A stretch of 64,000 bases of DNA from IMG/VR virus record IMGVR_UViG_2806310546_000001, one strand, 5' to 3'. A program made the position numbers and the translations under genes. Numbering within the stretch: position 1 is the first letter of the stretch; every line of letters starts with the position of its first letter. Below the pieces are notes generated by a model. The model did no database searches. It saw nothing but the letters and a program-made list of their open reading frames with translations, and was not told the origin of the DNA. This DNA is from a virus. Lineage: Duplodnaviria > Caudoviricetes. Shown piece by piece: positions 1 through 64,000 of the stretch.

Positions 1-582
1 TTAGTTTCCCGGAGTAAATGCGCGGTAAGTGCGAGGCTCGTTGCTCCCCACCTGAGGAGCCGCGCAGGCCGCGTACTTCGCGTCCACCCACGCGGCGAAC
101 TCCGGATCCTCGCGGTACCTACGGAGCGTGTCCTCCAGCAACATCACGGTCCGTGGCAGCGGAGGCCAGGGAAGGTTCTTCTCGGCGCGGTACCGAATCC
201 ACTCATCCACCGTGAAGTCGAGCTTGTTCTCATTGCAGGACCTACATGCAGGAGCAAGATTACGGCGCCGGCGAGTTCCTCCCTGGCTGACCGGGACGAT
301 GTGATCGACACAAGTCGCTTCGTCACCGCAGTAAGCGCAATTACCCGACGCTAGGACGTCTCTACGAACTGCAGCGGGGATCCTTCGAGCCTCTCTCTTC
401 GCTCGCACGGCCCTGTCGGCCTGAGCCGCGCGGTAGTCCTTGATGGCCTGGGCTCGTCGCGACGGGCCCAGTTGCCGATCGGACAGGGCTGCGACGACCG
501 ACCCAACGTCCGGATACTCGCCAACCTCAACCAGGTACTTGAACCTCTCGAGCCGCGTAGCGGGGTCACCTTCGAGCAGCAT
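1..582 (-). CDS. HNH endonuclease
   Basis: CAYC...DHIVPVSQGG...NLAPACRSCNENK motif. ATG at 582 overlaps the TGA of the upstream HTH gene (TGATG), so the start is moved from the track's 675. Confidence 0.85.
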   Translation of the reverse strand: MLLEGDPATRLERFKYLVEVGEYPDVGSVVAALSDRQLGPSRRAQAIKDYRAAQADRAVRAKREARRIPAAVRRDVLASGNCAYCGDEATCVDHIVPVSQGGTRRRRNLAPACRSCNENKLDFTVDEWIRYRAEKNLPWPPLPRTVMLLEDTLRRYREDPEFAAWVDAKYAACAAPQVGSNEPRTYRAFTPGN

Positions 583-839
583 CAGGTTTCCCCGTCTCGC
601 AGGTACGGCTGAGCCCAACGGTGCACTGTTGACTGGTCGACCTTCCGAAGCGCCGCGATCCGCGGCCAGGTCCACCCGCGGCGGTACAACTCGGCTGCTG
701 TCCGCCCCTCGATGGCTTTCCGTTCGCTCAACGCCCTGAACGAATCAGCCAGTTCAGCTTCGGTCATGTCGCCGACTTCGATCTCTCCGGTCATGAGCCG
801 CACCAGAGCATGTGTCACCTCGTACTTACGGCCCGTCAC
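582..839 (-). CDS. small helix-turn-helix regulator (Kor-like repressor candidate)
   Basis: C-terminal GWTWPRIAALRKVDQSTVHRW HTH; divergent from the transfer operon. Confidence 0.7.
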   Translation of the reverse strand: MTGRKYEVTHALVRLMTGEIEVGDMTEAELADSFRALSERKAIEGRTAAELYRRGWTWPRIAALRKVDQSTVHRWAQPYLRDGET

Positions 840-863
840 GGGCGGGGATCTTAGGCCATCAAC

Positions 864-919
864 CCGCCTTGCATTTCTGCAAGAGTCAGGCCAGACTAGC
901 CGCCTTGCAGTTCTGCAAG
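864..919. promoter_or_regulatory. twin palindromic operator sites
   Basis: CCGCCTTGCA(T/G)TTCTGCAAG at 864-883 and 900-919; core palindrome CTTGCA-N4-TGCAAG; located between divergent genes. Confidence 0.75.
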
Positions 920-956
920 CAAGCGTCGCCTTGTCAAACCCCGAGGAGCCTCGCCT

Positions 957-1211
957 GTGAGCTCAACACCCGACCTGAGCGTTCTGCCGGGATGCCACGG
1001 TCCAAGCCTTCACTGCGAGGCGTGCGGCAGCCGGGACGGCCTGACCGTTGTGGTCCGCGAAACGAAGTTCGGGCCGGCATGCGCCACCGTCTGCCCTGGC
1101 TGCGCGAAGGCCCGCCCGCACCCGCTGACGGTGTCCGGTGCGCAGACGTTCGCCCTGGATCACGCCCGTCACGTCACACAGGAGAAGGATCGACGGGCGG
1201 GATCGACATGA
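957..1211 (+). CDS. small Cys-rich (zinc finger) protein, first gene of transfer operon
   Basis: CEAC and CPGC pairs; ATGA overlap with next gene. Confidence 0.6.
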   Translation: MSSTPDLSVLPGCHGPSLHCEACGSRDGLTVVVRETKFGPACATVCPGCAKARPHPLTVSGAQTFALDHARHVTQEKDRRAGST

Positions 1212-1972
1212 AAGCCCGGCTCCTCGCGCTGCGCCCGTCCGGCCCGTGGCTGCTTCGTGACGCTCTCCGCGTCGTCCTGGTCGTCCTCCTCGCCGCGGTG
1301 TCTGCCTGGTACCTGACCCGGTGGGGGTTGGCGAACCGGATCCCGGTCGGGTTGGCGTGGACGCTGCCGGTACTGGCTGACGCGTCGGCGCTGCTGGGGA
1401 TCGTGGTGGCGAAGCACCCGCGGGACGAGTCGTGCCGGCGTAAGGCGACCCGGTTCGCGTGGGCATCTGCCGGTTTGTCGGCGGTCGGGAACGGTGCGAT
1501 GCACGCGGTGGATTTCCAGGCCGTCGAGGTGTCCATCTGGACGGTTGTCCTGACCGGCGCCCTGTATCCGCTGTTCCTGGCGTGGGGCTACGACGTGGCC
1601 GGCGGGATGGCCGCGCGGCCGGGCGGGGTGTCGGTACCGCAGGACGTCGAGACGCCAAGGACGGTCGCTGAGCTCGCCAGCGAGCGCGTGACCGAACCCG
1701 CGACTCCGTGGCAAGAGCAGCCGCCTCCCGCGCCCCCCGATCCTGCTCCTGCGGCGGAGGACGCGACCCCGCCGCAGGAGCAGTTCCACGAGTGGACCGT
1801 AGAGGCAGCGACCGACTGGGCGTTGGGCGAGCTCCGCGCCGGCAATGGTCCGGTCGGCTGGAAGAAGGTCCGGACGCAGACGGGGCTGACCGAGGGGCCG
1901 GCCGGGCGTGCAGCTCGAGCGGCGAAGGCGACACACGAGCGTGAGGCCCGTCCGAGGTTGGTGGGCACATGA
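1208..1972 (+). CDS. DUF2637 / Spd-like membrane spread protein
   Basis: Four hydrophobic segments with LAWTLPVLAD and SAVGNGAMHA motifs, Pro-rich linker, HTH-like C-terminus; ATG at 1208. Confidence 0.65.
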   Translation: MKARLLALRPSGPWLLRDALRVVLVVLLAAVSAWYLTRWGLANRIPVGLAWTLPVLADASALLGIVVAKHPRDESCRRKATRFAWASAGLSAVGNGAMHAVDFQAVEVSIWTVVLTGALYPLFLAWGYDVAGGMAARPGGVSVPQDVETPRTVAELASERVTEPATPWQEQPPPAPPDPAPAAEDATPPQEQFHEWTVEAATDWALGELRAGNGPVGWKKVRTQTGLTEGPAGRAARAAKATHEREARPRLVGT

Positions 1973-2184
1973 TTACCGGCTACGTCCTCGGGTGGATGTC
2001 GGCACTTCCGTGCATGTTCGGGCTGACGTGGTGGCTCGACCGCCGTGACGAGAGGCGACGACGGACAACGCTGCGGATCGACCAAACGCCGGTCCCGCTT
2101 CCTGGCGCCTACGAGCCGTGGTCTGAGCGGAGCCTGCCCGGGGTGCGGACCCACACCGTCGTCGACGGGGAGGGGCGGTCGTGA
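1969..2184 (+). CDS. small membrane protein
   Basis: One TM segment; 4-bp overlaps on both sides. Confidence 0.55.
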   Translation: MITGYVLGWMSALPCMFGLTWWLDRRDERRRRTTLRIDQTPVPLPGAYEPWSERSLPGVRTHTVVDGEGRS

Positions 2185-2447
2185 AGGCCGGGCTAATCGC
2201 GGGCCTGTTCGTATGGGCCGCGCTGGCGGAACACGGCGTGGTTGGCGGCATCGCAGGACTCCTCGTTGGCCTGGCCGCCTGGTGGCTAGAAGCGAACATG
2301 TGGCCCGATATCGAGGGCTGCTGGAACCCGTTTTGCCGGAAGGGGAAGCTCAGCTACTCCCCGTTCGTGCCGAAGGCGTACCGCCGGTGCGGGCGCTGCG
2401 GGGGGTCTGGGCGTAGACGGCGGGTGCTGGCGGGTGGCAAGTCGTGA
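2181..2447 (+). CDS. small membrane protein with CxxCxGxG zinc finger
   Basis: Two TM segments then CGRCGGSG; coupled by GTGA overlaps. Confidence 0.6.
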   Translation: MKAGLIAGLFVWAALAEHGVVGGIAGLLVGLAAWWLEANMWPDIEGCWNPFCRKGKLSYSPFVPKAYRRCGRCGGSGRRRRVLAGGKS

Positions 2448-3040
2448 CCGCGCATCCGAGCCGGGACTGGTCCGACAAGGGCGGGTCGTTCACCCAGGGC
2501 CGGACCTGGGACAACCCAGGCGGACCCATGGTCCAGCCGTCCACCGCTGACATTGAGCGTCGGGCACGGGAGGTTCTGGCCCGGTTGGATCCGAGCGCTG
2601 CGGACGTGATGCGGGTTCAGGGCCGGCACGTGTCGGACCGTCTCGCTTCCGATGCGCTGGGGAAACGGGACCACGTGGAGTCGTCCCAGGCGATCTCTGC
2701 TGCCATGCCCCGACGGCCTCACTGGCAGCCGCGCCAGGTCGTCCCGCTCAGCGAGCAGCGGCGGCAGGAGATCGCGACCGCTGGTAGACCGCGAGACGTC
2801 GACTACCCGGGGCGGGGCAGGGAGCTCGCGGATGCGGCGAACGAATCGTGGCGCCACTACTTCTCCGAGCGCTACGGCCTCGCCTTGGACGACGACCTCC
2901 ACCGCGACGCGTGGCTCGAGCAGCAGGCGGTGGAGCCGCGGGAGGACCACTACGCCGGCTCACCGGACTTCGACGACTTCGACATGCCAGGGCAGCGCGC
3001 CGCTGCCGACGAACACGTACAGGAGCAGGTGCAGACATGA
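2444..3040 (+). CDS. hypothetical protein (transfer operon)
   Basis: 4-bp overlaps with both neighbours. Confidence 0.55.
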   Translation: MTAHPSRDWSDKGGSFTQGRTWDNPGGPMVQPSTADIERRAREVLARLDPSAADVMRVQGRHVSDRLASDALGKRDHVESSQAISAAMPRRPHWQPRQVVPLSEQRRQEIATAGRPRDVDYPGRGRELADAANESWRHYFSERYGLALDDDLHRDAWLEQQAVEPREDHYAGSPDFDDFDMPGQRAAADEHVQEQVQT

Positions 3041-3568
3041 CCGAGACCGCGAACAGCAAGGCGATGTGGGATCTCTATCTCATGGCCCGCGACAGCGATG
3101 ACTGGTTCTCGAGCGGCACAGACGCCGCCCACCAGGAGTGGCTGGACTCGATGGGCCACGTCGACGCCGACGTGGACGTGGACGTCCAGTGACCGCGCCG
3201 TGGCACGACGTCGAGGTGGTGTGGCCGGACGGGTCCAAGAGTGAGGACGGGATCCGCGGTTCGGACCGCGACCACGCGCTCGAGAACGCGGAGTGGAACT
3301 GGATCAGCGGCAACCCGTACGGCCGGGCGGAGCGGATCGAGTACGTCGGCCCGTCGCCGACACCGGTGGACTGGTGGGCCGCCCACTCGGTGTCCGCCGA
3401 TGACGAGGTGGATGTGCTGTGAGCGACGAGACGTGGTGGGAGCGGTTCTTCGGCCCCACAGAGCCCGGCGAGTGGACGGGGCCGTGCTGCGTGGAGGTCG
3501 CCCCTGACTCGCCGCCGATCCCGTTCCGGTGGTTCGACCAAGCCGACGGGGATGTGGATACGCGATGA
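3037..3568 (+). CDS. three small acidic, Trp-rich coupled ORFs (3037-3192, 3189-3422, 3419-3568)
   Basis: Unbroken chain of ATGA/GTGA start-stop overlaps read from the sequence. Confidence 0.5.
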
Positions 3569-5289
3569 GGACGACTCACTACCTGGTCATGACGATCGTG
3601 GTCGGCGTGACGACCGCGGTGGTGGCGTGGTCTCAGTACCGGAGCTGGCTCACGGCGCTGGTCGGTCTCGCTGTGGCGGGGCTGGCGGCGGCGGTGTTGC
3701 GTCGCTGGCTGCGCAGGCAGCCGCACCCGCGGTGGGATCAGTTCCGGGACTTCCTCCGGCCCCAGGCCCATTCCGCGCAGACGGTGCTGGACCGGTCGGA
3801 GACGACGCTGCGGCAGCACGGCTTGGCCTCGGATGCCGAGATCCGGGAGCACGGCGGGGAGGCCGCTGTTCTTGCGCTCGCCCCCATCGTCCGTCCCTCC
3901 CTCGCCCACCGATCGGACGTGAAGGTGGAGGAGGTGGCGCTCGAGCTGTGCACCGTGGGGAAACGGAAGGTGTGGTCGTCCATCGAGCAGGTGGTGCTGT
4001 ACTTCGCCGGACCTCGCCGCGGGAAAACTGGATATCTGAACTGCCGGGTCGTGGACTACCCGGGGAGTGTCGTCACCACCTCCACCCGGATCGACGTGTT
4101 CACCGCCACCCACCGTGCCCGTGCTGCTCGAGGACGGGTGCAGGTGTTCAACGCCGGCGGCTTCCCCGGGGTGGACGAGGTAGCGGTCACCTTCAACCCG
4201 CTGACGGGGTGCGAGGAAGCGGAGACCGCGACGCAGCGAGCGGAGGACATGATCCCAGAGTCCACCGGGGAGGAGGAGCGGTGGCAGTCCCTCGCCCGCG
4301 GCGCCCTGTCCTCCCTGATGCATGCGGCGGCTTTGGACGGCCGGGACATGGACACGGTGCAGCGGTGGGTGGCGGCGCCCGGTGAGCACCAGGACGAGGT
4401 GATCCGGATCCTCCGCCGCTCCACCTCGGGTGGGGTGATGGAGGATGCCCGGCAGTTCTTTGAGTGCAACGACAAGACCCGGAGCTCCATCACGACGTCG
4501 GTGATGCCGGCGCTGCGGTGGTTGCAGTCCAAGACGGCGCGTCTCGCGGCGGGGCTGGACGGAGCACAGGCGCGTCCTCTCGACTCGGCTTCTCTCCTGA
4601 CGTCGGTCTCCACCTTGTACGTGCTGGGCCGGCGGGCTGGGCACACCTACCCGCTTATGTCGGCGCTCACCGGCTACGTCGCCCGCGCTGCGCGGGAGCA
4701 GGCGGCGGGGATGCCGTCCGGTCGCTGCGACCCCCCGCTGGGTCTGCTGCTCGACGAGGCCGGGGACCTCCGCCCACCGCTGCCGGACTGGACGCGGGAC
4801 ATGGGCGGGTCCGGCATCACGATCGCCGCCTGCTTCCAGTCGTACGCGCAGATGGTCGGGGCGTGGGGGAAGGAAGGCGCCGCGATCATCCTCAACAACG
4901 CCGGGCCGATCATGCTGGGCGGCGGGACGAAAGACCCCGACGACCTCGCCGTGTGGCGGGACCTCGCCGGCGACCGCGATGACCGCACCACCACCACGGA
5001 CGCGCAGGGGAAGGTGACGGCTGCCGCGATGCGGTCGGTGCCGGTCCTCCCCGCCTCCCAGCTCGCCTCCCAGGCACGAATGGAAGTGGTGTTGTTCCAC
5101 GGCGAGATGCGTCCCGCGCTGGGGCGGACGACGCCGCTGTGGGAGCGGGACCCTTCGGTCGCCTCTCCCCCTCCCCCCTCCGTGGAGGAGGTGGAGTCCC
5201 CCGTGGTGGAGGTGCCGAGGGTGTGGCGTCGTTCCTCCCCTCCTCGTTCTCGCCGTGTTCCGGTGGAGGAGGTGGTGGCGGATGTCTGA
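3565..5289 (+). CDS. type IV coupling protein (VirD4/TraD/TraG-like ATPase)
   Basis: N-terminal TM pair, Walker A AGPRRGKT, VVTTSTRID, FNPL, Walker B LLLDEAG, ACFQSYAQ...WG...ILNN; ATG at 3565. Confidence 0.88.
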   Translation: MRTTHYLVMTIVVGVTTAVVAWSQYRSWLTALVGLAVAGLAAAVLRRWLRRQPHPRWDQFRDFLRPQAHSAQTVLDRSETTLRQHGLASDAEIREHGGEAAVLALAPIVRPSLAHRSDVKVEEVALELCTVGKRKVWSSIEQVVLYFAGPRRGKTGYLNCRVVDYPGSVVTTSTRIDVFTATHRARAARGRVQVFNAGGFPGVDEVAVTFNPLTGCEEAETATQRAEDMIPESTGEEERWQSLARGALSSLMHAAALDGRDMDTVQRWVAAPGEHQDEVIRILRRSTSGGVMEDARQFFECNDKTRSSITTSVMPALRWLQSKTARLAAGLDGAQARPLDSASLLTSVSTLYVLGRRAGHTYPLMSALTGYVARAAREQAAGMPSGRCDPPLGLLLDEAGDLRPPLPDWTRDMGGSGITIAACFQSYAQMVGAWGKEGAAIILNNAGPIMLGGGTKDPDDLAVWRDLAGDRDDRTTTTDAQGKVTAAAMRSVPVLPASQLASQARMEVVLFHGEMRPALGRTTPLWERDPSVASPPPPSVEEVESPVVEVPRVWRRSSPPRSRRVPVEEVVADV

Positions 5290-5836
5290 GTCGCCAGCCG
5301 AGGTGGAGGGGCCCGATCTTCACGCGGAGGTGGAGCGCCTCGCCGGGATGGTGGTGGCGCTCGCCCGCAAGGTGGGGGAGCTCGAGTCCCGGGACGACCC
5401 GTCCGCGGTGCGGTCGTGGCTGTACGTGGACGACGAGGAGACGGCCGGGTTCATGCTGGCCGACCTGTGCGCGTGGGTCGAGAAAGTGTGGTTCCAGTAC
5501 GACGACGCGCGCCGGCTGCAGCCGTGCTGGCTGTACCACCCGGGCATCGTCGAAGAGCTGTGGGTGCTGATGAACGTCCACCGGGGCTGTTTCCGGAAGG
5601 GCGGCTCGTACCAGCAGATGGAGACGTGGCACGCGACCTGGCGGCCGGCCGCTGTTGAGCGGATCCGGAAGTACGCGTCGTCCTGCGAGATCACCGAGCA
5701 CCAGCCTGGCGGCGACCTTGACCCGGCTAGGCACCCGCCCGTCCCTGGCCTGTCTGACGTTGACGCAGTTGCTGGCCGCTGGCCCGAGTCCGACGTGCCG
5801 CCGAGCCCTCCTACCCCTGTATCTCACCCTGTGTGA
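5282..5836 (+). CDS. conjugation-associated protein (DUF4913-like)
   Basis: L.AWV...PCWLYHPGIVEEL...WH pattern, between coupling protein and relaxase. Confidence 0.55.
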   Translation: MSESPAEVEGPDLHAEVERLAGMVVALARKVGELESRDDPSAVRSWLYVDDEETAGFMLADLCAWVEKVWFQYDDARRLQPCWLYHPGIVEELWVLMNVHRGCFRKGGSYQQMETWHATWRPAAVERIRKYASSCEITEHQPGGDLDPARHPPVPGLSDVDAVAGRWPESDVPPSPPTPVSHPV

Positions 5837-5981
5837 CTGCTGACTACCTGTAGTGCACTGCAAGTACGACCGATACACACCTTCGCATCCCGATCCCTAG
5901 GTACTGCGTGCCGCTGTGCGGCAGCGGCCGGGAGGCACACACCGTGACAGCTATTGAGACCACTCAGATCGGATCACGCAG
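5837..5981. promoter_or_regulatory. candidate origin of transfer (oriT)
   Basis: Intergenic, directly upstream of relaxase; inverted repeat GCCGCTG-N5-CAGCGGC (5910-5928) followed by GGCACACACC; nic site not determined. Confidence 0.5.
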
Positions 5982-8900
5982 ATGCTGAGTGTGGGGTTCG
6001 GCCACGACGTCCACTACCTCACTGCCAGCGTCACGACGGGTCGCGAGTCTTACTACACGGGAGCGACCGAGGCCGGTGGTGAACCGCCCGGTCAGTGGTA
6101 CGGCTCTGGGGCCGCGCTTCTGGGGCTCACCGGTGAAGCCAGCACCGAGGCGGTGGAGGCCGTCTACCACCGCCTCCAGGACCCGCGAAACCCGAAAAAC
6201 ACGTTGGGGGCGGCGCACAAGCACTACCGCACCCCGGTGGAGATCCACCGACAGCTGTTGGAGGCGGAGGGGGCGGTCACCCCGGAGCGCCGGCAGGAGC
6301 TGCTGCTGCAGGCGGAGGGGCAGGCGAAGCAGGCGGTGGCGTTCACGGACGTGACCCTGAACTGCCCGAAGTCGATCTCCGTGTTGGGGGTGGCGCTTGA
6401 ACGTGCGGCGGTGGAGGCGGAACGCGGCGGCAGGGAGGAGGAGGCCGCGGGGTGGAGGGTCCAGCACAAGGCGGTGGAGGAGGCAGTGCTTGCTGGCTCT
6501 CGCGCAGCGATCGACTACCTCGAGGAGGTCGCCGGCTACGGGCGGGTGGGGAAGCACGGGGCGGGGGCGGATCGTTGGCAGGACTCCCACCAGTGGGTGG
6601 CGTCCCTGTGGCTGCAGCACGACACCCGTGACCACGACCCGCACCTCCATGTGCACGCCGCGATCCTGAACCGGCAGTTGTGCGCGGACGGCCAGTGGCG
6701 GGGCCTGGACAACATGGCGATCAAGCTCCACCGGGCCGGGGCGTCCGCCATCTCGGAGCGGGTCATCGAGTCGATGCTTGCGCAGACGTTGGGGATCCGG
6801 TTCGAAACCCGTCCGGACGGGAAGGCCCGGGAGATCGTGGGCATCGACCAGGATGTGATGGAGATGTTCTCCAGCCGCCGCCGCGCGATCGGGCCGAAGG
6901 TGGACGAGCTCGTGAAGGCGTTCCGTGAACGTTACGGGACTGAACCGAGCCCCCTGCAGCGGACGCACTTGTCGCAGCAGGCGACGTTGGCGACCCGACG
7001 GGCCAAATCGCATGACGGCGAGTCGTTGGCGCAGCGGCTGGATCGGTGGGAGCAGATGACGCAGCACCGGTTGTCGACGGGGCTGGCGGGTGTGGCGGAC
7101 GCGGTGTTGTCCGCACGGCAGGACGCTGGGCCGGTCGCGACGTGGTCGTCGGAGGATGTGGTCCAGCGGGCGATCGCGAAGGTCGCGGTCGGGAACGCGG
7201 CATGGACGCGTTCGGATCTGATGCGGGCAGTGTCGGACTCGTTGCCGGGGCATCTGGGGCTGGACCCATCGGAGGTGCGCCCGCTGCTCGAGGAACTGAC
7301 CGATATCGCCCTGGCGGAGACTCAGCGTCTGACCCCGACCCCGGACCTGTCTCTGCGGCCGGCGGAGCACCTCCTCGCGGATGGTGGTGACGTGTACGCG
7401 CGGCCGGGGAGCGCGAAGTTCTCGGCCCCTGGGCAGATCCCGGCGGAGGAGCTGCTGAGAGAGGCGGCGGTTGAACGGGGCGCGATGGCCGTGTCGACGG
7501 CGGAGGCGGACGCGCTGATCCAGCGGTACCGCGACCACGGCGTAGACCTAGGCGCAGACCAGGAGGCGGCGCTGCGTGGCGTGTTGACATCGGGCGCGAT
7601 GGTGGAGGCGATCAATGCACCGGCGGGGGCCGGTAAGACTGTGGTGACGGGGGCGCTCGCGCAGGTGTGGGCGGAGCACGGCCGGGCGGTCCTGGGTTTG
7701 GCGCCGAGTCAGGTGGCCGCGGACGTGATGGCCGACGAGGGTGTGCCGGCGGTGAACATCGACCGGTGGCTTCACTCGGCGGATGCCGGTCTTCGGCACG
7801 GGGATGTCGTGGTGGTGGACGAGGCGGGGATGGCGTCGACCCAGCATCTGGTGGCGGTTCGGGAGCGGTGCCGTGAGGCGGGGGCGAAGATGCTGCTCGT
7901 CGGTGACCCGCAGCAGTTGGGCGCCGTCGGCCCGGGTGGGGCGCTGCAGGACATGACGGAGCGTGCGAAGACCTACGAGCTCGCGGAGGTGCGGCGGTTC
8001 TCGCAGCCGTGGGAGCGGCACGCGTCGCTCGGGCTGCGTGACGGGTCGGCGGCGTGTCTGGACGAGTACGACCGGCACGGCCGGATCAGGGGGTCGGGGA
8101 CGCAGGATCAGGCGGAGGCGTCGGCGATCCGGGCGTGGCTGGCGGACACGCTGGAGGGGAAGCAGTCGCTGCTGATGGCCGGGTCGAACGAGGCATCGGA
8201 GCGTATGGCGGGTGCCGCCCGCGCGGAGCTGGTGCGGCTCGGCAAGCTCCCGGAGGAAGGGGTGCGGCTGGGCCGGGACGGGAACACGTGCGGGGTGGGG
8301 GATCTGGTGCAGGCCCGCCGGAACGGGTGGCATCTGGCGTCGTCGTCGGGGGTGCCGATCAACCGGGCCACCTACCGCGTGCAGGAAGTGGAGGAGGACG
8401 GATCGCTGGTGGTGTCGCCGGTGCTGGGCGACAAGCTCGGGGACCCGGTGAAGTTGCCGGCCGACTACGTGAACCAGCACGTGAGTCTCGGCTACGCGGC
8501 GACGGTGCATTCATCGCAGGGCCGGACGGTGCATTCGACGCATTCGGTGGTGTCGCAGGCGTGGTCGACCGCGCTGACGTATGTGGGGATGACGCGCGGC
8601 CGGGAAAGTAATACCGCTTGGGTGGTGACCCGCCCGACCCCGACGGATTCCCCTGCCGGTCAGGCGCAGGAGGTTCACGACCGGCCCGCTCGCGCCGTCC
8701 TGGCGGAGATCTTGGAGCGGGACTCGGTTCAGCGGTCGGCGTTGGCGGAGCGGGACTCGCTGGAGGCTGAGGCGCGGTCAGAGTTCACGGTCGTCGGCCA
8801 GTTGATCGACGGGGTGTCCCGGTCCACGGCGGGCCAGACTTCGACGCTCCTGGACCACCTGACGGCGTCTGGCGCGATCACGGAAGAACAGCGTCGGGAC

Positions 8901-10133
8901 TTGGCGCAGGACGACGCTATGGGCGCGGTGGAGCGGCTGCTGCGGTCCGCTGAGGTGGCGGGGCACGACCGGCAGGATCTGCTGGCGGATGCTCTCGCCG
9001 GTCGGTCGTTGGCGGGGGCGCGTTCACCGGGGCAGGTGCTTCACCACCGCCTGCATCGTGACCTGCAGTTGGATTCGACGATCGGCTCGTTCCGGGACCT
9101 GATCCCTCGGCAGGTGCAGGACCATCACCGGGCGTGGTTGGAGGATCGGGCGGAGGCCGCGGATGTTCGGCGGCACGAGCTCGGCGCTGAGATCGCCCAG
9201 GATCCGCCGGTGTGGGCGTTGGAGGCGCTGGGGCCTGTCCCGGAGGATCCGCTGGAGAGGGCGGGTTGGGAGGCGAAGGCGGGGTGGGCCGGCGCGTCCC
9301 GGGAGATCTCCGGGTATGACTCGGAGACCGACCCGTTGGGTCCTGCTCCCCCTGCGGGGTTGGCGGAGAAGCACACGATCTGGCGGACCGCGCACCAGCA
9401 TCTTGGGCTGACCGATCGGGGCCCGGAGGAGGGGCTGCTGTCGGACGGGTTGTTGCGGCAGCGGGTGGCGGCGTTCGAGCGGGAGCAGAACTGGGCGCCG
9501 GCGGTTGTGCGGGAGGCTCTGGCGGCTACGTCGCGGGCTGCGGCGGATCGTCACGTGGACGGGGTTCTGCGGGAGGCGCACGGCGATGACACGGCGGTGG
9601 ATGCGGCGGCGGAGTCTCTGGTGCTGGCCGAGTCGGCGAAGGGCCTGGATGAGGCGGATCGTGCCCGGCAGGCGTGGTTTGAGCACGTCGCGGAGACGCG
9701 GGAGCACGCGCTGCGGGCTGCCGCCGAGTTGAAGGCTCGTGGTGTGGATGTGTACGACGAGTCGGGGAAGGTGACGGCGCGGGAGTGGCTGGACGCGCAC
9801 CGGGAAGCGCAGGAGGCGGACGAGCGGGGGAAGCCGATCGACCGTCTCGCCGAGGACGACGTCACCGAGGTTGTGCCGCTGGACGAGTCGCAGCCGATCG
9901 TGGAGACGGCGGTCCCGGATGTGCGGGACACGTCGGAGCGGCACCCGTCCGAGGACGTCGACGACGACACCGTGGCCGGGATGGAACGGACCCGGGAAGC
10001 GGTAGCTCGGGCGCAGGACGCTTTGGACGAGATCCGGCAGCGGGAGAGCCTGGACGAGTCCGACTACGAGCCGGACGCGGTGGAGTACGAGCCGGACGTC
10101 GACGAGCAGGACTTGGTGGACGTGTGGGACTAG
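5982..10133 (+). CDS. mobF: MOBF (TrwC/TraI-like) relaxase with RecD-like helicase domain
   Basis: YL...ESYY, GEPPGQWYGSGA..LGL, DVTLNCPKSIS, HUH motif HDTRDHDPHLHVH; helicase motifs APAGAGKT, VVVDEAGM, LVGDPQQL, GYAATVHSSQGRT, YVGMTRGR. Confidence 0.95.
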   Translation: MLSVGFGHDVHYLTASVTTGRESYYTGATEAGGEPPGQWYGSGAALLGLTGEASTEAVEAVYHRLQDPRNPKNTLGAAHKHYRTPVEIHRQLLEAEGAVTPERRQELLLQAEGQAKQAVAFTDVTLNCPKSISVLGVALERAAVEAERGGREEEAAGWRVQHKAVEEAVLAGSRAAIDYLEEVAGYGRVGKHGAGADRWQDSHQWVASLWLQHDTRDHDPHLHVHAAILNRQLCADGQWRGLDNMAIKLHRAGASAISERVIESMLAQTLGIRFETRPDGKAREIVGIDQDVMEMFSSRRRAIGPKVDELVKAFRERYGTEPSPLQRTHLSQQATLATRRAKSHDGESLAQRLDRWEQMTQHRLSTGLAGVADAVLSARQDAGPVATWSSEDVVQRAIAKVAVGNAAWTRSDLMRAVSDSLPGHLGLDPSEVRPLLEELTDIALAETQRLTPTPDLSLRPAEHLLADGGDVYARPGSAKFSAPGQIPAEELLREAAVERGAMAVSTAEADALIQRYRDHGVDLGADQEAALRGVLTSGAMVEAINAPAGAGKTVVTGALAQVWAEHGRAVLGLAPSQVAADVMADEGVPAVNIDRWLHSADAGLRHGDVVVVDEAGMASTQHLVAVRERCREAGAKMLLVGDPQQLGAVGPGGALQDMTERAKTYELAEVRRFSQPWERHASLGLRDGSAACLDEYDRHGRIRGSGTQDQAEASAIRAWLADTLEGKQSLLMAGSNEASERMAGAARAELVRLGKLPEEGVRLGRDGNTCGVGDLVQARRNGWHLASSSGVPINRATYRVQEVEEDGSLVVSPVLGDKLGDPVKLPADYVNQHVSLGYAATVHSSQGRTVHSTHSVVSQAWSTALTYVGMTRGRESNTAWVVTRPTPTDSPAGQAQEVHDRPARAVLAEILERDSVQRSALAERDSLEAEARSEFTVVGQLIDGVSRSTAGQTSTLLDHLTASGAITEEQRRDLAQDDAMGAVERLLRSAEVAGHDRQDLLADALAGRSLAGARSPGQVLHHRLHRDLQLDSTIGSFRDLIPRQVQDHHRAWLEDRAEAADVRRHELGAEIAQDPPVWALEALGPVPEDPLERAGWEAKAGWAGASREISGYDSETDPLGPAPPAGLAEKHTIWRTAHQHLGLTDRGPEEGLLSDGLLRQRVAAFEREQNWAPAVVREALAATSRAAADRHVDGVLREAHGDDTAVDAAAESLVLAESAKGLDEADRARQAWFEHVAETREHALRAAAELKARGVDVYDESGKVTAREWLDAHREAQEADERGKPIDRLAEDDVTEVVPLDESQPIVETAVPDVRDTSERHPSEDVDDDTVAGMERTREAVARAQDALDEIRQRESLDESDYEPDAVEYEPDVDEQDLVDVWD

Positions 10134-10564
10134 GAGAGGTCGGCGAGGGCGGCCCAGCGGGCGGCCTGTCGTCGTGCCTTGTCCTGCATGTCCCGGCGTT
10201 CTTCCGCGATGGGCGGGAGCGGGTGGTCGTCGACCATCTCCGCGTACAGCTGCTCGGCGGTGACCACGGTGCCGTCGGAGTTGCGGCGCGGGATCTCGAT
10301 GGGCGCTGCGGCGAAGCCCATCAGCCACGCCAGAACATCCGCACGGCCCGCCTTCTCCCGGTCGGTGTTGCGCTCCGGGAGGGCGTCGGTCATTTCGTCG
10401 CCGGCCGCTTCCCGGGACACGGGCCAGCCGCACGCCCAATCAGCGCCGTCCCACACCCCGCGGGTGTAGTCGTCGCGGTGGTGCTTGGTGATGGTGAGGA
10501 GGTCCCGGACCTGCTGGTGGTCGGGGGAAACCCACGTGGGGATGGAGTGGGCTCGGGTGTCCAT
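10130..10564 (-). CDS. hypothetical protein
   Basis: 144-aa ORF converging on the relaxase stop. Confidence 0.55.
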   Translation of the reverse strand: MDTRAHSIPTWVSPDHQQVRDLLTITKHHRDDYTRGVWDGADWACGWPVSREAAGDEMTDALPERNTDREKAGRADVLAWLMGFAAAPIEIPRRNSDGTVVTAEQLYAEMVDDHPLPPIAEERRDMQDKARRQAARWAALADLS

Positions 10565-10795
10565 GCGTCGAGTGTGCGGTAGCGGGGATAACGGCGTCTA
10601 GACGGCAGGAGTGGGCGGTAGAATCGTTGTGCCTGCCGGGTACGCGCGTCGGTGCTGCCACCGTCTCCGTTGAATCGGTCCGCCCCCGGAGGACGCTGGT
10701 AGCGAAAGAGACCCAAGGGGTTTCTGCGGGGCACCGCTAGCCGCCAGTGAGGAACCCCCGTTGGTTCCGGTCGGCCCCTGCCTTGAGCCACAGGC

Positions 10796-12078
10796 TCACT
10801 GGTGGGGGCCGAACTGCTCTCGCGACCACCTCTCGCGCATCCGCTCATCGGCGCAGAGCGAACCCCACTTCACCGGCCCAGCGGTGAACGCTGCCATACC
10901 GACCGCGTAGACGAGGACGGCTGCGACGTTCTGACCGTCGTAGAGGAGGACCGTGAAGACGGCCATGACGAGGACACCGAGGGCGATCGTCAGGACGAGT
11001 GCGGTGCGGGAGGTCATGACGCCTCCTGTTCCCGCGCCTGCTCGACCAGGGCGTCCAGCATCCGCATCAGAGGCTCCGCCCGCTCACGGCGGTAGCGGCG
11101 GAACTGGACGTTGCAGACGATCTCAGCCACGACGGCGTAGACGACCACGAACACGAGCGCGGCAGCGGCCATCCACGCCAAGGGGAGCAGATCAGCCCAC
11201 GTCGGCCAGATGTATCCGGTCATGGCGCCTTCCCTACCGAGTTCGGCCCGAGGTGACGGCACAGCAAGTCCACCACCTCCGACAGCATCAACGGGTCAGT
11301 GCGGCCAGAGTCAGGGCGCCACAACCCGGGAATGACGTCAGGATGTGGGAGGGCGACGAGACGGCGCTGAGGGTGCTTCTGAGATCGCCCTCTGGCGTGC
11401 TCCGTCATCCTCATCTCCTCCCCGTCTCGCCGGCGTCCTGCGTCCAGTCCACGTTTCCGCGCTCGTCGGGCCATACGGGGCGGATCCAGCCATCAGGCAA
11501 GACCAGTTTCCTGACTGCGGTGTAGCTGTCGACCATCAGAATCGCTCCATGCGATCCGCGTAGACCGTAAGACTCGGAGCCGTCACGGTTCAGATGGTTG
11601 ACCCGCATGCCCTGACGTTCGAGGTAAGCGACCGTTTCGGCTTGTGGATCGAGTTTGGGCGTTGCCGCAGCTGCGGGTCGTTGCTTGCGGCGAGGCCCGA
11701 TGCAGAACCACAAGTAGCCGAGCATGGCGGGCGCGCACAGCAGGAGCCCGACATAGAGCATCCACATCAGGTGCTCTTGGTTGGCCAGGACTGGGTAGCC
11801 GATCAGGAACACTGGCAGAGCGAACAGGGCAGCCATGGCGGCGAAGGCTGTCAGCCACCCCTTGGCGGCCTTGTTCCCGGTCTCTGTCACGACGCTCTCC
11901 TCACCCGGGGGCGGAAGTTCGCCCAATGCCACGCCCGCTGGCCGTTGTCCTTCTTGCAGCCGTCCTGGCAGCGGTAAGCGACCGGAGGGCGAGCCGAGGA
12001 CCGCACAGTCCTCCCGACCTTGTACGCCCTGCCCAGGGCGGCGCGCTCCGAGTCGAAGCGCTGCTTCCGGCACGTCAT
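10796..12078 (-). CDS. chain of small coupled ORFs, several membrane (10796-11017, 11014-11223, 11220-11414, 11411-11890, 11887-12078)
   Basis: Consecutive 4-bp overlaps; hydrophobic segments in three of them. Confidence 0.5.
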
Positions 12079-12224
12079 GCCGCTGCCCTTTCCTGTGCGA
12101 GAGCTGCGTTGACGATTCTCCGCCAGAGACGACCAGATGGGGACGATGCATCGCTGATCGGGCCAGCGGTCGCGTTATGGCGCTTTCCCGGCCGGGATGG
12201 AGGGCGGGCGGTGGGCGGCCGTCA

Positions 12225-12668
12225 TCACGGCTCGGCCGGCACTGGCGGGTCCAGCGCGTCAGCCTGCCGACGCAGATTCTCCGCCTCTCGTCGAAGTGCC
12301 AGAGCCCGCTCCTGGTCCATCGTCCGACCGCCGTGCGGGCTGACGCGTTCGGTTTCATCGACGGCACCGGCTCGGTCCAAGATTGCGCACACCTCGGAGA
12401 TGCTGCGGGGCTTCTCCTGGCGCAACGCGTCGAAGAACTCGGGCATCTGGTTCAGGACGTCCCATGAGTCTCCGAAGATGCGGAGCTGCAGAGCCGATGA
12501 CCCGCCATCGAAACGACGACACACAACGCTGAACTCCCAGACCGCTCCGCCGCCGTCGTAGGAGGCAGAGACCATCACGGAGTCATCCTGGCCGTTGTGC
12601 GTGACGCTTGCGTGCCAGGCCTCTTGGGGCAGGAAGTACGTCAGGGCAGAACCCTCAGGCAGGTTCAT
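12225..12668 (-). CDS. hypothetical phage protein
   Basis: MNLPEGS start overlaps the upstream stop and has a GAGGAG SD. Confidence 0.55.
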   Translation of the reverse strand: MNLPEGSALTYFLPQEAWHASVTHNGQDDSVMVSASYDGGGAVWEFSVVCRRFDGGSSALQLRIFGDSWDVLNQMPEFFDALRQEKPRSISEVCAILDRAGAVDETERVSPHGGRTMDQERALALRREAENLRRQADALDPPVPAEP

Positions 12669-12859
12669 GATGTCTCCTCGGTAGGGGTCGCACGACGCCA
12701 GCCTTGTCCCGGCCGCCGCAGGTTCTCCACCTCGGACCGGAGGTAGCCCCGTCGTTCGGTGATTCCGTAGCGACGGAGTGTGGATCGGACGGACTCGGGC
12801 TGGATGCCGAGATGTTCGGCGACCTCTTCCCGGGTCATGACTGGCTCTTTGTCTGGCAC
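12665..12859 (-). CDS. small HTH DNA-binding protein (excisionase/MerR-like)
   Basis: MTREEVAEHLGIQPESVRSTLRR. Confidence 0.65.
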   Translation of the reverse strand: MPDKEPVMTREEVAEHLGIQPESVRSTLRRYGITERRGYLRSEVENLRRPGQGWRRATPTEETS

Positions 12860-12943
12860 CCACCCAGCTTACTCCGCCAGGGGAGCAACGTCCATCGGGT
12901 CACGACGCGAACAGATGGTCACGAGCGACAGCGGTGTGGACGA

Positions 12944-13195
12944 TCACGCGGTCGCCACCACCGGCAGAGGCTCATCGGACAACACTGCGATGGGGTCCAC
13001 TCCCAGCGCTTCACACATGACGTTGAGATCGTCCACAGTCAGGTAGCCACGTCGACCGCTTTCCATGTTGGCAATGACCGACCGGGACATACCGCAGAGG
13101 CGTGCCAGGTCATCGGCCGATAGGCCGCGGATGCGGCGGACGTGCTTCAACCGAGCGATGGCATCGGCGCTACCTAGTGTCCCCGTCTTCGTCAA
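12944..13195 (-). CDS. XRE-family HTH regulator
   Basis: LKHVRRIRGLSADDLARLCGMSRSVIANMESGRR...EALGV; TTG start overlaps the initiator stop. Confidence 0.85.
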   Translation of the reverse strand: MTKTGTLGSADAIARLKHVRRIRGLSADDLARLCGMSRSVIANMESGRRGYLTVDDLNVMCEALGVDPIAVLSDEPLPVVATA

Positions 13196-13962
13196 GACGC
13201 CCTTCTCTCTGCTCGTGTCCCGAGCCAGCCGTTGGGGTGGTCGGTGCCAGCCTCTCGGACCCACTTCTGTGCCCGGTCGGCTAGTTGGCGCGGAGTCAGG
13301 TTGTCGCACCTGTGACCGAGGGTGTAGCCCATCGCGTCCTTAGCCTTGTCGCCCACTTCGAGACCTGCGGCTTCCATAGTGGCAACAGCGGCCGAGACGA
13401 GGTACTGCACTACGGCGCCTCGGTCGTCCGACTCCGGTAGCCATCGCGGTACGAAGATCTTTCTATCCGTCGTTGAGCCTGCGAAATGACGGCCGCTCAC
13501 AGCGTTACTAGAAGTACTGGTCTTGATAGAAGATGGTCTCGTTCGCTGGTCTTGTTCGTGTGCATCACCTGCACCGTCCCCATGCATGTCATGCACGGTC
13601 CCCCCGTGCACCTCCTGCACTCTTGCTGGTTCGTAGCCACGACCCATGTCGCGCAGGTGATAAAGGTTCGACGTCTGCCGGTTCGACTCCTCGTCGCGCT
13701 GATGCTCGATCTTCCAGACTCCCGCGTCGGCCCCCGCCTTGATCGCGGACGCGACGGTGCGGACGGAGAGGCCGGTGTCGCGGGCCAGCGTGGCGCGGGA
13801 TGGCCAGACGGAACGGGTCTTGCTGGCGTACGTCGTGAGGGCGACGTAGACCAGCTTGACGTGGGGGTGGAGCGTCGGGTCGCGGAAGACGGCGGTCTCG
13901 ACCATGCCGAACGCCACCCCTCCTGACGGATGCTCTACGACGGGGGCATTGCTAGAATCCAC
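13192..13962 (-). CDS. phage-type replication initiator (HTH_36 winged helix)
   Basis: KLVYVAL...WPSRATLARDTGLSVRTV..AI...SNLYHL followed by an internal repeat region; GTG at 13962. Confidence 0.75.
   Translation of the reverse strand: MDSSNAPVVEHPSGGVAFGMVETAVFRDPTLHPHVKLVYVALTTYASKTRSVWPSRATLARDTGLSVRTVASAIKAGADAGVWKIEHQRDEESNRQTSNLYHLRDMGRGYEPARVQEVHGGTVHDMHGDGAGDAHEQDQRTRPSSIKTSTSSNAVSGRHFAGSTTDRKIFVPRWLPESDDRGAVVQYLVSAAVATMEAAGLEVGDKAKDAMGYTLGHRCDNLTPRQLADRAQKWVREAGTDHPNGWLGTRAERRAS
13500..13620. repeat. iteron-like repeats / candidate replication origin inside initiator gene
   Basis: TGCA-N5-TGCAC at 13561, 13583 and 13607, next to an AT-richer tract with TGGTCT repeats. Confidence 0.6.
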
Positions 13963-14063
13963 TTGTCGACCTCGACTCGACCGCGCCCCGGGCCTGCTAC
14001 CAACAGGTAGTCCGGGGCATCTCTTATTGGGGAGCGCAGCACCGTTGCCGCTACCCCGGATAC

Positions 14064-14148
14064 TACCGCTTAACCGCCCGGAGATCGAACCGTTCAGCAA
14101 GGCAAACGCGCAGGTCGGCGCACCATTCGATGGTAGAATCGGGGCATG
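14064..14148. promoter_or_regulatory. divergent promoter element, copy A
   Basis: Leftward -10 TAGTAT, rightward -10 TAGAAT 6 nt before ATG 14146; 57/85 gapless identity (manual count) with 24678-24762. Confidence 0.7.
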
Positions 14149-15991
14149 GATGAGCGGCCCACGACAATCGTCGTACTTGGCTCCGGGCACGGGCCAGAAC
14201 GGGTCCGAGCGGAGGCTAGACTCACCAATTGCGACCGACTCCAACTGGTCATGGTCATTGACGATCCGACAGTCGCAACAGCCTCCGATGCCGAAGCCCT
14301 CGCCACTCAGGAACTGAACCGACGCCAGGAGACCGGGATCCGATGAGCGCATCCGAGATTAGCGACAGCATGGTCGTCTACGCCGCAGACAAGCGGCGAG
14401 CCAGCCCGGACCTGCTCGTGGACCTGTGGCTAGCTGAACGCGCTGGCGTACCGCGCAGCGCGGTCGCTGAGGCGGTCGAGCGGGCAGCAGAGCGAGGTTT
14501 TGTGGAGCGGGGCACTTCGGCCGGCACGTGCTGGCCGACTCCGGCCGGTCTCGCGATGCTCTCGTCCGTCACCTCTGCGGCCCGTGAGCGTGGCGGGATC
14601 ATGACGGGGACAGTCATCGTCACTGGTTCGTCGTGACCGCTCTATGGCGGGCCTGGCTAGCGAGGACCGACCGGTGATCCTGGACAACTCCACCTGCCCC
14701 TGCGGCCAAGAACGGAGCAAGCGATGAGCGACACCGGATGGACCGAGCCTCACGGCGACGGCTGGAAGGTCCGAGACGAGGTCCATGCATGGCGCGTCTG
14801 GCAGACGCAGGAGATCCCGCCTCTCAACGGCATCTCAGCCCAGAGGTACTACTTGAATGACGTGATCACAGACGAGGATCAATGGACCGCGTCCGGCTAC
14901 CTCACCAAGGACAGCGACGGCATGATCGTGGACGGCACACCAGAGCCCGAGGCCAACTCGTGAAGGCCCACCTAGGCCACCTCTCCCCCGCTGACGTCGA
15001 CTCCCGTGTCTCCGCTGTACTGGCGTCCCTCTCCCCCACCGAGGACGTTCTTCGACGCGAGGTGGAGTCCGGTACCGCGTGTGTGTGCCGCCGGGATGCG
15101 TGGCGGGAGATCCGGGGGTTGCGGTGGCTGGCAGGGGAGGACGAAACGTGAACGGCACCGCGAGGCGACTCGACCCGAGCGACGACGGGACAGTGATGGT
15201 CGTCGGCCCCACACCGTCCGTGGAGCGCGCGGTCCTGTGCGGGCAGAAGGTGTTGGAGTACCTGCACTGGGCCCGCCGCGACTTCAGACGGGTCTGCATC
15301 CTCCCGGTCGATGAGCGCGTCCCCGTCTGTCCCGAGCATGGACCGCGAACCGCAGTAGAGATGCCAGGAGGAGCAGTGACCGACAGCGACGCCCCGACGT
15401 ACAGCCGAAAGGGCCGGACGGTGCCGCCACCGGTCCACGCTCCGTTCACGCCCGAGCAGCAGGCCGCCCTGAACCGCTACCAGCTTGCCGGGGTGATGCA
15501 CCCGTTCACGTGCCCGCATTGCGACGGGTCCCCGTCCCTGCTCGCGTTCGCCGAGTGGCGGTGCCCGTGGTGTCCCTACACGCAGCACTGGGCACACGAG
15601 TTCATGGCGACCGATAAGGCCGTTGAGCCGTCGTGGCGCCGCTCGTCTTCCTCCTGACGCCCTTGCCCACCACCCCGCCTACGCTCCCTCGGTGGCCAAC
15701 GAGAGTCCCCAGCAGCGCCGTTCCCGCCAACTCCGGGAGGACCGCGACAGGTGCCGGGAGGCAGCGCAACGGTTCCGTCACCGCATCGCGCAGGGCCGCT
15801 ACCGCAGCCTCCCGGACTCGGACGGCGACGACCTCCTCTATTTGGCCGCCGTCCTCGACTCGGCCGGTACGAGCCTGTCGGAGCTCCCCGACCAGATGTA
15901 CCGGGACGTCCTGCACGCTGTGCGCCGGCTATTGGACGACGGCCCGAAACGCGGCGACGTGGACCCGATCACCCGCGGGGACGGGCACTAG
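14146..15991 (+). CDS. cluster of small phage-like hypothetical ORFs (14146-14346, 14343-14636, 14724-14963, 14960-15151, about 15376-15657, about 15623-15991)
   Basis: Co-oriented short ORFs, several with 4-bp overlaps; some starts uncertain. Confidence 0.45.
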
Positions 15992-16320
15992 GTCTGTTCG
16001 GTGACCCCTTCGGGCTGCAGCACGATCCTCGCCCCGTCGGCGGTCTCGTGGCCGGGGTCGCGCACCACTTCCCCGTCGACGCGCACGTAGCCGCCTTTGA
16101 GGTGCTGGCGCGCGCGCTCGTCGGACAGGCCGATCGACCCGGTCAGGCGTTCGATGATCGTCACGCGGGAAGCGTAGACACACAGAAAACGGCCCCGCCC
16201 CCACCCATGTCAGGGCGAGAGCGGGGCCATTCCCACACCGGCGGACCGACCGCCTCCACACTTCTGATGATTCAACACCCGGCACCGCAACGACTGGGCG
16301 GCGCACACGACACACATGGT

Positions 16321-17064
16321 GTGACGACCTCGCCGCCCCCGGGCCACCCCCACAACCAGCCGCCGCCCCAGCAGTGGGGCCCGCCACCCAACTACCAGCA
16401 GCCCCACTACGCGCCCGCCCCACGCAACGGGCTCGGTATCGCCGCCCTCGTTCTCGGCATCTGCGGGTTCCTGTCCGGGCTGATCCCGTTCTTCTTCTGG
16501 TTCGCGCTCATCGCCGGCGTCATCGGCCTGATCCTCGGGCTGGTCGGATTCTCCCGCACCCGCAAGGGCGTCGCCACGAACAAGAAGACCAGCATTGCTG
16601 GTGTCGTCCTGTCCGTGCTGTCGGTGGCGATGGGTATCTGGGGTGCGGTGATCCTGTTCCAGGGCCTCAACCAGCTCGCCACCGACCTCGGCGCCCCCAC
16701 CAACACCGCGCCCGCCGCTGTCGCACCGGCCGGGCAGATGCAGGACGCCGACGGTTTGCAGCTCACCGCCGAACCGTTGACGGTGGAGGACTCGTACGGC
16801 ACCGAATCGCTGTGCACCGCGGTGTCCTACAACAACACCAGCAGCTCACCGAAAACGTTCAACATGTTCGACTGGCAGCTCCTCGGCCCCACCGGCGCCA
16901 CCGCCACCCCGGGGATCGGCGGCTCCGGCGACGCCCTCAACTCCGGTTCCCTCGTCCCGGGCGGCACCACGGAGGGCACGGTGTGCTTCACCGGCGCACC
17001 CGCGTCCGGGGAGTACCGGGTCATCTACTCGCCCGCGAACACGGTGTGGACGCAGACCCGCTGA
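16321..17064 (+). CDS. DUF4190/DUF4352-like membrane protein (superinfection-exclusion candidate)
   Basis: Pro/Gln-rich N-terminus, NGLGIAALVLGI TM motif, C-terminal NMFDWQL...LNSGSLVPGGTTEGTVCF; start uncertain. Confidence 0.7.
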   Translation: MTTSPPPGHPHNQPPPQQWGPPPNYQQPHYAPAPRNGLGIAALVLGICGFLSGLIPFFFWFALIAGVIGLILGLVGFSRTRKGVATNKKTSIAGVVLSVLSVAMGIWGAVILFQGLNQLATDLGAPTNTAPAAVAPAGQMQDADGLQLTAEPLTVEDSYGTESLCTAVSYNNTSSSPKTFNMFDWQLLGPTGATATPGIGGSGDALNSGSLVPGGTTEGTVCFTGAPASGEYRVIYSPANTVWTQTR

Positions 17065-17128
17065 GCCTGCGTTCTGGCCTCGGGCTGTGCGCCCGCGCGA
17101 GGTTGTCACGCACCTGCGGGCGCGCATA

Positions 17129-17180
17129 GAAAACGAGCCCCCACCACCCGACATGGGCGGTGGGGGCTCGTCTGTTGTTC
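17129..17180. terminator. probable bidirectional terminator
   Basis: ACGAGCCCCCACC...GGTGGGGGCTCGT hairpin with A and T flanks, between converging transcription units. Confidence 0.75.
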
Positions 17181-17213
17181 ACGCTGTACCTGCGGGTCCC
17201 GGCATAACACAAC

Positions 17214-18536
17214 TTATGCCGCCGCGACGGAGAACCCGTCCCACCGGTTCGTGGTGTTCGTCGCGGTGTTGCGGAATCCGCATTTCGTGAGCGCGCCGTA
17301 CTTGGTCTGGTCCCCGGCCGACAGAGTGTGCGTCAGCCGCAGCACTCCGTTGATGTAGACCAGGATCAGGTTGCCGCGGGCGACGACCCGCACCACGTAG
17401 TCCTGCCCGTTGGTGAAGGTGAACGGCGTGCTGGTCAGGGTGGAGGTGGCGCCGCCGTCGGTCTTGTAGAGGGCAATCGCGGCCCCGCCAGCGTCGAGGA
17501 ACACGCCCAGCCGGTTCGAGTCGTCGGAGGCCCGGAACAGCAGCCCTGCGGTGCCGTTGTAGGTGATGACGCAGGTGGCGTCGAGGTCGGCCAGTCCGGT
17601 CTCGACGAACACGTTTCCCGACGCACCCGACACCGGCGCTGCCTTCTTCCCGGTGATACCCCACGTGCTGGAGGTGGTCCAGGTAGCGGCGCCGGCCTCG
17701 GTGGCACCCATGGTGGTGGTGCTGTCGGGGCGGTTGAACGAGTCGCTGACCTGCGGGCGCGGGTGCGCTGCACCAGGCAGCCCGAGCGCGGTCATCATGG
17801 TGTCGGCCATGAACGCGTGCCCGGCTTCCTCCATGTGCACCAGGTCGGACGCGAACAGGTCCAGCGGGTCCGCGGCGGGAGTACCGGCGGCGCGCATGGT
17901 CCGGGACAGGTCGATGAACGCGACGTTGTCGGGGTCGGCGGCGGCGAGCTCGTAGAGCGCCTGTCCGTACAGGTCCCACGGGTTCGCCGGTGAGGCGACG
18001 TCGCCCCGGTTGTAGGAGTGGACCAGCACGTGCACGCACGGCCCCGTGATCAGTCCCTTGAGTGAGGTGATCTGGGCCGCGACGTTCGCCTTGTACGTAC
18101 CGAGCGCCATCCCGTTGGCGTAGTCGTTGGACCCGATCATGTGAATGACGGCGCGCGGGTTCAGCGACCCGATCCGTTCCCGCGCAGTCTGGCCGAGGTA
18201 GGTCGATGAGTCCGTCCCGGAGGCGCCCGCGTTGTAGCCGTGCACCCCGGGCGCCGGGGATGGGGCGGCGTACGCCTCGTTCACGGTGAGCACGGCGGGC
18301 TCGGCGAGGATTCCGGACTGGTAGCCGGCCTGGAGGCGGGCGGCGAGCTGGTTGACGTAGCGGGCGCCGGGGTTCGTGATCAGGTAGCCCTCGGTGGTGG
18401 AGGAGCCGACGAACACGACTCGGCAGGGTGTCACGCGGCGGGCGGCGAGCCCGGCGCGGAGCTTCCCCAACGCGGTGTTGTTCGCGGACAGGAACGCCTG
18501 CCCGCCGAACCCGTTCAGGTAGTAGGGCGTCCACAT
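17214..18536 (-). CDS. SGNH/GDSL esterase with C-terminal beta-sandwich domain
   Basis: VFVGSSTTEG, NAGASG, IGSNDY and DLVH blocks; ATG at 18536 overlaps the upstream TGA. Confidence 0.8.
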   Translation of the reverse strand: MWTPYYLNGFGGQAFLSANNTALGKLRAGLAARRVTPCRVVFVGSSTTEGYLITNPGARYVNQLAARLQAGYQSGILAEPAVLTVNEAYAAPSPAPGVHGYNAGASGTDSSTYLGQTARERIGSLNPRAVIHMIGSNDYANGMALGTYKANVAAQITSLKGLITGPCVHVLVHSYNRGDVASPANPWDLYGQALYELAAADPDNVAFIDLSRTMRAAGTPAADPLDLFASDLVHMEEAGHAFMADTMMTALGLPGAAHPRPQVSDSFNRPDSTTTMGATEAGAATWTTSSTWGITGKKAAPVSGASGNVFVETGLADLDATCVITYNGTAGLLFRASDDSNRLGVFLDAGGAAIALYKTDGGATSTLTSTPFTFTNGQDYVVRVVARGNLILVYINGVLRLTHTLSAGDQTKYGALTKCGFRNTATNTTNRWDGFSVAAA

Positions 18537-20791
18537 CAGGCGACCAGCTGCTTCACGTGCTTGAGGCCCTGGCCGTAGGCGCGGACCTTCACCGTCAGGT
18601 TGATGTTCGTGCCGCCGGAGCGGGTGATTCGCAGGACGCACTTCGGATCGGCTTGCCCCGCCGTGACGATCGCGGCGGTCATGTTCCCGCCGGACGCGAC
18701 GTCGGTGCCGATGGTGACCTGCCCGGGATCCTGCCCGTTCGCGTTGGCCTCGATGAGCCGCTTGAACAGGTAGGCGTTCGCGCTGACGCTGTCGACGCCA
18801 CCGGTGATCTCGACCTCGACGAACCCGCGGCCGTACTGGGTGAACCCGATCTCGAACAAGTCGATGGGGGTGGTGGTCGAGTTGATGAACAGGGTGGTCT
18901 CGAACGTGTTGTCCGACAGCGGCGGGTAGCCGGAGTTGTCGAAGAACCACGGGTAGGTCGTCTCCGACGGCCACTTGTTCCGGCCGAAGTCCATCTTGAT
19001 GACGGCCTCGCCGCAGCGGATGCCGTAGTCGTAGACGCTGGTGCCGGAGTTGCCGATCACGGCGCCTTCGCGGACCCGCTTGAGCCGGATCGCGGTGCCC
19101 ACGTCGTTGATCGTGTTCGCTGAGCAGTTGAAGCTGTAGATGAAACTGCTCTGCGCGGTCTCGATGCCGACGGACCCGGGCACGAAGCTGGCCAGCTCGT
19201 TCGCGGTGATCGTGACCTTGTCGATGTTCCCGGCGTTGCCGCTGATGAGGATGCCGTGCTCGGTGAAGTTCTCGATGCTGTTGCCGACGATCGGGAACAC
19301 CGAGGTGCTGGTGAAGTCGGCGATGTCGAGGTGGATGCCCTTGGCCAGGCGGGCGGTGTTCGGCTCCCCGGTCTGCCCGAACGCGTTGATCTTGTTGTTC
19401 TGGAAGCGGACCCCGCCGCCGGACCGCCAGTACACGGCCGTCCCGCCCGGGGTGGTGTCGCGGAACTTCCCGATGTGGTTGCCGTAGATCGCCTGGTCGC
19501 CGTGGTCGTTGCTGCTGTCGTGCGCCAGCAGCAGTCCGTAGTGGGCGAACTCCAGGATCTTGCAATCGGTGATCGTGTAGTACTCGCCTTCGAGGCACTC
19601 GACGTTGTTCCAGAACCCGATGACCATGACCCGGTCCAGGGCGCAGTGGGTGACCGCAGCGAGCCGGATCCCGGCGCCGGCGGTCGCGCGGGAGGTCTGC
19701 CAGGCGGCGTGCTCGACGGCGAGGTCCTGGACGACGGAGCCGACGCCGGACAGGGTCAGTGCCACGCCGGTGGTGGGGGTGAAGTTGATCCGGGATCCGC
19801 CCAGGCCGTACATGGAGCCGTGGCCGACACCGACCAGCTTCACCTGGTTCGCGCACGTCAGCCCGGAGGTGACCCGGTAGGTGCCGGCCGGGAAGAACAC
19901 CTGCCCGCCAGCGGCGGGGACGGCGGCGAAAGCGGCCTGGATCGCGGCTGTGTCGTCGGTGGTGTCGTCGCCTTTCGCGCCGAACGACTTGACGTTCAGC
20001 GAGCCGAGGGAGACCAGGGCGTACTGGCCCGCGCTGACCAGCCGTACCGCATGATCCCGGCCTGTGGCGGCGCCGGTCTGATCAAGGTCGGTCGCGTCGG
20101 CGAGCTTCCCCGTCGGGATGGTCGGCTTCGACGTCACCGACCCCCACGGCACCGTCGGCGCGTCAGCCGTACCACCGAGGATCCGGGATCGACCCTTCAC
20201 GCTCGTCGTGGCGTCCGGGGTCGCGGCGGCGGTCAGTTCGTCGTTGGTGGCGTACTGGGTGAACGGGTCGGACTCTGCCTTCAGCGCGGTGACCGCCGCG
20301 CTGATCCCCGAGGTGGTCTCTGTCTTGGTGAAGTAGTTCGTCAGGTTGACGGTGCCGCCGCCGGACACGTTGGGGGCGTCGGAGAAGTCCTGCAGCGACG
20401 TGAGGTAGACGGCGTCGCGCTGCGTCCCGCCCGAGCCGACGATCGCCTGGGTGACGTTGTCGAACCGCAGCTGGGTGGCCTGGGCGTGGTCGACGGACAC
20501 GAACCACGTCTGGACGACTGTGGCGCCCTTCTTCAGCGTAATCTTGTGCTGCCGGCCGGTGGGGCTCAGGTCGGTGTCGGTGTCTGAGACGACGTCCACC
20601 CACACGTAGCCGTCCGTGATCGACGGGGTTAGCACGTCCGGTTCGGGGAAGATGACCCGACGCGAGGTGTTGTCCTGCAGCCGGGACTGGGAGGACTGGA
20701 CGGTCAACGTGTAGCCAGTGGCGGGGTTGCCGTCGTCGTCTACCATGAACGCCACGAGGCGACAGATCGACCAGTTCGCCGGATATGCCAT
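18536..20791 (-). CDS. tailspike/depolymerase with pectate-lyase-3-like beta-helix
   Basis: LNVKSFGAKGDDTTDDTAAIQAAF...VFFPAGTYRV then parallel beta-helix repeats; start MAYPANW. Confidence 0.8.
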   Translation of the reverse strand: MAYPANWSICRLVAFMVDDDGNPATGYTLTVQSSQSRLQDNTSRRVIFPEPDVLTPSITDGYVWVDVVSDTDTDLSPTGRQHKITLKKGATVVQTWFVSVDHAQATQLRFDNVTQAIVGSGGTQRDAVYLTSLQDFSDAPNVSGGGTVNLTNYFTKTETTSGISAAVTALKAESDPFTQYATNDELTAAATPDATTSVKGRSRILGGTADAPTVPWGSVTSKPTIPTGKLADATDLDQTGAATGRDHAVRLVSAGQYALVSLGSLNVKSFGAKGDDTTDDTAAIQAAFAAVPAAGGQVFFPAGTYRVTSGLTCANQVKLVGVGHGSMYGLGGSRINFTPTTGVALTLSGVGSVVQDLAVEHAAWQTSRATAGAGIRLAAVTHCALDRVMVIGFWNNVECLEGEYYTITDCKILEFAHYGLLLAHDSSNDHGDQAIYGNHIGKFRDTTPGGTAVYWRSGGGVRFQNNKINAFGQTGEPNTARLAKGIHLDIADFTSTSVFPIVGNSIENFTEHGILISGNAGNIDKVTITANELASFVPGSVGIETAQSSFIYSFNCSANTINDVGTAIRLKRVREGAVIGNSGTSVYDYGIRCGEAVIKMDFGRNKWPSETTYPWFFDNSGYPPLSDNTFETTLFINSTTTPIDLFEIGFTQYGRGFVEVEITGGVDSVSANAYLFKRLIEANANGQDPGQVTIGTDVASGGNMTAAIVTAGQADPKCVLRITRSGGTNINLTVKVRAYGQGLKHVKQLVA

Positions 20792-20792
20792 G

Positions 20793-21569
20793 TCAGCTGA
20801 CTCCGATCGCGGGGCGTGCGGTGATCCGGCCCGAGGAGTCACGGGTCATCGCCGGCTGGGTGTAGGTCTTCGTCCCGGAGCTGGCCGCGTAGGTGACCGT
20901 CCAGGCGTTCTCCGCTGAAGGGGTGGTGGTGTCGGCGGCGACGAGCGTGTAGACGCCCGCAGTCCCGTCCGGCCACACCACAGGAGCGGTGGTGGCGGCT
21001 CCGGCGCCGTTGCGGGTGATGGAGCCGGTCGCCATCCGCAGCGGCTCACGGGCCGCGTACTTGGCGAGCTCGTCGGTGAGGACGTACTGCGGGTGCGGGT
21101 CCGGCTGGGCGACGTGCGCGGCGATCGTCGGCGACCCCTGCACCGGCGCAGCGGAGAAGTCCTCGAGCTGCGTCAGCCACAGCGCGGGCATCGCCGACCC
21201 ACCCGACGAGGCGATGGTGCCGTCCACGTTGAAGTTCATGGACGCGGCCGTGGTGTGGTCGACGGTCACCCACCACGACTGGATCTCGGTGGCCCCGTTG
21301 AGGAGAGTCACTTTCGTCTGCCGCTGTGTTCCGCCGGACGTGAAGTCGGTGTCGGTGTCGGAGAGGCGGTCGACGTAGAAGTAGCCGTCGGTCACGTTGG
21401 GGATGACTTCGTCGACTTCGGGGAGGACGAGTCGGTGTGACACCGAGTCCTGCAGCCGGGACGAGGTGGAGATGAAGCGGAGTTTGTAGCCGACGGGGAG
21501 CGGGTCGTTGTCGTCGTCGGTGAGGTAACCGACGACGCGGCAGCGGGACCAGTTGGCAGGCAGAACCAC
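20793..21569 (-). CDS. virion-associated protein sharing its N-terminal domain with the tailspike
   Basis: PANWS.CR.V....DDD..P, SRLQD..S.R...PE.D, DTDTD, L.DFS.AP shared with 18536-20791; HVAQPDPHPQY fibre motif. Confidence 0.7.
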   Translation of the reverse strand: MVLPANWSRCRVVGYLTDDDNDPLPVGYKLRFISTSSRLQDSVSHRLVLPEVDEVIPNVTDGYFYVDRLSDTDTDFTSGGTQRQTKVTLLNGATEIQSWWVTVDHTTAASMNFNVDGTIASSGGSAMPALWLTQLEDFSAAPVQGSPTIAAHVAQPDPHPQYVLTDELAKYAAREPLRMATGSITRNGAGAATTAPVVWPDGTAGVYTLVAADTTTPSAENAWTVTYAASSGTKTYTQPAMTRDSSGRITARPAIGVS

Positions 21570-21572
21570 GGG

Positions 21573-21896
21573 TCAGCCCTTCCTGATGGTGCGTCGGGGA
21601 CGGGCAGGCGTCTCGGGCGGGGTTGGGTCCGCTGGGGGCTCCACGGCCGTCTCAGCCGCCTCAGCGGCCGGTTTCGGGGCCGGTTCGCCGCGGCGGGTCG
21701 ACACCTCGCGCGGGAACTCGGCGCGGGACGGGGCAGCAGCCTTGAACGGCAGCTCTGGGACGGCGCGCTTCAGAAGGCAGCCGCCGTACACCAGCCCCCA
21801 CGCGCCGGCCATGTCGTGGGCGAGATGAGTGGCGCCGGTGTCGTCGACGAACTCCACCGGCCAGATCGGATCCGGCAACGTGCTACCTCCGGGCAT
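21573..21896 (-). CDS. hypothetical protein
   Basis: Co-oriented ORF ending 3 nt before the next start. Confidence 0.45.
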   Translation of the reverse strand: MPGGSTLPDPIWPVEFVDDTGATHLAHDMAGAWGLVYGGCLLKRAVPELPFKAAAPSRAEFPREVSTRRGEPAPKPAAEAAETAVEPPADPTPPETPARPRRTIRKG

Positions 21897-21960
21897 GAGG
21901 AAGCCCCCGCCGGGGATGTGGCGGGGGCTTGAGGAAAAAGCGGGTCAGGAGAGGGCGGGC

Positions 21961-22341
21961 CTAGACCGTGGTGACGGTGGTGCTGGGCTCCGAGGCGGTC
22001 GGGCGGTAGGAAACCTGCACCGGCGGGACCTCCTGCGTCCGGACGAACATCGCCGACACAGCGGCGGCCAGAGTGATCGCCACAACCTGCTGTTCCGGGG
22101 TCCAGCCCAGGCCGAAGGAGATCCCGACCGCGACTGCTGCCTTGACCAGCCCGAGGGCGGCGGCGGAGATGCCGTCCGACCGGAGCACCGCAGCAGTCAC
22201 CAGGCCGAGCACGGCGACGACGCACGCGTTGAGCACGCCCTGCTGGTCGACGGTGAGAGGGAAGACGAACAGCGACAGGACCTGGATGACGGCGGCAGCC
22301 AGGGCAGACCAGAGGGCGGGTTCACGGCCGAACAGCTTCAC
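21961..22341 (-). CDS. holin
   Basis: KLFGREPALW start, four hydrophobic segments, downstream of endolysin. Confidence 0.7.
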   Translation of the reverse strand: MKLFGREPALWSALAAAVIQVLSLFVFPLTVDQQGVLNACVVAVLGLVTAAVLRSDGISAAALGLVKAAVAVGISFGLGWTPEQQVVAITLAAAVSAMFVRTQEVPPVQVSYRPTASEPSTTVTTV

Positions 22342-22629
22342 TGCGGGTTCCTTTCGAGTGGTTCCCGGCAGTCGCCCGCCGGACGAGGTAGGCGAAGACG
22401 TTCCGCCAGAATCGGATGAGGGCACCGGTCATGGCGCCGGCCGCGATCCCGGCGGCGAAGATGGCCAGGACGGTCACGACGAGGGGCAGGGTGATCACGG
22501 GTTACAGCTCCCGGACCCGGGCCTGTTCGGTTCGGCGCTTGTTCACGGCGTCACGGACGGCCAGGACGACAGCGGTGGGGATGAGGCAGGCGCAGAGGGC
22601 GGGAAGCCACAGGGCGGCCGACCAGACCA

Positions 22630-23502
22630 CTACTTGGCCTTGGCTTCCAGTGCGAGAGTCCCGCCGCGAGGGGCGTCGAGCACGATCCCGATCTGCGTGG
22701 TGCCCGACGGGAGCTCGGTCCACCAGCGCTGCGAGTGCCCGTTCGCGAACGACGCCGACACGGGGAAGTTCTTCAGCCCGCCCGTGTCGGACTGGGCGTA
22801 GATGGTGCCGGTGACGTTGGCGCCGTTCCCGACGATCGACACCCAGGAGCGGGCGATGAGCTGGGATGCGCTGCCGGTGGGGACGATGAGCCGGAAGTCG
22901 TTGCGGCCCGCGGCGAGGGGCGTGTTGTCGAGCACTTCGATGTCCTCCGGGATGGCGGGGGCGGAAACAGGCGGAGTGGCGGAGGCGGGGGCCGATCCCC
23001 CGGCGAGTTCGCGGAGCGCGAGAGCGGTCATCGCGTCGGCATCAGCCGGGGAGCCCATGAATTCGTAGTGCATCGCGTCGGCCTTGCCGCGGGTCCCGTT
23101 CGAGCCGTAGTTGCCGCCCCACGCGAAGCCGTAGCGGTTCCACAGCAGCGGCATCCACACGGGCATGTCGGTTCGGCGCGGCCGGACGTAGGGGTTCGAC
23201 TGCCAGTTCAGGTCGACGGCGAGGCCCCACGAGTGGTTCGACGGGCTGTTCGTGCCGGAGATGGCGCGGCAGTTGTAGCCGCCGCAATGCCCGGACTTGA
23301 GCCGGTAGCCGCGCTTCTCGGTGGCGTCCATGAGGAGGTCGACGAGGCGGGCGATGCGCTTGTGGACCGACACCCTGACCCCGGACAGGTCGGCGGATAC
23401 GGTGGCGGTCCCGGCTGCCTTGGCGCCGTTGCAGGACGGCCAGCCGGCGCCCCAGCCTCGCTGTGCCGCGGTCTTGGAGTAGTCGGTGAGGTCGATGGCC
23501 AT
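22630..23502 (-). CDS. endolysin, M15-family peptidase
   Basis: GYNCR...SNHSWGLAVDLNW...WGGNY...DAMHYEF zinc-peptidase motifs; ATG at 23502. Confidence 0.88.
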   Translation of the reverse strand: MAIDLTDYSKTAAQRGWGAGWPSCNGAKAAGTATVSADLSGVRVSVHKRIARLVDLLMDATEKRGYRLKSGHCGGYNCRAISGTNSPSNHSWGLAVDLNWQSNPYVRPRRTDMPVWMPLLWNRYGFAWGGNYGSNGTRGKADAMHYEFMGSPADADAMTALALRELAGGSAPASATPPVSAPAIPEDIEVLDNTPLAAGRNDFRLIVPTGSASQLIARSWVSIVGNGANVTGTIYAQSDTGGLKNFPVSASFANGHSQRWWTELPSGTTQIGIVLDAPRGGTLALEAKAK

Positions 23503-23738
23503 CAGGCGTTCCCGGCGTCGATCGCGGCCTGGTCCCGTTCGGTGGGTTCGGACGCCCACCCGTCGGGGAAGCAGTCGGGCGCGTCGTCGGTGTCGGTGAT
23601 GCGCGGCCAGTGGGGGTCGGTGGCGGGGTCGGTGTGGACGTAGCCGTGGTCGGTCGGCGGCTCGGCGGACTCGGTGGGGGCCGGGTCCTGCTGGTGGTCG
23701 AGTACGCCGTCACCGTCGAAATCTGCGTGCCGGGACAC
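23502..23738 (-). CDS. small acidic protein coupled to endolysin
   Basis: GGGAGG SD before GTG 23738; TGATG overlap with endolysin. Confidence 0.5.
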   Translation of the reverse strand: MSRHADFDGDGVLDHQQDPAPTESAEPPTDHGYVHTDPATDPHWPRITDTDDAPDCFPDGWASEPTERDQAAIDAGNA

Positions 23739-23982
23739 GGGGACCTCCCTGCTGGGGTTGAGAGCGTGACGCCCGCCCATCCCGAACACCGCGAACAAAG
23801 CGTCATGAAGAGGAGTCATCGGGTCCGGGACATCACGGGGGATGACAGTGGGAAGCGGGAGCGTGGGCGGGTCGGTCGAGGCGTCCCACACGATCTGGGA
23901 GCGGGGATGGTCCGGGACCGGGAAACGGCGGATAGGCAACGGCTCGCCCCCGATCCGCGAAGAGAGAGGGCGAGCCGCTGGT

Positions 23983-24528
23983 CTAGTTGTCCGAGGAGAC
24001 GGTGTCCTCGCGGTCCCACTGGTCGGCCCACCACTCCGACTCAGTCATCGGACTGTCAGTGCTGACGTCAGTACTGACACCGGGACGGAGACGGGACAGG
24101 ACGGGTCTGGACGGGGAAGAAGGTTCAGCGGACTCTTCACTGACTGCCTTCGGACACCTCTCCGGTAGACACTCGGTGTGGTCGCCCCGGATGTGCAGGC
24201 GACTCCGCCGCTTCTCGGCTCGCTGCCGTTCCTTGCGGCCCTCGTCGCGCAACGACGGCGGTGGAACGTGCTCCTCGATCTTCGGCAGGGTCACGGCGCC
24301 ATCTGTGCCGACCTCGATCAGCCCGGCTGCTGCGAGCACGCTCATCGCGGTCACGGGGTCGGGGAGATCGGAGCACCGTCGAGCATCAGCCGCGCGGATT
24401 TTGCCGTCGTAGCGGGAGGTCCGGGAGCAGAACTGTACGAGGCACAGGTAGTGCCAGCGGCAGTCGTAGGGGACGTCATCGAAGACGGGTCGGTCGGTCC
24501 AGCCGTCGTCCAGGCGGGTCCAGGTCAT
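23983..24528 (-). CDS. short replication-initiator-like protein
   Basis: MTWTRLDD N-terminus, basic RKERQRAEKRRSR helix, PSRPV low-complexity stretch with DNA palindromes; resembles actinophage initiator N-termini (recognised by eye). Confidence 0.5.
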   Translation of the reverse strand: MTWTRLDDGWTDRPVFDDVPYDCRWHYLCLVQFCSRTSRYDGKIRAADARRCSDLPDPVTAMSVLAAAGLIEVGTDGAVTLPKIEEHVPPPSLRDEGRKERQRAEKRRSRLHIRGDHTECLPERCPKAVSEESAEPSSPSRPVLSRLRPGVSTDVSTDSPMTESEWWADQWDREDTVSSDN

Positions 24529-24677
24529 CGGACCACCCGCCACGTCGGCAGGGCATTCGGGCATGGGCTTGCTAGCCTCGTCATGGCGACTCTCGCTTAG
24601 TCGTCAGGGTCGGGGCGCATGCCGTGAGAAGTCTGCGCCTCGGCCCGTTTTTTCTTGGGGAACGGACCCCTTGATCT

Positions 24678-24762
24678 TACCGCTTATCCGGCTGCCGATC
24701 GAGCCGTCTGGCGCGGTATTCGCGCAGGTGAGCGCACATTGTTGCGGTAGACTTAGAGGATG
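24678..24762. promoter_or_regulatory. divergent promoter element, copy B
   Basis: Leftward -10 TAAGAT, rightward -10 TAGACT 6 nt before ATG 24760; gapless homologue of 14064-14148. Confidence 0.7.
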
Positions 24763-25521
24763 AAGATAGCCGTCGTCGGGGATACGCACGGAAACATGAC
24801 GTGGTTACGAAACGACGTCATCCCGTACGCGCGCGACAGTGGCTGCGACCTTATCTTGCAGGTCGGCGATTTCGGCTTTGTCTGGCCTCAGGGCGCCTAC
24901 GAGAACCAGGTGAGCAAGCTGAACCGTCTCCTAGATGGAGCAGGTCTTCGGCTGCTCTTCCTGCCGGGCAACCACGAGGATCACGCGAAACTTGCGCGGT
25001 TTACTGAGACCGCCAAAGTGAATGACGATGGGCACTATGTGCTCAGGTCACAGATCGCCTACACCGGACGTGTCTCATCGTGGGTCTGGGAAGGTCGCCG
25101 TCTTGCCGCGGTGGGTGGCGCGGTGTCGATTGACCGCGAGTGGCGCGTCCAGCAGCAGCGGAGGAGTCCCCGTCGGACTGCCATCTGGTGGCCCGAGGAG
25201 GTCCTTAGCCCCGAGGAGGTCGACGAAGCCAAAGCGTTTGGGACGGTAGACGTGCTATTCACGCACGACGGCCCGTCGGATTTTCCCGAGGGCGGGCTCA
25301 AGCCCGATCTGGACTCCACCGCCAACAGGCAGCGGATGACTGATATCGGCCGCGCTTTACGACCGCGCATCTGGTTCCACGGGCACTACCACCAACGCGT
25401 CACGTACGGATTCCGTCACGACTACGGGACCTGCGCGGTCCACTGCCTGGACTGCGACTACTCGCCGCGATCCAAGGGAGTCGAGATCCTTGATCTCTCT
25501 ACTGCTAGATCCCAGGTCTAG
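24760..25521 (+). CDS. calcineurin-like metallophosphoesterase
   Basis: GDTHG, GDFG, GNHE, THD and GHYH motifs. Confidence 0.9.
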   Translation: MKIAVVGDTHGNMTWLRNDVIPYARDSGCDLILQVGDFGFVWPQGAYENQVSKLNRLLDGAGLRLLFLPGNHEDHAKLARFTETAKVNDDGHYVLRSQIAYTGRVSSWVWEGRRLAAVGGAVSIDREWRVQQQRRSPRRTAIWWPEEVLSPEEVDEAKAFGTVDVLFTHDGPSDFPEGGLKPDLDSTANRQRMTDIGRALRPRIWFHGHYHQRVTYGFRHDYGTCAVHCLDCDYSPRSKGVEILDLSTARSQV

Positions 25522-25540
25522 CTGGATCCCTCGCTCCCTC

Positions 25541-25600
25541 GCTCCGTCTTCCCGGTCCCGACAGTCTTTTCGGGGAAGCTCCGGGACCGGGAGACGGAGC
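25541..25600. terminator. long GC hairpin between converging genes
   Basis: GCTCCGTC.TCCCGGTCCCG ... CGGGACCGGGAGACGGAGC. Confidence 0.55.
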
Positions 25601-25638
25601 CGTACCTTCACCCCCGCCACGGGAGGGGCACGGCAGAC

Positions 25639-25890
25639 CTAGGCGTAGCGGGCGCCAAGGGTCATCGCGCGAGCGACGGCCCGCTGAGCCTCACCGACCG
25701 CCTCGGTACTGGATATCTGCACAGAGATGTTTCCGACCGTCACCGTGTTGGGGTTCTCCCGGAACGCAGCCGTCGCGGCGCGGGAAGCCACGTAGGCGGA
25801 GACGCTCAGCCCCTCACGTGCAGCGGCCTCAGCGATCCGCGCATAGTCGTCCTCGCTCACTCGGGAGCAGAGGATCCGGTTGCGGCGCAT
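25639..25890 (-). CDS. ribbon-helix-helix DNA-binding protein
   Basis: RVSEDDYARIAEAAAREGLSVSAYV. Confidence 0.65.
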   Translation of the reverse strand: MRRNRILCSRVSEDDYARIAEAAAREGLSVSAYVASRAATAAFRENPNTVTVGNISVQISSTEAVGEAQRAVARAMTLGARYA

Positions 25891-27000
25891 CAGGCTGCGT
25901 CGTCGGGCTGGGTCTCCACCGGCTGCGCGGGGTCGGCGACCGGCTCCACCGGGGCCGGGTCCGACGGGACCTCGGGCAGCGGGTCCGGGGTCGACACCTC
26001 ATCGGTCTGATCGAACTGGCCCACCACACCGTCGTAGGCGTCCTTCACCGCGACAGCCGCAGCGGACTCGGCGACATCCTCGCCCTTCAGCGACGCGTTC
26101 TCCGACCGCAGCGACGAGTTCTCCGCGAGAAGATCCGAGATCTTCGGGCCGAGAGTGTCCCGCAGGCCAGCCGCAACATCGTTCAGAACCTGGCTCGAAT
26201 CGGCCATGACTTGCTCCATCTTCATCTGTCGATTACGAATCGCGACGACCACCTCGTGGGTCGCCCACGTCTTGGCTTGCACGTCGCTGAGGACACGGCG
26301 GGGCAGGAACAGTCGGTCGAGCCAGCTCATCGGCGCGCCTTCCTCAAACGGTCACGGTGCGCCTCGGTCAGCGCCGGAAGGTCCAGCCGGCGGATGAGAC
26401 TCCCCCGCTGCCTCGGGACCGGCAGAGCCCTCGGCCGGGTCGACGACGCGAACGGCCCGAGTGCGGCGAGGTTCCGCCACATGTGCGCGTCCGACTCCGC
26501 GAGAGCGACCCGCTGGGACGGCGTCAGAGCCGCCTTGTCCCGACGGTCCAGCGGCACATACCTGGGGCACACCCACCTGCCGTGTTCACCGCAGTCCTCG
26601 CCACGGCGGTGGTGCTGGTGCGCATCCCAACCGCACCCACAGACACAACGCGCACGGATCACGGCGCCTCCTGACAGTCGTAGAACGAGACGCTCGAACA
26701 GGCGGCGCAAACGGTTCAGGGCGAGCCCGGGATCGGGGCGGTCATCACGCGGTCCACCAGCCGAGCCATCCGGCTCCCCCGTTCCAGCCGGTAACCCACC
26801 TCGGCGTAGAACACGAGCTCGTCGTGCAAGTACTCGCCCACCACGTCCGGGAACACCGTCTTCGCCCTCGTCGCTGCGGCCCGGATCCGCATCGCGTCGT
26901 GGTAGGCCAGAACCGTCGGCGGGTCCTGCGCGGCCGTCACAGGCTGCGGAGGGAGCGGGCCCATAGACGGCGGGGAGAAGTGCGTGGCGTACGAAGACAT
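25890..27000 (-). CDS. three hypothetical ORFs (25890-26330, 26327-26662, 26716-27000)
   Basis: Co-oriented, with overlapping start/stop junctions. Confidence 0.5.
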
Positions 27001-28440
27001 CAGGCGGCAGAACCTCCCGGGTCATGGCCGGACAACAAGTCAGGGAACCGGTGCAGCTCCGTCACCACCGGGCAGTTACCGCCCGTCGGGCACCCCAAAA
27101 TCAGGGCGTGGAGCCGCTGGAAATCCCGGCGCAAGTCCTGGATCAGCTCGTGGTCGTTGTCGCGGTCACGACGGATCTGATCCGCGTCAGCAACCACCTG
27201 CCGCAACTTCTCGTCCGCAGCGTTCGCGCGCTCGTTCGCCACCGACGCCGACTTCTCCGCCGCCGTCATCCGATCAAACGCCGACTGCGACATCTGCAGG
27301 TGCAGGCCACCGACGGCGATCGCCGCCTCCGTGCCCGTCTTCCCCGCCTCAGCCCCAGTCTTCGTGGCCTCCGCAGCGAGCTTCTTGTTCTCGTTCGGGA
27401 ACTTCCGCCACAGCAGAATCCCGCCGAGGATCGCGACAATCCCGCCACCCACGCCCATCACCTGCGACACCACGCCCATGACGGCGGCGAACACGGCTAC
27501 TCCCCGTCCGGGTCAGAGATCACCGGGGTGGACTCGACGCCGACCGTGACCAGGGTGTCCAACTTTCGGAGATCGACGTGGATCTGACGGATCCGTACAC
27601 CAGAGGCGATCGCCAGGCCCAGGAACACGGAGCCGGCCGTCGCCCCAGCGGGACCGGACGAAGCGAGAGCGGCGGGGAGGAACGCGCACAGCGGCCAACC
27701 CATGCCGTACATGGCGACCCGCTCCACCTGCAGCGACCGGCGAAGCGAGATCGGGCGCAGCAGCGGGGACAAGTGGACGCGCAGCAACGCGACCTGCCGC
27801 AGCCGGGAATCTCCAAGCCGCGGGCACGTCACCGCCCACAACCCGAGCAGCGCGAACCCGCCGACCAGCGCATACCAGGCCGCGGACGCGAGACTCCCCC
27901 ACGCCAGGTCGATAGCCGCCGACCGGAGCTGCGGGCCGACGAGACCGAACACCCCGATAACGACGCACGCGATGAGGACGGCGACCTCGAACGGGTGCCT
28001 ACCGTCCCGGACGACCAGCGCGGGCCGGGTCACTTCGATCCGTACTCGAGCGCCTGCGAGATGTGCCAGAAGCCGACACCGGCGAACACGACTGCACCCC
28101 AGTAGGAGGCGACGGGGTTGGCCTCGGCTGACTGGAAGAACCACAGCGCCACGAGGCCGTGCATAAGAGCCCCGATGAACAGGGCGACCATCACGGTGCG
28201 CCGCCCGATCGCGGCTGACACGAGGAGAGCCACGGCACCGAGGACCAGCAGGGTGCCCCACAAGCGGATCCCGCCGACCTCGCGCATCGTGCTGAACGAC
28301 GCGGCCGACGCCCGAGCGTCCCCACCGAGAAGCAGAGAGATGCCGAGGGCCGCGGCGAGAGCGGTCGCGGCGAGATAGGCCCGGCCGAGACCCGGGAAAC
28401 CCCGCCACAGGTGGGTGATGTCCGTGCGCTGCAACCTCAC
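27000..28440 (-). CDS. three membrane proteins, lysis-associated/holin-like (27000-27494, 27497-28033, 28030-28440)
   Basis: 1, about 4 and 4 TM segments; directly follow the tail genes. Confidence 0.55.
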
Positions 28441-28537
28441 CGTTCACCCCCGTACTTCGTGCTCGTGCCTACTGCGGTCGTTCACACTTCTGGTTGGTTA
28501 ACGACTAGCGGTCGTCACCGGATACGGCCTGGCTCGT

Positions 28538-31081
28538 TTACGCGACCCTCTGCAAGGTCAGGAACGACGGCGGATACAGGCTCGACGCGAGGATGTTGGA
28601 CGAATTCTGCGCCCACACCAGCTGCAGCGTTCCGGCAGCCGACGGGCGGAACAGGCCACGCGGGCAGGCGACGGTCACCAAGCCGCCCGAACACCCGAGC
28701 GCGATGGTGTTCCCCGCACCGATCGCCGTGACACCGACGGTCTGCAGAGACCCGGCCGTGGTCATAGCCGTACCGGAAGCGTCCATGCCGTTGGCGCTCC
28801 ACAGGATCGACGCCATCGCCGGGCCCGTGAACCCGATCTTCACATCCGAGATCGTCGGACCGTTGTAGCGGATCAGGCCGTCCAGTAGATACGTCGCACC
28901 GGCCGACACCGAGAACGCCATCCCTGCCGCGTTGACCGGGGTTGTGGACGCGACCACATCGGCCTGCGACGCGAGCTCGACGTACCGAGTCAGGCCCGGG
29001 GCGTCCCCCGTCGGCAGGTCGTCGGCCGGGATCGTGTCCCCCACCGGCATCTCCCGCAACTGCCCGCCGATCAACACCAGCGGGTTACGTGCAGCCACTG
29101 GTCAGGACCGCAGAACCGGGGTGCCGTAGTTGAAGTTCAGGCAGGTCGCCGAGACCGCGAGGCCGACGACCTGGACGAGCTGACCGGCCGCCGTCGGGGC
29201 CGTGGCAGTGCTGCCGCCAGCAGTCGTCGGCGAAAGGTAGGCGACGCCCGGCGAGAGACCGGTGACAGCGGTGTTGCTGCCTTCGTAGTAGCAGGTGGCC
29301 GTCGCGTTGGCTGCCACCGCCGTCAGCACGAAACAGTGCGCTTCCTTGCCTGCCGTGGACCCGTCCGCCTTGCGGACACGGAACTGACCGCTCGACGACC
29401 ACACGTTCACCAAGTCCCCGGCCGCGAGAGCCTCCGACGCGATGATCTGCGCCGTGTCCGCGCCGATACCGGTCGGCATCAGATTGGCGGCGAGCTTTCC
29501 AGACCCGTCCGTAGCCACGATCTTTCCCGCGTCTCCCGAGCCAGCAGACGATGCGATCGCCTCCGTCTCGGCGAGACCACCGGACGCGGCCAGGCGAATG
29601 TACTTGTCGGGCACGATGAATCTCCCTTACGGCGCCAGAACAACGGACTGGAAGCGGTCCACAAACACACTCGTCGGGGACGTAGCGGTGCCGACCTGCG
29701 CGACGAACATGAACCGAGGACGAGACGGGGCCGCCTGAGTCAGCCGCCCCTCCTCGGAGAGGTAGACGGGGCCGACCGTCCACGACCACGACGGCTCGTC
29801 GATCGGGCCGCGGGTCACGACCTCCACCAGCCCGCCGGCCGACGCAGCACCAGCGGTGAGCCACAGTGGCGCCCACCGGTCCAGCATCCGGTTCGACGCG
29901 GCGTAGCGGACCGACCCGTCCGGGAGCGGAGTCACCACACGATGCCCCGACAAGTCCACAGCGGCGGTGGCCTGCATGCTCAGGGTGCGGGTGCTCGACA
30001 CGCCGGGAGCGCCCACCACGGGAACCACAGCAACCGAACCCAAGACCGGGGCAGCAGTCGCAGCCATGGGCGGGCCGGGAGACGACACAGTCACCGACGT
30101 GGAGGACGGTGGAGCCAGGTGGATCGGCGGCAACCCAGAACCCATCTCACGCATAGACAACCGAGCCCTTCCCCCACAGCTCCGGGCGGCCATCACGGAT
30201 GTAGAACAAGCGGGCCTGCTTCATGCCAGCAGCGACCGCAGCGTTCACCTGCGACGGGGAAACCGACCACGTGAACGACGCCCCATCCACGGCGGCAGCC
30301 CACACGATCGGGGCGTTACTACCAGACGACGTCAGCCGCAGCTCCGCGGACGAGCCCTGCGGCCACAGGTCGTCGTCGTTCACCACCGACGCCGTGAACC
30401 ACGAATCCTTGCTCAGGTAGACGGTGAGCGCTTGAGGCTGGTAGCCGAGAGAGAGCGTCACGCCGTCACCTTTCAGCCGTTCCTACTGCCGGGAGATGTG
30501 GTCTTCCCGCTCGTTCGCTGCCTCGAGGTCCCGGGCTTCCTGCTCTGCTAGGAGGTCCGAACGACAACGCCACGCCAGGGCGGTCATCCCGGCCAGGAAC
30601 AGGAACGGACCGAGGCCGAACACCGCGACGAGCGCCGACGGGGCCATGATCAGCGCTACGGCCAGGATGGCCAGAGCGACGGCGGACAGAACCCCGAAGA
30701 GACCTATCGCGATCGTGTAGGCACGTACGGTCATACGGGACTAACGCTCGCAAACCCGCGCCGTGACGGTCACACGTTGCTCAACGAGTTCCACATGCCC
30801 GTGACCGCCGCGATGATCTGCGCATCCGTGATACCGGCCTGCGCCGTCGGGCCGGCGGCAACGATCGTGGGGTCCGTGACAACCAGCGCCGCGTACTGCG
30901 TGAACATGTCCAGCCCCTGTAGCACGATCGAACGGGCGAATGCGACGCGCTGTTCCTTGCCGGTTGTACCCGTCTCGGTCACGACTTTGCGGGCTACAAA
31001 GTAGAACGCCAGAGCCACCCGCCGCTGGAACGTCGAGTCCTGCGCGATCGTGGCCGCGCCGTCCAGCGTCAAAGATGCCAC
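28538..31081 (-). CDS. small tail-associated and hypothetical genes (28538-29098, 29102-29614, 29627-30154, 30147-30461, 30483-30734, 30770-31081)
   Basis: Tightly packed Gly/Ala/Thr-rich ORFs downstream of the tail fibre. Confidence 0.55.
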
Positions 31082-31091
31082 GGTGCGCCTC

Positions 31092-34000
31092 CTAGAAGTT
31101 CGGGCCGAGGTAATGCACCGACATCTCGGTGAGGATGCCGTTCGCCGAGGGGGCGAAAGTGCAGGACGCGTTACTCCAATTGCCGAAATAGAGAATGTCT
31201 CCGGCCACAAGAGGGACCACCCGGTTCGCCTGCGTTGGGGATCCGTCCGTGCCGTTGGCGTTGAACTGGCGGATGTCGCGGGCCACCGACGATCCCGATG
31301 TCCGCGCGTTCTTCGTCACGAACCCCACGATGTTCGCTGTCGCGTTCGTCGAGGCTTGAAAGATCGTCTTGTAGTCGACCAGGTAGTTCCCGCTGACCGG
31401 GATGGTGATGTTCGTGAACGTCGCCGCGCTCGTGCTGATCGCAGCCATCCCGTAGATGTCCGCGGTGACCACCCAGTCGCCCTGCGCGTAGACGTCCGTG
31501 GAAGCAGTGAGAGACACCGTGGCGTTGAGCCGGATCCGGCAGTACGGAACCCGGCCCATCGGGTAGACCTGGCCGGCGTCGTCGATGATGTGCGGCGTGG
31601 ACTTCCCGCCGCGGCGGAGCGTGAAGTTCCGCAACACAGCCGTAGGCGGGGTGCGCGGGATGGGGTCGGCGACAGCGGTCCGGAACGTCGCCACCGTGCC
31701 CAGCCACGCCTGCGCAGACGACATCGTGACCGCCGACGACACAGCGCCAGTCGCCGTAGCTACCTTCGACGCGACCGCGTAACCGTGCCCCGCTGCGCCG
31801 TTCCCGGACGCAACGATCATGAACCCGTTTGTCGGGTTCTTCCACGTCCCGCTTGAACCGATCGTCGGGGACGCCCACGCTGCGATCTGTAGCTCGTTCG
31901 CCTGGACTGTCGTGCCCGTGGTGCCGCTGTTCGCGGTCGACCCACTGCCGCTGTTGTTCGCGGAAACATCCAGTGTGCTGCCAGGCGCGATGCCCGAGTA
32001 CTCGAACAGGCCGACAGCCCACCGAGGGGACAAGGTCGCCGAAAACGACTCGGACGATCTCGAGGTAGCAGCCCCGGGCGACACGTAGTAGAGCAGCAGC
32101 TTCGACGTACCCGATGTGACACCGTCGATATAAGTCCACCCCGATGGAACGGTGACCTGCGGCGCGCCTGACCCGCCCGACGACGCCACCACGTACACCG
32201 ACATCACGAGCAAGTTCCCGGGCTTCGTCGCCGACGTCCACTTCGGGGTGATCGCCGACGCCGGCCCGGAGTCGATCCACGAACGGGACTGCCGCAGAGT
32301 CGGTTTCTGAAAACCGGTGGCGGGCTGCTCGCACAGGTCGAGGTAGTCGGACTCGATCTGGGAGCCGTTCCCGAACTCGATCCGGCCAGAGAGGTACGCG
32401 TTGGACTGGCCCGTCGCCGGATCCCGGGACAGGGCGAAGCCTGTGTTGACGCCGTCCCAGTACAGCAGCGGCGTGACCGCGTCGCCGATCTCCGTGCGCC
32501 ACCCGTTCGGGTCGCCCGCAATCAGAGTGTTCACCAAGACCAGCAGGGCCTCGAGCTTGTCCGCCGTCACCGAACCGGCCTGGATCGCACCCGCCGTCAC
32601 CGAGTTCGCGGCCAACTTGTCCGCCGTCACAGCCAGCGCCGCGATCTTCTCCGCGATCACCGACGCAGCGACCAGCTTCTCCGTCGACACCGACCCAGCG
32701 GCCAGGTTCGCGGCCTGCACCCCGCCGGCGACGATGTTCGTCGACGTCACCGAATCCGCGGCGAGCTTCCCCGCAACGATCGAGTTCGAGATGATCTCGT
32801 TCGCGCCGATCGTGTTCGCAGCGACCGTGCCGGCGGTGACCGCATTCGCTGCGATCTTCCCGGCCACCACCGAGTTCGCGGCGAGCTCCGTCGCCCCGAC
32901 CACACCCGCCGAGATCGTCCCAGCAGTGATGGCGTTCGCCGCAACCTTCCCTGCGACCACACTGTTCGCCGACAACTCCGCCGACCCAACAGCGCCATCC
33001 TGGATCGCCGGAGCCGTGACAGCGTTCGCGGCGATCTTCGAGGCATCCACCGCGCCAGACGCGAGCTTGCTGGTGTCGACCGCGCTACCGGCGATCGTCG
33101 TTCCCGTCACAGCGCCGTTCTGGATGTGCGCCGTCCCGATCGCCCCGGACCCGATAGCCCCCGACCCGAGCGGCAGCGACACCCACGACGAACCGTTCCA
33201 GCGGGACACCGCGTTCCCGGCGGACGTGTTGAACCACAAGTCCCCCACCGACACGCCCGTAGGGGCGGCGGCCTGGTAGAACGCCTGGATCTTCCCGTCC
33301 GCCGTCGACTGCGCCGTCTGCGCGTTGACCAGCGCCGCCGCGATCCGAGTGTCCGACACCAGCACCCACGTGGACCCGGACCAGCGGTACAACTTGTTCG
33401 CGTCGTCCGTGTCCAGCCACAGATCGCCGGTGTTCGCACCCGACGGTGACGACGCCTGGTAGTAGACGGTGACCTTGCCGTCGACAGCGGCCTCAGCGCC
33501 CGCAGCCGCCGACAGAGCGTTCGCGGCATCCGTCTGCGCCTGCTGAGCCGACGCCAAAGCGGCAGCCACGCCCTGGTCGTTGACCGCGACCCAACCCGAC
33601 CCGGAGTAGCGGTACAGCTTGTTCTGGTCGTCGGAGTCAGCCCACAGAGACCCCTGAGCAATCGTCCCAGTAGGCGCCGAAGCCTGGTAGAAGGTGGCGA
33701 TCGAGCCGATGTCCGCGGCCGTGAACGTCACTTTCGCCGGCGTGATCGACCCGTCCACGATCTTCGTCGCGTCCACCGAGCCGTTCGCCAGCTTCGACAG
33801 GTCCACGACCTGATTCCCGAGCTGCGCCGTACCGACTGCCCCCGCGGCCAGTTTCGCCTGCGTGACCGCATTCGCCGCTAGCTTCGTCTCGGTGACAAGC
33901 CCGTCCAGGATCTCCGTCGCCACCACTGGCTGCGGACGGGCAGGGCCGGCCACAAACGACGGCTCCGACGCCACACCCGACGTGTTGTAGGCGATCAGGA

Positions 34001-34457
34001 CGCACCAGTGGTCCGTCTCCGGCAACGGCGCAACCGGCATCGTCGCCGCACCCAGGAAGTGGCCGACGACGTTCCCGTCCGACGGGATGAACGCCTGCCC
34101 GACCGGAGACACGAACACCTTGACGTGCGTGAAGTCCGACGGGGCCTGGCCGGCGAACTCGCCGTTCCAAGTGACCGCGACACCGTTGACCGTGCCCGTC
34201 AGCTGCGGGGTGTTCGGGCGAGGAGGGGCGGTGCCGTTGACCGCGAACCAGCCGAACTTGCCATCGACCTGAGCGCCGATACCGACCCGCTGTACACCGT
34301 TGTCGGTGAACCACAGCGTTCCGTTGTCGACGCTCGAGTTCCCCAACTGAGAGGCCCGCTGCCCTGCTTTGAGGGTGTCGACCTCGCGGCGGAGCTCGGC
34401 GAGTTCACGGACCAGGGTCCGGGTTGCCGGATCGGCGATTCGGGACGCGTCGACCAC
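31092..34457 (-). CDS. long tail fibre / minor tail protein
   Basis: Fn3-like N-terminal region, three YQA..P.G...G.LW......N...R..GS.WV repeats, long KIAANAVTA-type repeat tract, Ser/Thr-rich C-terminal domains. Confidence 0.8.
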   Translation of the reverse strand: MVDASRIADPATRTLVRELAELRREVDTLKAGQRASQLGNSSVDNGTLWFTDNGVQRVGIGAQVDGKFGWFAVNGTAPPRPNTPQLTGTVNGVAVTWNGEFAGQAPSDFTHVKVFVSPVGQAFIPSDGNVVGHFLGAATMPVAPLPETDHWCVLIAYNTSGVASEPSFVAGPARPQPVVATEILDGLVTETKLAANAVTQAKLAAGAVGTAQLGNQVVDLSKLANGSVDATKIVDGSITPAKVTFTAADIGSIATFYQASAPTGTIAQGSLWADSDDQNKLYRYSGSGWVAVNDQGVAAALASAQQAQTDAANALSAAAGAEAAVDGKVTVYYQASSPSGANTGDLWLDTDDANKLYRWSGSTWVLVSDTRIAAALVNAQTAQSTADGKIQAFYQAAAPTGVSVGDLWFNTSAGNAVSRWNGSSWVSLPLGSGAIGSGAIGTAHIQNGAVTGTTIAGSAVDTSKLASGAVDASKIAANAVTAPAIQDGAVGSAELSANSVVAGKVAANAITAGTISAGVVGATELAANSVVAGKIAANAVTAGTVAANTIGANEIISNSIVAGKLAADSVTSTNIVAGGVQAANLAAGSVSTEKLVAASVIAEKIAALAVTADKLAANSVTAGAIQAGSVTADKLEALLVLVNTLIAGDPNGWRTEIGDAVTPLLYWDGVNTGFALSRDPATGQSNAYLSGRIEFGNGSQIESDYLDLCEQPATGFQKPTLRQSRSWIDSGPASAITPKWTSATKPGNLLVMSVYVVASSGGSGAPQVTVPSGWTYIDGVTSGTSKLLLYYVSPGAATSRSSESFSATLSPRWAVGLFEYSGIAPGSTLDVSANNSGSGSTANSGTTGTTVQANELQIAAWASPTIGSSGTWKNPTNGFMIVASGNGAAGHGYAVASKVATATGAVSSAVTMSSAQAWLGTVATFRTAVADPIPRTPPTAVLRNFTLRRGGKSTPHIIDDAGQVYPMGRVPYCRIRLNATVSLTASTDVYAQGDWVVTADIYGMAAISTSAATFTNITIPVSGNYLVDYKTIFQASTNATANIVGFVTKNARTSGSSVARDIRQFNANGTDGSPTQANRVVPLVAGDILYFGNWSNASCTFAPSANGILTEMSVHYLGPNF

Positions 34458-34504
34458 CGCCACCTCGCATCCATCGCAGCCGGGGGGAGTCGCAGTGGGG
34501 GCGT

Positions 34505-35701
34505 CTAGAAGGTGGAACTGGACCGCAGCGCGAGCTTCACCGACTCGGAGGCCGGGGTGTACACGATCGACAGGACCCGCTGCTTCAACTGCAGATAGCC
34601 CAGCCACGGGATGTCCGCCGCAACCGGCACGTCATCCCCAACGTCGTATGAGCCGAGCGACGCGTTCGGGTGCCTCGCGTGCACGGTCACCTCAGTGACG
34701 TCGGCCAAAGCCTGACGACGGTTCAGCTCGTCCAAGGCGATAGCGTTCGCGGCCTGGATCGAGTCGATCGTCTTGTCCTCGACCACCACGACACGGCGCA
34801 GCCGGTTCCTCAGCGGACGTGACGCCTCACCGCGGATCCGCGCCGTCCCCTCGCCCTTACCGAGGACGACGACGTGCGAGGCGTACCGGTCGTCGGGCTC
34901 TTCCGGCCCGATCGCGGCGATGATGTTTTCCTCCTGCGCGAACCGCACACCCGTGGGTGTCGTGCCGATCCGCGGGTATCCCAACTCGATCCAGTGGATG
35001 ACGTCGGTCTTCGCCGCGTTCCAGGCGCACCGCTCCACGAAATCGAACGGGGTCTCCTTCGCGAGCGACTCGATCTCGGACTGGCAGTCCTTGTGCTCCC
35101 ACCAGTCCAGCGCCGAGTACGGGCCGGCGGTGAAGTCCACCTGGCTCGTCGTCGTGTCGGTCGTAGTGGTTCCGGTGGTCGCGCCATCAGCGCTTGCGGT
35201 GAAGGAAACTTCCTTCTTCGGTGTCCCCACCTGCGCATCGGTCTCGCCGACGACGGTGACGCCGAGGTTGCTCGCCGGGTAGGACTGCAACTCAGCCCAG
35301 ATAGCGCGGACGATGTCGGCCGGATCCAAGCCCAACCCCACACCGGTCTCCCCCGACGCGGAGTCCGTACCCGAAAGCAGGAACTTCCCCAAGTAGGGGA
35401 TGCCCTTCGCGTACGCAGACGGGCCGGCCGCATCCAACGTGAGCGTCTCGTCGGCGTCGATCTGCGCGGGCTGCAAAATCCCCGACGCCCGGATCACCCC
35501 GTCCTCCTCGACGTGAATCCACGTCGCCCACGGCTCAAGCCCGATGTCGCGGATGTCGCGGAGCTCAGCCGGGAAGTTTCCGGAGATCGCGGTCGGCCCG
35601 GACAGATTCCACTGCACAGTCAAGTCGCTGACCCGGATGTCCCAGTGCAGGAACCGCTTCGTCAAGATGTCCTGGGCGATGACTCTCGTCGACTCCGGCA
35701 C
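34505..35701 (-). CDS. minor tail (baseplate hub/Tal-like) protein
   Basis: Position; LGYPRIG, VVLGKGEG and YDVGDDV motifs. Confidence 0.7.
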   Translation of the reverse strand: MPESTRVIAQDILTKRFLHWDIRVSDLTVQWNLSGPTAISGNFPAELRDIRDIGLEPWATWIHVEEDGVIRASGILQPAQIDADETLTLDAAGPSAYAKGIPYLGKFLLSGTDSASGETGVGLGLDPADIVRAIWAELQSYPASNLGVTVVGETDAQVGTPKKEVSFTASADGATTGTTTTDTTTSQVDFTAGPYSALDWWEHKDCQSEIESLAKETPFDFVERCAWNAAKTDVIHWIELGYPRIGTTPTGVRFAQEENIIAAIGPEEPDDRYASHVVVLGKGEGTARIRGEASRPLRNRLRRVVVVEDKTIDSIQAANAIALDELNRRQALADVTEVTVHARHPNASLGSYDVGDDVPVAADIPWLGYLQLKQRVLSIVYTPASESVKLALRSSSTF

Positions 35702-35704
35702 CGG

Positions 35705-36766
35705 CTAGTCCGGGTACCTCTGGAAGAAAACATTCAGCCGAGACGTGGTGCCGGCCTTCGCGTCCATTCGTCCCGGCCCGTTGTAGTAGTGCCGCATCTG
35801 CAGGCGGAACGTCACGACCCGCCCCCTGATGCTCGAGGGGACAGCGAACGTGCCCCCATAGGGGATCGTGTGGCGGGCCGGGACCTGCCCGTAGTCCAAC
35901 GCCACCGTCAGCGGAGCCTGCGCCGACCCGTTCACCGTCATCCAGATCTCGCCGAAGATGTCGCCGTTCAAGATCTGCGCGCCGTAGACCGCAGCGTCGA
36001 TGTCCATGCTGGTCGCCCAAGACGGGATCGGCACATCCCACGTGGCGGCGGCCGGCCAGCTCTGCGTCGCCGTGGTGTTCGCGTTCAGGTAGTTGTGAAC
36101 GGTGTCGGACGACGGATAGTTCGCGTCCCGCGCCGACGGCTTGAACTGCACATAGCTCGACTGCGCGATCGGGGGCGGGGTCACTGGCGGGTTGTCAATA
36201 ATGACTGTGCGGGTACCGCCGAGCGTTGCGAGAGACCTCAGGTCCGTGATGTGCGACTGCTGCACGATCCCGGTGCTCGCTGGCCGAGTGATCCGAGCCA
36301 GGGTGATAGCCGACCAGCCGCCCTCTGTGGGTCGCTGCGCGATGTCCCACGTCGTCGAGGCGACCCCTTCAATGACCTCGATGAACGCGTACGGACCGTC
36401 GATGGCGGCCTGCCCCGTGGGCGTCGCCCACGACCCGGCCCCGGACACGTAGGGGTCTTTGATGACGAGAATGACGAGATCTGACCGACCGCCCGACGAC
36501 GTCGTCGGGGACACCGTCACTTGCTCTGCCACATCGAACTTGCCCGCGTACCCCTCGTAGTTGCTGGCGAGGTGTTTCGCGCGGACCATGTATGCACCAG
36601 GCATCGCCTGAACCGCCGCCCCAGGCGTACCCAATGCCTTGATGGCGCAGTCGGCGGTCCCCAGAACGCCCTGAACCCCGGTCGTCAGCCCGTAGGCGAG
36701 GAGCCGGATCGACGCCGGAGTGTGCAGGGCGTTCTGGCCGATGTAGATCGGGTTGGGCAAAGCCAC
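35705..36766 (-). CDS. minor tail protein
   Basis: RSDLVILVIKDP and ITDLR motifs; position in tail-tip cluster. Confidence 0.7.
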   Translation of the reverse strand: MALPNPIYIGQNALHTPASIRLLAYGLTTGVQGVLGTADCAIKALGTPGAAVQAMPGAYMVRAKHLASNYEGYAGKFDVAEQVTVSPTTSSGGRSDLVILVIKDPYVSGAGSWATPTGQAAIDGPYAFIEVIEGVASTTWDIAQRPTEGGWSAITLARITRPASTGIVQQSHITDLRSLATLGGTRTVIIDNPPVTPPPIAQSSYVQFKPSARDANYPSSDTVHNYLNANTTATQSWPAAATWDVPIPSWATSMDIDAAVYGAQILNGDIFGEIWMTVNGSAQAPLTVALDYGQVPARHTIPYGGTFAVPSSIRGRVVTFRLQMRHYYNGPGRMDAKAGTTSRLNVFFQRYPD

Positions 36767-36828
36767 GCCGAACCTCCTGGGAGTAGCGGGTCACGGCACG
36801 GCGGAAGGCGCCAAGAACGAAAGGAGCG

Positions 36829-37725
36829 CTAGTACGTGGAGTGCGCGGGACGGACAGACGTCGTCACCGAAGAAGTGCCAGTCGGATCGAACCCGCGGAG
36901 CAGGACCTGGGCCGTGCCCGGAGGGACACGCATCTGCGAGAGCCGTTGCGACGTCGCAGTGAAGTCACCGGCGAAGTTCGCGCCGTCACTGACCCGACGA
37001 ACACCTCGAGCCCACGGCGTCGGCTCGACCGTGATGGCCTGGTCGTAGGCGATCGTCGTGTTCAACGTCGCCGACCACATGCCGACGAGCTCGATCGTGG
37101 GCTGCTGGATCGGGCCGCGCACCGTCCACGACAACCACGCAGGCTTCGACCCGGACACACTCAGCTGCCCCGAAGCGATCCCGGCAGTGGTAGCCGCCCA
37201 TCCCCCGGTCTGCGGGCCGATCAGCCCGCCCAACTGGGCCGGCACGAACGGCACCACAAGCTGAGCAGTGCTGTCGCCGTAGTAGAGATTGTCGACCGTG
37301 TTGAACTCGGCGACGTAGTCGATCCGGCCCTGATGATCGAACGTCGACGTCGGAGCGAGCTTCCCCGTGCGACCGTAGACGCGTCGCGGCTCGCCGGCCC
37401 AGTTCCAGCGCAGAACCGAGACGGCGCCCGGGACGCTGCGGACAGACTCCGCGTCCCAAGCAGCCTCGAGCGCAGCCGCCGCGGCCCTACCCTCAGCCTT
37501 CGTGTAACAGTCGACCGTGATCTCGAGGGTGATCGTCCGCCCCCCCCGATGGCCCCGACCCCAGATCTGGCCATCAGCACGGGGTGCGTTCGTCGGGTCG
37601 TCCCGGACATCGGCCTCACCGAACTCGGGTGTGCCGACGATGTACTTCGTGCCGTCCCGGAACTGGCCGCGACCCATCAACAACGACCCGTCGAGCTCCC
37701 ACTGGCGGTCGAGCAGCACAGCCAT
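36829..37725 (-). CDS. distal tail protein (Dit-like)
   Basis: Immediately after tape measure; GPIQQPTI and PPGT motifs. Confidence 0.7.
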   Translation of the reverse strand: MAVLLDRQWELDGSLLMGRGQFRDGTKYIVGTPEFGEADVRDDPTNAPRADGQIWGRGHRGGRTITLEITVDCYTKAEGRAAAAALEAAWDAESVRSVPGAVSVLRWNWAGEPRRVYGRTGKLAPTSTFDHQGRIDYVAEFNTVDNLYYGDSTAQLVVPFVPAQLGGLIGPQTGGWAATTAGIASGQLSVSGSKPAWLSWTVRGPIQQPTIELVGMWSATLNTTIAYDQAITVEPTPWARGVRRVSDGANFAGDFTATSQRLSQMRVPPGTAQVLLRGFDPTGTSSVTTSVRPAHSTY

Positions 37726-40700
37726 CAGGCGTGCACCCCTCCCCGCTTCACCGACTTCACCCCGAAGTTGATCGCCCGTGCGACGTCAGCCGTCGTGGCG
37801 CCCTGCGGGGTGGTCACGTTCAAGTTCTCGAAAACCGGCGCGGACCGCAGCGGCTCGTACGGCGCCATCTCGACCTTCACGCCGTTCTTCCCCACCAGCT
37901 GCGTCAGCGTGTCGTAGCTGCGGGTCTCGACGTTGTTGAGGACGCGCTCCGGGTACTTCGTCCCGTTGAACCCGCCCTCACCCGGCTCCATGATTCCGCC
38001 GTTGTCGTAGAACCCGCGGGCACGGTGGAACGCCCACGCCTTCACCGGGTCCCCGTAGCGCTGCCGGATGTAGCCGAGGCCCCAGTTCGCCTGACCGGCC
38101 GGCGTCGGCTCGACCGGGCCGTACAGCGACGTCATCTTCTGGAACAGCCCGCGCGCCGATGTGGTCGGGTTCGCCGCGCCCGGATCCCACGACGACTCTT
38201 TCGCGACCAGCGGGAAGATGCCGTTGTCCCACTGCGGGCCCTTGTCCCACCCACCGAACCGGGCCGCGACCTGCTTCACCTGCTCGACCACAGCGCCGGA
38301 GATACCCGAGATGTCGACGCCCCCACCCGAGGTCGCGAACATCGCCATCAACTGGGTGAGCGCCTTCTCCTTCACCTTGTCAGCAGAGAAACGCGCAACG
38401 CCCTGGCCGCGAGCGACCTGGTCCGACGGACCGAAGAACTTCGGGACGTCCCCGATCTCCTTGTACGCCTTCGCGAACGCCTCGTTCACCGCCGGCGTCG
38501 GGTCGAACCCACCACCGCCAGCCCCACCCGAGACGAACTGCCCGCCGACGACCGGAAGGTGGAACTGCTGCGTGAAATAGCCGTTGTCGGCGCCCCAGCG
38601 GGACGGGAAAGAGAACGGGGTTCCATTCGGGCCGTGCTGCTCCGCGTTCTGCCCACCAAGAGTGGCCGCCATGTGATCGTTGGGCTTGTTGCCGATTGCG
38701 TAGGCACTCTTAAGCCCTGGCGCGAACCCGCCCCAGGGCATACTCGCGGTTGTCCCAATTCGGCCGGAGTTTGGCGGGCGACCGGAAAGGATGTGCGTGA
38801 TGGCGCTCTGGAGAGAGCTGCAGTCCATGCCGGCGCGCGGGTTAGTGCCGCCACCGTAGACGTAGGGGGCCCCTCGCGCCTCTGTCGAGAGGTACCGCTT
38901 GGCCGCGTTGATCCGCTGGTCTACTGGGCCACCGGCGGCCCGCCGGGGCACGTTCTGGTCGAACCCGGACCGGCCGTGGAATTTCTTCGGGCTGACCCGC
39001 TGCAGCCCACCGGCTGCCTGCAACGCCTCGCCGTCCCCCGAGTTCAGAGCCGAGAGGAACGGGAGGGTCCGCTTCGCGACCTTCTCCCGGACCACGTACT
39101 CGCCGTTCGACACCCGCGCGGTCGCCATCCCACCCGAGTCGAGCCCGAGAATGGAGTCGGAGGTGCCGGTTCCCGGGCCGCGGAGGAGACCACCAGCCGC
39201 GAAGTTCGGGATGTAGGGGTTGACGTGCTTGCCTAGCGAGAACTGGCCGTCGAGGTGGTTCCAGGCGTCGGTGATCGACCGGATCGGGAAGTTGATGACC
39301 CACTTCAGTGGGTTCCCCGAGTCCGGCATCGTCCGCGCCAACTGGGCACGCCACGAATCCGCGAACGCCGTTGTCGAACCAGCCGTGACGCCTTGCGCGC
39401 CCCGCACCTGCCCGAGGTGGTTCTGCACAACCCCCGACATGTTCGTGGTCGCACCGGACATGTTCGCGGTCTGGACCTGCGTGTTCAGGGCGAGCGCGTT
39501 GTTCGCCATCACCGTCTGCCCCTGCGACAGCCGGAGCCCGGTGTGCTGCAGCTGCGACGTCTGCGACATGCCCGTGGTCGCCGCGGCCATGCCGGCGTTC
39601 GTGGCCGCCGAGTTCGCGGCCGTGATGTTCGAGCTCACCTGCGTGGCGGCCTGGCCAGCGCGGAGCCCGGCGTGCTGGGCCTGGGACTGCAGGCTCATCC
39701 CGGTGGTAGTGGCGGCGACGTTCGCGTTGTTCGCTGCCGCGTTCTGCGCAGTCAGGTTCGTCGACAGCTGCGTAGCCGTCTGACCGGCCCGGAGACCGGC
39801 GTGCTGAGCCTGCGCGGCCAGCGACATACCGGTGGTCGTCGCGGCCATGCTCGCCGAGTTGATAGCCGTGTTCGCCGCGGTCGCGGCCGTCGACACCTGA
39901 GTAGCGACCTGCGCCGCCTGCAGCTGCGCGTTGGCCATGGGAGCCTGGACCCCGACCTGCACCCCGTACTGCAACAGCGCCGGGAACAGAGCTCCGGTCA
40001 TGGCTCCCACGAGTGGGGTCACGCCGGCCGTGGTCATCTGCTGCTGCCCCGCCGTCACCGCGGCCAGGGCAGGAGCCAGCATCCCCGCCGTAGCGGTAGC
40101 CGACGCCATCTGGGCCGACAGGGCGCCCGTCGCCCCGGCTGCTGCGGTAGTAGCGGCAGGGTCACCAGTCGGCACCGGGACCGGCGCGGCACTCGGGGCA
40201 GCAGAGGGGGAAGCGCCGCCGCCAGCAGGCATCGGCTTTGCGGCGCCGCCGGCGGCGAACCCGACCGGGCCACCCTTCGCCATCCCATTGATCGCGGTCA
40301 GCGTCTTGAGGCCGACAGCCTCCACCGACTGCTTCCGGACCACGAACTCGCCCGGGGTGAGCATCGCGGGGACCGTGTCCGACTTCGCGATCCGCTTCGA
40401 CCCGCGAGCACCCTGCGCGTAGCCGCGGATGACCTGCTTGTGCGAGATCGCGCCGCCGGCCGCGTAGCCGGGAATCAAGCCGCCCTCCGCCCACCCAACA
40501 AGGCGGCGCGCCGCCGAGATCTGCGGGCCGATCACCGGGATCGAGCCGAGCCCGTCGAGCATCGTCCCGATCAGCCGCCGGAATGCCTCCTCAGCGGGCC
40601 CGACGTTTGCGCCGACGTCGAACGACTGCGGCTTACGCGCGTTGTCCTGAACGCCGGCGACCTTGTTGTTCGCGGGCTGCGGGTTGCCGTCGACCGTCAT

Positions 40701-43700
40701 CACGCCGGTGGTCTTGTCGACCTTGACGCGCATGCCGTTGAGCTTCCCGTCGCACGGGACCGGGTTGCCGTCGACGAACATCGTGCCCGTCGTGCCGTCC
40801 GTCTTGGCCTTGATGCCGAGGCGAGCCTGGTCGGCGGGCGAGATGTTGCCGTTGATCCCGACCGTGCCGGTGGTGGCGTCGACGTTGAGCTTGAACCCGC
40901 CGACTGTCGCCGTCGCCGGGCCGGGGTCAGCGTCGACCCCGATAGTGCCCTTGGTCGAGTCGACAGCAGCCTTGACAGCGGCGAGAGCCGGGTAGACGGG
41001 GCTAGCGTTCGCGTCAAGCTGGACCGTCTTACCGTTCGGGAAGACCGCGACAGCGTTCCCCGCGTTGTCGATCTGCACCTTCGCGCCTGCAGCCGACAGG
41101 CCCGCATAGTCGAGGCCCTGAACCATCTGCTGCAACGCAGGGGTGAGCTGACCGGTGGTCTTCGAGACCATGTCGCCGATCGACTGCGCGTAGGCGGTGT
41201 TCGAGGCCGCCGACGTGTCGACGACGCCCTTCTTCTTCGCCTCCTCCGCCGCAGCACGCATCGCAGCATCGGCCTGCGCGGTCTGCGCCTGCTGCAAGCG
41301 GAGCTCGGCGTCCTTCGCCTCATCCGAGCCCGCGCCCGAGTTCCGGACCGCAGCCGCGTACTCATCCTGGGCCTGCTTCGTCGACCGCACCGACTGCTCG
41401 AGACCGAGGCGGGCGTTGATGCTGCCCAAGATCTTGTTCTGCTGGTCCGTGAGCGCCTGAGTGGCGTTCATCGTGGCGCGCCGGGCGTTCTCCTGCTCCC
41501 GAGCCACAGTCGCCGAGGAGGACGCGAGCTGGCGCTGTGCCTCGATTGCCTGAGGCGAGTTCACCCCGAAGTCGCGGACAGCCTTCTCGTAGTTGCCCTG
41601 GGTCTCCGTCGCGATTGACTGGGCCCGCTGCAGGTCCGTCATGGACGCGCGCCGCTTGTCCAGTTCGGCCCGGACCTCCTCGACGGAAGTCGCGATGCCC
41701 ATCTCGGATTTGATCCAGTTGTCGAGGTCGCTGATCCAGTTCGGCCCGATGACGCCGCCTGTAGAGCGCTGCGCCTCGACGGCAGCCGTCGCCTCCTGCG
41801 CGGACTTGCCGCCCCTCTCCATAGCGTCAGCAAGTTCGTTCGTGCTTGTCGTGCTGGCATCGACGATCGCAGTCAGCGCCAGTACGGCGCCGCCGACTAG
41901 CGGAAGCCCCGAAGCCAGGCCGGACGCAGCCGTACCGGCCATCTGCATACCGCGACCGGCCGCATAGCCAGCGGTGGCCGAGCCGGTCATCTTCTGAACA
42001 AACCCGCCGCTGGCGGCGCCCGCTCGGTCGAATCCCGTCCGCATGTTCGTCAACGCGGTCGTCGCCGCCAGCGCGGACGGGTTGAAGAGCGTCGACGAGA
42101 CATTTGCGAACCCGCGCAGACCACCCACGCTCTGCGCGATCGCCATCCCTGACATCGCCGTGCCCAGCTTGGAGGCCGCGGCCGCGGCGAGACCCGCCCC
42201 TGCCACGACCGAAGTCAGGCCAGGGTTGAGCTGCGCCAGCCACGACACCCAGTCCGTGATCCCGCGAACCACCTCGAGCACCGCGCCACCCAGGGGGGCC
42301 AAACTCACCGCGAACTGCGCCAGGTCGGAGCCGACGTCGGCCAGCCACCCGCCCAGATACTCGAGCGTGTCCCCGGCCTTCTGCAGCCAGTTCGTGAGCT
42401 CGCCCGTCTGCCGGGCCCCGATCACCCACGACTCGAACGCCTGCGCCGAGTTCTCGGCGAGCCTCGCGAACCGCTCCGTGACCGGACCAGCTGCAGCCGT
42501 CAGGTCGGTGAGCGCGCCGAACATGTGCAGCCCCGCGTCGCCGTACGACTGCAGGGCCCTGTTGTTCGACGACATGATCGAAGCGAAAGACGCCTGGAAC
42601 GGCGGAGACGCCGCGAGCTTCCCGCCCCGCTCGGCCAGATCGCCGATGATGCTGCCGGTCTCCGCAAGCCCCTGCCGCAGCACCGGCTCCACCGCCAGGA
42701 GACTGCGCATGCCGCGCTCGACGCCGGGCAGCATCTCCTCGGCGATCGCGCCAGTGACGCGCTTCCACGCCGGTTGGAACTCGTTACGCAGGAAGTTGAC
42801 CATGGATCGGCCAGCGGGGGTCAGCTTCGACAGGGCGTACTCGGCCTGTTTCGCTCCACCCGCCGCAGCTTCGCCGCCCGCCGTGTAGGCCTCAGCCAAC
42901 TGGCGCTGAGCTGCGCTGACGGCGCGAGCCGAGTCCTCCTGCTGCCAGGCCGCTTGCTGGATCGCCTGTCCCACAGCGGCTTGACTAGCGCTGACTTGGT
43001 CGGCCGCATCGGCGTTCGCCCAAGCCGCTTGCTGAGACGCTCGGCCGATTCCGGCGTAAGCATCGCTAACGGCTGCTGCCGCATCCGACTGCTGCCAACT
43101 CGCCTGAATGGCCTGCTGGGCCGCCGCCTCTTGAGCTGCAGAAACCGCTTTCGCTCCGGAAATCTGAGCCTCGGTGACCCCGGCCGTGGCAGCGCCGACT
43201 CCGCGCTGAGCTTCCTCCAGCGAGCGCGTGGCCGCGACGACTTGGTCAGACCCCTGGACCCCGGTCCGCGCCCACTTCGCCTGCTCCTGAGTCAGGTCCC
43301 CGTAGCGGACCTGAGTCTCCTTCAGATTCTGCTCGGCCTCACGAACCGACAAGGCCATATCAGCCATCGCGAGGGGATCGGTCCCAGCACCAGCCTTCGC
43401 CAGGCGGTCACGCGCCTGAGCCAGAGAAAGCGCCGCGCGCTCCTCAGACAGACCCGCCCCAGCAACGCTGAGCTGCAGATCACGGTTCGCTCGGACCGCA
43501 TCTTGGGTAGCACGCGTCAACGCCTCTTGGGCGTACTGCCGTGCCCGCTGACTATTGGCCAACGAGGCTTCAGCAGAGGCCACGCGGGCGTTCGCTGAGG
43601 CCTGAGCATCGGCGACCGCACGAGCCGCTGCCGCCCGCTGCCAGCCCGCCTGGATGGCTTGGCGGGACGCTGCGACCTCGGCCTGACCGGCCGCTCGGAC

Positions 43701-45143
43701 CGCTGCCGCTACCTGCTGTGCGCCAGTGATCGCGGTCCGGGCCTGCTGTGTCCTCGACTGATTCAGCGAGGCGATCGCGGATCCGACCTGCTGGGCGCCC
43801 GTGATCGCCGCCCGATCAGCCTGCGTCTGAGCCTGCGCCAAAGCCGACTGGGCCGAAGCGACCTGCTTAGCGCCGGCAGACCTAGTCCCCGACGCGGCAG
43901 CCGACGACGTCGCCGCCGACTTCTCATCCGCCTCGAGCGCCTTCAGCGCATCCCCGATACCGGAGAACCCAGCAATACCGGCCGCAGCGCCCTGCCCGAG
44001 AGCACCCGCGGCGCCACCCACAGCCGCCAAAGCAGCAGCAGCCGCCGGAGCGGCAGCAGCGATCGCCCCCAGGGCAGCGACAACGCCGCCCAGCATCAGC
44101 GCCGCGTTACCGGCCCCCGACGCGTCGACATTGACGTTGACGCGCTTACCGCCCAGTTCGGCGACCTGAGCCCGCAGCGCGGCGATCTTCGCCGACGCAG
44201 ACGCGATATCGGCGTCCACCTGAACCGACGGGGCCAACGACCCCAGACGGGTCAACTCGGCGGTCAGCCGCAGAATCTCCTGCTGCGCCTGCGCCGCCTT
44301 CACCTGCACATCCGGCGACGCCGAAGTCAGATCCAGGCGAGACAGCTCCGACTGCAACGCCGACAACTGCAGCTGCGCGCGCGAAACATCCGCGACAACC
44401 TCAGGCGTCGCCCGCGCCGCATCAACCTGCGCAAGCTGCTGGTTGACCAAACCCAGCTTCGCCGACGCCGCCGCGATATCCGCGTCCACCTGCGGGGACG
44501 GCTTCATCGCGCCCAGGCGCTCAAGCTCCGCCCGGATCCGCAGCGCCTCCTGCTGCGCCCGCGCGATCTGCAGCTCAACCTCGGGGGTGGCCGTCTGCTG
44601 AGACAGGGTAGCCAGCCGGTTATCCAGCTCCGACAGCCGCGCCATCGCCTGCGACGTGTCAGCGGTGACCTTCGGCTCGGTCTTCTTCCGCTCGATCTCG
44701 TCCAACAGCCCGTTGAACTTTTCGAGCTTCGCCTGGCCCTCGGCGATCATCGCGTCGACGTTGACGCTGGCCTTGCGCTCGTTCAGCCGTTCAAGCTCGC
44801 CATTGATCTTGTTGAGGTCACGCTGCGCCTCAGCGATCTGAGTCTTGACCTTCGGCGACGCGGTCTTCTTGTTGAGCTCATCGATCTTGTCGATCAGCTC
44901 ATTCGCGCGGGCCTCAGCAACCGCGATGTCGAACTCGACACCAGGGTTGGCCTTCTCCTTGTCCAGCGCCTTCAGCTCACGCTGGACCTCGGCGATCGCC
45001 GCTTTGACCTTCGACGCATCCGCATCGAGATCGACACTCTTCTCGAGGTCAATCCGCTTTAGTTCAGATTCCGCTTTCTTAGAAAAGCCGCGAACTGACG
45101 GTAAGAGCGTGACATATCCAGACCCCAATTCGTAATCGGGCAT
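37725..45143 (-). CDS. tape measure protein with C-terminal cell-wall hydrolase domains
   Basis: 2472 aa, Ala/Gln-rich helical; ELGSGYVTLLPS start; NlpC/P60-like PYVYGG...DCS; lytic-transglycosylase-like KESSW...ARGLFQ...YIRQRYG. Confidence 0.95.
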   Translation of the reverse strand: MPDYELGSGYVTLLPSVRGFSKKAESELKRIDLEKSVDLDADASKVKAAIAEVQRELKALDKEKANPGVEFDIAVAEARANELIDKIDELNKKTASPKVKTQIAEAQRDLNKINGELERLNERKASVNVDAMIAEGQAKLEKFNGLLDEIERKKTEPKVTADTSQAMARLSELDNRLATLSQQTATPEVELQIARAQQEALRIRAELERLGAMKPSPQVDADIAAASAKLGLVNQQLAQVDAARATPEVVADVSRAQLQLSALQSELSRLDLTSASPDVQVKAAQAQQEILRLTAELTRLGSLAPSVQVDADIASASAKIAALRAQVAELGGKRVNVNVDASGAGNAALMLGGVVAALGAIAAAAPAAAAALAAVGGAAGALGQGAAAGIAGFSGIGDALKALEADEKSAATSSAAASGTRSAGAKQVASAQSALAQAQTQADRAAITGAQQVGSAIASLNQSRTQQARTAITGAQQVAAAVRAAGQAEVAASRQAIQAGWQRAAAARAVADAQASANARVASAEASLANSQRARQYAQEALTRATQDAVRANRDLQLSVAGAGLSEERAALSLAQARDRLAKAGAGTDPLAMADMALSVREAEQNLKETQVRYGDLTQEQAKWARTGVQGSDQVVAATRSLEEAQRGVGAATAGVTEAQISGAKAVSAAQEAAAQQAIQASWQQSDAAAAVSDAYAGIGRASQQAAWANADAADQVSASQAAVGQAIQQAAWQQEDSARAVSAAQRQLAEAYTAGGEAAAGGAKQAEYALSKLTPAGRSMVNFLRNEFQPAWKRVTGAIAEEMLPGVERGMRSLLAVEPVLRQGLAETGSIIGDLAERGGKLAASPPFQASFASIMSSNNRALQSYGDAGLHMFGALTDLTAAAGPVTERFARLAENSAQAFESWVIGARQTGELTNWLQKAGDTLEYLGGWLADVGSDLAQFAVSLAPLGGAVLEVVRGITDWVSWLAQLNPGLTSVVAGAGLAAAAASKLGTAMSGMAIAQSVGGLRGFANVSSTLFNPSALAATTALTNMRTGFDRAGAASGGFVQKMTGSATAGYAAGRGMQMAGTAASGLASGLPLVGGAVLALTAIVDASTTSTNELADAMERGGKSAQEATAAVEAQRSTGGVIGPNWISDLDNWIKSEMGIATSVEEVRAELDKRRASMTDLQRAQSIATETQGNYEKAVRDFGVNSPQAIEAQRQLASSSATVAREQENARRATMNATQALTDQQNKILGSINARLGLEQSVRSTKQAQDEYAAAVRNSGAGSDEAKDAELRLQQAQTAQADAAMRAAAEEAKKKGVVDTSAASNTAYAQSIGDMVSKTTGQLTPALQQMVQGLDYAGLSAAGAKVQIDNAGNAVAVFPNGKTVQLDANASPVYPALAAVKAAVDSTKGTIGVDADPGPATATVGGFKLNVDATTGTVGINGNISPADQARLGIKAKTDGTTGTMFVDGNPVPCDGKLNGMRVKVDKTTGVMTVDGNPQPANNKVAGVQDNARKPQSFDVGANVGPAEEAFRRLIGTMLDGLGSIPVIGPQISAARRLVGWAEGGLIPGYAAGGAISHKQVIRGYAQGARGSKRIAKSDTVPAMLTPGEFVVRKQSVEAVGLKTLTAINGMAKGGPVGFAAGGAAKPMPAGGGASPSAAPSAAPVPVPTGDPAATTAAAGATGALSAQMASATATAGMLAPALAAVTAGQQQMTTAGVTPLVGAMTGALFPALLQYGVQVGVQAPMANAQLQAAQVATQVSTAATAANTAINSASMAATTTGMSLAAQAQHAGLRAGQTATQLSTNLTAQNAAANNANVAATTTGMSLQSQAQHAGLRAGQAATQVSSNITAANSAATNAGMAAATTGMSQTSQLQHTGLRLSQGQTVMANNALALNTQVQTANMSGATTNMSGVVQNHLGQVRGAQGVTAGSTTAFADSWRAQLARTMPDSGNPLKWVINFPIRSITDAWNHLDGQFSLGKHVNPYIPNFAAGGLLRGPGTGTSDSILGLDSGGMATARVSNGEYVVREKVAKRTLPFLSALNSGDGEALQAAGGLQRVSPKKFHGRSGFDQNVPRRAAGGPVDQRINAAKRYLSTEARGAPYVYGGGTNPRAGMDCSSLQSAITHILSGRPPNSGRIGTTASMPWGGFAPGLKSAYAIGNKPNDHMAATLGGQNAEQHGPNGTPFSFPSRWGADNGYFTQQFHLPVVGGQFVSGGAGGGGFDPTPAVNEAFAKAYKEIGDVPKFFGPSDQVARGQGVARFSADKVKEKALTQLMAMFATSGGGVDISGISGAVVEQVKQVAARFGGWDKGPQWDNGIFPLVAKESSWDPGAANPTTSARGLFQKMTSLYGPVEPTPAGQANWGLGYIRQRYGDPVKAWAFHRARGFYDNGGIMEPGEGGFNGTKYPERVLNNVETRSYDTLTQLVGKNGVKVEMAPYEPLRSAPVFENLNVTTPQGATTADVARAINFGVKSVKRGGVHA

Positions 45144-45182
45144 TCGATGTCACCCCCGACTACTATTGAAGTGTCGGGATTT

Positions 45183-46123
45183 TCATTCTCCCGGAGATAC
45201 TTCGATTGACCCTAAGTTGTTACGAATGATTGCTTGCTTTGATTCATGCTCCGCGATGTGCGCGTCGAACTCTTCCTGAGGCACGAACACCAGTTCTTCC
45301 ATGAGCTGGTCAAACGCCTGGTGTGCGGCGCGGCGCTTCACAATGTCAGCGGCAGTCTCAGGAGTCGGCCACGGCTTCGCGCGGGACTTCTTCCGACTGC
45401 CAGACGTGACATGGATGTTCTGCTGCAAGAGCTGGAACAGCGCCGCGAGGATCTGCGTCTGCTCGCCCATCTCGAACGTCTCAGGGCGATGTTGCTTCGT
45501 CTGCAGCAGGCCAGCCTCGGCCGCGGCCTCGTACACCTCGACGTCCCGCAGCTTTGCCCACCGCAGATACGAATCGGACCTCCGGTCCAGCATCGCGACC
45601 AGATTCTCTAGCTTCGCGAACGAGTGCCGACCCCGCCAGAAGTCAACGATGTCCAGGCCGAACCGCTCATGCAGGTCGGCCTCAAGCGCGTCCCCGTACC
45701 GGTCTACGACCCAACTGAGGTCAGACGCCCTTTTCCCGCATCACTGTCCGGGTCGGCGTCCTTGTCGTCCGCCGGCGTGGGGTCGTAGTACTTATCGATG
45801 TCCCGCATCAGCGCAGCGAGCGCGTCATCGGCCATCTCAGCGCCCTCAGTCGTCCAGAAGGCATCGAAGTCCTTACCGAACCGGATCTGCAGCGACACCA
45901 GGGTCGGCTGCTCCATCGGCGGGGTATCGATCAGCGCCTGCACATCCATCGCGTCCAGGGCCTTGTTCCACAACAGCTCGGCCTTCAACTGTCGCTGCTT
46001 CTCGCCGAACGTGAAGTGGCGGAACGCTTTCGGTCGAGTAGGAGTCTTCCGACCCTTGATCGTGTACTCGTACGGGTCGTCCTTCGTGGCTTCATCCTGG
46101 AAGTCCACTGCCGTGCGCTTCAT
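45183..46123 (-). CDS. tail assembly chaperones gpG (45704-46123) and gpGT (-1 frameshift fusion ending at 45183)
   Basis: In-frame G GGA AAA slippery site at 45731-45737; the -1 frame is open and reads YGDALEADLHERFGLDIVDFWRG into the downstream ORF. Confidence 0.88.
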
Positions 46124-46162
46124 GGTGCCTCCTGCATCCCGGTTTCAAGGTGCTGCTTGGGG

Positions 46163-46363
46163 TTACTGCTGCGCTGGTGGCTCCGGCCGCAACGTCGGGG
46201 AAACCACCGGACGAGGCGGCGGAGCGGCGAGAGGCTGCTCCGGCGGAACCTCGGCGATGTCATGCCCCCCGTCGTAGAGGGCGGCGAGATAGCTTGCGCG
46301 GTCGCCGAACACGACCTCTTGACCGGTTTCCTTGTGGGTCAGCGCCAGACGTTCGTCGGCCAT
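46163..46363 (-). CDS. small hypothetical protein
   Basis: AGAGAGG SD, ATG at 46363. Confidence 0.5.
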   Translation of the reverse strand: MADERLALTHKETGQEVVFGDRASYLAALYDGGHDIAEVPPEQPLAAPPPRPVVSPTLRPEPPAQQ

Positions 46364-46462
46364 AGCTGCCTCTCTGATGAGTAGAGCGAGGGTCCCGGTT
46401 TCACGCGCAGGGTGACGGGGCCGCGATGAAACCGGGCGGAAACGGCGCGACCCCGCCACGAT

Positions 46463-47140
46463 CTAGGCGGAGGCCACAGTGATCCCCATGCGCTGGGCTG
46501 CGGCCAGAGCGCCGGGGCCGAACAGGTACTCGCTGTAAGGGCCGCCGGCCTCGTCGTCCTCGTCAGCCGCGAGCGTCACTCCGAACATCTTCGGAGCGTC
46601 ATCGGAATTATTCCATTGCTCGTCCTCGTTCTCCGAGAGGCTCACTCGGCCGAACACGCGGGCCATGTAGAAACGGGACGCGCCCTGGCCATCAGCGCCG
46701 AGAGCAACAGCGCGCCAATACTTTGTGACAGGCTGACTCGGCTGGGTGAACTTCCACTCGCCAGCCGCAGACATCTGAACGCCCGACAGGTCGAGACCGT
46801 GGTAGACCTCGTACGCCTTCCGCTTCGTCTCCAGCATGCCGAACGACATATCCGTATCGATCGACTCGACGTCGCGACGCAGCACCGAGGAAGAGCCCCA
46901 CCCTCGGACCTCCTGCATGGAGCGGTCGAGTGTGAAGGACACGCCTTCATCGCTCAGGCGCCCGACCGACTCGTAGACGTCCGGGATCTTGATCTGGCCG
47001 CTGGCTGCGACCAGCGTGGTGATCAGGGGGGCGGACTCGGGCGCGAGAAGCACGCCACCGAGTACCGCGCGCCTAATGTTCTTGGCGTCGAACTCAAGGT
47101 GGGTCTCGAGGCTTGCCGTGGTGGTAGCCGGGGTGCTCAT
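46463..47140 (-). CDS. major tail (tube) protein
   Basis: VGRLSDEGV...VRGWG...RRDV...MLET motifs; position upstream of the chaperones. Confidence 0.85.
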   Translation of the reverse strand: MSTPATTTASLETHLEFDAKNIRRAVLGGVLLAPESAPLITTLVAASGQIKIPDVYESVGRLSDEGVSFTLDRSMQEVRGWGSSSVLRRDVESIDTDMSFGMLETKRKAYEVYHGLDLSGVQMSAAGEWKFTQPSQPVTKYWRAVALGADGQGASRFYMARVFGRVSLSENEDEQWNNSDDAPKMFGVTLAADEDDEAGGPYSEYLFGPGALAAAQRMGITVASA

Positions 47141-47246
47141 AGAGCGGCCTTCCTGTGGGATCAGGCCGTCGTACGGCCGGGTCAGTGCATGGCAAACACC
47201 CCGAACCGCGGTGCGGGTCGGGGTGGTCGAGCGCCCGGTTTCCTAG

Positions 47247-48098
47247 CTACGCCACGTCTACAGACGTCCTGACGCCTTTAGACAAATTGCAGCGCAAGTG
47301 TGCTGGTTGCGTATTCGCGTAGGTATGCTCACCGCCGCGAGCAAGTGGAATAATGTGATCGACCGAGAACGACATCGGGTCGGGATGCTTCAGGTCCTCA
47401 TCGATCCCCCTGTCACAGAGACCACAGCGGCCTGCGAAGCGGTCCATGAGAACTCGTCGCTCGACCACGTCGTACGGCGCTTGGTGACGGCGCGCGCGCC
47501 TCGCGTGCTGCAGTTGAGCGACGAACTCTCGGTTCGACTTACGCCAGACAGCCTTGATGTCGCGGAGTCGCTGCTTGTGACAGTCCAGCGAACACGTCGC
47601 GGTGAGACCGCCCTTGCGGTTGTCGGCCTGCTCAGTCGCGCCACAAACGAGACACGGAGCTAGCCTGCGTCGTCGTTTGGCAGCCCGTTCTGTCGACGTC
47701 TTTACTGAAGCGCGGAGACGACGGACGTGCTCCACTTTCGCTCGGTCATCTCGTCGCCGAGCGCAACCCGCGCAGTATCTGGTCCGACCACCACGCTCAG
47801 CAACCCGCGTAGTCCCCGGAACCAAATCCGGAAGGGCCGCCTTGCAGGATCCGCACAAAACTGGCACTACTGGATCCACGCCGTATCGTCGAGCCTGGTT
47901 GTAATGCGGGTAGCAGAGCCCACGACAGAGACGCTTCTGATCCTGGACACATCCAGGGACTCGGCAGCTAGTCGGGCGTGGAGGAGGGGTCGTCGACCCA
48001 CGCGCGATCCTGCGAGACCGTGCGTAGTGGCGCTGGCATAGGGCCTTGGCGTGGACGGGACGACCGCAATCGGGGGTGGAACATATAGGCTCGCTCAC
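47247..48098 (-). CDS. free-standing HNH homing endonuclease with N-terminal zinc fingers
   Basis: CGLC...SVDHIIPLARGGEHTYANTQPAHLRCN; several CxxC pairs; inserted between tail terminator and major tail. Confidence 0.88.
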   Translation of the reverse strand: MSEPICSTPDCGRPVHAKALCQRHYARSRRIARGSTTPPPRPTSCRVPGCVQDQKRLCRGLCYPHYNQARRYGVDPVVPVLCGSCKAALPDLVPGTTRVAERGGRTRYCAGCARRRDDRAKVEHVRRLRASVKTSTERAAKRRRRLAPCLVCGATEQADNRKGGLTATCSLDCHKQRLRDIKAVWRKSNREFVAQLQHARRARRHQAPYDVVERRVLMDRFAGRCGLCDRGIDEDLKHPDPMSFSVDHIIPLARGGEHTYANTQPAHLRCNLSKGVRTSVDVA

Positions 48099-48188
48099 GC
48101 GAGCACCTCCGGAGATCAGAGTCCAGGTGCTTGCACTGCGTCGGGGGGTGTTGAAGGCACCCTCCGACGCCCTTTCATTCTACCCACT

Positions 48189-48641
48189 TTATGGGTAGAC
48201 GGTGGGCTTATCCCAGTGAGGGCGGAGACGTATTAAGTAGCCTCCCTCAGTTCTCCGATCATCTTCATCGGTGATCGGGAACGGTGCCGGTGCTGACGAC
48301 TCCGTGATCCGGTGAATCGCGATCCCCTTGTGTGATCCTCCGTCGCGGTACGACAGGAGAATCCGGCGGAGCTCGCGCGTGATCTCCTGCGATTCGACGC
48401 GGGACGGCGCCCACGAAGCGACGTAGACGACGCCGACGAGGAGGTCGCCGATCGCGTTGACCCCGCCGACACCGGGCGCGAGCTGGGCGTGGACGTAGCG
48501 CTCGTCCCGGTCGTCCGGGGTCCGTGTGCCGACCCGCTCGAGGCCCAACCGTTCCCCGGCGACTTCGACGTCCGCAGCCATGTCCTTGATGAGCGCTTCG
48601 ACGTCAGGGAACTGGTCAGTAACGGCGAGTGGGGCCGGCAC
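48189..48641 (-). CDS. tail terminator protein
   Basis: FPDVEAL start motif; position. Confidence 0.65.
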   Translation of the reverse strand: MPAPLAVTDQFPDVEALIKDMAADVEVAGERLGLERVGTRTPDDRDERYVHAQLAPGVGGVNAIGDLLVGVVYVASWAPSRVESQEITRELRRILLSYRDGGSHKGIAIHRITESSAPAPFPITDEDDRRTEGGYLIRLRPHWDKPTVYP

Positions 48642-49024
48642 TAGGTGGCCTTCGCCGCGCCGAGTGCTTTCGCGACGTAGTTCCGCTCGGTGGTGACCGA
48701 GTTGCCGACGTCCTGCGGTACAGCAGCACCGCCGCGAGGACGATTCCGCCCCGAGTAGGAGTCCTGCACGACACGGACGGCTACCCGGTCCCCGGTGACG
48801 GACTTGTGGCCGCCCTCCACGCGAGTCGATCGTGCGGTACCGCCTCCGCCTGCCCTGTTCGACTTCGGGGTGAAGCCGGCCAGGATCGGGGCGAACTTCT
48901 CCGCAGCCGGCCGGAGGGCTTGCTGCTCGATGCGACGGGACTTCAGCAGAGCTCGAACGTTGCGCTGGTTCGGCCGGAAACCATCCACCGCGACCTCCAC
49001 AGTTGTGATGACGGCGGCGGACAC
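48641..49024 (-). CDS. neck/tail-completion protein (HK97 gp10-like position)
   Basis: Position in connector cluster; basic 127-aa protein. Confidence 0.55.
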   Translation of the reverse strand: MSAAVITTVEVAVDGFRPNQRNVRALLKSRRIEQQALRPAAEKFAPILAGFTPKSNRAGGGGTARSTRVEGGHKSVTGDRVAVRVVQDSYSGRNRPRGGAAVPQDVGNSVTTERNYVAKALGAAKAT

Positions 49025-49061
49025 AGGTAACGATCACGGTGGCCGTGTACGAATAGCGGGC

Positions 49062-49277
49062 ATGGTGGTCACCGTGTCGCTGCGCAGTGTCGTGACAGCG
49101 TTTGTCCTGTTCGTGGCTTTCGGCCTGTTCGTGGCCGGCCCGATCTACCTTGTTGCGAACAACTTGCCGATGGTGGCGTTCATCGTCGGCCTGTTCGGGT
49201 TCGCAGCGGTGTTCGCGTGGGTGCTGTCGCGCGGTATCGACGTGGCGGCCCGGTTGTTTCGGCGTGTCAGCCGGTAG
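49062..49277 (+). CDS. small two-TM membrane protein on the opposite strand (moron-like)
   Basis: MVVTVSLRSVVTAFVLFVAFGLF...; fills the gap between two minus-strand connector genes. Confidence 0.55.
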   Translation: MVVTVSLRSVVTAFVLFVAFGLFVAGPIYLVANNLPMVAFIVGLFGFAAVFAWVLSRGIDVAARLFRRVSR

Positions 49278-49974
49278 TCCGCTCGAGGTGCACGATCAGA
49301 CCTGGTTCACCCGTCGAGTTCGCTGACGGCCACGTCTCGGGTGAACCGATGACCCGCCACGGGCCGAGCGCCTTCAAGCTCGAACCAACGGCCGGTTCCG
49401 GGTCGCTTGCCCGTCGGACCCGGTCCGTCGCACGGATGTCAGCTGAGGCGTCCGCGACGTACAGGTCAGCTTTAGTCGTGACCCGCTGCCCCGTCGTGAG
49501 ATCCTCGGAACCAGGCGTGAGGCGGACCGTGCAGCCGGTGACGGCGTGCTCGGTGGGGGCCCCGACGATGTCGCCATCGTTATCCCGCGCCGCCCGCACC
49601 ACGATGACCGTCTCCAGGGTCGACCCGGTTCCCGCATAGGTGATGTCGAGCTCGACATGGTCCACCCGACCGCGAAGGTCCGGCCACACCGCAGGCTGCC
49701 CAGCAACGTCCAGGCGGGTTCGGCCTGACGCGCCGACGAGCCACCCGTCCACCTCGACGAGGTCCCGGGTCCGGATCTGACCGAGGACCGCGCCGCCGTA
49801 CACGCGGAACTCCCGAACCGGCTTCCCGGCGGTCGCCTCGTCCCCGCCAGTGGTGCCGCGGGGTTCGACGAAGCAGCCGGCGACCGTGTCCACGACCCCG
49901 GACTCGACCAGAGCCCCGTCGACGCGCTCACGCCGGATCACGCGGACTGTCTGGCCGCCGATGCTGCGCGCCAC
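49267..49974 (-). CDS. head closure / head-tail adaptor, apparently two tandem domains
   Basis: TV.V.R...V.GC.V...I...D.V...G.P..WP pattern occurs twice. Confidence 0.65.
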   Translation of the reverse strand: MARSIGGQTVRVIRRERVDGALVESGVVDTVAGCFVEPRGTTGGDEATAGKPVREFRVYGGAVLGQIRTRDLVEVDGWLVGASGRTRLDVAGQPAVWPDLRGRVDHVELDITYAGTGSTLETVIVVRAARDNDGDIVGAPTEHAVTGCTVRLTPGSEDLTTGQRVTTKADLYVADASADIRATDRVRRASDPEPAVGSSLKALGPWRVIGSPETWPSANSTGEPGLIVHLERTTG

Positions 49975-49975
49975 G

Positions 49976-50377
49976 TCAGCCCCACAGGGAGACGCTGTAG
50001 CCGCGTCCCGTCGAACTACCGGTGGCGACTGCCGTGGAGGTGCCGTTGAGCAGAGCCCGCTGGTCCGCCGTCAAACGCAGCAGACCAGACGCGACCGCGA
50101 CGTTGATCGTGTGCGACGTCGACAACCCGCCCACCGTCTGAGACTCGGACTGGCGGGCCCGCGGATTGTTCATCACCGACGCCACCATCTCCGACTCGAC
50201 CCGCACCACCCTGATCTCCGGTGTGCGGCCGTCCCCGACCCGGGCCTGCAGGTCGGGGAACTCAACAAGGATCAGGTCCTCGGCCTGCTCGAGGAGCGTT
50301 GCCACCTTGCCGGCGTCGTCCTCGACAGTCAGGTCGGGGGCGTAGATCAGGACGTCGTTGAAGTCGGCGAACGCCAC
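49976..50377 (-). CDS. head-to-tail connector (Gp19/Gp15/Gp42-like)
   Basis: AFADFNDV...LLEQAE...V..EMV....NP...G.L.LT..Q...L. Confidence 0.75.
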   Translation of the reverse strand: MAFADFNDVLIYAPDLTVEDDAGKVATLLEQAEDLILVEFPDLQARVGDGRTPEIRVVRVESEMVASVMNNPRARQSESQTVGGLSTSHTINVAVASGLLRLTADQRALLNGTSTAVATGSSTGRGYSVSLWG

Positions 50378-50394
50378 ACCAGCCCCCTACCCCG

Positions 50395-50748
50395 TCAGTC
50401 CGTCTCGGTCTCTCCGGTGTCCAGGTTGTGAGTGACGGTCACAAGCTTCCCGTCAGGGCCACGAACCTGGTACTTCTCGACCCGGTCGGGGCCCTTGTCG
50501 TGCTCGGGCTCCTCCGGCTGCGGGAGCGGAATGACGGCGTTCACCGTCTGGTACCCGGCAGCCGCGGCTGCGGCCTTGTCGGGCTCCACCGAGGTAGCCC
50601 GCTCGTACGGGTCGGTGGTGTCGTGCGGGGCGTCGCCCGGCTCGACGACGCTGGGCCGGTCGATGTGGTGATCGAGCGTGGTCTGCTTACGCTCCCGGCG
50701 CCGACGGGTCGGCTGCTGTCCGGGGGTCTCCGCTGCTGTAGCGGCCAT
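50395..50748 (-). CDS. hypothetical protein after capsid gene
   Basis: AGGAG SD; position. Confidence 0.55.
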   Translation of the reverse strand: MAATAAETPGQQPTRRRRERKQTTLDHHIDRPSVVEPGDAPHDTTDPYERATSVEPDKAAAAAAGYQTVNAVIPLPQPEEPEHDKGPDRVEKYQVRGPDGKLVTVTHNLDTGETETD

Positions 50749-50792
50749 GATGATCTCCTGCGGGTGTGGGGTGGTCTGGGTTGCGGCTACGG

Positions 50793-51731
50793 TCAGCTGT
50801 TGAGAACTCCGCGCAAACGAGCGCTCGCCTTCGGACCGAACGAAGCCAGCCCCACGTAGAACTCGATCCGTGTCCGGTAGACCGGCTTGGAGTCGATCTC
50901 GCCGAGGTCGTACACCTGGACGCCGCCGTTGGTGATACCGGTCGTGCCGCCGTCCGACTCGTCCTGGCCGAACTTCACCGCGTAGATCGACGACGCGGCC
51001 GAGCTCGAGCCCTGCGTCTCCGTCTGCGGGATGATCGGGGTGCCGTCAGCGCGGGTACCGATGTCCAGCACCGGAACGCCGTGCCAGGTCGCGACCCGCT
51101 TACCGGTGGAGTCCTCGCGGATCGTCTCCGCGCCACCCAGACGGCGGCCGGCAGACAGGATCCGGGCCCGGATCGCGGCGTTCGTGTAGAGCGCGTCAGC
51201 GCCACCGTCCACAGCGGCCATGAGGGCGTCGAGGGCGTCGAAGAAGTCGTGCCCACCCGCGACCGGCCCCATACCGTTCGTGGCCGTGTCGATGACCTGC
51301 GAACCGGCGATCCGCTTCTTCAGGCCGTCGAACGCCTTCGAGTCGACCGCCACGTCACCGTTGATGAACGTGTCCTGGAACTTGTAGGACGACGACTTCA
51401 CCTTCATGCGGGCCTGGTTCGCCCGCAGGCTCCCCAGGTCCGACGGGGTCGTCTGCTCCAGGAACTTGTCCACGTCCGCGTCGCCACCGAGAATGCTCAG
51501 CTTCTCGGTCGCCTGCACGATGGTGCCCGTGGACTCGATGTACGCCTCGTTAACCCCTCGGAAAGCCACTCCGGGCAGGGTCTGTTCCATGTTGTAGGCG
51601 TAGGCGTTGCCGGCGATCGGCATCAGCGGGAGACGGTCGAGCAGTGGAGACTCGATTACGAACGTCTCCATGATGCCCTGCGCCAGCGGCGTGGGCGCGT
51701 ACCGAGAAGCCTCGGCCAGGGTCATTGCCAC
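50793..51731 (-). CDS. major capsid protein
   Basis: MTLAEA...ESPLLDRLP...FRGVNE...FINGD...FDGLKKR...ARLRGV; follows scaffold. Confidence 0.9.
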   Translation of the reverse strand: MAMTLAEASRYAPTPLAQGIMETFVIESPLLDRLPLMPIAGNAYAYNMEQTLPGVAFRGVNEAYIESTGTIVQATEKLSILGGDADVDKFLEQTTPSDLGSLRANQARMKVKSSSYKFQDTFINGDVAVDSKAFDGLKKRIAGSQVIDTATNGMGPVAGGHDFFDALDALMAAVDGGADALYTNAAIRARILSAGRRLGGAETIREDSTGKRVATWHGVPVLDIGTRADGTPIIPQTETQGSSSAASSIYAVKFGQDESDGGTTGITNGGVQVYDLGEIDSKPVYRTRIEFYVGLASFGPKASARLRGVLNS

Positions 51732-51785
51732 AGTGGTTCCCCTCCTTGGGGATGGCCCCGGTCGAGTGTCGAGCCGGGAGTAGGT

Positions 51786-52640
51786 CTACTTCTTGGATTC
51801 CGAGAAGGCGGCGGCCATTCGTCCGACGCCCGGGGTCGCGTTCGCGGAGCCGGGCTGGGTGCCGTTTCCGGTCGCGCCGATGCCCGCGTCAGATGCGGGG
51901 GCCGCGGTCTTGGTGGAGCGGTACGCCTCGTTGCCGTCGACCGCGGACTTGATGACCGCGGCCAGGTCCTTCTCGAAGCTGTCGCTGGCCGGGTCCATGT
52001 CCTTGATGGAGTCGGCGACGCGGCGGGAGTCGAGGACAGCGGCGACGTTCGCGCCGAGCTTCGGGTCTGAACCGATCCGCCACGCGGCGAGCTCGACCCG
52101 CTGCTGGCGGATCGTGTCCTCGCGTGACTGGACCTCTCGGTCCTTCTCCGCGGAGACTTCTGTGAGCCGGGCGTCGCGCTCGGCCACCGCCCGCTGCAGA
52201 GCCTCCGGGTCGGGCGGAGCGTCGCCCTTCTTGACCCCGAGTGCGACAGCCAGGTTGTCCATCAGGTCCTGGTGGGCCTTCGCCGCACGTTCGACCTCGG
52301 CCTGCTTGTCCTTGACCGCCTGCTCGGCTGTCTTGCGGTCTTCCCGTTCCTTCTGGAGGGTCCGCTCGAGCTTCGAGGTGTCGCCGCCAGGCTTCTGCTC
52401 GGCGGGTTTGCCAGATCCTTCGGGGTCGGCGTCGCGCCGACCCTCATGGTTCTGACCGGGCCCACTGGGCTTACCGGCGGTGCCGGTCTCGGAGCCGCCA
52501 CCGCTCTCGTCGCCAGACTCAGCCTGCTCGGCAGAACTAGTCGTTGCTGCCGCAGTGTTTCCGGCGCCTCCGCCGGAGCCTCCCTCGCCCTCAGCGAGAG
52601 CGGTCAGGAGCAGCGCGGAGAATCGCTTGTTGTTCTTCAT
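51786..52640 (-). CDS. capsid scaffolding protein
   Basis: Acidic/Gly-rich N-terminus then coiled coil; directly upstream of capsid gene. Confidence 0.75.
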   Translation of the reverse strand: MKNNKRFSALLLTALAEGEGGSGGGAGNTAAATTSSAEQAESGDESGGGSETGTAGKPSGPGQNHEGRRDADPEGSGKPAEQKPGGDTSKLERTLQKEREDRKTAEQAVKDKQAEVERAAKAHQDLMDNLAVALGVKKGDAPPDPEALQRAVAERDARLTEVSAEKDREVQSREDTIRQQRVELAAWRIGSDPKLGANVAAVLDSRRVADSIKDMDPASDSFEKDLAAVIKSAVDGNEAYRSTKTAAPASDAGIGATGNGTQPGSANATPGVGRMAAAFSESKK

Positions 52641-52733
52641 GGGGTGTCCACTTCTTGGGCGTCGCGCCCGTGTTGGGACGTCACCGGGGCGTCGCGCCGA
52701 GATGACTGATGCCTGCTGTGCCGGCGTCGCGCC
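52428..52733 (-). repeat. four copies of GGCGCGACGCC mini-hairpin around scaffold start
   Basis: Plus-strand GGCGTCGCGCC at 52428, 52658, 52688 and 52723. Confidence 0.8.
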
Positions 52734-52777
52734 AGGAGCAGGTGTTCCGCCCGTTAAGCGCCGGGCAGAGCGCAGGT

Positions 52778-53868
52778 CTAATCGGTGATATAGCCGAACT
52801 TCCGGAGCAGCTTGACCGCCGTGTCCCGGTCGCCGTCAGCGATCTCAAGCACGCTCTCCGGCATCAGCCGCGGCACCTTCGCCCGGCTGTACCGGGTCGG
52901 GCCCTTCTCGGAGCCGTACTGGGCGATCAAGCGTTTGCCGGCGATACCGCCCCGCGTGGTGCCCTCGTCGGTGACGTACAGCTGGCGGCCGTACACGTCG
53001 ACCCGTTCGAGTTTCCCTCGGGACTTACCGCCGCGGAGCATCTGCTGTTCCGCGTTCGTGAGTCGCCCCGGTCGGGACAGGCCCTTGGCGCCGCGGCGGG
53101 CGTTCACGGCCTGGTTCATGTCGGCGCCCAGCCGGATCGCCTCAGCGGTGGCCTTGCCGAAGTACTTGTTCTGGTCCGACTCCGTCAAAGACTCGAAGTA
53201 CGCCTGCGGGTCCGTGACGAGGTCGTCGGCCGCGTCTTCGGCGGCCGGGATGTGGATGCAGTCGCAACTTGGGGTTGTCTCGGGTGCCGCTGGAAACCAG
53301 ACGACACCCGATACCTCCGTCCCGCGAGGATCGCGCAACGACCGCACGACGGAGGGACTAGCATCCGGACGTAGCCTGTGACCTGCGGTTCGACCGCCAT
53401 CTCGATGTCGGTTGCGGCCCGGCCGGTGTCGGAAATCTGTGTGTTGACGATCGTCGCCAGTGACTCCTCACCGGACGCGATCGCCTCGTCGGCTGGCTTA
53501 CCTCGCGCAATGTCCGCCAACGTCGCGAAGATCGGGGCGTACATCAGGTCGTCGAGATCCCGCCCGTCCGAGGCGATCCCAGTCAGCGCGTCCGGGAGCA
53601 GGTCCCCCAGAGGCGACGGGTCGACGCCCTGCGCGCGGAGAACCCTGTCGACGTACTCGCCGGCCTGGTCGATCGCCGCCAACTGCAGGGTGCCGACGCC
53701 AGCCATGAGCCGATCTGAAGCGCCGATCCGATCCCAAGACCCGCGGAGGTCGGCGGGGTCGAGCTCGCGCCACACCTTGCGGGCTTCCTGCTCCCCGCGG
53801 CGAGACAACGTCGCCAAGAGCGCGTAGAACGCTCGGGCGGTCTCCGCGACTGCTTCTGCGGTCGCCAC
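52778..53868 (-). pseudogene. MuF-like minor head / capsid maturation protein split by frameshift
   Basis: Upstream frame ends ...CGRCAILAG...GFQRHPR; downstream frame continues CDCIHIP; 11 extra nt at 53267-53277. Confidence 0.7.
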
Positions 53869-53871
53869 CGG

Positions 53872-55440
53872 CTAAGCCGCCGTCGTCGGGCGGGTCTGGG
53901 TCGCCTGCGGCGGAAGCGTCACCGAGTCCGTAGCTGCGGGAGGCTCCGGTGTCGCCCGGAACCTATCGGCGGCCTGCAGGATCGGATCCGTGGCGGCCTG
54001 CGCCTGCGCGTCCTCGAGCTTCTTACGCTGCTCGTCCTCGCGGAGCTTCAACCACCGCTCCACCTTCTGCGGTGTCGCGCCCGGCAGCAGCTCGTAGCCG
54101 GCCTGCACCGGGAACTCCGCTCCCGACACCAGCTTGACGATGCCGTCGACGAGGACCGCAAACTGCTTCGTCTCCGTCTCCGCCCAAATGACCTCGGACG
54201 CGAGATCCTCGAACTGCTCGCCGCGGGCCCGGTTCGCCAAGCGCATGACCTGCTCCACGGACTCGCCGTTCCAGCGCTTCAGGTCCGAGATCAGGGACTG
54301 CAACGTCGACTCGGCCGCAGTGAGGGTGTCGCTGGACAGGTTCGACATCCGGTTCAGCAAGTACTGCGGCGGCACCTGCCCCGTAGCGAACAAGTCCGTG
54401 AGGAACTCTGTGAGCACCGAGATGTAGTTGCTGAGGTTGCTCTCGGGCATGTCGAACACCTTGGTGTCCGCGCCCGGGAACACCAGCGCTCGGTCTACCC
54501 CGACTCGCCCTGGGGAAGTGACGATCGGCAACGGCTGCCCGTTCGCGTCCAGCAACACCGTCCCGTCCTCGGCGCGCTGCGGCACAATCGCACCGTGCTC
54601 ATCCCGTAGGACTGGGTCGTAGCCGGTGAACACTCTCTGCCGGTAGGCGGAGAACTGCATCGCCAACAGCGTTTGGAAGCGGATCGTGTTGATCGCGTCC
54701 TGCTGCGGCATCAGCTGCTCGAGCGCCGACGTCGGTTCCCCGTCCGCGTCCTGACGGTTGTCGAACGCGACGAACGGGTTGTCCTCCAACGGGTTCGCCC
54801 CGGCCTTCACCAGCGACCACGCGCCCGGGGTGATCGAACCGGACATGCCGCCACGCTCGAACCGGAACCACGACTCGTCGTCGTAGACCACGCCCACCTG
54901 CCGCGACGTCTGACCGTCCACGCCGGCCGGCAGGATCAGCCGCGACGGGGGCCGGTCGTCGACCGTGTACGTCTTGCAAGACCACAACGTCGTCCACGGG
55001 TCGTCCGGGTCCGGCTCGAGATGTACCCGCTTGCCGTTCTCCGGCCGGATCAGCGGCGACTTCCGCGCCTTCTGGTTCGGCCACACGCTCATCAAGCCGC
55101 GCCCGTGCAGGAACGCGTCCGTGTACGGGATCCGCTGCCGGCTGTCGAGCTTGTTCGGCTGCCACACCTCGTTCCAGGTGGCAACATCAGCCTCGTCGTC
55201 CCTGCCAGTGCGGAAACCCTCCGCGCGGAGCCGCTGGATGGGGGTGTCCATCGCCAAGGCGAGCCAGTTAGCGACCGCCTGCTCCCGCAGCTTCAAGTAC
55301 TCCGCGTTCACGCCCTCGGGCGCGTACGGCAGGTCCTGGTTGCCCTTGTAGTAGGCGGTGCGGCGCTCGTAGCCGGGCTGCTTCGCGCTGATCCGGGCAA
55401 GCCCGATGTCGAGCCGGTCCCGCGCCTGGGCCTCGTCCAC
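53872..55440 (-). CDS. portal protein (SPP1 gp6-like)
   Basis: YYKGNQ, VANW, QRL..EGFR, WQPNKLD, QDAIN, FSAYRQR; GTG at 55440. Confidence 0.92.
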   Translation of the reverse strand: MDEAQARDRLDIGLARISAKQPGYERRTAYYKGNQDLPYAPEGVNAEYLKLREQAVANWLALAMDTPIQRLRAEGFRTGRDDEADVATWNEVWQPNKLDSRQRIPYTDAFLHGRGLMSVWPNQKARKSPLIRPENGKRVHLEPDPDDPWTTLWSCKTYTVDDRPPSRLILPAGVDGQTSRQVGVVYDDESWFRFERGGMSGSITPGAWSLVKAGANPLEDNPFVAFDNRQDADGEPTSALEQLMPQQDAINTIRFQTLLAMQFSAYRQRVFTGYDPVLRDEHGAIVPQRAEDGTVLLDANGQPLPIVTSPGRVGVDRALVFPGADTKVFDMPESNLSNYISVLTEFLTDLFATGQVPPQYLLNRMSNLSSDTLTAAESTLQSLISDLKRWNGESVEQVMRLANRARGEQFEDLASEVIWAETETKQFAVLVDGIVKLVSGAEFPVQAGYELLPGATPQKVERWLKLREDEQRKKLEDAQAQAATDPILQAADRFRATPEPPAATDSVTLPPQATQTRPTTAA

Positions 55441-55459
55441 AAGACCCCCAGCCAATGTC

Positions 55460-56083
55460 CTAGTTGAAGCCGTACATGCGAGTGGAGATCTTTGAGGCGA
55501 CCACAGGCTTTCTCCCCCAGCCGGCGGCGCGAGCATCAGCTGCGGCCTCGTGGCAGATCACGGAAGTGACCGCGCAGTCGATCTTCTGCATCTGGCTTGG
55601 TTTCCCGAGGATGTAGCGGTCCGCAGACTTGGCGATCTTGCGCGCGTTACCCATATGCGTCGCGGTCACCGGGCACCCATCGTGGGAAAGCTCGCCCGTC
55701 TTCAAGTCAGCCACGAACCGAGTCAGAGCCGGGTACATGCGGCCGATCTGGTTCGTCGGCCACGGCAAGAACCGCTCCTCGCCCCACATCCGGGCCCACT
55801 GCTCGATCTCCGTCTCCCACGACGTCTCATCGTGGAAGCCAGGGTCGCAGTACGCCCGCTCGAGCGTGAACGTGTCGACGATCTCCGTCCAGGCCACCAG
55901 CACCTGATCGCGCGGGATGCGCCCGCCCCACTCGGCGGGATCCCAGATCGTCGGGAGACGGTCAGGGCCGTAACGCGGGGTGAACTGGAAACCGGCCAGA
56001 GTCTCGAGCCGGATGACGCTGAAGTCCGAGTTCTCGCTGCCGTCGAACCCAGCGCACACCGGGGTGCTCGCATCGACAGTCAC
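55460..56083 (-). CDS. terminase large subunit, nuclease domain (separate ORF)
   Basis: GFDGS...D, YCDP, HDG...H..NA, KIDCAV RNase H-like motifs. Confidence 0.85.
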   Translation of the reverse strand: MTVDASTPVCAGFDGSENSDFSVIRLETLAGFQFTPRYGPDRLPTIWDPAEWGGRIPRDQVLVAWTEIVDTFTLERAYCDPGFHDETSWETEIEQWARMWGEERFLPWPTNQIGRMYPALTRFVADLKTGELSHDGCPVTATHMGNARKIAKSADRYILGKPSQMQKIDCAVTSVICHEAAADARAAGWGRKPVVASKISTRMYGFN

Positions 56084-58128
56084 GCCGGGACCAGCTCGCG
56101 CGACCCCGCTTCAGCCGAGTCCCACAAGCCGTCAGGAAGCCAGGCTCCAGAGCCCTGCACGATACGGTTCCCGTAAAACCGCTCAGCCTGCGCCGGATCC
56201 GACTCCATGAGCTCCGCCGCCTCGGCCTCGATCGCGTCCAGGTCCACCCACCACGAACCTTGGTAGACGTAGCGGTGGATCTGCCGGCGGTCGGCCTTGT
56301 TCTTGTACGACAGGTGCGCCGGCGGCTTCCGGTAGAAGCGGAAGATGTCCCGCGACGGCGACTCGAACGTCTTCTGCGCCGTCGAGTTCTCCGCCGGGTT
56401 CCAGCAGTTCGTCGTCTCCAGGGCGCGGCCACCCATACCAGCCAGGCCTCGCCGCTGCGTCTGGGCGACGTAGTGAAGCTTGTTGCGGTCGTTGTAGAGC
56501 TGCGTCTCGTCCTGCACCGCGTACGAGATCGGGTTACCCAGCCGGGACATCGCCGACGAAGTCACCGTTTCGACCTTGCCCTCGTTCGGGAGCCGGATGA
56601 AGTTCTCGCGGATCTTCAACAGCTCACCCAGACGACCGTTGCGGATCATCGACTGCAGCGGGCGGTACGTGTTGGCGGTCTGCTCGTCGCTGTAGGCCGT
56701 CAACTGGATCAGAGGAGTCGGCCACGGCATGCCCTTCGGCTCACCCGGCTCGTAATCCCAACCCCAACCGCAGTCGCAGCCGAACTCGGCGCAGTCATAC
56801 GCCTCACCCGACTTGGCCCACCCCGCGAACAACGCCGGGCCGGCAGCTTCGAGCGCGATACCGCTCGCTGCCCAAGGCCCCTTACCGCTGTTGCCGGTCG
56901 GGATCATCTCTTTGCCAGCGAGAAACGTGTGCGAGCTTGAGTCGACGGTGATGCACTGTGTCGGGACGGCAGGCATCGGATCAATCGACACGATTCGTCG
57001 ATGCTCGTGCTGCGCGTGACTACGTCCCGGCGGCTTAAGCCGGGACTGCTTACGCGAGAGCCGAAACACCGGCATGTCCGACCGCGCTGCGAAACCGATG
57101 CGCCACTTCGGGCCGGTCACTCGGCCGTCCAGCTTAGCTTCGCCCTCATAGCAGACGGGACGAATCCCGAGCGACCTGATCAGCTCTAGAGCGCCGTCAC
57201 GTAACGCCGGAAGCGTCGTCGTGAACTCGCACCTGCCACGCTCATCGCAGTACCCGTCGGTGTCCATGAGCCCTTGCAGCAACGACCAGCGCTGCTTCTC
57301 CGAGGCTCGCAAGTAGCTCGACGGGATGTGCTTGTTGCCGAGAAGGCCCGCTTGACGCAGATCGCCGTACAGCCCGATCGTCTGACGTCGCTTCTCGACC
57401 CTCGTCCGGCGAACCTCGTACCCAGCTAGCTCGACCTCATCGAAGACACCGTCGTCGATGCCAGTGATCCGGCCATCACCGCTGTGGCCATCCCCCAGCC
57501 ATGCCCCAAGTACGTACGGGTCAATCGGGAGGTCCGCGTTAGAAAGCTGAAGCGGCGACGCATTCCGAACTCGGAACCGTCGCGCGCCGTGCGAGTCGAC
57601 CAAGCCGGCGTCGAGCATCTGCTGAGTCGAGACCCGTTCGGTTACATACGTGCCTGACGGGGTCCGCCGGTCCACGACCCAACTGTGATCGCCGCAAGCG
57701 ATCAACTCTGCGCCGTCGGAGAAGAGGACCCGGAACGTCTGCACATCCCAAACGGGCGACTTCGAGACGACGCGCGTGGGGTCACCATCGCGATCGAACA
57801 CGGCGTCGCCGACGGCGAGGTCGCCCATGGTCGTCCACCCCGTAGGGGTAGCGATGAGCGTATCGAGCGCCAACGCTTTCTGGGGCGCCACGATCTGAGA
57901 GCGGCGGTAGAAGAACGCGGGCGCCAGCACCGGGTTCTCTGGCACCCAGACGGCGTCCTCACGTACCCGGTAGTGGTTGTAGGTGCACCACGCCTGCCAG
58001 TCCGCCATGACGTACGGCTCGCCCTTGTGGAAACCGTCCGGGACGACACAGTGATGCTCGATCCAGTGCTCCGCCAACGGCCCCAGTGTCGGGAAGTCGA
58101 CGACGTACTCGTCAGCCTGCGTCGTCAC
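56080..58128 (-). CDS. terL: terminase large subunit, ATPase domain, intein-containing
   Basis: Walker A APQK|SGKG split by the intein; Walker B VQDE; ETTN coupling motif. Confidence 0.92.
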   Translation of the reverse strand: MTTQADEYVVDFPTLGPLAEHWIEHHCVVPDGFHKGEPYVMADWQAWCTYNHYRVREDAVWVPENPVLAPAFFYRRSQIVAPQKALALDTLIATPTGWTTMGDLAVGDAVFDRDGDPTRVVSKSPVWDVQTFRVLFSDGAELIACGDHSWVVDRRTPSGTYVTERVSTQQMLDAGLVDSHGARRFRVRNASPLQLSNADLPIDPYVLGAWLGDGHSGDGRITGIDDGVFDEVELAGYEVRRTRVEKRRQTIGLYGDLRQAGLLGNKHIPSSYLRASEKQRWSLLQGLMDTDGYCDERGRCEFTTTLPALRDGALELIRSLGIRPVCYEGEAKLDGRVTGPKWRIGFAARSDMPVFRLSRKQSRLKPPGRSHAQHEHRRIVSIDPMPAVPTQCITVDSSSHTFLAGKEMIPTGNSGKGPWAASGIALEAAGPALFAGWAKSGEAYDCAEFGCDCGWGWDYEPGEPKGMPWPTPLIQLTAYSDEQTANTYRPLQSMIRNGRLGELLKIRENFIRLPNEGKVETVTSSAMSRLGNPISYAVQDETQLYNDRNKLHYVAQTQRRGLAGMGGRALETTNCWNPAENSTAQKTFESPSRDIFRFYRKPPAHLSYKNKADRRQIHRYVYQGSWWVDLDAIEAEAAELMESDPAQAERFYGNRIVQGSGAWLPDGLWDSAEAGSRELVPA
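56890..57876 (-). mobile_element. 329-aa intein with LAGLIDADG endonuclease, class 3 signature
   Basis: Begins ALALDT, ends IPTGN before Ser; DHSW, TQCITVD and PTGN give the Trp-Cys-Thr triad; LGAWLGDG and LQGLMDTDG endonuclease motifs. Confidence 0.9.
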
Positions 58129-58576
58129 CGTTCACGACCTTGAACCGCGACCGGGGGCGAGCAGTGGCAGTGGGCTTCTTCGCGGTCGCACGCTTCTCGC
58201 TGACCACATCCGCCGCGACCTTCCAGCCGTTCTCCTTGAGCCCAGCCGGCGTCAGGCCGATCTGGTCGGCGAAACGCACCACGACGTTGCCGAGAGCCGC
58301 CGAGGCGTCGCTGGCTTCCATCCGAACAGACCAGCGAACCCACATCGCCACGGTGCGCTGACGCCACGGCTCGGCAGCCCACGCGGCAGCCTGAGGAGTC
58401 CGCCACGCCTGCTCCCACACCTCACGCTCGCGGTCGGCGAGGTCCGGCAGCGGGAAGTCAGGAGTCTCGCCTGTGAAGCCTTCAGCGGGAAGAGCAGTCA
58501 AAGACAGGCCGCGGCGATCAGAGCGCCCGGAGGTTGGGTCGGGCTGCGGGCCGGATCTATTACGCGCGCCTCCCAT
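58112..58576 (-). CDS. terS: terminase small subunit
   Basis: GGARNRSGP.PDP, WRTPQA.AW, IGLTPAG; directly upstream of TerL. Confidence 0.8.
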   Translation of the reverse strand: MGGARNRSGPQPDPTSGRSDRRGLSLTALPAEGFTGETPDFPLPDLADREREVWEQAWRTPQAAAWAAEPWRQRTVAMWVRWSVRMEASDASAALGNVVVRFADQIGLTPAGLKENGWKVAADVVSEKRATAKKPTATARPRSRFKVVNGDDAG

Positions 58577-58590
58577 AGATTCACCTCCGT

Positions 58591-59625
58591 CTAGCCGATC
58601 AAGCTTAGTTGTTCACCGCCGCCCCGATCGGACTTGAGGCAGTTGCAACTGAAACACGCTGTTCGCAAGTTGGCCATGGTATGACTACCGCCGCGGGCCA
58701 GCGGGATGACGTGATCCAGTGTCGGCGCACGGGGATGCGGAACCGCCTTGTCGATTGCTACTTTTCTTCGACATAGATGGCAGCGGTATTGGTCTCTCTT
58801 GTAGATCCTGCGCCGCCAGATCGGTTCGCACTCGCTGCGATGTTTGCGTAACCGACGGCGCCCGTTGCCCGCGCGCCTACTACACCGCCGTGAGCAGTAC
58901 CACGTATCCGCTCCCTGGATCGTCCGGTCCCACAGGAATCGATCCCCGCACTCACGGCATTCACTGTCAACGAACCGAACCCGGTGCCGCCGACGTGACT
59001 CATGGGTGACTGGCACAGGGGTGCTGCGGATTGGGTGTCCATCCGGAACAGCACTTGACGGCCACTGACCCGTGAATATGAGTGTTCGGCACGGTCCTGA
59101 GCGGCAGGTAACCCGAGCGCCTTCGCGAAGACTCTGCCGTCGTCGTTCAACTAGTTGGCCGCAGGCCTCGCACTGCCGCTTGACCCGCAAGCCCGGGTCG
59201 ACGTACCCCCGCGTTTTGGCATTCTCGTGCCAGAACCGCTTGCCGTGATCCTCGCAGCAGCACAGTTGCGTATGACGGCGCGGGCGGAACAGGAGGCTAC
59301 ATGTACCTAGTGCACATGGTCGGTCTGGCAACGGTTCGGCGAACCGCACCCCGGCGTGGACTTGCGAGCAGAACAGGCTGCAAAACTTAGTGTTACCACG
59401 ACGGCCAGCGATGCTAGATCCGCATTGCACGCATAAACGCTGGGCGTCGCAGTTATCGCAATACAGCGGTGGCGTTCCGGCCGGTGCTGGCACGAGGTGG
59501 CCGCACCGAGCCTGGCGAGCCTGCTTTGGCCACGATTGCCCCGGAGAGCAGGACTCGCAAGCCATCCGCTGTCGGCCAGGATGGCTCGGCACTTCGTGAC
59601 CGCAACGTGCTACGCGCGTTTTCAA
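58591..59625 (-). CDS. free-standing HNH homing endonuclease with multiple zinc fingers
   Basis: RDQYRCHLC...TLDHVIPLARGGSHTMANLRTACFSCN; many CxxC pairs. Confidence 0.88.
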   Translation of the reverse strand: MKTRVARCGHEVPSHPGRQRMACESCSPGQSWPKQARQARCGHLVPAPAGTPPLYCDNCDAQRLCVQCGSSIAGRRGNTKFCSLFCSQVHAGVRFAEPLPDRPCALGTCSLLFRPRRHTQLCCCEDHGKRFWHENAKTRGYVDPGLRVKRQCEACGQLVERRRQSLREGARVTCRSGPCRTLIFTGQWPSSAVPDGHPIRSTPVPVTHESRRRHRVRFVDSECRECGDRFLWDRTIQGADTWYCSRRCSRRAGNGRRRLRKHRSECEPIWRRRIYKRDQYRCHLCRRKVAIDKAVPHPRAPTLDHVIPLARGGSHTMANLRTACFSCNCLKSDRGGGEQLSLIG

Positions 59626-59749
59626 TTTGTCACTGCTCCCATGAGATGCGACAGGCCCGGAGCATGGGAACTCCGGGCCTGTCTAGCCCTCCGGGATCAG
59701 CGGAGGGGTGTGTCTACCTGCGGGCCGGAAGTGGCGGCAGGTGGAAGAT

Positions 59750-59900
59750 CGCGAAGGGTGAACCCTGCGCGCCTAGGGCGGCTCTCCCCGCCGGTGACTG
59801 GCAGGTCAGGCGCCCCTTGGGTCCCCCGCCAGGGTACCCTAAGAACCGCTGGTCAGACCCTTGATCGTTGATCACATGCTGCGTTTCCGCAGGTCAGAAG
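59750..59900. other. candidate cos (packaging) region
   Basis: Non-coding, between packaging HNH and TerS side; minus-strand ACCGGCGGGGAG; three GC(A/T)GGTCAG repeats. Confidence 0.45.
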
Positions 59901-60080
59901 CGTGCCGGTTGCGGTCACTCGCAGTGACGGGCTGGCGGGCAAGAGCGGAGGCCGCCGGCCGATTCGGAGGTTGGCCTCAAGCCCGCTCGGCGAGCTCAAC
60001 CACTACGCAGCGGCCGGCACGTACGTGCGACAAAGGCCATCCATCGACGCGAAGCCATCGGGTTCGGCTCACGCTTCGGG

Positions 60081-60464
60081 TCACGCGTACTGCTCGCGGT
60101 CGTTCCATCCGCCTCGCTGAGCCGGCTCGGCTGCTGTCGCTTTGCCGTGGTGCACATGGCACAAGCCTCGACCCGCATCAGGGTCATTAGCATCAAGGCC
60201 TTGAGCAACGAGGTCACGTCTACTCAATGGCCAATGGTCGGCCACTGTGCTCGGCTCGATGCAACCCTCAGGCCATTGGCATGTCGGATGCTTGGCCAAG
60301 ACGCCTGGCCTGAACCGTGTGCGGTGCTCGTGGTCGTAGCCTCGCTGGGCTGGCGTGCCTCGGGCCTGGTCCGCTGTGCGCCTGCAGGCTGGGCACTTAC
60401 CGCCGAGAGAATGGAGATCGGGGCAACCTGGAGTGGAGCACACACGGATGCGTGGTCTAGGCAT
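60081..60464 (-). CDS. small packaging-associated HNH protein (HK97 gp74-like)
   Basis: CSTPGC, RGYD..H, CQWPEGC, ADH, GLCHVHH; position upstream of terminase. Confidence 0.75.
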   Translation of the reverse strand: MPRPRIRVCSTPGCPDLHSLGGKCPACRRTADQARGTPAQRGYDHEHRTRFRPGVLAKHPTCQWPEGCIEPSTVADHWPLSRRDLVAQGLDANDPDAGRGLCHVHHGKATAAEPAQRGGWNDREQYA

Positions 60465-60557
60465 CGTGGCTCGGCTGCTGTGCGAGTAGCACTTCGGCAG
60501 GGGGACGGTGGAAGTGCTGGATCCTGCCCGGTAGCACTTCAACCGGAACGCGCGGCG

Positions 60558-60767
60558 TCACCGCTTACGCCCTCGTGCTGCCCTGGTCCTGGCTGCCTTG
60601 CGGGCGCTAGCACTTCGCTTGGCGTGCGTGGTTCCGCTGTTCGCGATGGCCGCGGCCTTGGACTTCGAAGCACCTTGCCTGCGCAGGGCATCGTAGACAT
60701 TCCTGCGTCCGGGCGCGATGTAGCCCTTGCGGTTCCCGCCTCGCTTGCCGCTGCCCTTGCGAGCCAT
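60558..60767 (-). CDS. small basic protein
   Basis: YDALRRQGASKSKAAAIAN; GGAGG SD. Confidence 0.6.
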   Translation of the reverse strand: MARKGSGKRGGNRKGYIAPGRRNVYDALRRQGASKSKAAAIANSGTTHAKRSASARKAARTRAARGRKR

Positions 60768-60936
60768 GGCGTCTTACCTCCGAGGTGACAGCACTTCGGG
60801 TTGCGCTACTTCTTACGACGGCTCTTTCGGCCCCCTGCGGCGCTGCCCCGCGCAGCCTCCGGCGTACCAGCCTTGGCGCCGCTCTTCTTGCCGAGCGACT
60901 TCGGTCGGCCTCCGCTGGTCTTCTTCGCTGGCATGG

Positions 60937-61257
60937 CTACTCCTGGGGCAAGTCGAGGTGCTGCAGGTCTATTGGTTCGACAGGCGGTGCCTCAGGGTTG
61001 CCGCGCTGCTCGATGAGGATGCGGTGGGCGAACATCGTGACGGTGACCTTGACGAGGTCAGCCTGGTCGTCGCGGTATCCGTCGGCCTGGTTGAACTCCA
61101 TGGCGTGGACGCGGATGGTCTCGCCTTTGGGGCACAGGATCGGGGTGCCGTTGATGCGGAGCTCGTTGGCTTTCAGTACGCCCGTAGCACCGCTACCCGA
61201 CTGGGCTGGCGTGTACTCGAGGATCTCGATGTGGGCCGGCTGAGGCCGCGGCATCAA
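60937..61257 (-). CDS. hypothetical protein
   Basis: GAGGA SD; plausible globular composition. Confidence 0.5.
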   Translation of the reverse strand: MMPRPQPAHIEILEYTPAQSGSGATGVLKANELRINGTPILCPKGETIRVHAMEFNQADGYRDDQADLVKVTVTMFAHRILIEQRGNPEAPPVEPIDLQHLDLPQE

Positions 61258-61908
61258 TCTTCCTCGTGGTCTTCAACAGGCGGGATCCCGGCGTCCAGGA
61301 ACTGCGGGTACAGGCTCGACCTGCGCACCACGCACTCGCCCGGCTTCACTGTCGCTGGCACACGCTCGCGCGGCTCGCAGCCGTCCAGGCGCTCGTGCAC
61401 CGCTCGGAGCCAGTCGTTCGCCATCGGGTGCCTCCACTGTCGGAACCTGCAGGGCCCGAGATGTCGCTGGGGAGCGGAGACCTAGGGGCCGAGCAGGTGG
61501 GTCAGGAGGTGGTGCGGGACAAGAAAAAGCGCCGGTCCAAGAGCGCCTCGATATCGTCGTTGATGCGCGTACGACCGGCGGGACTGAGGGAGTCGACCTT
61601 GCGTCGCTTACACAGGACGCGAAGGTGCTCATCCACGGAAGGGATGTCTGGACAGGAGAAGGCCTCGCGGTGCGGGGCCGACCTGACGAGGACCGCTTCC
61701 CTGGCTTGCTGCTGAGCTCGCGTGAGTGGCGGCATCGTCACCCCCGGTAGCGGTGGTGCCAGGATTCCCCGGGCTGAGACCGACGACTCGTGACAGTCCG
61801 TGCCCGATAAGAACGATCGCGCGCTCTGAGCGGCTTCGGAAGAAGTGGACATAAGAATGCCCGGGTTCCATGTTCTCTGAGAACGGGCGCATGGTCAAGT
61901 CGCGCTCG

Positions 61909-62271
61909 TTAACTGGCACGTTGGGCGCGGGTGCGGCGCAGTTCGGCGTTGTAGTCCAGCGCGGCTCGGAGCTCGACCCGGAGACGGCCATCTTTCCCGA
62001 CGTCGCCGTCGATCTTGTCTCTGTAGACCCACATGTAAACGGCTCGCACTGAGACCCCGGTGTGTTCGGCTGCGATGTCGACGGTCACCCAGTCGTCGAG
62101 TTCTTCGACGCCGCGGACTGGGCGGAGCCACGTCTGGCCGTAGCGGTCGACGAGCTGCCCGTCCAGTTCGGCGCAGGCCTCTGGTGCGTACTCGGCGAGA
62201 AGGTCCCGGTACCAGCGCGCGCAGCGTTGCGCCCGGTCGGTGCGGGTGTCTCCGGGCCACGGCCAGGTCAT
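61909..62271 (-). CDS. HTH DNA-binding protein (late-regulator position)
   Basis: MTWPWPGD start; WVTVDIAAEHTGVSVRAVYMWV HTH; ATGA overlap with upstream gene. Confidence 0.7.
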   Translation of the reverse strand: MTWPWPGDTRTDRAQRCARWYRDLLAEYAPEACAELDGQLVDRYGQTWLRPVRGVEELDDWVTVDIAAEHTGVSVRAVYMWVYRDKIDGDVGKDGRLRVELRAALDYNAELRRTRAQRAS

Positions 62272-63428
62272 GCCGCTCCTCGCCGGACGGGGGCCGAGTG
62301 GTCGCACACGGTTCGGTCTCGGAGCCGTCCGATCTTGTCGCACTGGTTGCATGCTTTGATCCGCCTGTTCTCGTCGGAGGCGAGGATGTCGGTGAGGCGC
62401 TTGTAGTCCTCTTCGGCCCACCGTTCGTGGCAGGTCTCGCATTCGACGTGGTCTTTGCCGTTGGGTCGGACAAGGGTGAGGCGCCCGCATCTGGGGTTGG
62501 GGCAGGGCGCGGGAAGTTTGTGCACGAGCTCGCCGCGGCCGGCGAGGATGCGGGTGCGGTCGTGGAGGTCGAGCATCCGTAGGGCTGCGTCGAGGCCGTC
62601 TTGCGCCCAGTAGGTGTATTCGTGCCAGCCGGTGGCGCCGGTGCTGAGGACGTCTCCGCCTTCGGGGTCTGGTCGCCAGACGCGGACTCGTTCGCCGCCT
62701 CGGTAGACGTCGCGGTCGATGGCGGGGAGCTGGGTAAGGGTGTCGGTGGTGTTGGTGAGGACGGACACGGCTCGTTCGACTCGGATGCGGGCGCGGGACG
62801 TCCAGGCGGCTTCGATGTCCCAGTCCTGGCCTAGTGCTTCGGCTACCTGCTCGGCCCAGAGGGTGGTTTCGACGTCGATGTCGCGCATGAGGGCTTCGAC
62901 GGATAGCCTGATGGGGACGGGGAGGTCTCGGGATGAGGAGACGACTTCGCCTGTGGTGTCTCCGCCGGCGGCTATGAGGGTGGCGAGTTCGCGCCAGTCG
63001 GCTGCGAGGTGCGGGATTTCGTTGCGGACGGTCTGGGTGCAGATGGTGCACAGGCCGCGGTCGGTGTTGATGGGGACGCCGACGTAGACGAGGTGGCCCT
63101 TGGCTTTGATTGGGCGCCCGTCGGGGCCTTGGACTCGTTGCCGGTCTCCGCAGCGTCGGTCGCGTGCGCAGCGTCGGGTGCGGTCAATCTCCGGAGGTTC
63201 GTCCTCTGTGGTGTCAGGCTGCGCGTGTAGCGCGTTGGCTGTGGCCGTGCGGGTGGATGCTGCTCTGGCGACAGCGGCGATCTGGCCGGCCACAGCGCCA
63301 CGACTCGAGCTGCCTCGGCGGTCGAGCTCGGCGTGGAGTGAGCCGCAGCCGCCGTCCTGGTCGCAGTCGGCCATGCTGCCCCTCCCGTGGCAACGGCAAG
63401 GGCATGTGAGGGCGTACGGGTCTGACAT
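62268..63428 (-). CDS. phage zinc-finger protein
   Basis: LCTIC...PVPIRL...CPNPRC...CETC...W; typical end-of-early-region position. Confidence 0.65.
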   Translation of the reverse strand: MSDPYALTCPCRCHGRGSMADCDQDGGCGSLHAELDRRGSSSRGAVAGQIAAVARAASTRTATANALHAQPDTTEDEPPEIDRTRRCARDRRCGDRQRVQGPDGRPIKAKGHLVYVGVPINTDRGLCTICTQTVRNEIPHLAADWRELATLIAAGGDTTGEVVSSSRDLPVPIRLSVEALMRDIDVETTLWAEQVAEALGQDWDIEAAWTSRARIRVERAVSVLTNTTDTLTQLPAIDRDVYRGGERVRVWRPDPEGGDVLSTGATGWHEYTYWAQDGLDAALRMLDLHDRTRILAGRGELVHKLPAPCPNPRCGRLTLVRPNGKDHVECETCHERWAEEDYKRLTDILASDENRRIKACNQCDKIGRLRDRTVCDHSAPVRRGAA

Positions 63429-63550
63429 GGCGCGGCCTCCGTGATCTACAGTCTCGGATCAGCCTCGGTCTCGTCCCCGTGGTCGTCTGTTAGATCGGCG
63501 CGGCTCCACCTCTCGCTCCCCAGCACAGGGGCGGGGCCGCGTCGTCGGGC

Positions 63551-63910
63551 TCAGGCGGAGCTCGTCTCCCCCGCTTCGGCGCGGTCCACTAGGGACCGGC
63601 GGATGTGCCCGACTCGTTCGATCTCTCGTTCCAGGTACTCACGGTTCGCGGCAAACACCTGCCGCTGGTGCGCGAGGTCCTTTTCCAGATTGCGGATGGC
63701 TTGCTCCGCTTTCTGTGCGTCCCGGTAGGCGGTAGCGAAAGCGGTCATGACGATGGCGTCGGCGCCGTGGGGTGTGGGCACGCTCGGGTTCTGGCCGCTC
63801 TGCGTGTTGCACCAGGGCAGCGTCAGGTCCCAGGCGGTGTCGAGCACGGGATCATCGTGGTCGCTCTGTGGCAGTGGCTGGGTGTAGCGCGGCCCGTCGG
63901 TGTCGGTCAT
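63551..63910 (-). CDS. hypothetical protein
   Basis: GAGGAG SD; C-terminal coiled coil. Confidence 0.5.
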   Translation of the reverse strand: MTDTDGPRYTQPLPQSDHDDPVLDTAWDLTLPWCNTQSGQNPSVPTPHGADAIVMTAFATAYRDAQKAEQAIRNLEKDLAHQRQVFAANREYLEREIERVGHIRRSLVDRAEAGETSSA

Positions 63911-64000
63911 GAGGTCTCCTCGGCGTCTCGCCTACGTAGCCATTGGTGGTCGCAGAACACGCACTGGCGCTGGACGGCTGGGGTGCCTTCCGGGGGCCGG

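Follow-up and report, generated by a model that had tools for sequence, protein, structure and literature searches.

A 64,000-nucleotide stretch of viral DNA (hereafter, the window) contains a siphophage virion, packaging and lysis gene set that adjoins genes for a relaxase and a type IV coupling protein (T4CP), with nothing separating the two sets. With proteins of this kind, a nicking enzyme and an ATPase, plasmids send DNA into a mating channel. This arrangement raises the question of whether the transfer genes belong to the phage and, if so, what they do for it. An earlier note, made from the sequence alone, had described the locus as a candidate mobilisable or conjugative phage-plasmid, able to spread both as a virion and by cell contact.

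Integration site and phage genes

The window corresponds to C1:4626400-4690399 of a 6.50-Mb contig, a Pseudonocardia chromosome, and forms the left 58% of a low-GC island of ~110 kb located at a tRNA-Asn gene; relative to the window, the GC trough extends from ~-6 to +110 kb. The att sites form a direct repeat of 54 bp (92.6% identical) whose core is the 3' half of the tRNA, and attR and the integrase lie 46 kb to the right of the window (Table 1). A search of the whole island with PF00589 revealed no second tyrosine integrase besides the copy at +108.6 kb, no serine recombinase was found in the island, and the best internal att copy scored 24, compared with shuffled maxima of 23-28. As the earlier note had stated, no integrase or att-like duplication lies between the two gene sets. 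It had also considered that att sites and an integrase just outside the window might separate an independent mobilisable element from a prophage; these are indeed present, but they enclose the transfer genes and the phage together. We consider that the window is probably the left part of a single integrated temperate siphophage genome of ~110 kb in the Pseudonocardia chromosome. In the excised circle, the order would be terminase, head, tail, lysis and tail fibres, a variable region of ~7 kb, the transfer cassette, attP, integrase and repressor, and early genes.

Table 1. Features of the island, in window coordinates
Feature	Position	Strand	Remarks
attL	-153..-102 (C1:4626246-4626297)		outside window; element start ~100 bp left of window base 1
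Left end of integrated element	1..581	.
85-aa HTH regulator	582..839	-	HTH_23 at E 2e-5; divergent from transfer operon
Small overlapping ORF chain 5' of T4CP	957..3568	+	GC3 gene calls
T4CP (VirD4/TraG type), membrane-anchored	3529..5289	+	PF12696, PF02534, PF10412 above cut-offs
Conserved 193-aa protein, T4CP-relaxase interval	5255..5836	+	homologue in every related locus, phage-linked or not
oriT/nic-site candidate	5876..5896	+	non-coding CACACC-N3-GCATC-CCGATCC, 21 nt
MOBF (TrwC-type) relaxase fused to RecD-like helicase	5982..10133	+	1383 aa, intact; TrwC + AAA_30
Conserved 144-aa protein	10130..10564	-	convergent with relaxase
Variable region, cassette to phage late genes	10796..17064	.	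small membrane proteins, 318-aa protein, initiator-like gene
Initiator-like gene	13192-14352	-	40% identical to weak HTH_36 protein at 72995-73837 (early region)
DUF4190/DUF4352 membrane protein	15751-17064	+
Pectate-lyase/beta-helix tailspike	18536-20842	-	768 aa; PF12708 + PF13229
258-aa protein adjoining tailspike	within 18536..21569	-
Endolysin	22630..23559	-	Peptidase_M15_4
Tail fibre	31092-34607	-	1171 aa; PHROG tail families; 55% identical to L023 fibre
Three minor tail proteins	34505-37725	-	PHROG tail families
Tape measure protein	37725..45143	-	2472 aa; phrog_4197 at 5e-54 + other tape-measure families
Tail tube protein	46463..47140	-	PF25681
Major capsid protein (GP7 type)	50793..51731	-	PF20911; phrog_212 at 2e-82
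MuF-like minor head protein ('capsid maturation protease' homologue)	52778..53868	-	frameshift near 53272-53278
Portal protein	53872..55536	-	PF05133; phrog_104 at 5e-86
Large terminase, two coupled ORFs	55460..58128	-	682 aa + 207 aa; phrog_19179 at 2e-167; phrog_21277 at 8e-85
HNH endonuclease 5' of terminase genes	58591..59625	-	PF01844
Early region start	60937..64000	-	48-kb region, continues to +108 kb outside window
DNA-binding protein	62268-63428		phrog_1568 at 4e-26
Replication-initiator homologue	89982-90851		outside window; phrog_3926, E 2e-22
Xre-type repressor candidate	107629-108114	+	outside window; HTH_31 + HTH_3 matches
Tyrosine integrase	108576-109724	+	outside window; PF00589 at 4e-21
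attR in tRNA-Asn(GTT)	109791-109880	-	outside window; tRNA called by ARAGORN

The integrated state bears directly on the phage-plasmid proposal. A closed extrachromosomal, self-conjugative replicon would account for an element that unites relaxase, T4CP and virion set; however, this element is inserted in the 6.5-Mb chromosome between attL and attR at tRNA-Asn and has a tyrosine integrase, its relatives carry integrases as well, no partition or mating-pore genes appeared in the proteins scanned, and whole-genome searches placed no VirB4 in the island. This reading is hardly credible, and for the Pseudonocardia genome the assembly refutes it.

The virion set, which had been called near-complete, does run from the terminase to the tail and lysis genes. 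Its major capsid protein is 61% identical to that of Streptomyces phage Rowa, with which the island also shares the HNH-TerS-TerL order, the placement of the HNH gene being that of a cos-type packaging module; the first TerL ORF carries an intein-like LAGLIDADG insert (~residues 220-410; Hom_end, LAGLIDADG_3). In contrast, the MuF-like head gene is frameshifted: residues 31-195 and 194-337 are encoded in different frames, while Rowa gp04 and the homologue in L017 are single ORFs. For this reason, this copy of the prophage may no longer make infectious particles. The gene at 13192-14352, previously taken as the replication initiator, is a doubtful one that resembles a weak HTH_36 protein, and a better candidate (phrog_3926) lies outside the window.

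The transfer cassette and its relatives

In the cassette, an HTH regulator and small membrane proteins accompany the T4CP, a 193-aa protein, the oriT-like motif and the MOBF relaxase-helicase. Profile matches agreed with the earlier observation that an intact MOBF relaxase and a VirD4-like ATPase are contiguous with the phage genes. The relaxase matched TrwC (5e-48), AAA_30 (1e-53) and NCBIfam MobF (162 bits, cut-off 100); its His triad aligns with that of TrwC, an N-terminal YY is present, and Y12, Y24, Y25, H213, H223, H225, GxGK 549-552 and DE 613-614 are invariant in 20 homologues of the phage clade. As expected under functional constraint, dN/dS was below 1 for both relaxase (0.17-0.40) and T4CP (0.45-0.54). 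The latter has a Walker A (GPRRGKT, residue 165), a Walker B (LLLDE, residue 406) and two N-terminal TM segments, and is 56-58% identical to the copies on phage contigs. The oriT-like motif, a conserved block in the alignment of upstream regions, lies 86 nt 5' of the relaxase start and is unique within the 6.6-Mb genome; of 21 further locus pieces that were scanned allowing up to 2 substitutions, 13 have it 5' of the relaxase, among them non-phage loci left out when the motif was defined.

Twin palindromes (868-883 and 904-919, inverted repeat I5) occupy the promoter region common to the HTH regulator and the transfer operon, and homologues of the regulator have the same position in L022 and G330. 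The ORF chain that follows has homologues in L021, L022 and L023 but no Pfam match; it includes a conserved 198-aa protein (2444-3040) and a 254-aa protein (1208-1972) with three predicted TM segments, which fills the slot of the DUF2637 proteins of the relatives and shows weak similarity to a DUF2637 protein (E 0.005 to 1e-5). The 193-aa protein gave no family match in Pfam, PHROGs or NCBIfam and is a candidate relaxosome accessory protein. Homologues of the 144-aa protein lie directly 3' of the relaxase in L022, L023, G330, G333, G048 and others. Beyond it, ORF 15497-15988 has a 59% homologue in L022, and beta-helix or pectate-lyase equivalents come after the relaxase in L022 and L030.

The closest relatives of the relaxase (48-72% identity) were found on viral contigs of 41-72 kb from metagenomes and IMG/VR, up to 100% complete according to CheckV (89-100% for three of the IMG/VR contigs), completeness and ends of the metagenomic contigs being judged from CheckV and gene order and not from observed termini. 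In these relatives, the cassette sits between the lysis/tail-fibre genes and the integrase. Five contigs of 20-68 kb (L021, L022, L023, L027 and L028; relaxase identity 60-65%) have the order repressor, integrase, cassette, lysis, tail, together with tape measure, capsid, tail tube and minor tail proteins, and the more distant relaxases of L030 and L032 (51-52%) also have a phage context. The island integrase is 59% and 55% identical to those of L021 and L022, respectively. These two contigs and L028 carry the tRNA-Asn 3' half, without a whole tRNA, between integrase and cassette; by sequence, this attP position is the excised or virion configuration predicted from attL and attR of the island. 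The linkage of TerL and major capsid protein with a MOBF relaxase, which the earlier note had suggested seeking in other genomes, was found, for example, in G330 (55,092 bp) and G333 (72,180 bp), which, read whole, each have TerL, portal and capsid genes and the cassette; in G333 the cassette is central, and TerS, a serine integrase and Prim-Pol are also present. With its 110 kb, the island exceeds the relatives read whole by 40-55 kb. Its closest capsid relatives (59-61% identity) are phages of 41-43 kb, and the same capsid family also builds phages of 108-350 kb. A search of 136 other Pseudonocardia species genomes found nothing related, which leaves no within-genus comparison.

As cassette and phage genes are also joined in at least 12 more diverged phage contigs, their linkage is neither an assembly chimera, a possibility that had been raised at the outset, nor a chance neighbourhood. 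The phage genomes that carry it have three different capsid types and tyrosine or serine integrases. In the relaxase tree, all 13 phage-context relaxases fell in one clade (35 of 126 rows, SH-like support 98), and the four non-phage rows fell outside it. Since the same cassette occupies the same slot by the integration module in a monophyletic set of diverged phages, these comparisons indicate that it is a conserved part of the phage genome itself, in agreement with the initial view of one mobile unit in which relaxase, T4CP and oriT candidate are part of a siphophage genome.

Such a junction could also arise by accretion, if an integrase-less mobilisable element and an unrelated prophage shared the tRNA-Asn site, as in the streptococcal phage-ICE tandems. 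Tandem insertion does occur at this site, where an integrase C-terminal fragment and low-GC DNA are found left of attL, and an integrase lies 6-9 kb upstream of each of three other relaxase/T4CP elements of the genome. However, the island has a single integrase and no third att copy above the chance score and, chiefly, the diverged phage contigs repeat the same junctions, attP lying between integrase and cassette. These results largely refute accretion, which we judge very improbable.

Possible roles of the cassette

The island contains no mating-pair-formation genes, VirB4 included; consequently, the term conjugative is not supported and, unless its cassette suffices by itself, the island can be no more than mobilisable. 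The cassettes of the relatives contain neither VirB4 nor any other mating-pore gene, and PF03135 had no match in the whole genome. The genome encodes a single VirB4-like AAA_10 ATPase, at a locus that adjoins the dnaK operon 1.7 Mb from the island and also codes for an NlpC/P60 hydrolase. With four further related relaxase/T4CP sets in the genome, this locus would have five to serve, including that of the island.

On balance, we favour a prophage that is excised, nicked, handed to the T4CP and exported through a mating channel provided by another element or the host. The integrase would excise the circle and the relaxase would nick it at the conserved motif 5' of its own gene, remaining covalently bound to the 5' end while its helicase domain unwinds the strand; the strand would then pass to the membrane-anchored T4CP, which would feed it into the channel. 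The phage lineage may, in this way, spread via cell contact besides virus particles, a dual route that we infer from sequence comparisons. If so, the prophage would be both a virus and an integrative mobilisable element, reaching cells to which its virions cannot adsorb and without a capsid size limit.

It is less likely, although not negligibly so, that the cassette handles the phage's own DNA inside the cell, the relaxase-helicase being the rolling-circle initiator and unwinding enzyme of lytic replication, and the T4CP and membrane proteins moving phage DNA between hyphal compartments and not between separate cells. HUH nickases begin rolling-circle replication in some phages (phiX174 gpA, P2 gpA), and Pseudonocardia is a filamentous genus. 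The lack of a linked helper mating pore and the DUF2637 membrane proteins beside the cassette in L023 and L027 are in line with such a role. However, replication is served by other genes of the island and its relatives (replication-initiator homologue, ERF or RecT, RuvC, Prim-Pol), the cassette lies outside the early lytic operon, in the orientation of the integrase and repressor and with its own divergent regulator, and the same cassette and cis motif are also present in non-phage integrative elements. That a membrane-anchored T4CP and multi-TM proteins have been retained is more in keeping with DNA export than with replication inside the cell.

We regard as improbable that the cassette serves as a weapon or shield, with the relaxase and T4CP interfering with, hijacking or excluding co-resident conjugative elements, or nicking incoming DNA, to the benefit of the lysogen and without moving the phage. 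In temperate actinophages, as known from mycobacteriophage genome organisation, the slot between lysis genes and attP-int holds genes expressed in lysogeny, and the four other relaxase/T4CP sets of the genome are potential targets. Nevertheless, a conserved cis oriT-like site by the relaxase gene is needed for self-mobilisation and not for interference, and family searches in PHROGs, Pfam and NCBIfam named no defence function for the cassette proteins.

Comparison with known systems

We found no published description of a relaxase-bearing phage lineage like the Pseudonocardia island. In paired phage and ICE elements, phage and conjugation genes are also excised and moved as one unit; however, these are two whole elements side by side, of 40-89 kb and with their own integrase each, in which VirB4, VirD4 and a MOBP relaxase come from the ICE module, whereas the island has neither an internal att nor a T4SS, its integrase is the only one, and its cassette of 10 kb lies inside the phage genome. 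The streptococcal mobilisable prophages (SMphages; Huang et al. 2023 ISME J, cited in PMC12282955 and PMC13693407) and the 'conjugative prophage' Phi1207.3 (PMC4260502) are, like the island, integrated prophages, and the passages cited report their conjugation-like movement between cells. In contrast to the island, these passages describe transfer as assisted by ICE machinery, in hosts that are Firmicutes and not Actinomycetota; the Phi1207.3 paper names no relaxase.

Phage-plasmids such as P1, N15 and SSU5 (PMC7969092, PMC12282955) also combine phage and plasmid-type genes in one element, but their replication is extrachromosomal and no conjugative example is known (PMC12282955), whereas the island integrates by means of a tyrosine integrase. 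The actinobacterial GenBank record 'Mycobacterium phage Adler' (KF981876, 95.7 kb, UNVERIFIED_ORG) likewise lists a 'putative relaxase' along with a 'VirD4 components-like protein'; however, identity is only 25%, over half of the relaxase, the genes for the two proteins lie on opposite strands with 4 kb between them, and the phage nature of the record is unverified. TrwC of R388 and TraI of F/pKM101 (PDB 1OMH, 2CDM) share with the island protein the relaxase domain, His triad, N-terminal tyrosines and fusion to a RecD-like helicase, but they belong to conjugative plasmids while the island relaxase is phage-encoded, and only in the catalytic core does its sequence resemble that of TrwC (E 9e-10).

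Integrative mobilisable elements with a relaxase (iMOB IMEs, PMC11389934), represented here by the paralogous relaxase/T4CP elements of the genome, L029 and L033, have a site-specific integrase and att sites, a MOBF relaxase and T4CP, the 193-aa partner and the same upstream cis motif. They also have no mating-pair-formation genes, and their cassette is homologous at 42-53% identity. Unlike the island, these elements have no virion, packaging or lysis genes and measure 10-30 kb; in the island the cassette is part of a phage genome of 110 kb (55-72 kb in relatives), and the phage-borne relaxases form a clade of their own.

Extent and integration state of the island

The window corresponds to G000:C1:4626400-4690399 of the host genome, within a contig of 6,501,404 bp with 72.9% G+C; a second contig of 110.6 kb completes the assembly. 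Because the window sits in the 6.5-Mb contig, the island is chromosomal and not a closed plasmid. In window coordinates, a trough in G+C (~65-70%) extends from about -6 kb to +110 kb. As in a prophage, an integrase and flanking att repeats are found at a defined target, in this case a 54-bp repeat at tRNA-Asn. The integrase is the single PF00589 match between the att repeats, and no serine recombinase was detected within the island. A third copy of the att sequence was not found either, given that the best local alignment of the att/tRNA sequence with the island interior scored 24, and shuffled queries scored 23-28. From the att boundaries and the lone integrase, we defined a unit of ~110 kb, of which the window is the left 58%. 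The earlier note had proposed a candidate phage-plasmid. A phage-plasmid is a replicon that is extrachromosomal in lysogeny; this label is wrong, since the window lies inside a chromosomal contig and belongs to an att-flanked unit with an integrase.

Directly to the left of attL there is a C-terminal integrase fragment with 87% DNA identity to the 3' end of the island integrase, and ~6 kb of low-GC DNA (59-68%) precede attL (window -6000..-150; ~14000-19850 in L001, a piece around the island). Both are what is left, in decayed form, of an element that had earlier inserted in tandem at this tRNA-Asn. The Logan contigs that cover the attL region contained no joint for an excised circle and none for an empty site; their loose ends at the att core are the tRNA gene itself, and the comparison is uninformative.

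Features of the island (window coordinates)
Feature	Coordinates	Strand	Remarks
attL repeat	-153..-102		~100 bp left of the window; 3' half of tRNA-Asn plus 17 nt; 54 bp, 92.6% identity
HTH regulator, 85 aa	582-839	divergent	twin palindromes at 868-883 and 904-919
254-aa protein	1208-1972	plus	3 TM; in a chain of small ORFs
T4CP	3529-5289	plus	PF12696, PF02534, PF10412
193-aa protein	between T4CP and relaxase	plus	no family match
Candidate oriT motif, 21 nt	5876-5896		upstream of relaxase
MOBF relaxase-helicase, 1383 aa	5982-10133	plus	TrwC, AAA_30, NCBIfam MobF above cut-off
Phage genes	18.5 to 59.6 kb	minus	tailspike to HNH endonuclease
Tail and lysis genes		minus	beta-helix tailspike, M15 endolysin, fibre, three minor tail proteins
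Tail and head genes		minus	tape measure (2472 aa), tail tube, GP7-type capsid protein, scaffold-like protein, portal
Tailspike, C-terminal 454 aa	18540-20061	minus	second copy in the chromosome
Large terminase	55460-58128	minus	two coupled ORFs, intein-like insert; HNH endonuclease also in this region
~300-bp repeat	24540-24700, 67536-67805, 78288-78698, 86631-87239, 102705-103030		75-78% identity
51-bp direct repeat	77547-77597, 83572-83622		in L002, a piece of the island; 92% identity
HNH_3/NUMOD4 gene	81684-82334		early region
382-aa protein	100893-102041		adjoins ERF; L003 (piece of the island) 16893-18041
Early genes	right of window, up to integrase		RNA ligase, RuvC, DUF5131, ANT/Bro antirepressor, ERF, replication-initiator homologue, Xre-type HTH repressor
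Tyrosine integrase, 382 aa	108,576-109,724		adjoins tRNA-Asn; PF00589, E 4e-21
tRNA-Asn(GTT)	109,808..109,880	minus	ARAGORN

Virion genes, transfer cassette and oriT-like motif

Genes were called by third-position G+C; the raw ORF list was swamped by spurious frames. Terminase, portal, major capsid, tail and lysis genes are present, as in a prophage, together with an immunity and early region that includes the repressor, the antirepressor and recombination genes. The gene content of the window confirms the observation in the earlier note that a virion, packaging and lysis set occurs together with a MOBF relaxase and a T4CP. The MuF-like head gene, located after the portal gene, is a single ORF in the Streptomyces phage Rowa and in an IMG/VR relative, and here it is in two frames, split near 53,272-53,278, which agrees with a separate remark by the author of the note on an 11-nt insertion; the other structural ORFs are open. 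Given this frameshift, the present copy may be defective as a virus, in which case conjugation would be its sole exit.

The island measures 110 kb, versus 55-72 kb for the relatives that were read whole. The late region, with a tape measure of 2472 aa, an intein, two additional HNH genes and 7 kb of variable sequence, is longer than theirs; the early region of 48 kb holds ~95 genes, among them plus-strand paralogues that form a family and whose 5' regions are repeated. Since no duplicated core functions were found, the island reads as one large genome. An objection based on the capsid size was dropped because the capsid family spans phages with genomes of 40-350 kb, so that size alone is no bar to packaging; temperate actinobacterial siphophages of ~110 kb are known, namely the cluster J mycobacteriophages.

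The two ORFs of the large terminase (682 and 207 aa) are translationally coupled, with a 4-bp overlap, and each has its own PHROG family; the first contains a ~190-aa intein-like insert with similarity to LAGLIDADG/Hom_end. In plus-strand genes that interrupt the minus-strand early operon, the ~300-bp repeat takes in the upstream region and the sequence for the N-terminal ~120 aa. One of these genes is similar to the N-terminal part of PHROGs labelled 'replication initiation protein', and together they may represent a family of lysogeny-expressed regulators. The C-terminal part of the tailspike has a 98% identical copy at G000:C1:5098188-5099711, 470 kb away and with no other island gene beside it, which points to a recent exchange of the receptor-binding domain with another element. 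The 51-bp repeats flank 6 kb of the early region that include the RuvC-like gene, and may be the boundaries of a small insertion. The 382-aa protein encoded next to ERF matches phrog_4285 ('transposase', E 1e-101) and has no Pfam match.

In the cassette, the T4CP shows the T4SS-DNA_transf and TraG-D_C domains, the Walker A (GPRRGKT) and Walker B (LLLDE) motifs and an N-terminal membrane anchor of two TM helices, as expected for a VirD4/TraG protein; a phmmer search against PDB sequences gave no match for it. The relaxase scored 162 bits with MobF (NF041492, cut-off 100), its His triad aligns to the TrwC structures and the N-terminal tyrosines are present. With these catalytic motifs, its own integrase and att, and no mating-pair-formation system (no VirB4 or AAA_10 match), the island resembles an integrative mobilisable element with a relaxase (iMOB), for whose oriT in cis the 21-nt motif is a candidate. 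Neither Pfam nor PHROG nor NCBIfam has a family for the ORF at 11411-12367, for the small ORFs of the cassette or for its proteins of 193 and 144 aa, and an assignment of the 254-aa protein to DUF2637 is a weak hint only. The gene for this membrane protein (window 980-1963; 2980-3963 in L036, a piece that includes this part of the window) is, by itself, matched at 93% identity by a 3.3-kb contig from a 2022 run of another organism, and the flanks on either side of the match are unlike the window.

The alignment of the regions upstream of the relaxases revealed a common block, CACACC-N3-4-GCATC-(0-2)-CGATCC. The corresponding motif of the island is unique in the 6.6-Mb genome and occurs exactly in the loci L022, L023, L027, L028, L030 and L038. 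A scan of 21 further locus pieces that allowed up to two substitutions gave a single copy, located upstream of the relaxase, in each of 13, and these include non-phage loci that were not used to define it. The nic region of an oriT would be expected to look like this. Its complement contains TGCG-N-GGTGTG, which we take to resemble the nic regions of F and R388 and regard as a lead. In L022, a homing-endonuclease gene (HNH_3/NUMOD4, 9231-10007) lies between the motif and the start of the relaxase gene, and homologues with 39-43% identity are present in the island early region and in L023.

The cassette in related phages

The host genome contains five TrwC relaxase/T4CP sets; those outside the island are located at C1 4546375-4562128, 6042463-6057817 and 6306898-6324371, and at C2 100476-103904. 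The three other chromosomal copies have the T4CP and the 193-aa partner (42-45% identity) and a tyrosine integrase 6-9 kb upstream. Among 200 genomes of the family, the relaxase homologues reached at most 53% identity, and the six of these loci that were compared have only the trio of T4CP, 193-aa protein and relaxase in common with the island. Two unpublished genomes, G062 and G087, enter this tally alone, and no conclusion depends on them. No close portal homologue, and none near a relaxase, was found in these 200 genomes, and none was detected in 136 genomes of other Pseudonocardia species. On the same-genome, family and genus evidence alone, it would be a serious rival that an integrase-less mobilisable element had accreted beside a prophage, since in its own genome the cassette resembles a common non-phage module. 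Against this, the linkage of the cassette with phage genes recurs in phage contigs. Closer relaxases, with 60-72% identity, were recovered from a search of 5.8 billion proteins; every one of them is encoded on a contig from a metagenome or an SRA assembly.

Loci and viral contigs with related relaxases
Locus	Relaxase identity	Length	Content
L021	65%	51 kb	early genes, Xre repressor, tyrosine integrase, small ORFs, T4CP, small ORF, relaxase; followed on the minus strand by amidase, collagen-like and sortase genes
L022	62%	67 kb	order as L021, plus beta-helix and LtfC genes; TMP_3 tape measure on the contig
L023	61%	69 kb	order as L021; HK97-type capsid, head completion and tail tube proteins, 1837-aa tape measure, minor tail proteins
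L028	61%	20 kb	repressor, tyrosine integrase, cassette
L027	60%	57 kb	immunity and cassette order as L021, but serine integrase
L030	52%	41 kb	relaxase, then sortase and pectate-lyase tail genes
L032	51%	52 kb	cassette between PG-binding lysin and integrase, repressor, RecT region
L029 (out-of-clade control)			ParB, DUF2637, SSB, methylase
L033 (out-of-clade control)			WhiB, DUF2637, cargo genes
G330 (viral contig)		55,092 bp	CheckV 100% complete; T4CP; read whole
G333 (viral contig)		72,180 bp	CheckV 93%; T4CP; read whole
G332 (viral contig)		69,184 bp	CheckV 89%; T4CP

Beyond the trio, the island is also homologous to these relatives in its integrase (59% and 55%) and repressor, in the HTH regulator, several small ORFs of the cassette and the 144-aa gene that follows the relaxase, and in tail fibre and lysis genes; the two out-of-clade controls have no phage genes. 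The sortase genes lie among tail-fibre genes (L021 20707-21291, L030 10277-10894), which is unusual for phages. In L021, L022 and L028, the 3' half of tRNA-Asn immediately follows the integrase and precedes the cassette, and ARAGORN found no whole tRNA at this half-site, so these contigs are in the attP configuration. Recombination of such an attP with a host tRNA-Asn would place integrase and cassette at opposite ends of the resulting island, exactly as is seen here. An attP between integrase and cassette implies that the cassette is part of a molecule that existed free of the chromosome. In addition, the island has no internal att site and no second integrase, the marks of a tandem accretion. 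In view of this evidence, we regard accretion as extremely improbable. L023, for its part, carries a whole tRNA-Arg(TCT) directly after the integrase (3338-3418) in place of the tRNA-Asn half-site of the other contigs; this is probably an attP with a complete tRNA copy.

A single relaxase query gave no match in IMG/VR, and an alignment of 20 clade members used as the query retrieved seven viral contigs. G333 begins 15 nt before a small ORF of 133 aa that directly precedes the TerL homologue, which is the position of TerS; TerL, portal, P22-type capsid protein, tape measure, fibres and lysis genes are followed by the cassette on the opposite strand (relaxase at 35,576-39,799, T4CP at 41,357-43,282), and then by a serine integrase, early genes and Prim-Pol. 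The content of G330 is the same, permuted differently, and no integrase was identified in it. The cassette thus accompanies three capsid types (GP7 in the island, HK97-type and P22-type) and either tyrosine or serine integrases, and, except in G330, it is always located between the late genes and the integration/immunity module.

In a FastTree phylogeny of 126 relaxases, with SH-like values as the only support, the 13 entries with phage context all fell into one clade of 35 entries (support 98). All four entries with non-phage context were outside this clade, so that one change of state suffices. Y12, Y24, Y25, H213, H223, H225, the helicase GxGK and DE are invariant in 20 clade members. The dN/dS values (Nei-Gojobori) were 0.17 for the closest pair of relaxases, 0.35-0.40 for distant pairs and 0.45-0.54 for the T4CP, with dS probably underestimated at this G+C content. 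We conclude that the cassette of relaxase, T4CP and oriT-like motif is part of the phage genome itself and is kept under selection, and that its carriers are a clade of temperate actinophages whose heads and integrases differ. The core idea of the earlier note, a phage with its own relaxase-based mobilisation module, is right as far as function can be read from sequence, and is better founded than its author could know because the module defines a conserved lineage.

Possible function of the cassette

On our analysis, the cassette somewhat probably serves the conjugative mobilisation of the excised phage genome. MOBF systems act by nicking at oriT, covalent attachment, unwinding and delivery to the channel by the T4CP, and the phage genome would follow the same steps. 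Mobilisation is favoured because multi-TM proteins, a T4CP with a membrane anchor and a cis site by the relaxase have all been retained in the lineage, and because the module in the non-phage relatives is an IME-type transfer module. We consider it unlikely that the cassette serves phage replication or spread within the mycelium, and very improbable that it interferes with other conjugative elements.

The weak point of the mobilisation reading is the channel. The complete T4SS of an ICE, including a VirB4-type ATPase, is absent from the island: neither VirB4 nor AAA_10 was found within it, no VirB4 family member is present in the cassettes of the relatives, and PF03135 has no match genome-wide. 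The term conjugative, applied to this phage as a candidate label in the earlier note, is incorrect. The lone VirB4-like ATPase of the genome (AAA_10, 1144 aa, the single PF12846 match) lies 1.7 Mb from the island, at C1:6.390-6.397 Mb next to dnaK-grpE-dnaJ; together with the NlpC/P60 hydrolase encoded there, it is the sole candidate helper locus. It seems quite doubtful that the multi-TM protein, T4CP, 193-aa protein, relaxase and oriT would make up a self-sufficient minimal conjugation system of mycelial actinomycetes, without a VirB4-type machine; if they did, these would be truly conjugative viruses, spreading as virions and as ssDNA through their own T4CP pore.

If the cassette works as in plasmids, mobilisation would offer these viruses an additional way to spread that depends neither on receptor specificity nor on lysis and is not limited by capsid size; phages and mobilisable elements would be less sharply separated, and models of host range and gene flow in soil actinomycetes would change. 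Among the relaxases examined, that of the island is the sole clade member from a named isolate genome, so the idea lends itself to direct bench tests with this strain.

The relaxase had a single actinobacterial match in 50,697 phage records, the 'UNVERIFIED_ORG' record Adler (25% identity); megablast gave no match for the phage arm among phages or for the tra arm among plasmids, and full-text literature searches for phage- or prophage-encoded relaxases found nothing closer. According to PMC12282955 (2025), neither phage-plasmids nor integrated prophages include any known conjugative example, and only the ICE-assisted transfer of streptococcal prophages is cited there. Phage-ICE tandems are accretions of two complete elements, in which the ICE supplies the relaxase and the T4SS (PMC13651849). 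The Phi1207.3 paper does not mention a relaxase.

Follow-up and report, generated by a model that had tools for sequence, protein, structure and literature searches.

A putative mobilisation cassette with a VirD4-type coupling protein and a MOBF relaxase in a 110-kb Pseudonocardia prophage-like element

We investigated a 64,000-nucleotide stretch of DNA (hereafter the window), which begins some 100 bp inward of the left att site of a phage-like element, 110 kb long, that is integrated in tRNA-Asn of a 6.5-Mb Pseudonocardia chromosome. Judged from its sequence, the element appears to be both a prophage and an integrative mobilisable element (iMOB) equipped with its own coupling protein, as it has the integrase and att sites, the relaxase and oriT, and the lack of mating-pair-formation (MPF) genes by which IMEs and iMOBs are recognised. 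The "replicon" of the original prediction is not a plasmid but this tRNA-Asn-integrated, prophage-like element. Positions 582-10564 of the window would constitute a conjugative DNA-processing and coupling cassette, composed of a regulator and operator, a ten-gene operon, an oriT and a MOBF relaxase, while the remainder of the element consists of siphovirus prophage genes. Since the coupling protein, the relaxase and the oriT are intact but a mating channel is missing, the element probably borrows the channel of another element. We know of no prophages that encode conjugation functions, which makes this element unusual. Uniting a full phage late region with the relaxase, coupling protein and oriT in intact form, it is a candidate for two routes of spread, in virions and by conjugation via a helper or possibly alone. 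The features of the cassette are as follows.

582-839, minus strand: HTH-type regulator of 85 aa, a GC3-supported ORF divergent from the transfer operon
864-919, plus strand: two 20-bp direct copies of a palindromic, operator-like site, read in the sequence
957-1211, plus strand: ORF 1, 84 aa, zinc-ribbon-like, with two Cys pairs (CxxC...CxxC) in its translation
1208-1972, plus strand: ORF 2, 254 aa, divergent DUF2637-like polytopic membrane protein with at least three hydrophobic segments
1969-3568, plus strand: ORFs 3-8, small proteins (1969-2184, 2181-2447, 2444-3040, 3037-3192, 3189-3422 and 3419-3568), with 4-nt start-stop overlaps at all junctions
3565-5289, plus strand: predicted VirD4-type type IV coupling protein (T4CP), with TraG-D_C, T4SS-DNA_transf and TrwB_AAD_bind above cut-offs
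5282-5836, plus strand: conserved all-alpha accessory protein of about 185 aa, between the T4CP and relaxase genes
5876-5928, no strand assigned: candidate oriT in the spacer 5837-5981, recognised by comparison with related loci
5982-10133, plus strand: predicted MOBF relaxase-helicase, 1383 aa (TrwC, AAA_30, TraI_hel_assoc_N)
10130-10564, minus strand: convergent 144-aa ORF (GC3 0.90), overlapping the relaxase stop by 4 nt

The ten ORFs of the operon (starts at 957, 1208, 1969, 2181, 2444, 3037, 3189, 3419, 3565 and 5282) are indeed chained by start-stop overlaps, as originally predicted; nine of the starts overlap the preceding stop as ATGA or GTGA, the last one does so by 8 nt, and GGAGG-like sites precede several of them. 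The coupling protein, of 574 aa from the ATG at 3565 or 586 aa from the GTG at 3529, scored 54.8, 37.9 and 24.5 bits with TraG-D_C, T4SS-DNA_transf and TrwB_AAD_bind, respectively, and has two N-terminal transmembrane segments, a Walker A motif (AGPRRGKT) and a Walker B motif (LLLDE). It thus combines the TraG/VirD4 nucleotide-binding domain, the membrane anchor and the Walker motifs of a VirD4-type T4CP. Relatives with 40-49% identity were found in 80 genome loci by alignment-based scans, whereas single-protein scans of the viral and genome collections found none, and no relative was present in 50,697 phage records. The accessory protein has homologues at the same position in 76 of the 81 related loci. 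None of 31 members matched a Pfam family, and its AlphaFold model (pLDDT 78) gave no PDB fold match with Foldseek. As for the small ORFs 3-8, no Pfam, PHROG or NCBIfam match and no homologue among the 81 related loci were detected; the 2181-2447 product carries a membrane segment at its N terminus and clustered Cys residues at its C terminus.

The operon is followed by the candidate oriT and the relaxase, in line with the original prediction. The relaxase matched Pfam TrwC (164.5 bits, cut-off 25), AAA_30 (182 bits) and the NCBIfam MobF equivalog (162.2 bits, cut-off 100). It contains the HDTRDHDPHLHVH motif (HUH-type histidine triad) at about residue 213, YY at residues 24-25, and in its helicase part Walker A APAGAGKT and Walker B VVVVDEAG, and thus has the features of a MOBF (TrwC-type) relaxase with a C-terminal SF1B helicase and intact motifs; no close relative was found in viral contigs. 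In the spacer, the motif CACACC-N3-GCATCCCGATCC at 5876-5896 is followed by a 7-bp GC inverted repeat (5910-5916/5922-5928). The motif occurs once in the window, where 0.04 occurrences are expected, and about 60 of 71 related loci have it upstream of their relaxase, as do the three paralogous modules of this genome. An inverted repeat of at least 6 bp follows the motif in 31 of 48 loci, against 8.9 ± 2.8 in shuffled sequences, and these 31 loci use 17 different arm sequences. By itself, the hairpin has an ordinary stability for its GC content (z = -0.7); the support for it comes from the comparison with related loci, not from folding energy.

We then examined the 1208-1972 product, which had been taken for a DUF2637/Spd-type protein. 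It did not match Pfam DUF2637 (PF10935) even at E ≤ 10, and a DUF2637 search of its own genome gave no match at this gene. However, a profile comparison with hhalign matched it to five DUF2637 proteins, all of which pass the PF10935 model (98%, E 1.6e-13, 106 columns), indicating that the gene is a distant relative and not a model-level member. The assignment thus failed the Pfam test and stood as remote, profile-profile homology only. Only four close homologues were found in 5.8 billion proteins.

The borders of the element are 39-bp direct repeats at genome positions 4626259-4626297 and 4736204-4736242; the right repeat is the 3′ end of tRNA-Asn and is adjoined by a tyrosine integrase. This is the one integrase of the element, at the far end from the transfer module, and no second integrase was found inside the att-bounded 110 kb. 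A simple tandem marked by an internal att site was rejected, as no third att copy was found within the element with up to 9 mismatches in 39 allowed. Over its full 110 kb the element averages about 67% GC, compared with 72.9% genome-wide. The tRNA-Asn site has been used for integration repeatedly: just outside attL lie low-GC DNA and 43 aa left from the C terminus of an integrase (49% identity, E 4.5e-8). The left 17 kb of the element, which lack an integrase, hold regulation, transfer and replication-initiator genes, and the transfer module lies with the att core on one side and the late-operon end of the phage on the other. In GC3 and tetranucleotide signature the module resembles the phage arms more closely than it does the host or the paralogous modules A-C, which argues for long co-residence. 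Contigs sharing about 90% identity and collinearity with parts of window positions 1-17 kb turned up in three other sequencing runs, indicating that the block is maintained elsewhere. The phage part contributes two further features.

13192-14352, minus strand: O-like/HTH_36 replication initiator (Pfam HTH_36; PHROG replication initiation families, E 1e-15)
18536-59625, minus strand: siphovirus late region, identified by Pfam matches, in the same att-bounded element as the transfer module

The late region encodes a tail fibre/pectate lyase, an M15 lysin, an SPP1-type portal (48% identical to Gordonia phage portals), a GP7 capsid protein, an HNH protein and a 2472-aa ORF of tape-measure size. 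A 682-aa intein-bearing gene was read as the large terminase by position only, because its Pfam matches are intein domains alone. Together with the antirepressor and integrase genes within the same att-bounded element, these genes make up the set expected of a temperate siphovirus prophage, from portal, terminase and capsid through tape measure and lysis to integration. The initiator, located between the transfer module and the late genes, had no match in 50,697 phage records. The pairing of prophage and transfer module was encountered once only: relatives of the prophage, with portals 30-66% identical, carry no such module in the searchable sequence nearby, and three viral contigs with portals 62-66% identical, which are fragments 22-65% complete, contain no T4CP. 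Another IMG/VR contig (L039, 64 kb) carries the accessory gene and encodes a T4CP of 39% identity; with neither TrwC nor a relative of the portal, it was rejected as a different phage.

The trio of T4CP, accessory protein and MOBF relaxase, present in 81, 76 and 71 of the 81 related loci, respectively, belongs to a family that is very widespread in Pseudonocardia, where it normally occupies small AICE-like integrated elements with their own integrase. Its usual neighbours there are GntR, an Xis-like HTH_17 protein, WhiB and DUF2637, with Prim-Pol and DUF3987 nearby in a minority of loci, and no recurring VirB4-size ORF was found among the gene clusters within ±10 kb. The paralogous modules A, B and C of this genome likewise each have an integrase of their own 5-10 kb away. 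The T4CP profile matched 70 of 120 genus genomes at E ≤ 1e-30, with up to 12 copies, a count that takes in the more distant C2-type coupling proteins (this and the 121-genome tally below include genomes flagged unpublished, G004, G422 and G432, and no conclusion depends on any one of these). The pairing of DUF2637 with a VirD4-type T4CP, on which the original prediction had remarked, proved to recur: the gene immediately preceding the T4CP gene is DUF2637-like in 34 of the 81 loci, the operon includes such a gene in 42, and a 31-kb Streptomyces plasmid carries DUF2637, T4CP and MobF. This plasmid has no annotated VirB4 or TraB, a hint that the gene set may suffice alone.

We also searched the element and its host for channel genes. 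As predicted, no VirB4 or hydrolase is visible in the module: no ORF in 957-10133 matched a VirB4, FtsK or hydrolase family, and no dedicated hydrolase was found elsewhere in the att-bounded element. Genome searches with AAA_10, CagE_TrbE_VirB and DUF87 returned nothing within 4626259-4736242, and all seven FtsK_SpoIIIE matches of the genome lie outside the element. These models and queries detected no VirB4 or TraB in the element, and its only ORFs above 600 aa are phage genes and the relaxase. With neither a VirB4-class ATPase and channel genes nor an FtsK/SpoIIIE-domain TraB, the element would classify neither as a self-transmissible T4SS-type ICE nor as a TraB-type AICE. The host, in contrast, holds candidate helper channels. 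The co-resident 110-kb plasmid C2 carries at 30-49 kb an MPF-like operon encoding a T4CP-like protein, an NlpC/P60 hydrolase, a transglycosylase and a 571-aa P-loop ATPase with weak AAA_10/FtsK matches; apart from the coupling protein itself, the element has no homologue of these MPF-like proteins. A 33%-identical copy of the ATPase adjoins a T4CP-like gene on the chromosome (C1:2598734-2600098, the 2.6-Mb locus). By contrast, the only Pfam-level AAA_10 gene of the genome, at 6.39 Mb, was rejected as the VirB4 of a helper, because it is a single-copy core gene (109 of 121 genus genomes) with metabolic neighbours. By a hand tally, 53 Pseudonocardia genomes carry the T4CP family (best E below 1e-120); of these, 39 have the C2-type ATPase, as do 27 of the 67 genomes lacking the family. 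The ATPase search used a stricter filter, and many of the 14 family-carrying genomes in which it was not detected are fragmented drafts.

We consider that there is about an even chance that the module is a mobilisation cassette fused to the prophage and served by a helper channel. An AICE-type cassette would have become the left arm of the 110-kb prophage element, and excision, nicking, helper dependence and transfer would then proceed as follows. The phage integrase would excise the whole element as a circle, and the relaxase would nick next to the hairpin, at the conserved GCATCNCGATCC sequence, and remain on the 5′ end. The coupling protein would pass the relaxase-ssDNA complex to a mating channel not encoded by the element, which may be supplied in trans from the MPF-like operon of C2 or the 2.6-Mb ATPase/T4CP locus. 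The enrichment of the T4CP family where this ATPase is present (74% versus 40%, by the hand tally) is what would be expected of elements hitching on a helper. Counted against a helper are the 14 genomes without a detected C2-type ATPase and the T4CP-like proteins of the helper candidates themselves, which are only 26-30% identical to this coupling protein. The choice that the original prediction left, between a helper and a stripped-down channel, is still live on both sides. Under self-transfer without a type IV channel in mycelial actinomycetes, which we judge rather unlikely, a membrane-anchored, hexameric T4CP would form the translocase, aided by the DUF2637-like protein and by small membrane and zinc-ribbon proteins from the operon, playing the role of TraB for relaxase-led ssDNA, and the element and its AICE-like kin would be autonomously conjugative. 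This would suit a trio that occupies the expected place of TraB on AICE-like backbones free of a recurring VirB4-size ORF, although the flanks were looked at for ±10 kb only. It would also suit the abundance and multiple copies of the T4CP family, the core-gene nature of the sole AAA_10 gene, the genomes without the C2-type ATPase, the frequent DUF2637-like neighbour and the Streptomyces plasmid. However, we know of no precedent for a VirD4-type protein functioning without VirB4 and a channel, the ATPase enrichment speaks for a helper, and the small upstream ORFs are not conserved in the related loci, so that no conserved "mini-channel" set exists beyond DUF2637. That a VirD4-type T4CP, MOBF and DUF2637 are enough for channel-less conjugation in mycelial actinomycetes seems quite doubtful to us; if true, this would be a third mode of conjugation, in which a lone hexameric ATPase drives relaxase-led ssDNA in functional parallel to TraB, and it would make the element the first prophage with both viral spread and self-driven conjugation.

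The module might instead be inert cargo, left when an AICE-like element in tandem with the prophage at tRNA-Asn lost its integrase and att site, a history that we find fairly improbable. The integrase remnant and low-GC DNA outside attL indicate repeated use of the site, the left 17 kb lack an integrase and keep the module between the att core and the late-operon end, the prophage relatives have no such module in their searchable sequence, and IMEs often lie in tandem with prophages and decayed elements (PMC5704250). On the other hand, the ten coupled ORFs, the coupling protein and the 1383-aa relaxase run without interruption and have kept their catalytic motifs, the oriT signature is perfect, the base composition near that of the phage arms speaks for long co-residence, and the ~90% identical blocks in other sequencing runs for maintenance elsewhere; moreover, an origin by fusion is compatible with function. 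We consider it very improbable that the phage uses the relaxase-helicase and the ATPase for itself and not for conjugation, for example to start rolling-circle replication or to move DNA in the lytic cycle. HUH relaxases are related to rolling-circle initiators, and the helicase part has PHROG matches among Dda-like and RecD-like phage helicases; against this, the coupling protein has no relative in the 50,697 phage records, the trio otherwise occurs on non-phage AICE-like elements, and the element has its own O-like initiator.

Compared with known systems, the helper-served cassette most resembles the elements with an integrase, a relaxase and a coupling protein but no VirB4, which are classed as IMEs (PMC9513070, PMC5704250). 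IMEs with their own VirD4 (PMC5704250; ICEscreen logic, PMC9513070) share the integrase and att sites, relaxase, oriT and coupling protein without VirB4 or channel, and are likewise expected to transfer via the channel of a helper. They differ from the present element, which has a MOBF relaxase and is 110 kb long and mostly prophage; in a 2017 review, no MobF relaxase was recorded for canonical IMEs, and those with their own VirD4 had MobC (PMC5704250). From AICEs, the related Pseudonocardia loci retain tRNA integration, a GntR-type regulator, Xis, DUF2637-type proteins and in some cases Prim-Pol. However, a VirD4-type protein, the accessory protein and a MOBF relaxase stand in place of an FtsK-like TraB, which implies ssDNA rather than dsDNA chemistry, and the backbone in the window has no integrase of its own and is joined to a phage. 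Actinobacterial T4SS-type ICEs (Ghinet et al. 2011, PMC3218068; PMC3429521) have in common with it the integrase, TrwC relaxase, VirD4-like T4CP and tRNA 3′ site, whereas their defining VirB4-like (AAA_10) component is missing here. R388 TrwC/TrwB and F TraI/TraD share the relaxase-helicase fusion, the HUH motif, the N-terminal tyrosines and the membrane-anchored VirD4-type ATPase, and in their oriTs, too, a conserved nick-region motif adjoins an inverted repeat; in contrast, the present element has no linked MPF operon, and its accessory protein and oriT sequence are unrelated as far as tested. Streptococcal prophages moved by conjugation with the help of an ICE, as cited in PMC12282955, would be, like the element proposed here, chromosomal prophages travelling as passengers of a conjugative channel; as far as that citation describes them, the present element differs in carrying its own relaxase, coupling protein and oriT. 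The recurrence of the trio on AICE-like backbones across most of the Pseudonocardia genomes sampled, as well as on a small Streptomyces plasmid, with no VirB4 that could be recognised, raises the question of whether the scarce "T4SS-type" actinomycete elements are helper-dependent or use a simpler machine. The conserved GCATCNCGATCC-plus-hairpin signature may serve as a probe for finding such oriTs.

Finally, at the left end of the cassette, the 582-839 product gave weak HTH matches (PHROG transcriptional regulator, BldC/IS630 HTH models), and its position suggests a regulator. The sites between this gene and the operon, CCGCCTTGCA-N-TTCTGCAAG at 864-883 and 900-919 with one mismatch, may act as operators. 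ORF 1, which overlaps an upstream frame by GTGA and ORF 2 by ATGA, matched no Pfam, PHROG or NCBIfam family. At the other end of the cassette, the 10130-10564 product also had no family match, and its homologues occupy the same relative position in two related loci.

The window occupies G000:C1:4626400-4690399 on the 6.5-Mb chromosome (C1, 72.9% GC) of a Pseudonocardia genome, G000, that also holds a 110-kb plasmid, C2. Its own GC content is ~67%, and a low-GC island extends in the chromosome from ~4.62 to 4.736 Mb. A 39-bp direct repeat was found at two positions:

4626259-4626297: left copy of the att repeat
4736204-4736242: right copy of the att repeat, corresponding to the 3' end of tRNA-Asn

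The only tyrosine integrase inside the element adjoins the right repeat, and no third copy of the 39-bp repeat was found, even with 9 mismatches allowed. Because of the repeat positions, the tRNA-Asn and the integrase, the window is placed within an integrated element of 110 kb (4626259-4736242), starting ~100 bp in from its left att site. Just outside attL, within ~6 kb of DNA at 63-66% GC, lies a 43-aa C-terminal remnant of a related tyrosine integrase (genome 4626035-4626163; examined stretch L017, 16035-16163; 49% identity, E 4.5e-8), whose spacing from the att core equals that of the intact integrase at attR. It resembles what would be left of an older, tandemly integrated element, indicating that the tRNA-Asn site had been used before.

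Apart from its transfer module, the element is a siphovirus prophage with the following features:

13192-14352: O-like replication initiator
56080-58128, minus strand: putative large terminase, 682 aa, assigned by its position beside the portal; its sole Pfam hits are intein domains
beside the terminase: SPP1-type portal, 48% identical to Gordonia phage portals
late region: GP7-type capsid protein, 2472-aa tape-measure-size protein, pectate-lyase tail fibre, M15 lysin and HNH endonuclease
right arm of the element: antirepressor, RNA ligase and DUF5131 protein

Residues 268-334 of the putative terminase form a homing-endonuclease/LAGLIDADG insert, which points to an intein. At the minor-head (MuF-like) position, where a single gene is expected, the minus strand shows a pair of overlapping ORFs of 189 and 227 aa (52778-53868); if this split is real, virion production by the prophage may be defective.

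We then analyzed the transfer module (957-10133). The ten chained ORFs of the original prediction proved exact upon GC3-guided calling and inspection of every junction: the plus-strand ORFs start at 957, 1208, 1969, 2181, 2444, 3037, 3189, 3419, 3565 and 5282, nine of these starts each sharing an ATGA or GTGA with the stop codon before it and the last overlapping by 8 nt, and GGAGG-like sites precede several of them. The main genes are as follows:

3565-5289, plus strand: VirD4-type coupling protein (T4CP), ninth ORF; TraG-D_C, T4SS-DNA_transf and TrwB_AAD_bind, all above cut-offs
5282-5836, plus strand: accessory protein
3' of a 145-bp spacer, plus strand: MOBF relaxase-helicase, 1383 aa; TrwC 164.5 bits, AAA_30 182 bits

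The T4CP possesses two N-terminal membrane segments, a Walker A motif (AGPRRGKT) and a Walker B motif (LLLDE), while the relaxase scores 162 bits against the NCBIfam MobF equivalog (cut-off 100) and retains HDTRDHDPHLHVH, the N-terminal YY and both helicase Walker motifs. The accessory protein matched no Pfam family in any of its 31 members, and its all-alpha model (pLDDT 78) found no fold match in the PDB. Searches of Pfam, PHROGs and NCBIfam yielded no VirB4, FtsK or hydrolase match among the module ORFs, bearing out the earlier claim that the module lacks a VirB4 ATPase and a hydrolase.

The same genome carries five TrwC relaxases and eight TraG-D_C genes in total, including three paralogous chromosomal loci (modules A, B and C) whose T4CP, accessory protein and relaxase share 40-45% identity with those of the window, each with its own integrase 5-10 kb away. 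An alignment-based scan yielded 80 loci, mostly in Pseudonocardia and several per genome, and among 81 loci the same gene order recurs for the T4CP (81/81), the accessory protein (76/81) and the relaxase (71/81); neither the window phage genes nor the small upstream ORFs recur in these 81. When clustered neighbours were scanned by their representatives, the usual backbone comprised a divergent GntR regulator, an HTH_17 Xis-like protein, WhiB, small ORFs and DUF2637, with Prim-Pol and DUF3987 downstream in a minority of loci, and no VirB4-size ORF recurred among the gene clusters within ±10 kb. The related loci have an AICE-like layout, with a T4CP and a MOBF relaxase in the position of TraB. 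The T4CP profile (E<=1e-30) detected 70 of the 120 other genomes of the genus, with up to 12 copies, a count that takes in more distant C2-type proteins; the specific marker of the window T4CP family, a best E below 1e-120, was present in 53 genomes by hand tally. The genus tallies of T4CP and AAA_10, as well as the search for DUF2637 relatives, include genomes flagged as unpublished (G004, G422 and G432), on which no claim rests.

A motif, CACACC-N3-GCATCNCGATCC, lies upstream of all four chromosomal relaxases and is followed by a GC-rich inverted repeat that differs in sequence by locus. The motif occurs once in the window, at 5876-5896 with zero mismatches (0.04 expected by chance), and ~60 of 71 related loci have it no more than 260 nt ahead of the relaxase. 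In 31 of 48 loci the motif is followed within 45 nt by a perfect inverted repeat of at least 6 bp, the arms of which take 17 different sequences (shuffles, 8.9 ± 2.8; coding control windows, 13/70); the hairpin folding energy by itself was unremarkable. At a MOBF nick region, one expects an invariant motif beside a hairpin whose structure is conserved while its sequence varies. Motif and hairpin together present this signature, from which we infer the nick site and the transferred strand; the relaxase would be predicted to cut within or adjacent to GCATCCCGATCC or the complementary sequence, in the segment 5870-5935. The unique perfect motif and the comparison with related loci support the oriT candidate originally proposed.

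Genome-wide searches for AAA_10, CagE_TrbE_VirB, DUF87 and FtsK_SpoIIIE detected nothing inside the element, and the candidate sets were instead found on C2 and at 2.6 Mb of the chromosome. The sole Pfam-level AAA_10 ("VirB4-like") gene of the genome (C1:6394016-6397450; stretch L034, 10016-13450; minus strand, 1144 aa) was rejected as a mobile VirB4: its neighbours are metabolic genes, and a single-copy gene of ~1100 aa with the same domain span is present in 109 of 121 Pseudonocardia genomes. It thus belongs to the genus core and not to a conjugative element. The set on C2 is organized as follows:

C2 30034-49152 (stretches L036 and L038), minus strand: MPF-like operon
within it: T4CP-like protein, DnaJ-domain protein and NlpC/P60 hydrolase
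within it: 571-aa P-loop ATPase with sub-threshold AAA_10 and FtsK matches
within it: unknown proteins of 510 and 695 aa, transglycosylase, GH16 protein and ParA-like protein

This operon looks like a candidate actinobacterial mating-pair-formation (MPF) set, and members of its ATPase family are present in 66 of 120 Pseudonocardia genomes. At C1:2598734-2600098, a copy sharing 33% identity with this ATPase lies beside another T4CP-like gene, which has the best TraG-D_C score in the genome; with two tyrosine integrases nearby (2557971 and 2570391), this locus (C1:2597019-2600098) may represent an ICE and is another candidate helper. Except for the T4CP itself, no homologue of either set was found in the 110-kb element.

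The product of 1208-1972 had been assigned to the DUF2637/Spd type. It did not match the Pfam DUF2637 model even at E<=10, and the assignment fails at that level; all of its weak relatives from other genomes of the family, however, pass the model. Since the protein and four close homologues match these relatives in a profile-profile comparison (98% probability, E 1.6e-13, 106 columns), it is a divergent DUF2637 relative, and the claim stands as remote homology. A DUF2637 protein is encoded within the operon in 42 related loci, and directly upstream of the T4CP in 34. The same arrangement was observed on C2 (9254-12429), where a DUF2637 gene directly precedes a second T4CP (30% identical to that of the window), separate from the MPF-linked one; the DUF2637-T4CP pairing is therefore a recurrent unit, present also on a plasmid that has a channel candidate.

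With respect to the origin of the element, the GC3 (0.87) and tetranucleotide signature of the module resemble those of the phage arms more than those of the host or modules A-C. Furthermore, contigs from three public sequencing runs of different studies (X2, X4 and X5) are about 90% identical (range about 85-95%) to, and collinear with, parts of window 1-17215, including the initiator region. One of 12.8 kb covers 1136-9509, and some contigs have other sequence in place of small ORF regions (such as 1789-1960, 2177-2439 and 14147-15666). Composition and collinearity thus argue for a long association of module and phage. The left 17 kb, which separates the att core from the end of the phage late operon, holds regulation, transfer and replication genes and no integrase, and more distant prophage relatives contain no such module where searchable. 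This gene content and position, the earlier accretion at the tRNA site and the module-less relatives favour a fusion. We read the element as the product of a fusion between an AICE-like block for transfer and replication and a temperate phage, whose integrase would now excise and integrate the whole.

How such an element might transfer was then considered. In the conventional reading, it would be mobilised by a helper, to which we assign about an even chance. An integrase, a relaxase and a coupling protein without VirB4 are classed as an IME (PMC5704250, PMC9513070), helper candidates are present in the cell, and a candidate MPF ATPase occurs in 39 of 53 genomes with the T4CP family versus 27 of 67 without (hand tally of genome lists). 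Transfer without a type IV secretion channel is rather unlikely, although it would accord with the AICE-like backbone, the recurrent DUF2637 partner and the 14 of 53 genomes with the T4CP family that have no detectable C2-type ATPase. It would also accord with the 30,948-bp plasmid p1 of Streptomyces sp. A2-16 (NZ_CP063809.1; stretch L135), annotated with DUF2637, T4CP, an adjacent hypothetical protein and MobF, on which neither VirB4 nor TraB is annotated and which PLSDB types as non-mobilizable. That the module is a relic is just as doubtful, as its genes are intact and coupled and its oriT signature is perfect, while a role internal to the phage is highly improbable, since none of 50,697 phage records contains a T4CP relative.

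A 2017 IME review lists a MobF relaxase in no canonical IME (PMC5704250), and a prophage-like element with its own predicted MOBF relaxase, T4CP and oriT would therefore extend a known class of element, as would the wider AICE-like family without VirB4, likewise of predicted function. Finally, another 64-kb record classed as viral (L039; IMGVR_UViG_3300034088_000032; CheckV 86% complete) contains a 39%-identical T4CP and the accessory gene near one end, with no TrwC and no relative of the window portal, and represents a second, unrelated virus-called context for the T4CP family.
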